From NCBI RefSeq assembly GCF_032062105.1, contig NW_026936399.1:372001-436000 (forward strand): a DNA stretch of 64,000 nucleotides. Direction: 5' to 3'. Below, in pieces: positions 1 through 64,000 of this stretch. The translations under genes and the position numbers were made by a program. Within the stretch, counting starts at the first letter, position 1. Each line of letters begins with the position of its first letter. This DNA is from Saccostrea cucullata (Eukaryota). Below the pieces are notes generated by a model. The model made no database searches, was not told the origin of the DNA, and was given only the letters and a program-made list of their open reading frames with translations.

Positions 1-2
1 CC

Positions 3-875
3 ATATGTACATTTTCAATGGACGAAGAGATGAAAGTCTCGTACTTTACACCAGACAGTTTTCGAGATTCTATCCTGATTGACTCCATAGTGGACATGCA
101 GCCCTGCTTTGATAACCCGTACACGATTGCTGTAATGTATAGGTCTAAAGAGATCCTCGACTTCAATGACAACAGTCCGTTCGGCGGACTTGGTGGCGGA
201 GCCAGATATGGATTTATGATCCTTGACATCTGCAGTGGTTCTGTTGTCACGATCTGTGATCCATTCTTAGTACCAAGCTTCATACTCAAAAGAAAACTTC
301 TATTTGATGAAAACTACTCCTTCTGTCTGGACGACCAATCAAATGTCTTCGACCTCCGTGAAGGCTGTTATATTGGACAATTACCAAAACAAAATTCTCC
401 ACCCCGAGTCATTGCTCTGAATGGAACTGTAGTTATTTATTACGACGAAAGTGTACTCTCCGCGTACCGTCTTACTTCCGGTGAAATAATAGCACATTGC
501 GACGTCCATTCAAATATTTGTTGCCTGAAACTCAGCAGAGACCAAAGAACTTTGGTCGTTGGATGCGAAGACGGTTCTATCGCCTCTTACGTTTTGATAG
601 ATCCAAAAGTAGAAGATCCGGACACGGTTCTTGAACATCTCGGTAGCAGACAGTTGACGGAACCAAAAATAGTCTCGGGGCGTCGCAGTTCCATTCCTTG
701 GGACAAAGTTGAGGAGGGTGGCAGTGCACCCCAATCCAGACCAGTGTCTGCCGTCGCGACTGAAAAGACGGATAAAATAATACTTAAAGAAATAGAACCC
801 GCTCCTGCTTTCAGACCGAGTTCCGATACACTGATGTACCTGAGTACAAAGTCCAAGGCATGCTCTATTATGTAA
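3..875 (+). CDS. 3'-terminal coding exon of a WD40-repeat protein (NACHT/WD NWD-like C-terminus suspected), ending in CaaX motif CSIM
   Basis: The frame is open from the window edge (ATA TGT ACA TTT TCA ATG...) to the stop at 875, so the gene starts upstream. WD40-like segment 'ICCLKLSRDQRTLVVGCEDGSIASY'; low-complexity tail; ends SKSKACSIM*. An AT-rich 3'UTR with AATAAA follows near 1133. Confidence 0.75.
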   Translation: MCTFSMDEEMKVSYFTPDSFRDSILIDSIVDMQPCFDNPYTIAVMYRSKEILDFNDNSPFGGLGGGARYGFMILDICSGSVVTICDPFLVPSFILKRKLLFDENYSFCLDDQSNVFDLREGCYIGQLPKQNSPPRVIALNGTVVIYYDESVLSAYRLTSGEIIAHCDVHSNICCLKLSRDQRTLVVGCEDGSIASYVLIDPKVEDPDTVLEHLGSRQLTEPKIVSGRRSSIPWDKVEEGGSAPQSRPVSAVATEKTDKIILKEIEPAPAFRPSSDTLMYLSTKSKACSIM

Positions 876-3800
876 AAAAAGATTCAAAGAGGACTTTTGC
901 TTGAAAATGATTTTTTTTAAAATCAATTATAGTATATTGTAGCATTTACTATTAGTCAAACATAGTTAGTCTTAATTATAATTATATATATGTACAATTT
1001 ATTTGTTGTATCCAAATGGCCAAACAAGCGTCTGTGATCTATTTAGTAAGTGCAGCATATTTGTTTCTTTTATATGTATGCTTCTATGTTTATTGTGAAT
1101 GTATTTGTAATGTATTTTTAGGTACACAATTAAATAAATTTTTCAAACAAAAAACTGTTTCCGATTTAAGAAATATCGATAACAATAAAGCAATACAAAA
1201 GGCAATGGAATTAGCGCTGATTATCGTCTTTCTGAGCATATCTGAAAATATGTTCGTTGTTTAGCAGAAGCTTTTCGACTTCTCGATAAAATCAACACAA
1301 CCGGGCGAAAAACCAACGAAGTAATGCATGAAAAATACCCTTTTATCTGATAAGATTTTGTTTTATTGATCGAAGTATGGAAAAAGGCAAATATCAGCAA
1401 ATAACCTGTTATTGGATGGACTTGTTGACACGAATTGGAAACACCATATTCGATGTATGACTTTCATCAACTAATGGAGTAATCGGACCAAAAGGAAATA
1501 TTTGCCTTTTCAAGGAAAATGGAAATTATACTGAAACGGTTCATAGCATGTTGTAGTAAATTTGAAGAAAATTTTCTGTCAAGGGAGGAAATATTTCATT
1601 TGTTTTGCTGAATAGTAACTTAAGTGTAGTTTTATGCAAACAACAGGTTAATTTTAAGAAGAAAATTCATAGGATCTTTTTAATACAGTCATGCTTGAGA
1701 AGCTGTTTTGAAACATGTTTAGTCATCATCTACCTTTAAATTTTCAAAATCTAGAACACAGTTCATCTTTTATGGTTACTTTCATAATTGGTTCATATTA
1801 ACAAAGAATTGATCTGATCCTATATTTTTTTGCATGATAAGTTATTGATATAAATTAATTGAAATTACAAATTATTGATAAAATTTGTGCAGAATATGAC
1901 AAATTATAGTCATTTTTAACGCTCATTCTGTTTTCTATAACCAGGAAAATTTGGGAACCTTTCGAAAGAGAATTCAGAGTATAATAGTCCACAAAATAAC
2001 ACTGTAATGCAAAGAATATGCCTAGTTGAAATTGAGGGCTTCCTGTTTGTAGTTCATGCACGTTTCAAGCTGCGAAATTGTGCAAGGAAGGAATTTTATT
2101 CATGTTGCTCATGTACGTTTCAAACTGCGAAATTGTATGAGAAAAATCTGCTAACATCGTGCTATTTTAATAAATCAAAAACGGTATATTTGTTCAAAGT
2201 TTGACAACTCCTACCAGTCCATTGTCTTTTTCTCTAGCAGCCACTTATTAAACATAAAATCTGCTGAGAATATTGCCTAAGTATGTCTATGTCCTTGCAT
2301 CCATCGATGAATTGTGTCATTTTCATCTTAGTTGGACAAATTGTACTTCTTGAGAGAAAGTTATTTTTCATTATCGATGAAACACCCCTACTAATGTGTT
2401 CGGAACCTTTTCTTTTTCGGTGTTCTGCAAATTATAAAATCCGATGAGTTCAGAGTAGCTCTGACAGTGGCTCTGGCGAGAGTTAGCGAGACTTCAGCGA
2501 GATAGGGTAAATTATTCACGGAAATGTGGCTAGGAAGTGACTAGCACGTGGAGACATGGTAAACAGCAAAGTTATGTTGCGTTTTAGTTTTCACCACCCT
2601 ATAATATCATTCTGTTAAAATGTACTTCAATCGATCTTTCTTGAATTCATTCAAGTTTAAATTATTTTTAAGTATTCTCTCTGATACAATTTTCTGCTGT
2701 CATGAATTAAAATTTCTTTTTGGACAAATATTTTGCATGGGAACCGGGACTATATTTTTTGGCGTCAGATTAGCAAATGAGGCACCAATGTGGCTTTAAC
2801 TGACAAATCAGCTGAATGAGAATTGCATTATGGGTTACTACGAATACTACAGGAATTTTACGCTTGATAAATTCCTTTATTGTACTATCGGTGAATACAA
2901 TTGTCAGGTGGATTCCCTGGCCAATACACGTGATCACGGGTATAGTTCTGTAAAAAAAAATGTTTGTCCATTTAAATGCATACGAGAAGCTGCTCACTTT
3001 CCTTACCCTTGAAGTTCTGGTGTTCTGAACTTGACACTAACTACGTATACATTTTATTAAACATATTTTTCTCTAGTAAACAACAAATTAAAAACGCCCG
3101 TGATATTTTTCTTAGTTTCTAATGTTTGCATTTTGTTCATAAGAACATTTTTTTTTAATTCTGCACTCCATTGACATGATCATAGGTTGACCTGAACCAC
3201 GTGTTCGAAGTAACCTGTAAACATGTATTTGGCCTTAACGCATTCAATCAATAATTGGTCAGTTACTCGTGATAAGCTGTGCGCATTAATAGCAATAGCC
3301 ATATAAGGCAAACAAAGGTTTGTCAGTGAAGATGATATTACACTTTTTTTTTACCAGAGTACCGGGTATCGGTCGCTAGTGAGCTGCAATTTTTGCAATT
3401 AACTATAAGATGTATTAATTAGTATTTACCCCCCCCCCCCTCAAGCCAACCATTTCTGTTGAAAATCATGAAAGTCTTTCAGAAAGGTGTGGAAACACAT
3501 TTTTCACAGGACATGTTTTCAGAAGAAACAGACTATAGCAATTTCCTGTTTACTGCCAATTTTATTTATAAAACCGGATCTTCCCTATAACCTTTGAATA
3601 GGTAAACCTAAACCACGTGTCATGAATTTAAATCACAATAACATTAGTAGGGGTGTGAAAGCCGCCCCAATAATTATACATGTATACTCCTCACATCAAA
3701 TACAAGTATGCTCCCTTTCCCGGCGTTCATAAATAAAATGCCAATGCCACAGAAAGATCTCTTGCAGCGCCAAAACAACACGATGGCAAGTGACACGTTA

Positions 3801-5243
3801 AAATTTGAGACGCCAAAGAATGCTTTGTCGGAATGCACAAAGTACACGCCGTTGCTCTGCGTTCCAATATACATGCAGCAGAAACCCCGAACAGTCACTG
3901 TAACAGTGCTGAAACTAACGTCTTTAACATGAGCTTTGGCGTTCAGATGACGCACTTGCTCACAGTTGGACGCATTGGTAGCACAGGACTTGCACATTGA
4001 CGTCTCGCGGTTTTGAAATGAAACTAAGGCTTGTGCACGCAGTCAGCATATTGTGCACGCCAAGAACGCAAAGTGACTCCTAGTACATCATTAGCACTCG
4101 GCTGGGGCATCAATTAGTCAATCTTCAATTAGAACTCCGCAGCAACGCAGTTGCACGCCACGTAATCTCTGCAGAAATTCAGTGTTACATTGTCTTATTT
4201 TCTTTTTCTAAATTCTCGTTGACATCCCAGAATTTATTAATGCTGTGTCAGCTCTTTAAGAACGCAGTTAGAATGTAAAAGGATGTGATTTTTATTCAAT
4301 TTTATCACTGGAGTAATCAAATTCATCCACTTATGCCAAAATTTATCATTTGTGAGGTTTTAATCCGTTATACTTTCTTAAAAGCTTCAAACATAGGGTT
4401 GGCTGAATACATACCACAAGAATTTTTTTCACTTTGTTTTAGTATTAAAAGGAAAAAATACCATTAAAGGTATTTGAAACTTTTGTTCTCGAAGTTTTAC
4501 TGAAGTCGATGTATAATTTACAGTTGTAAATATTGGCCAGAAAATAAATCAAAAAAGAAAGAAAAATAGATAACTACATTTATTACATATAAAAATAGTT
4601 TGGTTTACCATCGTACAATGATAATTTGATGACGTGGTTTCAGATAAAAGAAACATTTGCATATGAAAGGATGAACGTACAATCCTAGAATTTGAGCTTC
4701 ACGATTCACGATTTTCAGGGTTCGAGGGTCACCCCAAAAAATCAATAAGGGACAACAACAACAAGTAAAAATACCTAGGAACTGAATTCCAAAAAATACA
4801 CCTGTCTGCATCTGGAATTTTACATCAATTTATACAAAATCTATTCACAATAATCACGTCAAAAGTGAACAAATTTTACTTAAAGATAATTGATTTTCAC
4901 AATGTTATACGTTGCTTTTCAACAAGCAACAGAACTTCCGCACTGACGTACTGTTTCAACTGTCCAGACTTTTTTTTATTCCATACATAAAATTTTAAGT
5001 AAAATTATACAAAACCTTCACAAAAACTACATGATATACAATAATAGGGTAAGTAAGGTTAAAAAATTCGATGGACTTGTAATAATGTGGTTTAAATACT
5101 TCACGACGCAAAATTTACCCTTCAATTCCAAACAATCCGAGCCTCCTTCAAAACAGTGCGCTGAACACATGTGTGTTTTTGAAATCATGTTCAAGTCTTT
5201 AGACATGATCACACATTTACGAATATGGAATGTATGCTTCGGG

Positions 5244-5768
5244 TCACAAAGGTACATTTTCATCAATGACTTGAAATTGGGCACTACTCTGTCTGCTAGA
5301 CTTTCTGCTCTGCGTTTCGGCAGAAGTGACAACTTCAGGTGTGTCCTCACACGACATTTGAAACACTGAGTCACTTGTCTCATCGCCGTTTGTCATCCTC
5401 ATATCATTGAATTCATCATCTGTCTCTTGCACGGTTCCATTTTTTGGATCACTTCGAGTTTTACCCAACAATGGTTTAGCACTTGACGGAACGTTGGCTA
5501 CACGATTATAAACTCGTTCTCGTCTGTCGTTCTTGCGAAGAATAGACATTTCTTTGAGATAGCTCCTTAGCTGACTGTCTTGTTTGTTTTTGCGTATATG
5601 TGAAGCAATCATCATAACAATAGAAAGTCCGTAAATCATGACGACAGCCACGACATAATATAAGGCCCCGATATCATCCTCGTCCGTGTGGTAGCTATCC
5701 ACCATGGCTTCAAATGTCTCGTTGGCCGTTTTTATCCGAAAGCGAAGTTTACTGGCTATGTCCATCAT
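5244..5768 (-). CDS. KCNE/MinK-like single-pass membrane protein (paralog 1), 174 aa, one coding exon
   Basis: No signal peptide; N-glycosylation sequon NET; one TM 'ALYYVVAVVMIYGLSIVMMIASHI' followed by basic RKNK and 'RSYLKE'; Ser/acidic tail. The pattern matches KCNE1 '[27 protein letters not shown]' (recalled) and the paralog at 46971-47360. Acceptor-like tttattttctggctcgtag lies 3 nt before the ATG. Confidence 0.7.
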   Translation of the reverse strand: MMDIASKLRFRIKTANETFEAMVDSYHTDEDDIGALYYVVAVVMIYGLSIVMMIASHIRKNKQDSQLRSYLKEMSILRKNDRRERVYNRVANVPSSAKPLLGKTRSDPKNGTVQETDDEFNDMRMTNGDETSDSVFQMSCEDTPEVVTSAETQSRKSSRQSSAQFQVIDENVPL

Positions 5769-7656
5769 TTTCTACGAGCCAGAAAATAAAATGAGAAATC
5801 ATTTGCGACGAAAGGTCCAGAGAGACGCACTCGAGAATACACTGTTACTGTCAACCATAAATTCAATTTCTACTTTATTTAAGCTGAACAATAATTTTAC
5901 ATCATCCTTATATCCATTATAGCACTGACGGAAAGAGCATAAACATGTCATTGTACTCAGAAATCACAGTCCCCATTCTTGTATAGAAATATTGGATGCG
6001 AAGTCAAGCGGCTTCTTGCCTTAATTAAGGTTATTTATTTGTTATCATTACAATTTTTCTACTCACTGTCAGCTGCTATATCCATTATTATTACTAACTC
6101 TAGAACTGTGAGACAATAAAAAACATTTGACATTTACCGTATTACGATATTCCTACGCGGTCTTATATTTCCTATGTGACGGTATCCGGGTTACCAAATC
6201 TGACGGTTCTTCTGATCCAATATTCTTGTAATGGCCATCAGGAGAGCTTTCATAACATATCTGAAATACAGCACAATTAACTCATTTATCCAAGTTATTG
6301 TAAACACAGCCCTTTAATTATATACAGCAGTAAAATTTCCATGTTCAAGATTTCCCTAATGAGAGACACCATCAAATGAAATGAACTTGTTTGCAAACTC
6401 AGTAATTTTTCATTACAATTTCATGCCTCGTTTTGCACAATTTAGTAGATGGGTCTTAATCTTTATAAAAATGTGGTTGCAATGGATATAATAACCGATT
6501 CCCAGTTTCTCTCCGAGGACAACAGAAAGCACACGCCTTTTCTGCAAACATTATAGGAAGAACTCGGTATACAGACTATATAGTTAAAATAACCACTACT
6601 TATGTGGTGTAATTCGATTCTAATCGTATTTAATTAAACCATGATATGTAAAACGATATTGTTTTTTTCCACTGCAAAGTGACAAACAGCAAAGTATCGA
6701 TCGAAGAGGTTTAAAGAAGCGATTCTTCCATACATGCAACGAACCTCATGTTGTATTACTAGAAAAAAAAGCAATATTTCTCTGTTTCAAAGAGACATTG
6801 AGAGCAGGTGTTCTTTGATTTTAAGACATACTTGCATGCAAGAATGCGACTTACATTTGCAAATAACTTAAGGTCTCATATAAATCCTTTTCTTTTAAAA
6901 TTAACATTCTAAATATCTTTTTACTACTTGATGATATGGTGCTCAAAATGATATTTTAAATTTTTTTTCTTATTGCATACATTAAACCCTATTGTTAACA
7001 GTTTTCTTTTATAGAATTTTGCTCTTTTTACGTCAACATTGTGCAAAAATGAAATTTGAAGAAACTTAGCAATCTTTGTTGGTCCATCAAAAGCTGTAAG
7101 GTTTATTAAACTTTTTCGTCTTCAAATCCACGTTAAGGACATTGATAAAAATTGGACACAATCAAATGTTTCTTTTACTGATGTGTTATAGCGAAAATTT
7201 TACAGAGTGCAATTTCCAGTTGTGATATTTTCTAGATCCATTGCTATATTATTTTTTTAATTCCAATATGAATTTGATCTGTTTGCAGGCTCTTTCTATG
7301 CGTAGGCTGTAAATAAATGCTTCTAGGTGAGTAAAGATACCCGTCCTTCCCATGTCGTCTGCTAAGCTATATCATACAACACTTCCCCTTAACAAAACGT
7401 GTGAGAAATTCTCACCTGTATCCTATTCTTTACAAGGTGTGTACAAAAAAATCATGAAGATTAATATGTCTAAACACCTAGATGTTAACAATCACACGAG
7501 GCACAAGAGCTTAAAATCTGTGTTGAAAGTTAAGTAAGGATTTTCCCCTTATTTCTTGCCAATTACCGTATATATTTCCTACTTTTATTTCAAAATTTTA
7601 AAAATTCGTCGTCAATTCAGTGTTTAATTAATAGCCTAACAATTACTATGAAAAAC

Positions 7657-8665
7657 GTCAGTCAGCATTTGACTCAATGACAAAGTGCATTTTGTTGACA
7701 AGGTCATTGCATCGATCATATAATTTACGAAATGATGACTTTAAACGAGACTGCTGATGTTCTTGTTGCATCAACTTGTTTGTCAGTAATTTACTTTGTT
7801 TTAGAAATTGTTCATACATAGAGCATGCTTTTGCGTATCGAATCAACTGAGAGATATATAGCCCATATGTAGCTGATGAAGGTATGCTTTTTCAATAAAA
7901 ATGGAGCTCTAAAATTTACAATCCTTATCAATAGTCATTTGTATTTGCAAATTTGTTTTTGTTAAAAACATCCCCCTTGTATACACAAGTACTCTGAAAT
8001 TGATCTTCAAAAGATGCTTGGGTTTCTGATTGACAATATCTATGTGGTTTTGGAGACCATCTACCATCTGTTAGAATTCCCATGAGTATCAATAGTACCT
8101 CATTATATGCAGACCTATTTTTGTATTCATATAAAGCAGATTTTAATTTAGAATCCTATATGTGAAAAGAAAACTTTTGTCGCTGCCTTCAACCATTTAT
8201 TTTGATATATCGACAACGTATTGTCCATCAATTATAGTTATTTCCATTCATTTGTCGAATCTATATATCCCAGTGAGCTTGAAATAGAAGATGCCATCTA
8301 GAATCTGACAAATCTGTTTCATATTAGGATATTTTACTAGAAAAGACGTTAATGGTGATCTAATACATGTGGCAAAATTTATGCTGAACGTGATGACTTT
8401 TCAATGTCAACTTCCCTTACTTATGCAGCATAAAAACAAAATCAGCTGCTTTTAATTTATTTCTCTCAGCTGATTCGATATCAAGATTATGTTTCTACAT
8501 GTGAACAATGTCTAAAATGAGGTAAGGTATAAACAAATAAGTTGATGAAATAAGAATATCAAAACTCTCGTTAAAATTAACCATTTGGTAAGTATTATGG
8601 TCAATGCAATGACCTTGTCAGCAAATACAATCTATCATTCAGTCTAATGCTGACTGACTATTTTC
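7657..8665. mobile_element. Degenerate Penelope-like retroelement: inverted 3' segment (7657-7885, -) joined to RT relic (about 7975-8665, +)
   Basis: Minus strand encodes 'SQLIRYAKACSMYEQFLKQSKLLTNKLMQQ'. Plus strand has decayed 'MLGFLIDNIYVV...YIDNV' and the same C-terminal region, so the two ends are inverted copies. Confidence 0.75.
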
Positions 8666-9739
8666 ATTCTAATAGTTGGAACATTATTTACACACTTAAT
8701 TGTCGGCAGGGGATGTGCACTTCTGTGGATAAGATGTAAGCTAGACATTTTATTCGGTTTGCATAAATCAAAAAAGCGACCCGAAATTACAGCTCTTGTT
8801 GGAGGCGGCAAATTTCCATTTTTCATAATGGCGTCGGTTGTGACGTTTTCCTGACACTGGCAGTCATATATCAAAATCGTTAAAAAAATCTGGAAAGTAT
8901 TAGATTTTTCAAACTATTTAAGTGTATATTATCACAAAAGGAAATGTTATAAATTGTAAATAAAGATGTAAGGTGATTTTTCTTTATTGACTTTAATTTC
9001 CATCATTTGAATAAAAGAAAAATTGAACTTTTCCAAACCCATTTCGCCATATCTCGTTAGCTTTCATTTAGTCATGCCTAGAGTATCATCAATACCATGT
9101 ACAGTTTTTAGTAATAATAGCAATACTATTCAATTTCTTTTTTTATTTGATAAGTGTTCGATTTCATTTCTGGAAAGAAAATCAAGAGAAACACGTTATT
9201 AAGAGAAAAAAATCATCGATGAAATTACAGGAACGAACACACATCGATCGAAGTTAAACTGTTGTTAATACTCTCTAAATCATATGGCTTCTATACTGAA
9301 CTATCAATAAAAAGAAGTTGGCTATCTTGTTTACTGTGCCATTTTACGACAACCGGAGATTGTCGATATGACAAGATTTTACGTTTCCTCTACGCGTTTT
9401 GTATCAGCTTCTACGATAAAGAATCGTGATAATGACTTACAAATATGATCTATTTTTAGAACTTATAAAGACTTGTTTACGTTGTCTTAATGCTTTTTGG
9501 TCTTATTGCTTCTACTCACTATATAAAATAGAATTGTCAAGATAATATAAAATCATAGTTCATTCCATCCGTACATGTATTCTTTTAAAGGATATGCTCA
9601 GTACATTGTACTGCAACGGATTAGAAAAAATATAGATAAGAAGTAAGGCGTCATATGATAAAGAAGATGGACGAACACGGCCAATAATATTCGTACAATG
9701 CGTCAACTATAAAGGTAAAAAATAATATCTCATTTATAA

Positions 9740-10292
9740 ACAAGAGATATTTGTGAAACACTGATACCCCTGTATGGCAGCTTATAGTGAGGCTTAAATT
9801 TTCTCAAATGCAAGTCAAACTTTAGGGTCAAGGTCAAAAGATCAAAATGTTGATATCCAAAGGAAGTACTTGTCACAAGAAATATACCTCTGAAATGTGA
9901 AAGCTCTCATTCTTTTCAAAAATTATGTTCAGTTTTTCAAAACTGGATCAAACTCTAAGGTCAAGGTCAAAAAATAAAAATAAATATTTATACCCATTGA
10001 AGTTCTTATCACAGTTAATACATATATTAAGTATGAAAACCCTAGTACTAACTAATAATTAGTAATGGATAAGGTTAAAACTTAACTTTTTTTGTAAAAG
10101 TGGATTAAACTCCAAGATCATGGTCATGAGGTCAAATTTAGTGGTACAAGGAACACACCAGTGAAATATGAAAGCCACTTGCTCAAAAATATGGTCAAGG
10201 TTATTTTGGAAAAACAGACAAACAAACAAACAAACAGACGGACGGACAAGGCAAAAAATATAAACCCTCGAATCTTCGATTACGGGGGCATT
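9740..10292. mobile_element. Non-autonomous Helentron/HINE (pearl-like) element
   Basis: Starts acaagagatatttgtgaaacactgatacccc; internal repeats with aggtcaaggtca; (ACRG)n-type microsatellite; ends ccctcgaatcttcgattacggggg. Same family as 20128-20968. Confidence 0.75.
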
Positions 10293-10492
10293 AATATATT
10301 CTTAGATATTTAAAAATGCAATTTATAATACAAGAAATAGTTTAAGTTTATTTAGACACAAAAATCATAGCACAATATTTATTTTAGTTGTAAAACTTCG
10401 GTGGTTAAAACGTTTTATATGCAAATTACACTCAGAATGTTTATTGCTAGAGGTTAAATCCCAAGAATACGACATTTTTTTAAATTATAGAA

Positions 10493-10693
10493 TACTGTAT
10501 ACAAAGAAATTTTCGCCCCGTTTTATTTTCGCCCTTGTCACAAATGGGCGAATTTAAAAAGGGGCAAATTCAAAGAACACAGTATAAATTCTTAAACAGA
10601 ACTGGGACTGGGCGAATTAAAAACGGGGCAAATTTGTAAGCAAGTGTAAGAGGGCGAAAATAACACCGGGCGAAAATAACCCTGTATACAGTA
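10493..10693. mobile_element. TA-flanked MITE (Tc1/mariner-type)
   Basis: TIRs tactgtatac...ttttcgccc / gggcgaaaataaccctgtatacagta; internal ggcgaa repeats. A more decayed relative lies at about 22527-22745. Confidence 0.75.
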
Positions 10694-12129
10694 TATTATG
10701 GTAACAAAATTTTCATCAGAATTTTTTTGGGTCAGAATATCATAAATTTAACAATAACTTTACTCGAATTCTAAATATCTCAAAATGTTTAAACAAACAG
10801 TTTAAAAAGAAGATATGAAAATTTATCAAAGATGAAGAAAGTTGTCCTGCCAATCCTAACTTTAAGTTGCTTTGGTGCAACGTACTTTGTTCAAGGTTCA
10901 AGATTCAGTTTAGTTTCTTATTGAAAACTATTACATCTTCTAATCTTTTCAAAATATGATCAAAGAATTTTGATGTAATTTCCATTTCTTTAATATAAAG
11001 ATACTAATAATGATCTTTCATCATTAGACACATCAAAGAAAAGTTTCCATGTAAACCTTTTGAGTGTGAATCTTTCTGGCATTTAAGAGACATTCTGGAT
11101 GAAAATTAAAAGCTTTGTTTAGTCTTCTTTTTCTTTTTCTTTTTTTTACATTGAATTCATCTAATGTTTTAGACGTAAGAAATAAAAAAAAATGTTTTTG
11201 TAAATGATTGGCAATACCATTTTAATTTTAAATGAAATACTTACATCCCTTATTTCCCATTGTTTAAAAAAACGTAACTTCTTTTGAATTTTTTATATTG
11301 ACCTCTTTTTGGTACAAACAAAAAAATACGTTTCTATATCCTCTGCAATGCGATGGAATACTAATATTCAAGACTTTCTTCAGTATTTAATTTTTATATG
11401 TTTTTACTTTTATGAAAAAATTCCAAAAGAATAGAAATTAACAATGTTTATTTCTGCGACAGCTGCCAATGGATCTTTTTTGTGACCTTTAAATCGATAC
11501 AGCAAGTGTGCTTTGTCATAAAGATTCTGATGACAAGCAACGGAAAATTAGGAATAATGATGGATCTCTTTCTGAAGTGCTGCCATTTCCTGAAATGTTG
11601 ATGACCCACATACTTTGAATCTGATACACTTGATGATGGTGTGTGATCGTTTTAAAGGAGAAAAATTGTGAAAAAAAACTTCATTGATTAAACCTACTTT
11701 GAAGGACATTGTATAAACTATTGCACATGATCACAGTGTAATGAAAATTAATTTCTTCTGAAAGTTTCCCCACGTAAATTATTTGCTTTACTCGTACTAG
11801 TAAATACAAGCCTTTACATTTATTATCGGACAAGAAGTGTAGATGGCGGGAAAATTTAAATGTAAAGAAAGTAAAGTTTACAGTTTGTTGAATATATTCT
11901 TCTTATCAGCCTCATATCGTTCATTAAAAATCACAATACTAAGTTCAAATTAATAATTAAACAGATAAACATGAACTTCAAGGAAGATAATAATACAGAA
12001 AGGGGTAATGTGCGTTGAGGACGAGACTATCCTTAGATTGGTTTTTGATTTAACCGACAATTTAGGAATATAAAGAAGTAAAATAATACCAGACTTTTAT
12101 ATTTTTACGACTTGATAGGTTTTTCAATA

Positions 12130-12850
12130 AATCTGTCTCGATAACGAACAGTATTTAAGACCAAATGTCCATAAAACATTGCAAAGTAAGAGCAGAGCAA
12201 ACACGGACTTCCAAAAATCAGAGATGGAATCAGGTGCCATGGAGGAGTGAGCATTACCTGCCGACCGGTCACACCCACCGTGTGCTCTTTGTCATGATCG
12301 AGAAAATAACGGGAAAATCCATCCTCAATTTTGTGTGTAAATAATGGTCTAACAATTAGTATGAAAAACATTAGTTAGCATTTGACATATACAGGGCATG
12401 CGCTTAGGTATCGAGTCAACTGAGAGATATAAACCCCGAATGCAGGTGGTGAAGGTATATTGCTGCATAAGAAAGAGATGTTGACGATTGAAAAGTTAGT
12501 CATCACGTTTATCATCAAGCTTGGTCGTAAGATTACCATTATGGTCTTTTTTGCAATTAAATATCAAAATATGAAACAAATTTGTCAGACTCTTGAATTG
12601 AAGGATACAGTAAGTGTTTTCTTTTTTTTCACCTTTCAGATTTTGGACAAATTCTGCGACATATGAATACAAAAATACGTCTCCTTATAAAGGGGGCGCA
12701 ACCGGTACCCATGGAAATACCAATAGATTGATGGAAGACCTGGTATCCAAAAACACATAGATATTGATTCTGAGAAACTCAAGCATCTTTTGATTTCAAG
12801 TACTTGTGTGTACAGAATATCTTTACACAAAATAATTTTGAAAATTCTCC
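12130..12850 (-). mobile_element. Penelope-like element relic (RT C-terminus plus conserved 3' motif)
   Basis: Contains caggtgccatggaggagtgagcat...ccgaccggtcacaccc and decayed RT C-terminal sequence shared with the other copies. Confidence 0.7.
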
Positions 12851-12983
12851 AAATTTATCGTGGAGAATGAAAGGAAAACATGCTTTACTTTCTTATACAG
12901 CGTTGGAAAATATCTTTTAGCTGTTCGAAATTCCTAAAAAATATGTCACCTATCTAGACACGTGATCGGCATACATGTAAGAA

Positions 12984-13204
12984 TTAAGGAGGCTAGGGGG
13001 TCAACAACTTGTTTTTTTTTTATTAACCACCAGATATAACTTAAATTTTTGGATATATCCTAAGCTGTCAACTATCATTTGGCAAAAAAAATCATAAGTT
13101 TTAGCTTTAAAATTTGATCATTTTATTATATCTTTATATGGAGCTCTTCTTCTAAAGGAGATCAAAATAGTCTAAAAATAGCCACAACCACCCAGCCTCT
13201 TTAA
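12984..13204. mobile_element. TTAA-flanked MITE (Kolobok-type)
   Basis: ttaa-ggaggctagg ... cccagcctct-ttaa: imperfect TIR with TTAA on both sides. Confidence 0.5.
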
Positions 13205-14459
13205 ATTGAAACTTGGTGTCAGGATACCAGACCTAAGACATCGACCAATATATAATTAAACATTCGTAATCCAATTTAACTGTTCTTAAGAGACTAATGA
13301 ATACCAGGTTTCAGGGAAACAGATATCCAGAAATCAATAGGAAAATGAACCTCTCCATATCTGAATGTGCATGTATGCAGAACTCTTTGGAATCATTTCA
13401 ATTATATCAAAATGTTCATGTATATATGTCTAACAAGTAAAAATTAGACGTTGATTAATATCTTTAAATTAAATTACATTCAGGAAAAAATACATGTTGG
13501 TTGGACACTGTTTCAGGGTAATTTATCAGTCATCATAAGATTAAATTAAGGGACATTTAATAAACGATTTTGACTCTAAATTAATTTGAAAAAATCTTTA
13601 ACAGACATTTTTTATTCATTACTTTAAACAATGAAACGTTTATGAAGATGCACATTTTGAATGATGTATGTAGATAACAAAAAAGTAATCATGTTTCAAA
13701 GTCCAAATGAATATGAATAAAGATAAGATCAAGAAAAGACAACCTGAAAACAGCTAACCTCAGAGGTGGAATTCGGTGCTATGGAGAAATAAGCTTCTTA
13801 TAATCCATTTGTCCGATTTGATTGAAAATTATCGCTTACAATTTGCATTGAAAACCTCCAGACAACATTTATCTATCAACAGGCTGCATTTGCAAAGATT
13901 GGTATTGTATCGACATAGAATTTTTGAAATAATGATGCAAAATAGTTGATACCCTTGTATCATCAACGTATATGTTAGTAACCGGGAGAAATAAATGCCA
14001 CATGTAAATAAATTGGTTTATTTGTGTAAACTTCAAGATAAAATACACTCCTGAAGTTCGCCGGTAAGCGTATGTTAAATAAATATTTTAAACCAATCCT
14101 TTCCTTGATCCTTAAATACTTTACTTATTAACAGAAACAGGAAACTATATACATTTAATTAGAACTCATCTTTCGAGTACGACATTCACTGAGTTTAAGA
14201 ATGTGAGAAGTTGTTCTTTTATTAATATGGCATTGGTAAAAGAACTAAAATTAAATAAACAAAAGTATGTGCAGAAAAAGAAATGTATTTCAAACCACTG
14301 ATTCTTACTGATATCAATATAAATTTATATTATAGGTTTTGGAAACATTTTTCAATTAAAAGTTTCTATTATAGTTTCTATTCACTGATAAAACACATCA
14401 CTCATACAAACAACCACAAAGAATCAAGTCTTGATTTTTCTGGCTGATCTTCATTCATA

Positions 14460-15900
14460 AGGTTGTCAGTTGTCACTGTTTTATCAGGTTGTCACTGTTT
14501 TATAAGGTTGTCACTGTTCTATCTGGTTGTCATTGATTTCTCATGTTTTGACACTGTTCTATCACGTTTTTATTGTTCTTTCAGGTTGTCACTGATCTCT
14601 CATGTTGACACTGTTCTATCAGTTTGTCACCATTCTCTCAGGTTGTCACTGATCTCTCTTGTTGTCACTGATCTCTCTTGTTGACACTTTTCAATTAGGT
14701 TGTCACCGTTCTCTAAGGTTGTCACTGATGTCTCCTGTTGACACTGTTCTATCACGTTTTTACTGTTCTTTCAGGTTGTCACTGATCTATCAGGTTGTCA
14801 TTGATTTCTCATGTTGACACTGTTCTATGAAGTTGTCACTGATCTATCTGGTTGTCAATGATTTTTCATGTTGACGCTGTTCTATGAGGTTGTCACTGCT
14901 TAAATCATGTTGACACTGTTCTATGAGCTCGAGGTTGTCACTGTTCTATCTGGTTGTCACGTTCTATGGGGTTGACACTGTTCTATGAGGTTGTCACTGT
15001 TCTATCTGGCTGTCACGTGTATATCAGGTTGTCACTGTTCTACCAGGTTGTCATTGATCTTTCTTGTTGACGCTGTTCTATCAGCTTGTCAGCATTCTCT
15101 CAGGTTGTCACTGATGTCTCATGTTGACACTGTTCTATCACGTTTTTACTGTTCTTTCAGGTTGTCACTGATTTATCAGGTTGTAATTGATTTCTCATGT
15201 TGACACTGTTCTATGAGGTTGTCACTGTTTTAATCATGTTGACACTGTTATATGAGCTCTTGGTTGTCACTGTTCTATCTGGTTGTTACGTTTAGATCAC
15301 GTTGACACTTTTCTATGAGGTTGTCACTGTTCTATCGGTTTGTCACGTTTTTATCATGTTGACACTGTTCTATGAGGTTGTCACTGTTTTATCTTGCTGT
15401 CATTGATTTCTCATGTTGACACTGTTCTATGAGGTTGTCTCTGTTTTATTCATATTGACACTTTCTATGAGGTTGTTACTGTTTTAACCATGTTGACACT
15501 GTTATATGAGCTCTAGGTTGTCACTGTTCTATCTAGTTGTTACGTTTATATCATGTTGACACTTTTAAATGAGGTTGTCACTGCTCTATCGGGTTGTCAC
15601 GTTTTTATCAAGTTTACACTGTTCTATCAGGTTGTCACTGTTCTATCTTGTTGTCACGTTTATATCATGTTGATACTGTTCTATGAGGTTGTCACTGTTC
15701 TATCTGGTTGTCATTGATTTCTCATGTTGACACTGTTCTATGAGGTTGTCACTGTTCTATCGATTGTCACTGTTTATATCATGTTGACACTGTTCTATCA
15801 GGTTGTTACTGTTTATATCGTGTTGACATTGATTTCTCATAATTTCTCATATGTTGACACTGTTCTATCATGTTTTCATTTTTGATCAGGTTGTTACTGT
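14460..15900. repeat. About 19-bp minisatellite (aggttgtcactgttctatc / atgttgacactgttctatg variants)
   Basis: About 1.4 kb of directly visible tandem units; accounts for the spurious ORFs at 14463, 14985 and 15851. Confidence 0.95.
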
Positions 15901-17642
15901 TCCATTAATGCTTCACTATTCAACCAGTTTCTCGTTGGTCCATCAAGTTGTCAAAGTTCTGCAAGTTTTTCACTTTTCCATCGGGTTATCGATGTTCCTT
16001 GAATTACTGTTCCATCATATTGTCTTGTTTAAAATATTGAAACCCAGGGTTCAAATGTACGTAAACCCTGTTGTTATTTCCAATATATTTATTTTGTTAT
16101 TTCCACATTGATACCTTAGATAACATTTAAAATATAAAAAAAAAACCAACTTGACTAGCAAATTACACCTATTCCTTAAGTAATCAAAAATGGCTTATGT
16201 GAAATGCATATTGCAATTCTTTACAATAATAATTGTTGATTACAATCAGTGCATTTCTTTGTATTACTTAGGTTTATCTTCAACAGCGTTTTGTTCAATG
16301 CATCATTTGTCCATTATTCCATTTGTCAAGAATTATAAAGTCATATCATGCGATATCTTTTCTAAAAGTATGCTAATAAATGGGTTTGAGCTTGTCAAAT
16401 AATGGAAGAGGTATCACAATCAGTGCTTAGTAATTACAGGAAATACCCTTGGTACTGATATGAAAAACACCAGATCCTTAATTAATGCTTTATTATATTT
16501 CGATGACTTTGTTATCAAAGTTAATTAGCATCTTTTTCTTCAGTCTTTAGATATTTTATTATTTTCTCAAAGTACATCATATCAAAACAACCACCATTTT
16601 TGGAATTGATTTTTTTAATAACGACTTTATGACATCATGTAAAGGAATTTTATTCCTAAGATACCATGAATGATATTTTGTTGACGAATGTGTTGAATCA
16701 AGTTATTTAGACTTCAATCGAATTTCAAAGGTTGCATGCTTTTAAAGAGGATTTTCCCTAAAATTAAAGATTGCAGTGGAGTTATAATCATCCTTTGAAA
16801 AAGTCTAAAATTACAGTTAATTACTGTACAGGAAGTTAAAGACAGAGTTGAAGCAGTGAACAAAAGCACGCTAATAGTATTGAATTCTCCCAAGTTTTTT
16901 TTTCTGTGACGTATATTTAAGTGTTAAATTATTACTTTTTGAATGTTCTTTAAAAATTGAGCGACGCGAGTTAATCAAAATCATTGTCATTTCCTTGTCT
17001 TTTTGGCTTGTTTAAATGTTAACACTTAGGTTAAAATAAATGTTAACACTTAAAGCAATATGAACTGCATTTTTAAAAATTTTATTTTGATGTTAAAATG
17101 TGTTACCAGGGTATTATGATAAATTTGTATGTAACTTAAACCTTTATGATCAATTAGACTAAAATAAAGCAGAAGAAAGTCTTTTATATGCAATCCAATA
17201 TGCAGTTTTATATAAGAAATCATATTGTACAGGACGACAATAATGTTATTTCGATTCTATCGAACCTTATAAATAGTTCTTCCATCGCAAATATGAGCAA
17301 CAGAAGTTTATTAACGTTATTTTTTTCTGTCATTGAAATAGTTATTTAAAATTTTGCAACAAAAAATTCCGACATCGAAGTTGTAGCTCATATTGCTTTA
17401 AGTTAAAATAAAATAAGGATTCTTTATTTGTTTACCATTAATGCAATGCGCCTAGCATAATCTCTGATTAAGTCGTCAATAAATTTATAACTGTGCTTAT
17501 TGGATACTACAGTTATGAGACACTACCACGGAATTCTTAACAAGTCATTTGTAATTATTGAATGAGTCTTTTCAACTTTCAACATCAGTAATTAATAATA
17601 AGGAAAAAAAACAAGTGTTCTATTAATACTGAAATACAACTT

Positions 17643-18142
17643 GAAAGGGACATGGACACAATTTCAGCAAAAATTTCAAAATTTATTTTTCCATTTTTAC
17701 AAATATTTAACTAGGGTCTTCTTAATGATCATCAAAATTTTGAACGCTAGTTGTCCAGATACAAGACAGATTTAGAGCTCCAAACCTTTGTTATGTAAAC
17801 AGGGCTAGTGTCATGTTTCTGTTTACACTGGTTAATATACTAATATATGTTCATTCAAAGTAGATAATTTCAAATAAAAGTTAATTTTAAATACGATTCG
17901 ACAGTTACTATTGATTTCCTGAACTTCATTTTGTTATAAATATGATATTTTCTATATGTAACAAAAAAAAAGGCACGAGCCTTGTTTACATTATGAAGAA
18001 CTATAAGTTCTGTATCTTGTTTGTTAATCAACAAATGATGTTCAAATTTTTGAAAATCAATAGATGATGCCTTAGGTAGGATTTGTAAACATTAAAATTG
18101 GTTTTAAAAAATCAGTTGAAACTGTGTCCAGGCCCCTTTTAA
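17643..18142. mobile_element. Kolobok-type non-autonomous DNA transposon
   Basis: TIR aaagggacatggacaca ... tgtgtccaggccccttt; internal inverted segments (tgttatgtaaacagggct / gagccttgtttacatta). Confidence 0.65.
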
Positions 18143-18569
18143 CCAAAGAAACACAAACACTCTTCCATGGCAACTGATCCCATCTCTAATGTTTTAAAGG
18201 TCCGTGTTTGCTCTGCTCCAAAATGTGTATTGTTTAATGGACGTTGACCTTGAATACTGTTCATTATTTCCATATATTTCATGCAAGCAAATACAACTAA
18301 ATCAGATGTACTTCTTTCTCAGCAATTGTATTTGTCATCTGAGTATTAGTGGGTTTTGATGAAGACCTCTGTAAATTTTTGTAGGATGCTCCAAATATTG
18401 ACGCTGACATGACCATTTGTCTCAATAATAATGGAGTAATTCTTGGCCTATTATCACGAGGTCGTATAAAGCTTGGCAACATCTGACCAATTCAGTCATG
18501 TATTGTCAATTATTTGGATAGTTTAATAAATGTGTACCTTCAAATCCGCCTTAATTTTATTTTTTCCGT

Positions 18570-18634
18570 GTAAATTACAATAAGACACGAAGTCTCAACA
18601 CCTGGTTGAGTCTTCGTGGCTTATTGTTATTTAC
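18570..18634. repeat. 65-bp imperfect palindrome (30-bp arms, 27/30 matches)
   Basis: gtaaattacaataagacacgaagtctcaac-acctg-gttgagtcttcgtggcttattgttatttac. Confidence 0.8.
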
Positions 18635-20127
18635 CTATCAATTTACAGAAAGAAGATTTCGTTTAGAAGTGTTTTGCATTGGGACACCTGAACATGGAAA
18701 GAATTCAACAAATAATAAATGGACAAGATTCTGGTATCTTTTTCAAATAAACAAATCATTTTAAAGATTAATTTGCCTAGACAGTGAAACATTCTTTCAG
18801 TGCAGATTATGACATACAATCAGCCTTTAAACAAGTATTGAGTATTAATTATAAACTTAATTTAAATTTCTATTTTATTATTTTTTTCAAAATTACCTTT
18901 AAAACCAGACTTCTGGTAGCTCTATTAAAACCTCTAAGAAAGACTCTGCGTTATCTCTCTCTTAAGCCAGATCACACCATTCAATGGTAGATACATACTT
19001 CTCGTCTTTTTAAATCACAAACTTTTCTCTTTATAGTCCTCTATATGATAAAGCAAACCAAATTAAATTTCCTTGTCACTTCACAGAATATAAACATTAT
19101 TTTATAGAAATAATAATAATGCTCTACTTACTTGTATTAAATAATGATAAATGCTCTCACGATCCCCTTTCATTCCACTTTGAATTGAAATACATAAACC
19201 CTCGAAATCGATGGTGTAATTATAGGACAACGTTTAAAAATTGAATACAAGCTGCTTTCTCAGGACCGAGTAAATGAGATTTGATTGTCATGAAAGAGGC
19301 TTACTAGAAGCTTGATGGGGATTACGTGGGCAAAACGTCCAGCAATCACCCCCAAACAGATTTACCCATAGGAGATTTGTATCCTTAAGAGGAAAAGGTT
19401 TCCATTTTTTAATGGATAGAAAAACGATGCAATCATAGGTCACTTTCCAGTCACATTTTAATCAGGATTAAGAATGGCAAGTCATACATCAGATACTCGT
19501 TTAACAACCATTTACTGAGGATGTAGGGATTTGTTTTTGAAATTATATTTGAAAATCTGAAAATTGAAAATTGACTGAAAAGCAAAAAAGTTGAAAATGT
19601 CAAACCTTTAGAAAGTCATGCATATATTTTTTTAAAAAAAACTTTTGGCAAGTAATCGTAAAACTATATTTTATGTTTGTTGATTTGTTTGTCACAGAGT
19701 GATACGTCAAGCTAACATGCAGAAAATTTTCTTCCTCTTCCAGAAACAAAAAGGTGTAGTTTAAATGCAACAAAGGAATTCTTGAGAAAAATGAAAAGCA
19801 ATAAAGTATCTCCAACTGAGAGAAACCCCCTTTTTTTTTTTTGCAAAATGCAGCAATATTGTTTTATCGCCAGTTATCGTGGGATATTTCCGGTAATTCA
19901 CTTTACCGACAATGAACTTTTCATGTCGACATGCGAAAATATTATCTACATTGTTTTCGTTTTACTTTTCTTGTAGTCCATTTTATTTAGTATGATATCT
20001 ACGGTAACTATACCCGCTCCAAATTTTTTTTTTCATCTAGTACGCAATTTCAACATGTCAAAACAACCAAATTTAAATTTTCTATTTCTTATGTGTATGT
20101 TTCTTTCATACTCTTAAAAACAATGCA

Positions 20128-20968
20128 AGACAAGATGTGTTTGTGAAACACTGATGCCCCCGTATGGCAACATACTAGTAGCGAAGATAAACTTTTCTTA
20201 AATGCAAATTAGATATGTTGATACCCAAAGAAGGGTCTTCTCAGAAGAAATACAATTTTGAAATATAATAAAAGCCTAGCTCAACCTGATCAAAACTTAT
20301 GGCCAAGAATTAGTGTTTAAAAAGTAGGTCAAATCCCAGTGTCAAGGTCAAATTGTCAAAGATGTTGATTCCTTGTTGTCAAAAAGATTACATATATGAA
20401 GTAAGAAAGCCCTAGAACTAACCGTTAAAAAGCTATGGCCAATGTTAAAGTTTTTAAAAACGAGGTTAAACTCCAAGTTCAAGGTCAAAGGAACTTGGTA
20501 TCCAATAAAAGGTCTTGTCACAAGAATTACATACATGAAACATGAAAGCCCTAGTTCTTACCGTTTAAAAGTTATGGCCAAGGTTAACATTTTTTCATAA
20601 GCACGAACATTTCCAAGGTCAAGGTGAAGAAGTTAAAGTTGTTGATATCCAATTAAAGGTCTTGTTACAAAAAATACATATACATATATGAAGTATGAAA
20701 GCCCTAGTATTCCAAAATTATGGACTAAGTAAAAGTTTGGAATTTTTGTGTAAAAGTGGGTCAAACTCCAACGTCAAGGTCAAAAGATCAAATTTGGTGG
20801 TACCCAAAGAAAGCTCTTGTACTTAAATATGAAAGCTACAGCTCCACTAAAAAGTTATGGGAAAAATTAAAGACTTTGTGGACAAACAGACAGAAAGGCA
20901 GATAGACAGACGGACGGACACGACAAAAAAACTATATACCCCCGCATCTTCGATTACGGGGGAATACA
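20128..20968. mobile_element. Non-autonomous Helentron/HINE (pearl-like) element with internal tandem repeats
   Basis: Same termini as 9740-10292; several degenerate internal repeats (aaggtcttgtcacaag...tatgaaagccctag...ttatggccaagg); acagacggacggac microsatellite. Confidence 0.8.
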
Positions 20969-21289
20969 AACGTTTCTTTTGAGGAACTGATTAGTACTTA
21001 CTTTGACGGAATTTACATTTAATGCTATATACGTTTCACAAATAAACTCTAAAAGATGATTGATGCGACAATAAAGAAAATTAATTCAACTAGGAAATAA
21101 ATTTCTGTTGAATAAATTGCCAATATTCAATAATAAATTTGGTCAAAGGCTCTTTTCCAGACATGTTTTCACTTTAAATGACCTCATGCAGCTATCATTT
21201 TTGGAAATACTAGCATAATTAATACGTTGCAGTTTATCTGTTTATACTGTATACTTTAGAAATTTTTCAAATTACATATCACATGGTAC

Positions 21290-22090
21290 CAATTGCGCCC
21301 CGTTATTAGCAGACTTATTTTTGTAGTTTGTATGAAGCAAAATTTATACGTGAAAAGAGGAAAACACTTATTGTGGCCTTCAACTCGACATTTAGATATA
21401 TCGACAACGTATTGTAAATTAACACTGGTTATTTCCATTCTAATTCGTCAAGATATATCCCGGTGACCTTGAAATAATAGAAACCACAGAATCTGACACA
21501 TCTGTTTCACGTTTGGATCTTTTACGTGAAAAGGCGTCAATGGTTATCAAACAACAAAGCTTTATGATAAACTTGATGACTTAATTTTTCAATCTTTAAC
21601 TTTCTTTACTTATGTAGCAATAAACCTTTGTCACCTGCATACGAAGTTTATATCTCTCAGTTGTTTCGATACGGAAGAGCATGCTCTACGTATGAACAAT
21701 TTCTAAAAGAAGCAAGTTATTGAAAACAAGTTAACGAAGAAAGAATACCAACAGTTTCATGTAAAGTCATCATTTTATAAGTTCTGTGGTCGATACAATG
21801 ACACTGTCAGCAAATACAATTTATCATTAAGTCAAATGTTGACAGAATTTTTTTCATACTGATTGTTAGGCCATTATTTATACAATGGGTTGTCCACGGA
21901 TTTTTTCTATAATTTCTCGATCATGACAAGGTGCACAAGAGGCGGATGTGACCGGTCGGCAGGGGAAGCTCACTCCTCCATGGCACCTGATTCCACTTTT
22001 GATGTTTTGGAAGTTGTTTGTTCCGCTCCTAGTTTGTAATGTTTCATGGACTTTTGAGTTCGAATACGATTCACTTTCTTCACAAATTTC
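21290..22090 (+). mobile_element. Penelope-like RT relic with 3' end
   Basis: Decayed 'GTNCAPLLADLF...FNSTFRYIDNV...YDKLDD...YISQLFRYGRACSTYEQFL' followed by the conserved 3' motif at about 21945-22000. Confidence 0.8.
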
Positions 22091-25000
22091 ACGTACAAAT
22101 ATTAATGAATTTATATTTATGGAAAGTATTGATTCTTTTTTATTTCATATCACATTTCATTTTCTGATAAATTACTGTAAATTACTAACTTTTCACATCT
22201 TATTCTCGCAAGATAGTCGTTAAGTCTTTATTAGCGAGACAACATTTTTCACGAATTGTGGTTATTGCTCTATAAAATCTCAAGGAAAACTATTATGCAT
22301 GCACAAAAATGAAATTTTCGCGAGCAAACTGCCTCCTGTTATTACACAATAATAAGATCTCTAGTGCCTAGATACTTTTAAGTTTGTTCAATATCTTATA
22401 TGAACGTATAACATAACTTAAAATTTTTCTTTCATTTAGAAATTTATTTTTAAAATTACACTGATTTTAAATTTTGACTTAAGCCTATATATTGATTTTA
22501 TAATATAAAATCTTATTTTTTGAATACTATTTACAGGATTATTTTCGTCCCGTGCAACTTTCGCCTTTTCACATTTCCAAACAATTTTTGTCTCGTTTTA
22601 AATTAGCCCAGTCATTTTTCTGTTTTAAGATATGTTTATTTATACTGGCTGTTTGGATTCACACCGTTTTAATTAAATTCGCCCACTTCTGAGTAGGACA
22701 AAAGGGACGAAAATAAAACAGTTGCGAAAATTTCCCTGTTTCAATATATGTGTCTTTGCTCAAGATGAATATAATTAATCATCTTTGTAGTGAATGTATT
22801 TGACCTGTTGTGAAGATTTTCTGAATGCTTTGGATACCTTTCATGAGCTATCGGATATTGGTGATGAGTTACGGACATGAGAACAATCCATTTTATATTG
22901 CCAGACACAAGAGATAAAAAGGACATTTAGAAGCCTTTCAAAGTGGAGAAATTATGTTTGGTTAATACTTAATAATCACGACAAATTTACATGAAATTTG
23001 TTTTCACATTCTTAAGGGATGAAGTTTATTTGCTCCTTCACAAGTGATATAGGGTTAACATTATATTAGAGTAACTGCAAGTACTATAACTGTATTTTTT
23101 TTAAATGTGCCAAATACTAATTACTGGAAGAAAATGGAAAAAATACAGCTACAGTAGAAAAAAGGATGAGATCGATGAGCTCTTTGAAATTCATTCTTTG
23201 AAGAAAATTCATTGCTTTTTTTATATGGTAGCCAATGCTAATAACCGTGCGTGTACAACACGAAATGTAAGAAAAAAATATCAGTAATCACGCTCAGATG
23301 TAAAGTTATAAGATAACCATGCAAATTTAGAGAAGAGCAAACAAGGACCTCTAAAAACACGGGGTGGGATCAGATATCATGGACAAGTAAGCACCCCCTG
23401 TCGATTGGTGACACCGTCTTGTGCCCCTTGGTATGAAAAGGTAAACGGATAAATGGGTATATAAGACAAATCAGTACAAAAAATGGCTTAACAATTTGTA
23501 TAAAAAGCGTCAAACAAAACTCATATGACATCAGATTTATTTAGCATTTGCATAATATTTGCAAAATGTTGACTCTAAAAAAGACAGCTGATACCCTTGG
23601 CAACCGATTTGGCAATAATCGGCTCTGTTCAGAGATTGTTCGATGATGAACATGTTCTTGTTTAGCGATTAAACTGAAAGATAGAAACAACTTATACAGA
23701 CAATAAGTGTATTTTGCTACAAAGATATGGAAAATTGAAAATAGAAAAGTTAAAGGCGTCAATTAAAGTATAAAGATTGATTGTTAATTCCGATCATTTT
23801 TTTTCTAGAAAAGCAAAATATGAAAGAGATGTTTCAGACTCTGATTTATCTTTTATTTCGAGTTCAGAAGCATATATGAAACCAAGATACCTGATATATC
23901 TCTCGAACAATTTCTGGTAGAAATGTATTTAATCAAATGAAAAATAGTGCAGATGAAAGATAACATGTTTTGAAGACCTTATTTATAAAAAATAATTCTA
24001 CATATAAAACTCTTGTTATGATTTGTATCATTTATCAGTCACTTTATAACACTCATAAGCACGACTATCTAAGCTAGGGTTTAGCAACCTTACAATTGAG
24101 CCAATATTGGATACAAAATTTAAAAAAGTGGACAAGAATATCAAAAGTAAGTATTTTATAGAAATAATCTAGTAAAATTTGTTTTCAGACTATGAAATAT
24201 GAAAAATGAAAAACTAAGATTACGAAAAATAATTAAGGTTAAAAGCCATTAAAAATGAAAATCCGTAGCAGAGCAAAGACGGATCTCTAAAACAATCAGA
24301 GGTGGGATCAAGTTAACAAAAAGTTTTTGCTTTTATCATGAGAGTTAGGAAAGAATTAACAAATTTCTATATATCCATTTTCTATACTGAAATGTGTTCT
24401 ACCGTCGAAAATGGCTAAAAGTAAAACAAATCTATCTGCATCTGCAAACAAGGAATGCATTGAAAGTATAGAAGCCATTTTTCTGTCTAACAAGTGTTAG
24501 AATATCTGATATCTTTTTTTCGTTAAGCTTACTAATAAAACTAGAACTATACAGTAGTTTGAGTTTGGAAAACTAACTGAGAATAACTACACAATTTTTA
24601 TAGAATTGTTCATTGCCTTTTACTCTCAGTTCTTAATAATTTTCTCTTTTCGTATCATTTACCTCCACTCTAGGAAATTAATTCTCCTTCCACAAAGAGT
24701 TTTTGACATTGAAATTAAGATAATTTTATCGTGCCCAGTACAGGATTAGCAAGTCTGATCAGATTATAGCGACAAATTACAGAGCAATCAGAGAGGTGGT
24801 TAGTCTTTTATGAGCTCAGACATAAGGCATTTGATTTATTATTGCATTGATTAGATATTTGAAGCAAAATTGACTACATATTGCTTCAGTTCAAACGGTG
24901 GAGAAACCTAACGACTAACATGGGTAGAAACATATCTGGGAAAAAATCATTGCAGTTTGACAAGTACATATGTAATAGCATCATATAAAAATCCGCAAAA

Positions 25001-27593
25001 TATGTTGACAATGAGACTTTTTTAAAATGCCCTGACTGATGCGTTCGAGTTTGCACATAATGCTTGGCTCAATTTAGTTAATGAGTTCATTTTAAAAAAA
25101 ACATCATTAGTAGAAATGCACAATTATTACGTAATTAAAAGAATTTTGCAATGCCACCAGACATATCTATCAGGGAGGATAAAGAAAGAAAAAGATCAAG
25201 GCAAAGGTCAAACTTGACACTCTTTTCCAAACACAATTCAATTACATGTTAAAGTTCCTGATTAAACACTTTGGAAAATCGATTAAATTTTGAAAGTATT
25301 TCGCACCGGTAACCCCGAAGAAATGAAATACTGTTACTTCTTCTTATTTTAATAGCTGTCAATTTCAAGGATATCTTTTTGTTGCAGGTAACATAAATTG
25401 CTACCTAACCTTCTACAATGTACAGCAAAACAGATATGAACAATTTGATAAGAAACATTACATGTATGAAAAAACAAGTAAGCAATCTGTTTCTGTTTTC
25501 CAATGAAAAAGTATGTAAAATTGCGGAAAATGAAATATGCCAGAAAATGTGGTGAACCTTCACGCGAACTTTGTAGACTATGTTGTATGAAAAATCAATA
25601 TCTAAAATGAAACAAGCATCAGATGTTGAGTACTCCATTTCAAAGCATTACATCTGAATCGAATATCGCGCTGCTGACAAGGGACTAAATGTGGGCAATG
25701 ATTTATTATCAATGAAATCCTTTATATCTTTATATAATCTGTTGAAAAAAGGCTTGATGTGGGTTTTTTTTTCTTCCAATGAATAAAAATTTCAAATTAT
25801 TTAATCTGTGAAACTAATATACAGATGATCACATCGCAAAAATGTGTGTGCATATTTCTTTTCATTGTAAGAAATTACCCAGTATGATTTTTTTCTATAC
25901 AAGGTTTAAAAGAGAAAATACGGATTTTAATTGTCTGTAGATTTGAACATGTTCATAATAAAACTATAGTCTAAGGAAAACACAAGTATATTCACCCTTA
26001 GAAATATGTGTATGTTCTTATCTATCTAGAAAAAAAAATATGAAAAAGTCAGGAGAACCTTGTATAAAATGATTGCCAAATACATACATAAGAAAAAATA
26101 ATTATTAAAAAAAAATAGAGAGAGAAGAAAAGAATAAGGACAGGGTTATTTTTTCTTTATTTCGACATTGTAATCTACTTCTTTTGTACAAATGTTTCAT
26201 CATTCTGTTCTGATTGTACATGCTATTTGTTCTCTTTTGCTTTGCACTTTCTTAACTTTTCATATCATTTCATGAAATGAAAAAAAATTACCTTTTTTTC
26301 TAACGTTCAGTCTTATTTTAAACAAAAAAGTTGGTGATAATGATGATGATTATAATTATTTTTGTGATGTTCTACAAATTTAATTAAGGCTTCTGTTTTT
26401 GATTTAACACATATAGACCATTAGATCGATCCTACATGAGGCACCTACTGTATATTTGTCTTTTGTAATATTAGGATTGCAATTACATTCCATTCGGAAA
26501 TCATTACAAGGAAATGTGTATTTCAGAGAGAGAGAGAGAGAATAGGACAGAAAGAGATAAAGGGGAAAGACAATTATTTAATTAGTTTATGAACATAAGG
26601 AAAAGGAAGCTAGAACGTACATAAGATTTTATTAATTGAATACACATATGCTATTAGTCTGTACTCAACATGTCATGAATGAAACGGCTTATGATAAATA
26701 TAAGGGATATCTACCAGATAAAATTCAATAAGATGTCATTCATTTCCAGGTTTATTTCAATATATGTGCTGCAAAAGTCAATAAAACGAATTGCATTTAA
26801 AATTGTTATTAAACAAAAAAGGAACGTGAGAAAGAAAAACATTGTCTGTAGATTATGACCGCACAACCATAATATATCTAGAGCTTGGCTTCTAATTCGA
26901 ACTGAATATGAATGATGATTTTGTTGAGAAAAAAAAGGACCGTTTTCACATCTGATATGGTAAAAAAGTCCACATAAATGCCCAACGCCTTGCTTAGCTA
27001 ATGTATTGTATTCAGACATAACTGGTAAAATGGAAAATTTCTCAATTATTCCCATTATGTCTGTAATTAACGCATATATAGATAATCTCACAAGACAATA
27101 TTGGCTAAAATACTGAATGGAAAGTTGTTCCACAGAGTAATATATTCCCATGTTTCCTATATTACTTATGTAATATGATTAAAGAAATTCACTTTATGAA
27201 CATTTTACCAAAAACAGGGAGGATTTATGGCGAAAGGCATTGTTCCTCAGGGTACAATATAACTTGAGACATCATTTCTATACCAAGCAGAAATGATTTT
27301 AAGAGTCGGTAAGTCTGAGTTGACTTAGTCCAAAGTCTCAAAATTTTACAAAAAAAGTTAATGATAACCTACTTAAATGCATATTTTCCCATAAACCCTT
27401 TTTCATTAGTACCTATTACTTTTTTAAAAATATATTTCAAAACAGCAATCATTACAGGTATAAACATTGAGTTTTTAAAAACCGTTGCCTGCTAAATTAG
27501 AAATTTCCTGATAAATCCAAGAACAGGGATTATAGTGTAATGCATACATGTATATCTTATGCCATATTGATAAAATTAATACAGGATACGTAC

Positions 27594-27850
27594 CTTGTCA
27601 AAAGCGATGATGATGCGAGAAGAGTGGTCTCTATCTACACCATAAACCGATAGCCATCTCATCCAACGACACATGCCTCGCTGAGCAGACGGCGGATGTC
27701 GTTGTAAACTCGACGCAGACATACTATTAAACATGGCGGACTTAATTCTACTCACGGGAAGAGAACGAAGTCCATTAAATATTAAATATGGTCGTGAAAT
27801 ATCATTTATGAATTTGACATCCACACAGTTGGCGGTGGCTGCCTACTGCG
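27594..27850 (-). promoter_or_regulatory. Candidate first exon / promoter-proximal region of KCNE-like paralog 1
   Basis: Locally GC/CpG-richer island in AT-rich DNA; YY1-like aaacatggcgg; donor AAG|GTACGT at 27594/27593. No other gene is seen between here and 5771. Confidence 0.35.
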
Positions 27851-40916: not shown

Positions 40917-43299
40917 TTTGACTTTATGTATATTTCTATTTGTTTACATTTAGCAAACTACATCTACATATGTAGATCTAGTTGTGTATTCATACGCCGT
41001 GATTAAGTTTTGAGTGTGTTATAGGAATTTGAATGTTTTGGATTTCCAATGCATTTCTTTGGTGAGAATTACACTGAATGTAAATATTTCCATATATTTC
41101 ATTCTTTAAAAGAAATAAAAATTATCAAAACAGCAATAAGCATATTACCTCTACATATTTCTTGACCAAGGCTGTTCTATCCATGAAAAATACAATCACG
41201 TACATACCATAACTACAATATTTCATTTACCAAATCCTACTTTAAATGGTTATAATGTACATAAGTATAAACATTAGAATATCTTTGTTTGTTAGTAGGG
41301 TAATTAACGTTAACGTTACATGTATTGCTGGAAAAAATTACAAAACCCGCATACGCAGGTTATGCCTTTTTTCTGCATCAGCGGCAAAATTAATTACCGT
41401 ACTAACAACCCAAAGAAGGTATTTTATTGTTTAATAATACGACCTTTCAAAATTAAGGTAATAGTCGTAGTCAATGAATGGATCGAAGGAGCAATGATTG
41501 CAGAATTGATGGACATGATACTCGAACGACAAACTATGTGTTATTTGAATCTTTACGTTGTTATGCTTACGTTTTACTGCTTAGTTATTTTTGAAATAAA
41601 ATGCTAAAATCAGATTAAAGTGTGAAGATTATTATCAATCAAATATACTAAGCTGTGTTCGCAAAATAAGGCGAACATTTCAAACCTTTTTTTTTAAAAG
41701 AGACCAATTTTGAAGATTTAAATTATCTCTCCAGAAAATCATTTTTAGAGTATAAAAGCATTTTGGTAAAATTATTTTTGTCAATATCTCTATTTCACTG
41801 GTCATTAGATGCATTCGTGATTAGAACCTAATCAACTTGGGATTTCATTTGATCTCTGAATATAACCACGAGGCTCTAATACACAAGATTAACTATTAAT
41901 TCCTGCCTTCAATCCGTTTTACTATAAGAATCCTTGTATAAGATACAGGAGTGGTTTTTAGTCGATACGGATTTGAATGCGCCGATACAGTCAGCAGCTC
42001 CTCCATTTACTGACTGCTCGATTTATATGCCAAGATTTGCTTCAAATTTCTGCGGATATTTTTAATTGTTTTCACATATGTGTTTATATCAAGATGTTTT
42101 AATTCATTAATAATGTTTTTATGTCACTTATTCCTACACTGTAAATTCAATAACACTTCAAACGTTTTTTTTTCCTTTTATGATTACGAACAGAAACCGA
42201 AACAATGCAAATTTGGAGCACAGGAAAGACGGGCTTCCAATCAGTTAAGAGGCATAAAAATGTGCATGTTACATAGAGCGGACTCTTTCGTATCGAATCA
42301 ACTGGAAGATATAAACCCCATATGCAGGTGTTAAGGGTATATTGCTAAATAGGTATTGGCATAGTTTGTTGACCATATATATATAGCCACATAAACACCA
42401 ACAAGAAACAAACAACGTTTTATTTTGCATGTATGTTTCCTCTTATTATTTAAGAGACTCGTACATGTACCCGTTTGTGCATATCTTCGGCTTTCTTTAA
42501 ACTTTATATCAATCTCTCTTATATTCCTCCCATACTTATATGTGTTAACCGCCAACTATATAACCTGCACCTTCATCATCACTTCTCTTACAGCCTATTG
42601 TGACTATCTTCATCAGTCACGTATTAAATTGATTAACAAAGCTTTTATACGTCTTCCTGGTTTTTAAAAAAAATGTACATGTTAACAATCCGTAAATCTC
42701 TTATGCTCTCATACAGTAAAAATAAGATCAGTAGCCAAATGTGTATAAATGAATTGCAAAACAACTGTAAGAAGCACGTAGCACAATTGCTACGGTAACA
42801 AAGTTTAGCTATTATTTCCCCCAAGAGAACAATGCTCAGAAGATATCAAAATTGGTCCCTTGTTAACAAAGGAAATAAAACATAATCTTAAGTTTCTAAA
42901 GAAGGCTAGTTTCAAATTCAGTATTGATTTTGGTTTACAGCATTCACAGAAAAAGTTTGAAGGATTAGAGAAATTTTGTAAAATCTCCTTACTTTGATTA
43001 ATTTTTTTAATCAATCTTAACCTTTAAAAAGTCGGTTTGTTACATACATTTCCTTGTGCTTATGCATAAAATAATGAACGATAGATAAAATTATACTCAT
43101 TCGCTGATTTTTCTCCACAAGGAAAAAAACCCTTCAGTTTAGTGCAAAAGAAACTATAGAGAAATCAAAGTTCTTTTTCTGCTACCTTTGTTTTTAACTT
43201 AATCCGAACTCTGAGACAAACATAATTGCAGGTGTTTGATAAATGATGAAATTGTTCCAAGTGTCACCCAAAAATAGATATTTAAAAGAGCCATAACCT

Positions 43300-43624
43300 A
43301 CATCGTTGATTATGAAGAAATAAAATTTATGATAAAATTTCCAAAATTTTGAAGTATGTGGTTCCAGGGTCACTGGTTCCTTTGGGGTTGGGTTCACAAC
43401 TGGTTATAAAAGGGAAGTGCATTTTCTCTTTGTTACTCTGATCTACGTCTGGGTATTAAGAAAATAGCGTAAGCATGACAAGTTTATAATTAGGATAAGC
43501 AATTGTGCCTCTTTCAAAATTGTGAATTTCATGGTCTCTGGTTTAAAACACGAACCAAATTCAATTGTTGGAAAGTTGTTGCATGATACTCAGGTGACCT
43601 ATAAGGCCCGTGGGTCTCTTGTTT
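43300..43624. mobile_element. Helentron/HINE remnant
   Basis: Ends ctcaggtgacctataaggcccgtgggtctcttgtt, resembling the hairpin + CTTGT terminus of these elements. Confidence 0.5.
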
Positions 43625-45023
43625 ATTAATGAAACGAATTTGCAACTTTAGAATTTTAACAATATGTCATTTTTCCTCTTCTAGTTTCATAAGATTTTCA
43701 TGGCTTCGTTAATTCCCCTGGGAAAAGGAAAGTAATTAATTTTGGTAATGATATTTAAGAGCTTAGGAGAAAAAAGATTAGAAATTTAATCTTGGTCTGC
43801 TGTTTCCTGTTTTCCTTGAGAAGTATTACAACTTAAGAGGATTAATTATGACATCAATATAACTTCTTTTTTAACATTTTTGAGATGCGTGAAGATATCT
43901 TTTTATTTGACTTATTCTTGAAAAAAATGGGAACCAAAATGATATTGTGCATTTGCAAATTGAAGAAATAAGACATAAAGTAAAAAGAAAATTATTAATT
44001 GACTAATGTGAGACATATAGCAAGATGCAAGTGAACAAGAAAATATCAGTAACCCATTTACTTAAGATTGTTTCAAGCAACATGTGAATTTACAAAAGCC
44101 TTTTCAAAGTTTGAGATACATGTTATAAATAATAAACACAGAAATCACATATTATAATACAGGTTCATTTTCTACACAAATAAATGAATGAACAAGAATG
44201 ATTTCCACTCAATCGTTCATAGATTTTGTAGGAACTTTTTTTTTCTTTGTAAATTTTGTTTGGCGAGATTAAAAATATCCAAGTTAAGTAAACCTTTTTC
44301 TAATATGATTCAGAATATTATTACTGGTTTTCAATTAGAAAAGTACTAATCAGTGATCGAATAAAAAATCTACATTCAATACAAAAAATACTAGTATGTG
44401 AACAGGGCTTAAAGAATGGACCATAAAAAATTCTAGAGGTGGTTTCAGGTGCCATAGAGGAGTAAGCATCCCTCACTTACTGGTCACACCCGCAGAGAGT
44501 CCTATTTATTTATTTATTCGGCAGACGGAACATTTCCGTACTTAAATTCGGAATTAAAACAAACATTTAAAAGTTGGTATAAACGTCAGCCAAATACGAC
44601 CCAATAGTGTCATATATTTGTTAACAAGGTTATTTTAACCACCATACAACTGACATATGCTGGTTTTACAAGAGGGTGTTGAAATATCTTTACCATCAAT
44701 TATGACGGTATTAATAGTGCCTATATAAAAACCTTTTTTGGAAAATCAACGTTTTCAAACGTGTAATTCGTTAATAGTTCATTAACATAAAACATAAAGG
44801 AAAACAACGCTTTTTTGTAGTTTTAATTTGACATATTTACATTATTCAAAACTATCAGATTATAATACGCATATATACAAATATGTTCGTTTTTATTTGT
44901 GTATGAAATTATCTTTTAGCCTTTCAATCATTGCAATATACATACAAAGAATTCACCCAAAATATGTCCCACCTTAACTTAAACCATTTTTTTCTGTAAA
45001 ATTATGAAAACGTTCTTACAAAT

Positions 45024-45025
<2 letters not shown>

Positions 45026-45106
<81 letters not shown>

Positions 45107-45620
45107 CACATTTTACAACAACTCTTAAACTAACATAACTGCCCTAAGTGAAGAAATATTAATACAGAAAGCACAAAGAAATTCACTTTTACATGGATAC
45201 CCACTTCCGCCCCAGCCCGGGGTTGAACTCTCGACCTTCGGAATCTGTCTCCTAGCAGTGCAGGAACAGCGCGCTCAACCGCTCGGCTATCTAGGCAAGT
45301 AAAAACTTGCTTTCGATGCCGATGGAAATTAAACACCTATTGGCGGCGCTGCCCTACACTACACGGTCATTGAGAATAGAAGTAGGATACAGTTATTTGG
45401 ACATTAGTTTTAACAGAGGATTGTTACCAATACATGTTGTAATGAAATTAATTATTATTTATAAAGCACATTTTACAACAACTCTTAAACTAACATAACT
45501 GCCCTAAGTGAAGAAATATTAATACAGAAAGCACAAAGAAATTCACTTTTTTCATGGATACCCACTTCCGCCCCAGCCCGGGGTTGAACTCTCGACCTTC
45601 GGAATCTGTCTCCTAGCAAT

Positions 45621-45696
<76 letters not shown>
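45026..45696 (-). mobile_element. tRNA-containing 360-bp unit in about 1.44 tandem copies, embedded in a (TA)n microsatellite
   Basis: 45101-45258 is repeated almost exactly at 45461-45618; (TA)n on both sides. Minus strand has A box tagccgagcgg and B box gagttcaacc. Confidence 0.8.
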
Positions 45697-45698
<2 letters not shown>

Positions 45699-46970
45699 TT
45701 TTTAATTTTTTGGGAAAAAAATTCGCGTTTAAACGTTAAACTAAAAGAGAAAGCCACATTCCGTGTGATTATAATTTTAACAACTGGTTTAAAATTAGCA
45801 TATATGATCAACCACTATTTAGAAAAAAAATCTAGATATCACAAACTGCTTACTCCTTTTAAGCTATAAAAAAAACTCATATGCAATAAAACACGTAATC
45901 GAACAAAATATGATAGATTTAACTGAGTTACCGGTACTTTAAACATTTAAAAAAACATATTTATATAACTAAAGGTAAAAGATTACAATTAGCTTTTGGT
46001 ACATGTTACTTTGTAAGAAATTCAAGTCATGTTTCTTTAACATTGAAAAAATAGATTTGGCATGTTTGTAATTTTTGAAAAACACAAATGACTAAACTTG
46101 TCTTTTTAAAAAAAGGCAAAATAAGTAATTTTCATTTATAGATGCATAGAAATAATATGAACTTCATATTATCAAGTTTATTTCATGTTCAAACATGAAA
46201 TATTTATGCTCACATATTTTTTTCACAGTTTTATAAAGTATAAATGATGTATTCATTGATTTTTGGCTGAAGTTGAAATTCTACCAGTTTCTGAAAATGG
46301 AATTACAAGATAAATTGACATATTTCCTGAAAAATGTGTTCCCCAAGGTGACGCAATGGTCGTCGTTTATTTTCTGTTCAATGATATTTCCCTTCCTGAG
46401 TGTGTCAACGTTTTATCGAAATTCCATCATACTAAACCCTTGGGGGATCAGAGATGATATAGTGTATAATTAAATATTATATTAATCGCAAAAGACATGC
46501 AAGATGCCAATCTACCGTAAATGGTATCGCAAAAAGAAAATGTAAATGTTCCCCATTTTGTAGAGTTTATGTAGAATGATAAGCTTCGGGTTAATTAAAG
46601 TAATATATTTAAAGCATATTTGTTTTCTTTTTCAAACACTTTTAAATTATTCAGATCTTTTAATTAAAGTTTTCTAAATTTTGATTATTCAAAATTCACA
46701 TTGCGATTAAGTGTAAGCATTTATCAAACTATAACAATTGCAAAAAAAAAATTAAAATTAAGATGAATAAAATGTATAATATTCTATGTACTTTAATGTA
46801 GATGCACCTATGATTAATTAACAATGTATTTTAAAATCATGAATATTATAAATATATCTAAATAATCAAAAATGTTCATAGTATGTTTCCAACATAAATC
46901 AATTTAAATATATAAACACTGGTGCATTGTTGCATACAAACATAAATTAACCCTGTTTTATGAAACTGTA

Positions 46971-47360
46971 CTAAATTTTCAGGGGTTTTACTGAAGGACT
47001 TTTATTTTCTGCCTTAATTTCATCCGCTTCCAAAGGAATATTAACCTTAAGGTCTATTTTTGGTAACAGTGTCTTCTTGCTGTCTTCATTGTTTCTCTCC
47101 AGGTATTCATCATAATAATCCACTTCCTGTCCTTCTCTGCGCTGCTTCCGGATCTGGGTTGCTATGAGAACCATTAACGCTGTGCCATAGAACATGATCA
47201 CCACGACTACGTAAAGTAGCTCATTAAGATTGCTGTCCTTGAACGTCACAGTTTCTCCTTTAATCTCAATAATCAAGGAGTTATTTAATTTTCGAAGTAA
47301 ATCTGGATCTGACGAATTGAGATGAACATGAACGGTTGCCATTGTGCTTCTGAAAGGCAT
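46971..47360 (-). CDS. KCNE/MinK-like single-pass membrane protein (paralog 2), 129 aa
   Basis: Sequons NSS and NNS; TM region 'NELLYVVVVIMFYGTALMVLIATQIRKQRRE...YYDEYLE' versus recalled KCNE4 '[31 protein letters not shown]'; single coding exon. Confidence 0.75.
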   Translation of the reverse strand: MPFRSTMATVHVHLNSSDPDLLRKLNNSLIIEIKGETVTFKDSNLNELLYVVVVIMFYGTALMVLIATQIRKQRREGQEVDYYDEYLERNNEDSKKTLLPKIDLKVNIPLEADEIKAENKSPSVKPLKI

Positions 47361-47931
47361 ATTATATTGATCGTTTTACACTTTCATTAAATCTAGCCAC
47401 CGTTAAATGAAATTAAACAGAAGACTTGTGGACATCATTAAAGTGCTATTCATTAGATTGTTGATCAAATAAAGTGGACCAAGAAAGCTAAAATGATTAA
47501 ATTGAATTAGTTTTTCTACATACCTGTTCAATTCAGGTGCTCTGAAAAATATACACATGTATTCGATTTTGTGTATCCATATTTCATTTATATTAGGAAG
47601 GAAGTGATAGACATAATCATATTGAATGTTATTGGTTGGGATTTGTATTATTACAACGACTCAACTAACTATTTCTTTAACATAAAGAACTTTGAAAAAA
47701 ATGAGTGTTGAAGTAAATAGTCTAAAAAAAAAAACAAAGGACTTAACAAATTAAGATATCTTAAAATTCCTAACTCTTAAAAACCAAAACATAAAAAATG
47801 TCTCATACTCTAATAACACTTTCATTTGTTTGACACTCTTCACAATAAGCAGTATAAACAATGATCAGTTTGACGACAAATCCTGGCCTTAATATCCAGT
47901 ACACCAACAAACATAACATGAGCTACTGTAC

Positions 47932-48144
47932 CTTTTTTCTCTGTATACATCTCACTCCTGTTTTTATCCTAGGTAAACTTCCTCTTTAAGTTTTTTTTCT
48001 TCTCCTTCACAGCCTGTATCAGGCAGATCTCAGTCGCTGGTCTCCCAACAGGAGGTTGCTATTGATTGGAAATCAGAACCAATGGCTGAAAAATCCGCAG
48101 TTGAGTCACACAACAGCTAAACGGTGTAACGTTAGATTTATATA
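47932..48144 (-). promoter_or_regulatory. Putative TATA promoter and non-coding first exon of KCNE-like paralog 2
   Basis: TATATAAA (minus) at 48137-48144; TGAGTCA AP-1 site at about 48102; donor AAG|GTACAG at 47932; acceptor ttttag at 47488. Confidence 0.4.
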
Positions 48145-48559
48145 TTGGTCTCAAAAGCAAAACAAAAAAAGCATATCATATGTATATATGTTTATATAAT
48201 ATAAAACGTAGGTGTAAAAAAAATATCCAACAAATTCAAAAAAAAAGAATTCCGTCTTATTTGAAATTATTGGATACTTGGAATACTTTGCATAATTTAT
48301 ATTTTAAGCTACTATTTGGTATAAAGTCATTATTTCAAAATCTTTTTTAAGGGAAAAAAATATGTTGAATCGAAAATTAAAATCAAATACTAGTAAATTG
48401 CAATATACATATACATAAATAAAATTCATTCACCACAATAACTGTTTAAAAATGTTTTGATGAATGTTCTATCTCGTTTTCAATAAAATTTTATCGCACT
48501 TAGAATGATACTTAACACTGCCTAAGTGATCTTGATTTTTTACTTACTAGTGTAGTACA

Positions 48560-49235
48560 TAGTAATATAGTAATGTATTCAAAACACTGACCTCCAAAAC
48601 ATCAGAGGCTGGATCAGGTGCCAGGAAGGGGTGTGCATCCCCTGCTGACCGGTCACATCCGCCGTGTGCTCCTTGTCATGATAGGGAAATAACGGAAATA
48701 ACCATCGTCAATTCAGTGAATAAAGAATGGACTAAGTACATGTAACAATTAGTATGAAAACGTCAGTCAGCATTTAATCTAATGATAAAGTGTATTTGCT
48801 GACAAGGTCAATGTCAATTCAGTGAATAAAGATTGGACTACATGTAACAATTAGTATGAAAAACGTCAGTCAGCATTTAACCTAATGATAAAGTATATTT
48901 GCTGACAAGGTCAATGTATTGACAATAGAACTTACGAAATGATGACTTTAAACGAGACTGCTAAAATGCTTGTTTCATCAACACGTTGTTTGTCAAAAAT
49001 TTACCTCGATTTAGATATCGTTCATATATAGAGGATGCTCTTGCCTATCGAATCAACTGAGATACATAAACTACGCATGCAGGTGATGAAGGTATATTGC
49101 TGCATAAGTAAGGGAAGTTGACGATAGAAAAGTGTTAAAGTTATCACGTTTATCATAGAGTTTGGTTGTTAGACTACCATTAACGTCTTTTTCAAGTAAA
49201 ATATCCAAATATGAAACAGATGTGTCAGACTCTTT
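48560..49235 (-). mobile_element. Penelope-like relic with an internal direct duplication of about 105 bp
   Basis: Conserved 3' motif at 48612-48680; gtcaattcagtgaataaaga...gctgacaaggtcaatgt occurs twice (48708-48917). Confidence 0.75.
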
Positions 49236-50504
49236 TGCATACTCACAAAGATATATCTTATTGACATAAGAATGCTAGATTGTTTGCTATGAAGACTTTT
49301 GATGAACCCCAAAGGTTTGGAAGAAATTAAGCAAAGTCCACACCTTATAATGATAACTTTATATATAATTATACTACGACCAATTCTGACATCTAAAATT
49401 ATTTTGATGTGTTTTATCTGCAATTTAGTTCATCGTAAAATTAATATTAAACAGGGTCAACTTACATACAGGAATATACTATTTACATAAAATGCTTGCT
49501 GATTAAAGGCAATGCATCGAAATAGAAAATTGGAAATATGTGAATTTTGTATGATGAAAGATGTTTCTTAATTGTGTTTTAATGTGAGCATATTTACTTA
49601 AGAATTTAAGATGTCAATACAAGTACAAACACCTTGCTAAATGAAAAACATTTTATTCATAACTTTTGTTCAACATCAAGGATAAGATAAACAGACATTC
49701 ATGTTTTGAATTATCAAAAGTATGTGAATAAAGAATGGGATATTAAGAGTTATTAAACAATCTATGATGCATATTAAGGGGAAAAAACAAGATATATTTT
49801 TGAATGGATGAGGTTTAAGAAGGTTTATACTGATGGGTTTAAATAAAAGAAATACTATTTCAACAGAAAAACAAAAGGGAAATATTCATTTTCTCAAGAC
49901 AACTCATCACAAAATCAAAGTAATGTTCAGTAGCATATTTTAAAGTAACGAAAACATGCTTATTGTACATAAATATTCATTAGATAAAATATTTGTGACT
50001 AAATAAAAGAAAAGGTGATTAATTTTACATTTACTTCTGTAAAAATCCTTGCCATTCAAACAGAATTGAACATAATACATAATACTTATTAGTGTATCTT
50101 GACAAATAATTTCCTTCACGATTGTCATAAATGTAAGAAAATGTTAATACATGAAAAAGCTCAATAGAATTATGCCAAAAACATATGTTTATATAGTTAA
50201 CCAAAATAAATGTAAATGAGATCGTAAAATCTTTCACATCTTGAACACAATTAACAAAGTATTTAAAAAATAACATTTTCATAAGTTTTATTAAAATATA
50301 CTTACCAAGTTGTTAAAAAAGTTGTATTTATCTAACTATTTGAATATTTCCATACTGTATCGTGAAATAACACGATAAAATTTGAAATTAATTTTTTTGA
50401 AAAGAAACTCTGTTCATTTTTATTTTCTTCTGAGTACCAAACTCGTGCATTTACAAACATAAATCAAATGTCAAATGCAAAATGATCATATGATGAGGTA
50501 TAAT

Positions 50505-51280
50505 TGAACCTGAATACTTCTCCTATGTGGACAGACAAAAAGTAACCCCATCTTAATTAATAACAAATCTCATCTGAGTATATCTGTTGTGAGATGTTAC
50601 CTAAGCATAAAAACTAACATCTGAATATCTTTCTTGTGTGAACAGACAAGGTGTAATCTCATCTTCATAACAAATCTCATCTGAATACATCTGATTTGAG
50701 ATATTACCTCTAACATGTGAATTTCTCATCTGAATCATCGTACAGTCTATCTTACCTCATCTAAATAACTAACCTCATCTAAATAAATAACCTCATCTGA
50801 ATAACTAACCTAATCTGAATACCTCTCCAGTCCTTTGTGAGAAGACGAGGGGTAAACTCATCTGATACCATTCCCTTGCGAACAGAAGAGATGTTTCATC
50901 TACAGAACAACTAACCTCAACTGGACACTTTCCTATGTAAACAATCTAAGTGTAACCTCATCTGAATACCTCTTCCATGTGAACATACGAGGCCTGTCTT
51001 CATCTGATTTAATCTCCTGTATGAAAAGACCAGCGGTAACCTCGTCTGATACCTCTCATTTGTTAACAAACGAGAAGTTACATCTTCAGAAAAACTAACC
51101 TTAACTGAATACCTTTCCTGTGTAAACAGTCTTAGTGTAACCTCATCTAAAAAAAAACTCTCTTAAGTGAACCTAAGAGGCCTATCTTCATCTGAATACC
51201 TCTTCTATGTGAACACATGAGGTGTAACCTCATATGATCGTGCCTCTCCTATGTGAACACATGAGGTGTCATCTGATCAT
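50505..51280. repeat. Degenerate tandem repeat with core acctcatctgaatac, in the probable 3'UTR of the cytokine receptor
   Basis: Many ctcatctga cores alternating with tgtgaaca motifs. Confidence 0.8.
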
Positions 51281-51633
51281 GCTCCTACGAAATGCATTTT
51301 TCCTGCCTTAAATATACTAAACCTGTTTCCAATTATTCTTTTGAATTAGATGTACAAAAATGATCTCTTCATTTTGAAATAATGTATGTCTATGTACACT
51401 AATTAGATTTAGATTTCAGTTAAAGAGTCCCTGAGTGTATTTGTGCAAAAGTGCCTGAAACACTAATTAGACAATTCATTCGATGTTTTCCTGAGTACAG
51501 CACAAAATTGCATGTAGATATCATCATTCAGCCTTTTTTCACAGCTGCTGGATATTTTTCCTTGAATGATTTATTTCTGACAATGCAATTTTAGTTATTC
51601 TTTTAATGTTATTGCAAACTCGCTCTCTTAACT

Positions 51634-54600
51634 TCAATCCGTACAGCTATTTATCACATTTTCCCCATAGGAATCCATCTCAAAACCTGTAACATAGGGA
51701 ACTGTACTTTGCGAACAGTCACTTCCTATTGAAAGTGTTCGAGAAGTATCTACAATCGCGTCACTATCACAGGAATTACTTTGTCTCTCAAGTTCTGGAG
51801 TAGGAGGACATGTGTCTAGATTTTCACAATCAGAAGCACAAGTTGAAGTGTAATTAGAACACATCACATGTCTATACCCTCCTGAGATATCCCCCGAGTC
51901 ATCATCAATCATATCATATAATGCACCGCTACCTTCCTGCTCCACTCTACTATAACTGTCAATAGGACTCGAACAGCTACTAGAAATATGAGGTAATTCT
52001 GAGGTGTGATTTACTTTCGTCTTTTCTTCTCCTGGCATTATTGACACATTGCACGTTGTGAGTTCCGAGTGTGTTTGCTTGGGTTTCTTTAACATCATCT
52101 TGAATATAAGTGTTTGTTTGTCGGAGTCAGTCGGTGTAGTAGGCGCTGAGAAGACATCGGATTCACATTTTGTTGACCCAATGCCACTACTGCTGACACT
52201 ATCTCTATCAACTTCCGGTCCTTGTTCTTCAGAAGAAACGGATTCCGGGGAACTATGAGTACCACTGTCACCCATTTCCTAAAAGAAATAATTTAAACAT
52301 CATGAGATATAAATGAAACACCAAATATAACATTTTCCAGTAAATTGATTGAAAGTTTCTGTAGATAAAAATTACATCTAAGAATATGAGTCAATGAATT
52401 TTAAAAAACCGCCCTCTTTAACTCTGAATTATTGAAAAAGTTTCTAAACGATCAGATTTTAACAAATTTCATTCTTGTTCGTTTTAAAATTTTCTATTAA
52501 CAAGTTGACTTGTTATAATGAGATATCGGCAAATAAGAAAAAGAAAGAGTGTCATTTTAAGGATGAGAGAAAAGATCAGTAATTCTAAGGTTAATCAGAG
52601 AAAAGATAAGATTACACCCTTATTTATCATTGATAAGTTCATAAAGTTTATCAAAATATTTTTTTTTACTAATCGTAGTAAATTTTATCTCATGTTTCGC
52701 ATCTTTTTGTACAAAATAATTATACAACAAAATTTTATTTAACCACCCCAAATCATATTTGTTTACTTACACGTATTTCCTTTTCTTCATCTGAAAGTCC
52801 ATTATTATATCCTGGATTCTACAAAATATATTTAGAAATCAATTTTATGATTAATTTTACCATATCAAAAGTAAAATTTATAAACACATCTAAAAAAAAG
52901 TCTGAATATTATGGTAGCGACCTGCTTATGAAGATCATGTTTTTTTTCAAAATGTTTATTGATGCTGTTGTTAACTTGCGAGTCCTACATATTGTTAGCA
53001 TGTTCATTTTAAATTCTTATATAGTTCGTGATTAATTATATATATATACATGTACAAATCAAGGAGACATTAATTAGAGCACTTTTGCAAGATATAATGT
53101 GCATAAATAAATGTTATTCAAAGTGAAATATTAACTGTTGTAAAAGTGAGAAAAATTCCTTGATAACACGATAAATCACTAGTAGATAGAGCTAATAAGA
53201 GGTAATAAAGCATGCCTTAATCTGTACTACAAAAAAGAGTCAAAAGTTAGAAAGAACCAATCGTTAAAAAGTAAATATAACTAAGGGAGAAAAAAGATGT
53301 CGAAAAGAGAAGTTCTATCAGTGCAACGGCTTTACTTACAGTATCCTCTGAGGATAGGGGCTGTTCATAAAAGTCAAATGTTTTTGAGAAATTGAAAAGC
53401 GAAATGCATTTTAAATAGAATTAGTATGGAAGAAGTGATTGAAAAGATCGTACCACATATGATTCTATGTCCGGCATCTTGATGTCAGGTTTTTCAAAAG
53501 TACATTTTCGCTTAATACAGTACGCCATGATTATTCTGTAGAAAAAGTAAAAAAAGGTACTTCAAGAATATTGAATGAAATTTTAGAACAGTATTCAGAC
53601 TTTTACAATTTAAATGAATGTAGAAAATTGCGTTGTGATATTTCTATATTTACATATCAAATATGAACTTTGGCAAATGTCTATTCGATGCAGATTTGAA
53701 ATATCTAAGTATACGCATGATGCACTGAAAATATAATAACCCTTCAAAATCTAAAACAGATAAATCACTTTGCATTATATGCTAAAAGATTAATTTAAGG
53801 AAATTGTTATTAATTCCTTCGTATCCTTGATTTCTTTTGTAAAAAAAAAAGGATGCTCTCTTTTGTATAACATACCACTGTCACTTACATTATAAACACT
53901 GCTAAGATGGACACAAGAATGGCAACTGTAATTGTTTCATCGTCAGCAATAATATCACTCTCTGATAGCATAAAAAAGAAGTTTATAAACATTGAGGGGG
54001 GTCATGACTATTTAATTTTAATTTTAATTTTGAATAAAAAAATAAAAGGTAGTATATAAAGCAAGTACATGCATTAACTTTAAATACAAGTTAAGACTCA
54101 CAATTTTTAATTCTCTTTCAATCCTTTTTTTTTTACCTTGAAATCCGACGGTTTGAATTTCGCTATACACCGTGTTGTTGTTTGCTAGAGTTACTGCCAG
54201 ACAAATATCATATTGCCCTTCAGGACTTATATTTGTTAACGATATATCTTTTACATTGTGTGTGACATTTTCTGTTCTGTTCAATGAAAAATCTGAAAGA
54301 AAATCAATAAACAATAATTTAATACTTAAGCATACGCAAGCAACTTTGAGAAAAACATTTACAATTATCCACTGTAAAAAACGTCCTTTCACTATAAATG
54401 CTAGCAACTTGCTCTGTTTGTTTATATCAAGGATACCTTAAATGGTATTTTGCGTAAAAAGGGTGGGTGAGACACGAAATACAACTTACCATTTGGACAA
54501 CTTATGTTCACATTTCTATGTTTATTATAAAAGACTTGGTAAGTTATTGGTCTGCTCTGATATTGACACACAGATGATACAAGGTCAACTAGCAGTTGTT

Positions 54601-57600
54601 GGTGACCGTTCCTCTGCAAATGTCTGGCACTAAAAGCTAATTTGAAATCTGAAATGCAAAAATTTAAACTTCGTCAGTAAAAGGTGTCTATTCTTAAAGA
54701 AATCATTCGATGAAAATTATTATCAAAAATTCATTCGAATTGCTATTTTGAATAAAATTTTATATCCATAAAATAATAAATTTTTTAAATACTAAAAAAA
54801 ATTGGGAAGGAAATTCTATGTAGGAATTTAACATATATATATTTTTAAATAAAGGTAAAACTAACAAACCGTGGTCGATCTCAAAATTATTAAAAAAGTA
54901 AAATTTAGTGAAAATGTCATGATGAAACAAAACATGGTTACACGAAATAAAATCTTAGTATCAATAGGAACATTATATAATAAAGCTTACTCTCTATACC
55001 TACCACGCTGAGAATAAAGCAATCGATAATAACATGTTGCAAATGTTAGTCCAGATGAGGTCAAATTTTCGAATTGCACAGAGACCCCAAATATCAAATA
55101 TTTGTTGTGTGCTATGTCTGTTAGATGTACACCATTCCCAGGCCTCTGGAAATCTCTCCACTCAATGTCATCCTATATAAAGATTATCTTTATTTAAATA
55201 AGATGAATATGACAATTGATTACTGAAAAAATTAGTTTGTGGAAAAGAAAATGGAAACAACTTTTGTTATCTTCCTTAACTTCTAATTTATCAATTTTTT
55301 TTTATACTTTTAACAGAGGATTTTTATTTTGATAAAGAAAAAATGGAAAGTAAAAAATTTCTCAAAAGGTTAATATAGCGAATGATATTAAATGATTTGA
55401 AATAGTATTTCATGTTCAACAATTAATTCCATAAAATAATAATAATTAATAATAAGCCGATAAAAATGATCATCTTTACAAATCAATTTTTCTGTACCTC
55501 ACACGTTTTTGGATTTTGAGTTTTCTGTGTACACCACATTATTGTCACGGACGTTATAGGTGTGACGTCATCCATCTCCCAAGTGATCCAGTAACCATTT
55601 GTTTTAATTTCTTCAACCATCACAAATAATCCATTTTCTATTTTTTTTAAAAAGCTAATGTTAATCAAAAAAAAGTAGGCATGATTTTTATACTAGATAA
55701 CTACATTTAAATAAAAATTAAATATAAACAAAAAAAAAATCTTACCTTTTTCGTTTATTAAAAGAATTGACGCATTTTCAGAAGGCCCAGCATTATTAAT
55801 ATATGTTAGTGTAGCAGTATAGTTAGAATCAGATATATCAATGGGTATCGTTAAAGATGATTCCTCAGAGGAGAAGTTTCCCGTCCATATTGTATTGCTC
55901 AATTCATCTGAGATGACCACATGAACGCCACAGTCCTCTGCATTCCAATATATTTCCTTTAATGGCTGAAATTTTAAACGAAAATTTAATCAAAAATTTT
56001 TAAAGAAAATATTAATTTATATAAGCTTTTTACATTAATTATAGTGATTTTTAATGCTATACAAAATTTTTTTGTGTGTTATCATGAAAAAAAATCACAA
56101 GCAAGATTTTTAAAAAGAATATACACTTTGGAGTGATTTTTTTGAATCAATTATCAATTAAATCCTAAGTGTGTATAACAAAAAATAATATGCAGCTTTT
56201 TAAAAACTTTCTGAAAAATATGCATTGTGTGGGAATATTTTTTTGTTTGTTAAGATTTCATAAGATTGGCATATCATTAGAAACAATGAAATTAAATTAC
56301 ATAATAATTTTTATCAATTTCACGAAATTTACCTTGTGAAACACAATAAGCCCAGTCTGATTATGAACATAGTATAGGCCTGCTGATGTATCAGGCGCCC
56401 AATATGGAACTAAAACGAATTTCGCTAAATTAATTATGATCATTAATTAAGAAACATTATCAAAAGTATATTTAATAAATAACAGTCTAGTTTTGTTGGT
56501 TCTATAATGTAATCAATCAATTTGCTAAGTTGACCATAATTGTACGCAACTGGCGTCTCGTTTGCTCTAACATCCTTTTTGAAAGATCAGATACCACCTG
56601 ATTTTGCTTGTTTCCTATTCAATTCTTTGCAATTTCATCGAAGCGAAGGTTTGAAAATTTCCAATGCTTACTACTGTATTTGCTTATCCATTAGATCATT
56701 CACTAGTAGATAGATAGAAATGAAAGAGAGCTTAAGATTAGCAATGATTCCATCGTATGACTACTATGGAGTTTACCTTGTGAAAAACAGTAAGTCCAGT
56801 CTGCTTATGAACATAGTACAGACCTGGCGATGTTTCAGGCGCCCAGTAGGGGACTAAAAATAAAATTCATTAAGTTATTTATGTGTAAATCTTCCACAGA
56901 GTTTGATTCTTATACATCGATATAAATCATAAAGACTGAAAAAAATAATAATATTTACTTTGAATATCAAATTTGAATCAAAGGTAATATATATTTTATT
57001 GAATGATTACAATAGAAAAATAATGAATTTACCATCAGGATTGGTTCGAATTTGTTTGGTTAAGACGTCACTCCAATATAAAGAACTTTCTGGTCTTGTT
57101 GTTATTTGTATTTCGTAGTTAGTGAAAGGAATACAATCCCGTAATGTTGTAGATACACTTGTATTCCTACTAGTAAATGTTATCTACATGAGAAAAAATC
57201 GCCATTTTGTAGATCTTGAAATCTTGAATACGCACGCATTAATGACTAGAATTGTGATGCAATATCCTTATAAATATGGATCGAAATATTTTGATACATT
57301 GCTAAATAATTTCTTTTAATAACTTTTCTTTTCATGTATATTACGAATGCAAATAAAGAAGATTTTCAATGATTTGTGATTGGATATGGAATTTATTTCT
57401 CGAGTGGAACAGGATTTTTTAAAGATAAATTTTCACGTGTACAAAACAGGAGTTAAAATATCCAAAAATGTCGCCTCACGAGTGAAACACATTTCATATT
57501 CAACTAAAAAGATTTATTTTTTCTGATTATTACATTGTCTTTGATTTTGTCCTTGAAAATAATATAACAGTTAATTTTCTGACAAGCTCAAATTGAAAAT

Positions 57601-60600
57601 AAGACTATATTTGTAAAATAAGTGGGGTGTCTTAGTAAAAAGAAAATGATGAAGGACTTTGCTTTGTTCATATACCCAATATATTTCTGTATACATAGAA
57701 AATAACAAAGAGAATAGCTAAAATTACCGTTCTTCGACTGCTTTTCCATGAAGCTCGGTATGTTATTCTGTAAATAACGATATCATCAATCTCTGGAATG
57801 TAATTACTAGTATAATCCTCAGGTAGATTCAGAAGTAGTTCTAGTGCGTTGATAGATGGTTTAATTGATACAAAAGGATAAGATAGTTTCACTGAAATGT
57901 AAGGGAAAAGTATGTGTGCTTATACATCAATAAATTTTTTAAATGTAAAAAACAGAGATATTTGAAATTTATTTTTAAAATTCTGAAATTAATTGTTTTT
58001 AAAGAAGATGAAAAGGAAATCATAGAATGGTATTTTTTGCACTGAAGGTTACCTATTCTAGGGATTGTTATGTTGTAGATACGACTAGCCACTCCAATTT
58101 TATTTTTCAGTGTTATATTCATGGTATAATTTGATGATGGATTAAATTTGTCCCAAAAATGTACGTTAACATTCTGATCATCAACTGAATGTAAATTGCA
58201 TCCTGTGATGAAGTAGTGTCCCCCATATTTTGTTGAAAGATTTTCAGGGCAGGGTCTGTATGCAAAAGTCCTGTTTGAAATTTTAAAAAGTACACATACC
58301 CTTTAAAAACAGTTTAAATTGTGATAACAATAAATAATGAATTTGTTTTTTTTTTCTTTCTTAAATATATTTTTATATCAATAATTGTGTATAATATTTT
58401 TCTGCAAACATATTTAAATCAAAACTCAAATCATTTTGAAAATAAAAAATTATATACATTTAAGCATATTGGAAAAAGGAAGCTGAGAGATTGGAAGTGC
58501 GGAGGGGATCATTGGTCGGGTGTAAGTTAAAAAAAAATTTAAATGACTTACTCAATTTTAATTTTTTTTAATAATATACAATGTAAAATTCTTATGAGGA
58601 AAATATTCCATTAATATCCATGCAGATTCTGGAGTCAACAATGATAAAAATTACTGTAAATGGAAATTCGGTTAATGCCTGAGTAATTTCTAACAATTGT
58701 AACACACAAGTATACATTTCAGTTAAAATAATAATTGAAACATATATCTAAAGAGACGTAAGCTTTCTAAATTTTGGAAGAATCCAACAGTGGGACATGG
58801 AGACCGGTCCTTCGGATGAGTTCGTATAAACCGAGGCCCCGTGTTGCAGTTGCTGCTGGCACGATCAAGATCCCTCACTGCTCAATGGCCCTAAGTACCG
58901 AGTACAGGACAAAATTTATAGCTCTCCACCGGCAAGTCTCCATATGAGTGAAAAATACACGAGAGGGACATTAAACAACATACAATCAATAAATTTTGAA
59001 AAAGAGAAATACCATTTTAGCCGAGTTTATCCTTAAATTGTCAATATATATTCATGTTACAATGGGTTTTTGTGTGTTTTATGGTGAATTGTATAATTAT
59101 TCTAGCAAATTTTTATAACCCCCCCCCCCCGCCGACCTGTAAATGTTATATGTAAGGAAATTTCAAAAATTTTACACATTTATATCAACATTGATTAACT
59201 AACTTTTGATCGAGGATATTGTCAATTTCAATCAATTTTGCATATTACATCGAAGTAATATTTTTTAATAGATACAAAGGATTCTTCTGAGTTTTCATAT
59301 GCAGTAAAAGGTTGCCTATGAATTTAGGCTAATAGTTTAATTGGAGACAGAATGATTATTTACCCATCTGTAAAGGTTACTGTCCAGTATGATTCAACTG
59401 AGTTATCAATATTGTTTTTAGGTACTTTCCATGTGCAATGTAAATTATTCCTATCAATTGACACACAGTTTAATTCTTCTGGTAATTGAGGTTTATCTGA
59501 AAAAAGAAAGAACAAGAAATTTGATCAATAGTTACACCAGTCAAATAACCTAAATAAATTTTTTGGGTAATAACAATTGTGATCTATTGACCTTGGATTC
59601 TCAACTTTCAATGGAGAAACTTTAACTGTCACCAACATCTGCCATCGGGAACATCAGTGTTTCAAAATACAACTTGTGTTGAGGTTGCGATTTGAAATTA
59701 CAAAAAAGTCTAAAAATTGTTAATTGTTCTGGGAAAATGGTCAATCCACCGCATGTTGACTGCTTTTCACCGAGATGATACGTAATTAGTTGAATCTTAA
59801 TACTTTGAAAATTCCATGCAAAAAAAAAAAGTTGATCATTGTTAAACACTCCGACTTTATGAAATCCTGCAGACTTGTTAGTTACAGTTACACTCAGTAA
59901 CTTTTAGAACAGCTCTCAGACTGTTATCATTTTAGACTGGGTTTGAATTGCTATAATCTAAATTTGATTCAAGACCTTTTAATATTTTATATTTTTGATG
60001 ACTTTTTATTTAGTAAATTTTCTTGTTTTATCAAGATTCAATGTTGTTTGGATTAAACCCAAAAGATGTATGTACATGCTGTGCATATTAATCTAATACA
60101 AACATAATACTTACAACCAACCATGACTTCCAAAAATGATGAGTCTTCTAAGTTACTTGAGGTAGTAACACAAATATATTCAATAAATGACCCGGTAACA
60201 ATGTTGAAATTTTGTAAATAGACTTTGGTGTTGTCATTGAGACTAAATGGTTCCAATCGTTCACAACCAACTTGTGGTAAACATTTATTTAAATGTAAAT
60301 CATAAATGGATGCGTTAGATGATCCAAGGGAACAAGATATTGGCAGTGAACTATTAACTTCTACGTAGTTTAATTTTGAGGGTGATATCACTGGAAAAGA
60401 AAAAATATTTAATTGTAAGGTTAAAATTAATTTTTTGCAATTTTTTTTATCTAATAGGAGTTAAAACTTCTAAAAATGTAATTCTTATAAACAAATCATT
60501 TACGCAAGTGAAAAAACCCAATTGGCATTTGTTACAAAATAAACAAAAATCTCAGATTGATATTTTGCTAAATTGTGTGCATAATGCATTTACTTACTAG

Positions 60601-60673
60601 TTTGTGCTAAGGTAAACATAGATGTAAGGGTCGAAAAAAGAGAAGACTGTAAGACGAATTGTGGTTTCTTCAT
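51634..60673 (-). CDS. Class I cytokine receptor, gp130/Domeless-like (signal peptide, Ig, cytokine-binding module, 3 FN3, TM, Box1), about 935 aa
   Basis: Phase-consistent GT-AG exons: 60673-60598, 60390-60115, 59496-59364, 58270-58053, 57891-57728, 57183-57033, [56853-56777 or 56409-56333], 55965-55746, 55637-55498, 55172-55004, 54648-54490, 54292-54137, 53961-53889, 53535-53454, 53360-53340, 52818-52771, 52278-51634 (2808 nt). Motifs: 'YKPQLPEELNCVSIDRNNLHCTW'; WSxWS-like 'SLYWSD'; TM 'ITVAILVSILAVFIIIIMAYCI'; Box1-like 'PDIKMPD'. Confidence 0.88.
58790..58992 (+). mobile_element. 5'-truncated SINE-like element in a receptor intron
   Basis: GC-richer block with ggtccttcggatg...taaaccgaggccccgtgt and the tail gggacattaaacaacatacaatcaat, resembling molluscan SINE 3' ends. 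Confidence 0.55.
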
Positions 60674-61664
60674 AACGATTCTGTAAAATACAAGTAAGGA
60701 AATAAAACATTAGTTTGCTTCTAAATCTACATAGATTTATTTCTAAAATTGTTGTGTGCTTTTCTTATTTTCTTTTATTTCTTTTTTGAATGTCCATAAT
60801 TCATAACTAAGTTTATCCTTAGAAATTTCAGATAATTTTTCAAATTGCACAACCTGAAAAAAGCAAGGACATTATTCTCTTCAAGTTTTCATTGCTTTTG
60901 AGTGATAAAAGAAAATAGAATGCATACAAAAGGACATAAACCAAGCCATAACTTCCTGCTTAACTCAGATTTCGTGAACTAATTTTAGATTGACCAGCAG
61001 AAATGTTTGGAAATTTAAATCGTATACTGTTGTGAAAACAAGGCAACATATTTTCTTTAAGTTCCTATAGCTTAAAAAGGAATGAAAATCGGAGGAAATG
61101 GAATATCTTTAAATGGATAATGGATATAAAAAAGTATATTGTAAAAATTGACTTTTTAATTATAATTTAATACTTTTAAAAATGTACTATTTTAACGGGT
61201 TTTAAAAAAGACATTACAGGAATTAAAGAAAACAGAAATTTTTGCTGAAAAATCTCGTTCAAATAAAATGGATCATGGTTACTTGAACTTTTGTTCCCTA
61301 AACAACAAGTTATTTTGAGTAACCTAAAATTCAAGTACATTACACTTGAGAAGATTTTGATATGTAATTTGACGTGTATCTTTGACAGGCTAACCTTAGA
61401 TTACTCATATTTCTTTACAAAAAAAATGCATAACAATGCAGTTCAGAACGAAAGAGAAAATCCTTAAAAGTCAAAGTAGCATTATATACAAAGTTATGAT
61501 AGAATTAAAAATACCTCAGAAAACACTAGCATCAGCTTATGATTGTTAACAAGTATGTATCTCATTACTCTTCGAATCATTTGTTTTAAAAATTGATAGA
61601 TAAATAATGGTAGAAAAATATTATGAAAAATACTGCATACTAAACTGTCTAACATTATTATGCT

Positions 61665-62020
61665 AATACCCCCTGCTTGAAAACTTGGAGAGTATATAGT
61701 GATTAGGATATCCGTCTGTCTGTCTGTCTGATAAGCATTGGTGTACCTATCTCTTATCCACAACTCTTCCTATACATGTACCACTGAATGAAATTTAATG
61801 CCACTTTCACAGATTCTTTGTTTAGAAGGTGCCATTTTCACCTCCTATTTTACTTCTTGATCGGAAACATATTTTGAGTTTCTCATATTAAAACATTGAC
61901 GCTGCCGTTTTTGTATGATAATGAAGGGCACCTATCTCTTATCCGTAACTCCTCCTATACCGCTAAATACAATTTTCTGATACCTTCACAGATTCTTCAT
62001 TATATAATACCATTGTGCAC
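61665..62020. mobile_element. Helentron/HINE remnant
   Basis: tacccc...gagtatat start; (CTGT)n microsatellite; two copies of tatctcttatcc-caactc-tcctatac. Confidence 0.6.
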
Positions 62021-62092
62021 CTCATTTAGTGATCCCAGTGTTCACAGTACCTCTGTTTTTACTTAAAAAGATGACAGAAGAGTGAAACTTAC

Positions 62093-62300
62093 CTGAACAA
62101 CGTAATGGCGGCTTCAACATTCTCTGTGAATATTATCGAACAATGACTGATAATTCTTATCTTTACACACATGCATGATTTGACCATTTTTCTACTAATA
62201 TTACTTTACTATCTTTTCTCATACACACAATTTTTTCCACTTCACAAAATCTTCTTATCGTAGTAAAGTTTAAATCAACAATATGAAGCACACGGCTGAA
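62093..62300 (-). other. Probable upstream (5'UTR or first) exon of the cytokine receptor
   Basis: Consensus donor CAG|GTAAGT at 62093; it would join the acceptor at 60680. Confidence 0.45.
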
Positions 62301-62519
62301 CATAGTTAGTTTCCTTGGCTTACTGTGAGAAAGAAGGGTTCAAAATTGTATGTATACAAAATTTCAAGTGATTGTATTTCAAACCACACAATGGTTGATT
62401 TCAGGGGTAAAAATTAAAGATATTTGAAAAAAAAGTCAATAGTGGAACATTTGGGATGGTAGAAATCCAAAAATCTGATGACATATGTTTGATTTGACAG
62501 GGCTATTTCCTCATGTAAA

Positions 62520-63415
62520 CATCTACATCGACACAATTGCTTTAGGTTTCACAATTCTATCATAAGGAGATATATAAGGGGTGGAGTTACATGTAGCAGG
62601 AGACTCATGCTTAGCCCCGATAGCTGGTTCCGAGATTGGTTCAACAGAATTCAGAGGACTAGACTTGACTGGAGGGTGAAGTAGAGGGTTCTGAGAAACT
62701 GACAATATTGAAATCTGGTGTATCAGGCTCAAATATTTCTTATGACTGGATCAGATATCGTCTGTTCCTCCGGTATAATGCTCCCTCAGTGCTTTTAACT
62801 GCGTATGACATCTCTTCCTCGTCTTTGGTGACTATTCCTTGTGTCCAGTGTTTCCCTTCTTATATTGTCTCCTACTGGAAGGGATGGTAGAGGCTTAACA
62901 CTGAGATCAAAGTAATCTTTCTGTTTCTTTCTTTCTGCTTCCATCAGTTCCTTAACACTGACTGGCACCTTTGGTTTTAGCTCACCTGGAACTACTGTAA
63001 ATATAAACCTTAACTTGTGACTCATTAATAGTTGGACAGGCGAGTATCATAGGCTTAAAGGCGTTGTCCTATATTCTAGTAGTCTTATATATAAACTTTC
63101 TCATCTGCCTTGCTCTTATCAAAGATTTTTTTGGTATTCTGTATTGTTTTCTTCGCTAACCTAGTGGACTGTGGATACTTTTGACTGAAAGTGGCATTGT
63201 TAAAGTCATACTTCTGGGCAAATATGGAGAAGTCCTGGCTTGCGTATTGTAGATCAATCTTCGATACGACTTTCCGTTGAATACCAAGCCTACTTCTTCA
63301 TTTTCTGTACGACAGCTTGACTGGTTGTCTTGTGTAGTGTATCTACTGTGGTAATCAACTACCAACAGGTCCTCCTGGTTGTTCCATGTGAACAAATCTG
63401 TAGCTATGTTGTCTG
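62520..63415 (-). mobile_element. Ty3/Gypsy integrase relic
   Basis: 'DLFTWNNQEDLLVVDYHSRY', 'KYPQST', 'QKDYFDLSVKPLPSLPVGDNIR' and terminal 'SPYDRIVKP'; multiple frameshifts. Confidence 0.8.
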
Positions 63416-64000
63416 CAAATGGGACAAATATATATAATATCTCTTGGAATATCGGTTTTAGCTTTATTGCGCCCTAAAAATAATGATCAAAAAGTTTTGA
63501 AACTGGCTTAAATATTAGTTAAATAAATGACTCTCATTGGCATGAAGGAGTTCGAGTTTTTCAACAGAAAAAGCCTCAAAATTGTACATTTCAAGGGTGA
63601 TTTTCCTTTAGAAAAGCGTTAATTTTTTGATAACATAACAAATCACATAACGATGCCTGTAGACCATGTTATCTGAAAGAAAATTCCTTTGAAAACTGCA
63701 ACTTTTTAAGAAAATACGGGAAAATGACTTTATGTCATAATTAGCATTTAAAACCACAAATATATATATTATATATTTTACACCAGTTTCATTTTTTAGA
63801 AAATCACAGGGCAAAATTTGTATGGAAACCATACTTTCTTCTTTATGCTTACATCATGTTTCCTTACAAGTATTTTAGATTTCAAAATTATAAACATGTA
63901 CTTGCTACGATAATGGATAAATAAAACTGAAATGTTCAAACAGCTTTTTTCATTTTTCAAAGTAGAAATGCGGATTCGTTCCGCGTCTGCCTCTAAAAAT

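What the first reader, a model, noticed from the sequence alone, without database searches (positions are those of the whole stretch)
5244..47360. Tandem pair of KCNE/MinK-like K+ channel beta-subunit genes in an invertebrate genome
Seen: two same-strand, single-coding-exon genes about 41 kb apart. Both encode signal-less single-TM proteins with N-terminal sequons and a shared motif LY-x-V-x-V-xxx-YG-x6-IA-xx-IRK...YL[KE], and are unalignable elsewhere. Known: this topology, gene structure and TM/juxtamembrane pattern define KCNE1-5 (KCNE4 [14 protein letters not shown]...MKSKRRE, recalled), KCNE1/KCNE2 are themselves neighbours, and canonical KCNEs are generally regarded as vertebrate-restricted apart from the divergent C. 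elegans MPS proteins. Inference: a cluster of unrecognised lophotrochozoan KCNE homologues that could modulate KCNQ/Kv channels, which would push the family's origin back to early bilaterians.
Basis: partly seen in the sequence, partly recalled or inferred. Interest (0 to 1): 0.9.

Follow-up and report, generated by a model that had tools for sequence, protein, structure and literature searches.

The report
Hidden KCNE-like gene family in oysters
Two small, unnamed oyster genes belong to a family of at least nine, also found in snails, segmented worms and ribbon worms, whose closest known relatives are the KCNE proteins that tune potassium channels in the human heart and ear and that recent papers describe as absent from invertebrates.

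Summary
Both ORFs are real, conserved genes of a Saccostrea-type oyster. Each encodes a signal-less single-pass membrane protein with N-terminal sequons, from one coding exon behind a splice acceptor. They are ancient paralogues (hhalign 96%), linked in scallop and pearl oyster, and part of a family with at least 9 loci in this genome and members in bivalves, gastropods, annelids and a nemertean.

Three searches point to KCNE. Pfam ISK_Channel hits 30 of 35 gene-B orthologues, two family members pass its cut-off, and it is absent from the listed hits of 22 decoys. An invertebrate-only profile ranks KCNE1/2/3 as its top nine PDB hits (best E 0.006). ESM Atlas puts KCNE-type clusters first for both genes. 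Each signal alone is weak, and gene A's link is largely indirect. The genome has two KCNQ1-type channels that keep five of six residues reported to matter for KCNE modulation.

Homology is about 85% likely; a Kv-channel beta-subunit role about 55%, untested. Nothing ties this pair to the KCNE1/KCNE2 tandem. Papers from 2024 and 2026 say no canonical invertebrate KCNE is known.

The parts
5244..5768 (-). Gene A coding exon, 174 aa single-pass membrane protein (A subfamily)
   Evidence: 73 homologues in bivalves, gastropods and Owenia, 95% to Saccostrea echinata LOC133184601
5550..5678 (-). Gene A conserved core, aa 31-73: acidic patch, TM helix, basic IRK stop-transfer, juxtamembrane Y70/E73
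   Evidence: invariant columns of alignment A1; hydropathy
5715..5723 (-). N16 glycosylation sequon; the Asn is invariant in 44 aligned homologues
5772..5795 (-). Pyrimidine tract and AG acceptor 3 nt upstream of the ATG; implies untranslated 5' exon(s) (inferred)
   Evidence: same acceptor 4-6 nt before the ATG in scallop, pearl oyster and Tubulanus orthologues
46971..47360 (-). Gene B coding exon, 129 aa from the first ATG, probably 123 aa from ATG 47342 (B subfamily)
   Evidence: 42 homologues; dN/dS about 0.05 against an oyster homologue
47094..47237 (-). Gene B conserved core, aa 42-89: TM helix, IRKQRRE basic patch, YYDEY juxtamembrane motif; the part that matches ISK_Channel and KCNE2
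47277..47318 (-). Two N-terminal sequons (N15, N26)
47350..47355 (-). TTTCAG splice acceptor 7 nt upstream of the probable start codon (inferred)

Best explanation
Genes A and B are two anciently diverged members of a lophotrochozoan branch of the KCNE (MinK/MiRP) superfamily. Shown: they are conserved single-helix proteins encoded by one exon, in a family of at least 9 oyster loci. Inferred from sequence: they insert without a signal peptide, with a glycosylated N-terminus outside and a basic, tyrosine-bearing segment inside. Inferred by analogy with vertebrate KCNEs: the helix packs between the voltage sensor (S1) and pore of a voltage-gated K+ channel, most likely one of the oyster's two KCNQ1-type channels, possibly also other Kv channels. 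Each paralogue would shift gating, current size or surface delivery in its own way. Homology about 0.85; Kv beta-subunit function given homology about 0.65.
For: Pfam: ISK_Channel is the only hit for gene B (E 0.038), hits 30 of 35 B orthologues and is the best hit of all five C-subfamily proteins tested; P0098 (23.3 bits) and P0198 (22.9) pass the 22.1 cut-off. It is not among the 25 of 26 families listed for 22 TM-like decoys. PDB: gene B's only hit is KCNE2; paralogue C's top 7 hits are KCNE1/2/3; profile A4's top 4 are KCNE1/2; profile A5's top 9 are KCNE1/2/3, best E 0.006 among 177,635 sequences. A5 holds no A sequence yet finds gene A at E 2e-10. ESM Atlas: gene B's top hit is a KCNE1 cluster (0.94, 215/256 features); gene A's are an ISK_Channel cluster (0.92) and a KCNE4 cluster (0.90). 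Paralogue C aligns to KCNE1 without gaps across the TM, keeping Y46, V50, L51, F53, M62, Y65, R67, K70 and E72 (numbers counted from the alignment). Two KCNQ1-type genes keep F123, F127, F130, G272 and V334.
Against: No single E-value is strong: the best against PDB is 0.006, from a profile in which 4 of 25 rows were chosen knowing their Pfam score. The unselected A and B profiles found no KCNE in PDB, and A3 ranked CD9 above KCNE2. Family A hits ISK_Channel in only 2 of 44 members. A frame with no ATG-started ORF elsewhere in this genome also passes the Pfam cut-off, so the cut-off proves little by itself. The D-P of the KCNE1-3 juxtamembrane motif is absent. Fold searches were uninformative. 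Oyster KCNQ1 has L or M at V324. There are no expression, interaction or current data.
Confidence: 0.55

Rival explanations
1. They are true members of the wider KCNE-like superfamily (KCNE, SMIM34, SERTM1/2), but their partner is not a Kv channel: a two-pore K+ channel as for SERTM2-TASK1, or another channel or transporter.
For: SMIM34 clusters score as high as KCNE1 for gene B (0.94, 0.93) and SERTM1 scores 0.90. SERTM2 resembles KCNE1-3 in its TM and binds TASK1 (PMC12019361). KCNEs also act on channels other than KCNQ1 (PMC13516689). Nine divergent paralogues exceed what two KCNQ1 genes obviously need.
Against: The SERTM family (PF15872) is not among the listed Pfam hits of any member. The top Atlas rows are ISK_Channel clusters, and oyster KCNQ1 keeps most of the KCNE-contact residues.
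Confidence: 0.27
2. Convergence: an unrelated lophotrochozoan family of signal-less single-pass proteins whose aromatic-rich helix and basic stop-transfer happen to resemble KCNE.
For: The match is about 50 residues, half of it a TM helix. E-values are marginal. Some members also hit RCR, TMEM154, SMIM5/18/22 or LMBR1 weakly. Noise can pass the Pfam cut-off.
Against: The same family ranks first in three libraries from several divergent queries (B, C, A4, A5, and A in the Atlas). The match continues 20-25 residues past the membrane. Decoys do not show it.
Confidence: 0.14
3. The A-B pair is the direct counterpart of the vertebrate KCNE1-KCNE2 tandem, so the cluster itself is bilaterian.
For: The pair is tightly linked in three bivalve orders, and both types lie on one chromosome in Owenia.
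Against: The Owenia A and B genes are 36 Mb apart. The oyster has two other tandem pairs, so local duplication is common. Lamprey has a single KCNE0. The neighbour here is NWD1-like.
Confidence: 0.03
4. The ORFs are not real genes.
For: No RNA reads from this species could be examined.
Against: Invariant cores across phyla, dN/dS about 0.05, RefSeq gene models in several species and conserved splice acceptors.
Confidence: 0.01

Closest known systems
Vertebrate KCNE1-6 and lamprey KCNE0 (Pfam PF02060 ISK_Channel)
   Same: Single TM, no signal peptide, N-terminal sequons, single coding exon; ungapped TM alignment with shared Tyr at the helix start, F-[YF]-[GA] in mid-helix, Y-[IL]-R after it, and a Tyr-acidic segment about 15 residues later.
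   Different: Only about 25-30% identity in the core. No D-P in the juxtamembrane motif. Mid-helix triplet differs (for example S-I-V in paralogue C against F-T-L in KCNE1). At least 9 loci, in two deep clades unrelated to the vertebrate numbering. Function untested.
SMIM34 (vertebrate, KCNE-like)
   Same: Atlas score 0.93-0.94 to gene B; 13-31% of cluster members carry PF02060.
   Different: I could not separate SMIM34 from KCNE as closest relative, because no sequence was available by reference.
SERTM1/SERTM2 (PF15872)
   Same: KCNE-like single-pass micropeptides with a sequon; SERTM2 binds the K+ channel TASK1 (PMC12019361); Atlas 0.86-0.90.
   Different: Lower scores than KCNE in the Atlas and not among the listed Pfam hits.
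C. elegans MPS-1 to MPS-4
   Same: Invertebrate single-pass Kv beta-subunits described as MiRP/KCNE-like (PMC4210162, PMC13516689).
   Different: Described as nematode-specific. No MPS family appeared in any Pfam or Atlas list here; not compared directly.

Membership tests
KCNE (PF02060) | One TM helix and no cleaved signal peptide | tested here: met
   Hydropathy of all 9 paralogues shows one peak and no N-terminal hydrophobic stretch; no dedicated signal-peptide predictor was available
KCNE (PF02060) | N-glycosylation sequons in an extracellular N-terminus; basic residues after the helix | tested here: met
   All 9 paralogues have 1-4 N-terminal sequons; net charge is negative before the helix in all and basic residues follow it. 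Orientation itself is inferred
KCNE (PF02060) | Score above the Pfam gathering cut-off (22.1 bits) | tested here: inconclusive
   Gene B 14.2 bits; gene A no hit; homologues P0098 23.3 and P0198 22.9 pass; a noise frame also passes
KCNE (PF02060) | KCNE is the best-ranking known family for the profile | tested here: met
   PDB top 9, top 4, top 7; Pfam 30/35; Atlas rank 1 for both genes. Exceptions:
KCNE (PF02060) | Whole TM and core in one coding exon behind 5' untranslated exons (vertebrate gene structure from my own knowledge) | tested here: met
   Intronless ORFs with an acceptor just upstream in oyster, scallop, pearl oyster and Tubulanus; in Owenia A the core lies in the last exon. Some predicted gastropod or annelid products end abruptly after the TM, which may mean introns in those lineages; not checked
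KCNE1/2/3 subgroup | Juxtamembrane D-P-[YF]-x-x-Y-I motif | tested here: not met
   D-P is absent; the later aromatic and Tyr positions align. From memory KCNE4 also lacks it, so this argues against the subgroup, not the family
KCNE (PF02060) | Monophyly with KCNE0-6 to the exclusion of SMIM34 and SERTM | not testable with these tools
   No vertebrate sequence could be obtained by reference, so no joint tree and no profile-profile comparison was run
KCNE (PF02060) | Assembles with and modulates KCNQ1 or other Kv channels | not testable with these tools
   Only indirect: two KCNQ1-type genes keep 5 of 6 reported residues
SERTM1/2 (PF15872) | Match to the SRTM1 profile | tested here: not met
   Not among the listed Pfam hits (the lists show at most 25 families)

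The most novel reading that the evidence does not exclude
KCNE beta-subunits date back to the last common ancestor of protostomes and deuterostomes, expanded into a large family in lophotrochozoans (625 clusters at 50% identity; at least 9 loci in one oyster), gate native KCNQ1 there, and were lost rather than never gained in Ciona, whose KCNQ1 differs at contact residues that the oyster keeps.
Probability: 0.45. Interest if true: 0.85.

Novelty: new variant of a known kind. Interest (0 to 1): 0.77.

Why it matters
[quoted passage not shown] A conserved, expanded lophotrochozoan branch would move the origin to early bilaterians and turn Ciona's lack into a probable loss. It would offer a possible bridge to the disputed nematode MPS proteins. 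It also gives nine natural variants and two native KCNQ1 partners for a standard oocyte assay of what makes a KCNE activating or inhibiting. Molluscan and annelid K+ currents may be shaped by subunits nobody has considered. One limit on novelty: an Atlas cluster of mostly mollusc proteins already carries automatic PF02060 hits in 25% of members, so the signal sits in databases, although I found no paper that describes it.

Tried and rejected
A PF02060 scan of the own genome in six frames returned only noise and missed every true paralogue; it serves as a caution on the cut-off. Profiles of family A alone and family B alone found no KCNE in PDB. AlphaFold models of gene B and paralogue C are one long helix (pLDDT 63 and 71); Foldseek, Atlas shape search and VIA gave generic coiled-coil matches. 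CD9/CD81, LMBR1, IL15, RCR and TMEM154 hits were rejected as weak TM matches that are not consistent across subfamilies. The Logan contig of a gene-B homologue keeps the intron-side acceptor, so it is not evidence of splicing. Vertebrate KCNE sequences had no reference id, so I left out the profile-profile comparison and the joint tree rather than type them.
Full report
Observation. Both ORFs exist as described: gene A at 5244-5768 (-), 174 aa, and gene B at 46971-47360 (-), 129 aa. The host is an oyster of the Saccostrea type, inferred from 95% identity of gene A to S. echinata LOC133184601; the window is G000:C18536:372001-436000. Each protein has one hydrophobic segment, no signal-like N-terminus and N-terminal sequons. 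The two align at E 2e-9 both as sequences and as family profiles.

The genes are real. Gene A has 73 homologues in bivalves, gastropods and the annelid Owenia, with a nearly invariant core. Gene B has 42, in bivalves and the gastropod Gigantopelta. Against an oyster homologue, gene B shows dN 0.12 and dS about 2.3; in the core dN is 0.02 (dS is near saturation, so the ratio is rough). A splice acceptor 3-6 nt before the start codon of gene A is kept in scallop, pearl oyster and the nemertean Tubulanus, which implies one coding exon behind untranslated exons.

The family is larger than the pair. Successive profiles found seven more loci in this genome: C (C16440), D (C97 and C23226, probably alleles), E and F 0.4 kb apart (C1242), G and H 60 kb apart (C20932; H also on C23533) and I (C8196). 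All have the same anatomy; H and I are the weakest members (genome-wide E 0.005 and 0.04). A profile of the A and B cores matches 625 clusters at E up to 0.001 among 1.84 billion proteins, of which only 150 could be seen. The named ones are molluscs, Owenia, Ridgeia and Tubulanus. An unrooted tree of 47 cores splits into an A-like group (A, E, F, H, I) and a B/C-like group (B, C, D, G) at 99/99 support, with Owenia on both sides (few columns, long branches for D to G). A and B therefore diverged before molluscs and annelids split.

Linkage. In scallop, B lies about 63 kb upstream of the A gene model on the same strand. In pearl oyster, B is 67 kb from A but inverted, and an NWD1-like gene converges on A as it does here. 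In Owenia an A-type and a B-type gene share a chromosome but lie 36 Mb apart. Tight linkage is thus shown only for three bivalve orders, and nothing ties it to the KCNE1/KCNE2 pair.

Is it KCNE? Pfam: ISK_Channel is gene B's only hit (E 0.038), matches 30 of 35 B orthologues with the next family at 13, and is the best hit for all five C proteins tested. Two homologues pass the curated cut-off. Family A matches in only 2 of 44. Among 22 natural TM-like decoy segments, ISK_Channel is not among the 25 of 26 families listed; this control is small and mostly made of spurious frames. A frame with no ATG-started ORF elsewhere in the genome also passes the cut-off, so rank and consistency matter more than the threshold. 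PDB: KCNE2 is gene B's only hit, KCNE1/2/3 are paralogue C's top seven, and KCNE1/2 are the top four for the broad profile A4. For A5, a B/C/D/G profile, the top nine hits are KCNE1/2/3 with best E 0.006; four of its 25 rows were picked knowing their Pfam scores, so that E-value is flattered. Unselected A and B profiles found no KCNE. A5 contains no A sequence yet finds gene A at E 2e-10, which gives the indirect link for A. ESM Atlas, a different method, ranks a KCNE1 cluster first for gene B (0.94, 215 of 256 features) followed by SMIM34, and ranks ISK_Channel and KCNE4 clusters first for gene A (0.92, 0.90). By the tool's own calibration, shuffled proteins reach 0.9 in 4-10% of cases, but usually with fewer shared features. 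Fold searches on what is a single helix were uninformative. I put homology to the KCNE superfamily at about 0.85. I could not run a profile-profile comparison or a joint tree with vertebrate KCNEs, because none was available by reference.

Mechanism. The genome holds two KCNQ genes (C6865/C21435 and C10650/C11462). Their exons, searched one by one and never joined, match KCNQ1 far better than KCNQ2-5 (30 of 31 residues in one exon; E 3e-12 against 0.01 in S1). Nakajo et al. 2011 (PMC3206303) used Ciona KCNQ1, from an animal without KCNE, to identify F123, F127, F130, G272, V324 and V334 as important for KCNE1 or KCNE3 action. Both oyster channels keep five of the six and have L or M at 324 (S1 numbering from the PDB alignment, S5 and S6 numbering counted from landmarks in the paper). 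This fits a retained interface but could also reflect slow evolution. The most likely working model is a glycosylated single-pass subunit whose helix sits between S1 and the pore of KCNQ1 or another Kv channel and retunes gating or trafficking, with a different effect per paralogue. That step is inference. The main rival is a KCNE-like protein with another partner, as SERTM2 has in TASK1 (PMC12019361).

Novelty. Kasuya et al. [quoted passage not shown] Kasuya et al. 2026 (PMC13516689) repeat this for canonical KCNEs and set the nematode MPS proteins apart. Searches of the full-text library for KCNE together with oyster, mollusc, annelid, Aplysia, protostome or invertebrate found no description of this family; the library lacks most subscription journals. 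All named members are annotated as uncharacterised or hypothetical, although automatic PF02060 hits exist on a mostly mollusc Atlas cluster. The scan's own index held nothing on KCNE.

Verdict. A real, conserved and undescribed lophotrochozoan gene family that very probably belongs to the KCNE superfamily, with function untested. Novelty: new variant of a known kind. Interest 0.77.

Noticed in passing
G000:C10650, L052:3251-4692: One haplotype of a KCNQ1-type gene carries an 81-bp tandem repeat (17.8 copies, 94% match) whose unit includes the splice acceptor and the start of the pore-loop exon, so the GYG selectivity-filter codons are repeated about 18 times. The other haplotype (L056) shows a single copy.
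   Followed up: partly
G000:C6865 / C21435 and C10650 / C11462: Two distinct KCNQ1-type genes; no KCNQ2-5-type exon was among the four candidates scored.
   Followed up: partly
G000:C1242:34418-35470 (L011): Two further family members (E, F) lie head to tail only about 0.4 kb apart, each with its own upstream acceptor-like AG.
   Followed up: partly
window 18-875 (+): Last exon of a WD40/NWD1-like gene converging on gene A; the same arrangement occurs in Pinctada.
   Followed up: yes
   Followed up: partly
window 51634-60460 (-): Exons of a probable single-pass receptor with fibronectin-like pieces and a Ser-rich, Tyr-bearing tail upstream of gene B; no Pfam hit above noise.
   Followed up: partly
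window 28609-29082 and 32472-32840 (-): Fragments that look like reverse-transcriptase retroelement remnants between the two genes (by eye, no Pfam hit for the one tested).
   Followed up: no
ESM Atlas rotifer cluster (115 aa, 69 members): An unnamed, mostly rotifer cluster scores 0.88-0.90 to both genes and may extend the family across Spiralia.
   Followed up: no
P0204, P0215, P0227: A long (413-507 aa) subfamily of unknown taxon within the A-like group; could widen the range if it is not lophotrochozoan.
   Followed up: partly
decoy set A6: One decoy segment matches RBP_receptor (STRA6-like) at E 5e-13, so it is a real exon; it is not L040:389-577 and was not identified.
   Followed up: partly
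G000:C15695, L030:1428-2597 (+): Intronless 390-aa stretch with a TM segment and what looks like a TIR domain (by eye).
   Followed up: no

Follow-up and report, generated by a model that had tools for sequence, protein, structure and literature searches.

In human gp130, exon 9 has been addressed with splice-site oligonucleotides; it covers a stretch and has phases equal to those of the oyster exons described below, its skipping gives a soluble D1-D3 form called gp130-RAPS, and cycloheximide did not raise the level of this skip form (PMC10526877, available text). In oysters, the AOX gene of Crassostrea virginica has a duplicated exon 10 that is used alternatively, one copy being conserved and the other derived (PMC5589949, available text).

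An earlier note on the 64,000-nt stretch of Saccostrea cucullata DNA analysed here (the window) had drawn attention to two duplicated exons, A and B, in a cytokine receptor gene. They are a real, correctly described and young mutually exclusive exon pair at the position of gp130 exon 9. Their alternative use is already annotated in RefSeq, without comment, isoform X1 of the gene carrying A and isoform X2 carrying B. Neither this pair nor the capture of an allelic exon was the subject of any of the titles and abstract openings listed in literature searches, and supplementary gene lists could name the pair.

The receptor gene and its exon model

The coding model comprises 16 exons on the minus strand (60673-51634) and gives an open frame of 928 amino acids with either A alone or B alone. 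The start codon and a likely signal peptide lie in e2 (60598..60673), followed by the Ig-like domain D1 in e3 (60115..60390), the two halves of D2 in e4 (59364..59496) and e5 (58053..58270), and the two halves of D3 in e6 (57728..57891) and e7 (57033..57183). Exon e4, with the Cys pair of the cytokine-binding module, matched IL6Ra-bind at E 0.06, which is below cut-off, and e7 contains half of a WSxWS motif (Y-W-S-D) and a phase 1 donor. Downstream of the exon pair, e9 (55746..55965) encodes the remainder of D4, e10-e13 (55637-55498, 55172-55004, 54648-54490 and 54292-54137) encode D5 and D6, e14-e15 (53961-53889 and 53535-53454) the transmembrane helix and a Box1-like stretch, and e16-e17 (52818-52771 and 52278-51634) the cytoplasmic tail.

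Exon e2 is missing from the RefSeq model, and the RefSeq proteins begin at the end of e3 and thus lack the signal peptide and Ig domain (window 60673-60115). The exons for both are encoded in the window and are spliced in RNA contigs from a close relative, in which e2 is joined to e3; e2 also matches the N-termini of the proteins P0003 and P0004. Directly after the Box1-like stretch lies an in-frame micro-exon of 21 nt (53340..53360, minus strand), alternatively included in three oysters: it is present in X1 and absent from X2 of S. cucullata, S. echinata and Ostrea edulis in RefSeq, which makes it a better conserved isoform switch than the A/B pair, and it is skipped in those contigs of the relative that were listed.

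The translation of one window exon was a 100% match to a S. cucullata RefSeq protein, and orthologues were found in S. echinata (74%), O. edulis (54%) and Magallana gigas (48%). A single-sequence PDB search with the receptor gave no matches; a profile of 38 relatives had gp130 as its best match (E 5.4e-70). The predicted structure of the S. echinata orthologue (mean pLDDT 69.7, with a disordered tail) consists of an Ig domain, a cytokine-binding module, three membrane-proximal FNIII domains and one transmembrane helix, and its best Foldseek match was gp130 over the full ectodomain (E 7.6e-28). By this predicted architecture the gene is a gp130- or Domeless-type receptor. It is not filed as a gp130 orthologue because the full WSxWS motif and any YxxQ are lacking: only the first half, W-S-D/E, occurs in D3 of the four oyster proteins compared (4/4), and no YxxQ STAT3 docking site was found in any of their four tails. 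A P-x-I-x-x-P-D-I stretch aligns loosely to the gp130 Box1. No IL6-like ligand has been found in molluscs, according to the available text of PMC13203501.

The N-terminal ectodomain (e3-e6, 60390-57728) diverges faster than the tail, with 35-38 differences between window and relative in 252-275 nt of e3 compared with 18/420 in e17, and with identities to S. echinata of 58-60% compared with 81-94%. Degenerate repeats of a 42-nt unit lie downstream of the stop (50500-51280) and are likely 3' UTR, because RNA contigs cover the region from 51000 on. Very high-copy interspersed repeats occupy introns at 58780-58960 and 61770-62000, with contig depth up to 64,000. Elsewhere in the window, a 134-codon frame with one hydrophobic helix (47375-46974, minus strand; Pfam ISK_Channel E 0.041, below cut-off) is possibly a KCNE-like single-exon gene, a 96-99% identical duplicate spaced by 360 nt (45096-45262 and 45456-45623) lies between two AT microsatellites, and open-frame pieces at 62500-63470 and 39940-40245 (minus strand) resemble transposon remnants, putatively integrase-like and recombinase-like.

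Anatomy of the exon pair

Exon A (56777..56853) and exon B (56333..56409), both on the minus strand and both 77 nt long, take equal positions at the start of D4, covering the linker and strands A and B. Each is preceded by TTTTAG and followed by GTAAA. Both run from phase 1 to phase 0, between e7, which ends at 57033 in phase 1, and e9, which begins at 55965 in phase 0. In the gene model, inclusion of both exons gives a product of 392 amino acids that ends 4 nt into e9 and consists of D1-D3, exon A and 27 new residues, and skipping of both gives 359 amino acids, ending 59 nt into e9, with D1-D3 and 20 new residues. The earlier description of two minus-strand 77-nt exons with AG/GT sites and given peptides, of which both or neither would break the frame, is therefore accurate in each of these points.

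A recount agreed with the 12 differences in 77 positions previously reported, of which 8 are synonymous and 4 non-synonymous (E/D, P/A, K/N and T/I). By the Nei-Gojobori method, pS was 0.43 and pN 0.067, with dN/dS 0.11 and Fisher p 0.0005, and purifying selection on both A and B, as had been proposed, is supported by the comparison. The K/N difference removes an N-Q-T sequon from A, so that the sequon occurs at residue 356 in the B form only.

The introns around the pair measure 179, 367 and 367 nt. The intron between A and B (56410..56776, minus strand) is single-copy in the genome search and has a GC content of 0.31, compared with 0.18 and 0.20 in the neighbouring introns. No homology among the three introns rose above shuffled sequences (local p 0.12-1.0; globally, 64-464 of 500 shuffles were as good), as the reported divergence of the flanking introns had implied, and the equal lengths of 367 nt, considered as a trace of duplication, apparently reflect chance. 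Within the gene body, no other non-simple two-copy repeat of this kind occurs (the pair is family D10, 86% over 88 nt), and a search of the window's own genome with exon B returned exactly two matches, A and B themselves.

Devices that might keep the two exons apart were sought as well. Judged by intron length and splice sites, neither a close branch point nor a U2/U12 mismatch was found: the separating intron measures 367 nt, and all introns are GT-AG with GTAAA donors. A candidate stem of 20-22 nt pairing 57019-56998 with 56521-56500 would loop out exon A, with pair probabilities mostly above 0.8, and a coarser test of stems gave z about -2.8 on 15 crude shuffles, as one of 7 pairs. RNA pairing was rejected as an exclusion device, since 200 of 1000 shuffles equalled the stem and 1 of 13 control intron pairs scored higher; the fold of the A/B region had a z of -0.17. 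As the search revealed neither a steric nor a U12 device and no significant RNA stem, we attribute exclusivity to the reading frame, which would enforce it through likely removal of the A+B and skip products by nonsense-mediated decay. Stops lying so far upstream of 8 coding junctions would make decay targets by the usual rule, as established outside oysters.

Correspondence with gp130 exon 9

In the S. echinata model, the exon spans the linker from D3 to D4 together with the opening two strands of D4. The N-Q-T sequon falls between strands 350-353 and 357-361, in the predicted A-B turn of D4, and is therefore likely exposed. In a profile alignment to mouse gp130, the exon aligns to the stretch after the WSDWS motif. 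By alignment, the oyster exon thus corresponds in position to exon 9 of human gp130. The site had been placed at the junction after the cytokine-binding module, and both model and alignment put it at the D3/D4 join. Human IL6ST exon 9 likewise lies at the D3/D4 join, starts in phase 1 and ends with a Lys codon in phase 0, and its skipping likewise shifts the frame to a stop in the next exon and leaves D1-D3 (PMC10526877, available text). The analogy to sgp130 drawn in the earlier note is apt, and closer than its author could know, because gp130 exon 9, whose skipping gives gp130-RAPS, has the same stretch and phases. In contrast to human IL6ST, whose exon 9 is single-copy, the oyster contigs contained no skip form among the joints listed, and the oyster receptor is without a full WSxWS or YxxQ.

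RNA contigs from a close relative

None of the RNA runs contained the window's own sequence. The RNA consists of assembled contigs from a close relative, taken from two runs of two studies and sharing a fraction of 0.05 of the window's words. These contigs confirm most of the predicted junctions of the gene. Over a narrow stretch around the pair, 7 records of the first run and 13 of the second aligned, and the joints listed were e7-A, A-e9, e7-B and B-e9 (4/4). Those of B occurred in both runs and those of A in the first, where the presence of A in two short records was derived from summed depth (8.85 + 5.2 = 14) and record positions; the lack of contig cover over A in the second run is no evidence. 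Both these joints and the RefSeq isoforms (X1 with A, X2 with B) agree with single use of each exon at the predicted junctions. Among 56 candidate short transcript-derived proteins, none covered residues 150-330, and the exon pattern was found in no metagenome contig.

None of the four joints listed was of the A-B or skip (e7-e9) kind, in contigs that drop rare isoforms, and the soluble decoy that the earlier note had considered possible through double inclusion or skipping was thus not encountered. A single exon of such phase already permits a skip form, so that no duplication is needed for one, and in the oyster gene both stops precede the e9-e10 junction by 150-210 nt and are followed by 8 coding junctions. 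That the pair exists for the sake of a soluble D1-D3 decoy, like gp130-RAPS, is accordingly most unlikely, even though the position and phases of the exon agree with those of gp130 exon 9, the out-of-frame products would retain D1-D3 with 20 new residues (skip) or with A and 27 (A+B), and cycloheximide left the human skip form unraised (PMC10526877, available text).

Two ectodomain types in the relative

The exon content of the relative's sequences was read from RNA contigs, which fall into two types. The B-using contig was identical in both runs and differed from the window at 15/141 positions in e7 and 21/142 in e9, but at only 2/78 in B (Fisher p 0.0065), with counts that leave out about 30 nt at piece ends, including the N codon of the relative's B and the K codon of A. 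For silent sites alone, the closeness of B relative to its flanks had p 0.016. The flanking exons of the B-type are 11-15% diverged from the window; its contig carries 8 different letters where e7 ends and is too diverged to align to e6. Contigs using A differed from the window at 6/152 positions in e7 and 5-7/69 in e9 and, by depth arithmetic, align to e6.

Five private replacements of the B-type were listed (T318A, G378S, H380N, L387V and S401A). At 4 of these 5 sites the B-type residue also occurs in S. echinata, in O. edulis or in both, and at the listed sites the window and the A-type share the other residue; the B-type therefore appears to have split off before the window's species and the relative parted. 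Loose contig ends into e6 agree with this grouping, and on both grounds the window groups with the A-type in e6-e9.

Relationships change along the gene. Over e3-e5 there are differences from the window that the two types have in common, a single shared contig of 839 nt carries the whole depth from e13 to mid-e17, and in the last part of e17 the two types part again. Both types occur in both runs, the B-type being about 2-4 times deeper. One copy of the gene is present in the window's own genome assembly, and no second near copy was found there. This changing genealogy is more readily explained, we infer, by alleles that carry an old or introgressed D3-D4 block than by paralogues or a mixture of two species.

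Exon choice in the relative's contigs follows haplotype, and the free isoform switching within one gene copy that had been proposed is not supported. RefSeq puts both isoforms on one gene, but in the relative's contigs A and B go with separate haplotypes. The reads behind the two RefSeq isoforms may come from diverged animals, and the isoforms are for this reason not independent proof of switching within one copy.

The presence of both types in both runs, the depth of the B-type and the renewed parting in e17 would also suit two paralogues in the relative, one with B and one with A, homogenised in their 3' part, with the window representing the ancestral two-exon state. Separation of splice forms between gene copies is a known process, with 11 events described in the available text of PMC4494069. 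Contig depth is, however, no measure of copy number, the window's genome has a single copy, the 839-nt contig is shared, and the window groups with the A-type in e6-e9 rather than outside both types, so that this explanation appears improbable.

An assembly artefact, in which both alleles of a heterozygous animal would have been placed one after the other, is very unlikely. The 1.17-Gb assembly is fragmented (23,869 contigs) and B is indeed close to the exon of the other type, but no flank is duplicated, e7 and e9 are A-type at diagnostic sites and unmixed, the pair stands on a 712-kb contig, and no B-type copy exists elsewhere in the window's own genome.

The pair and its sequon in other oysters

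Conservation of the pair was judged from proteins of S. echinata, O. edulis and M. gigas. All had one exon form only (2 S. echinata, 2 O. edulis and 8 M. gigas-cluster proteins); 7 of 15 listed M. gigas-cluster members (P0101-P0106 and P0110) are unrelated and were left out of the counts, and the C. virginica pieces P0009, P0010 and P0113 fall outside the exon. The check for the pair in orthologs that the earlier note proposed had a mixed outcome: the relative's RNA contains both exon sequences, and the proteins of the three other oysters show no pair, which agrees in part with one of the note's own refuting conditions, a second copy not conserved in relatives. The tandem paralogue upstream, at contig positions about 447600-453600 on the same strand and 12-18 kb beyond the window, is about 40% identical (in D2); its A/B position is taken by one exon only, and the profile revealed no transmembrane exon in it.

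The S. echinata exon, in both isoforms, is A-like at E and P, yet contains N-Q-T, and M. gigas has N-I-T in the sequon columns of all 8 orthologous proteins listed; O. edulis is without the sequon. Given the first two, the sequon is probably ancestral and was lost from A by the N to K change. The glycosylation difference between A and B had been noticed correctly, but outgroups make it a loss in A instead of a gain in B. A and B have in common an L and a V at positions occupied by I/F and L in the three outgroups, and the A/B split therefore appears to postdate the parting from S. echinata. Within the M. gigas cluster, none of 30 exon residues differed in the 7 other orthologues (7/7), compared with 5-7/73 in e9.

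Origin of the pair

Our preferred reading, to which we give a probability of roughly 0.45, is that A and B are two old alleles of one exon that became joined in tandem on one chromosome. The two ectodomain lineages would be alleles of one locus, as the shared 839-nt contig of membrane and tail exons suggests, and unequal recombination or template-switch repair would have brought a short B-carrying tract of the other type into an A-type chromosome. Two full-length receptors would then come from the window's gene, distinguished by 4 residues and by one likely N-glycan at the A-B turn of D4, and one chromosome would gain what otherwise needs a heterozygote.

Silent divergence between A and B (8/18.5) matches that between the B-type and the window's flanks (13/35.3, at the listed central sites only; Fisher p 0.77), so that the age of the two exons appears to equal that of the two lineages. 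The link between exon use and type, and a B exon too close to the other type, both follow directly from the taking in of an allelic exon, and the mosaic of shared e3-e5, split e6-e9 and merged e13-e17 is that expected of recombining alleles. Against it, conservation of the exon beyond its flanks in M. gigas weakens the 2/78 contrast, and no intron homology marks a junction. Since A-type sequence flanks B on either side in the window, the taking in of B would require an island insertion or two crossovers.

The main competitor is an ordinary tandem duplication after the S. echinata split and before the types parted, with every haplotype carrying A and B and the choice between them cis-biased or regulated by tissue or stress. 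It would account for the dN/dS of 0.11, two intact sets of splice sites, both RefSeq isoforms on the window's gene, the constraint on the exon in M. gigas and the L and V that A and B share against the outgroup I/F and L; the fully erased intron homology fits an old event, and oyster AOX offers a precedent (PMC5589949, available text). Yet each type must then silence a different copy, B must stay within 2/78 while 37% of the listed flank silent sites changed, no contig joins one type to both exons, and the RefSeq evidence may come from diverged reads (0.05 of words shared; a model without e2-e3). We consider it a serious but rather unlikely alternative. Two or fewer changes in 77 nt have a probability of 0.014 to 0.0004 under 10-15% neutral change; whether captured or duplicated long ago, the window's B is, on the sequence comparison, not a long-dead copy.

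If two alleles were joined, a long-lived polymorphism of the ligand-binding D3-D4 region, older than the species that carry it, may have been turned into splicing, giving glycan-bearing and glycan-free receptors from a permanent one-exon heterozygote; we regard this wider claim as tentative and somewhat doubtful.

Comparison with known systems

Haplotype-linked exon use, with a likely origin from two old alleles, is better supported for this locus than a regulated switch or a decoy. As a plain mutually exclusive pair, A and B add another young example, which RefSeq already contains implicitly. Should the joining of two alleles be true, the locus offers a datable route to alternative splicing, in which the copies diverged before their tandem placement, and suggests that an oyster receptor has old ectodomain haplotypes. 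The age of the human gp130 decoy design becomes testable in a mollusc, because the pair marks the exon that makes the human decoy.

Like other mutually exclusive homologous exons, A and B stand in tandem with equal length and phase, intact splice sites and low dN/dS, and one is used at a time; both or neither breaks the frame. In mosquito ace-1, a duplication of the whole gene fixes a heterozygote by placing two alleles on one chromosome. The oyster locus would have in common with ace-1 the two alleles on one chromosome, and would differ in that a single exon is concerned and the outcome is resolved by splicing. Most described homologous exon pairs are ancient and conserved (PMC4494069, available text), whereas A/B is young, seen in one oyster lineage and, in the relative, haplotype-linked. 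AOX exon 10 is similarly a tandem exon copy used alternatively in an oyster gene, but it is terminal, with both forms in all organs and a stress switch (PMC5589949, available text), whereas A/B is internal and frame-breaking, and any regulation of it is putative. In the isoform separation that follows gene duplication, each version keeps one exon, as the two types here would (Abascal 2015, PMC4494069, available text); the joining of two alleles would reverse that process, leading from two versions to one two-exon gene, and would do so between alleles.
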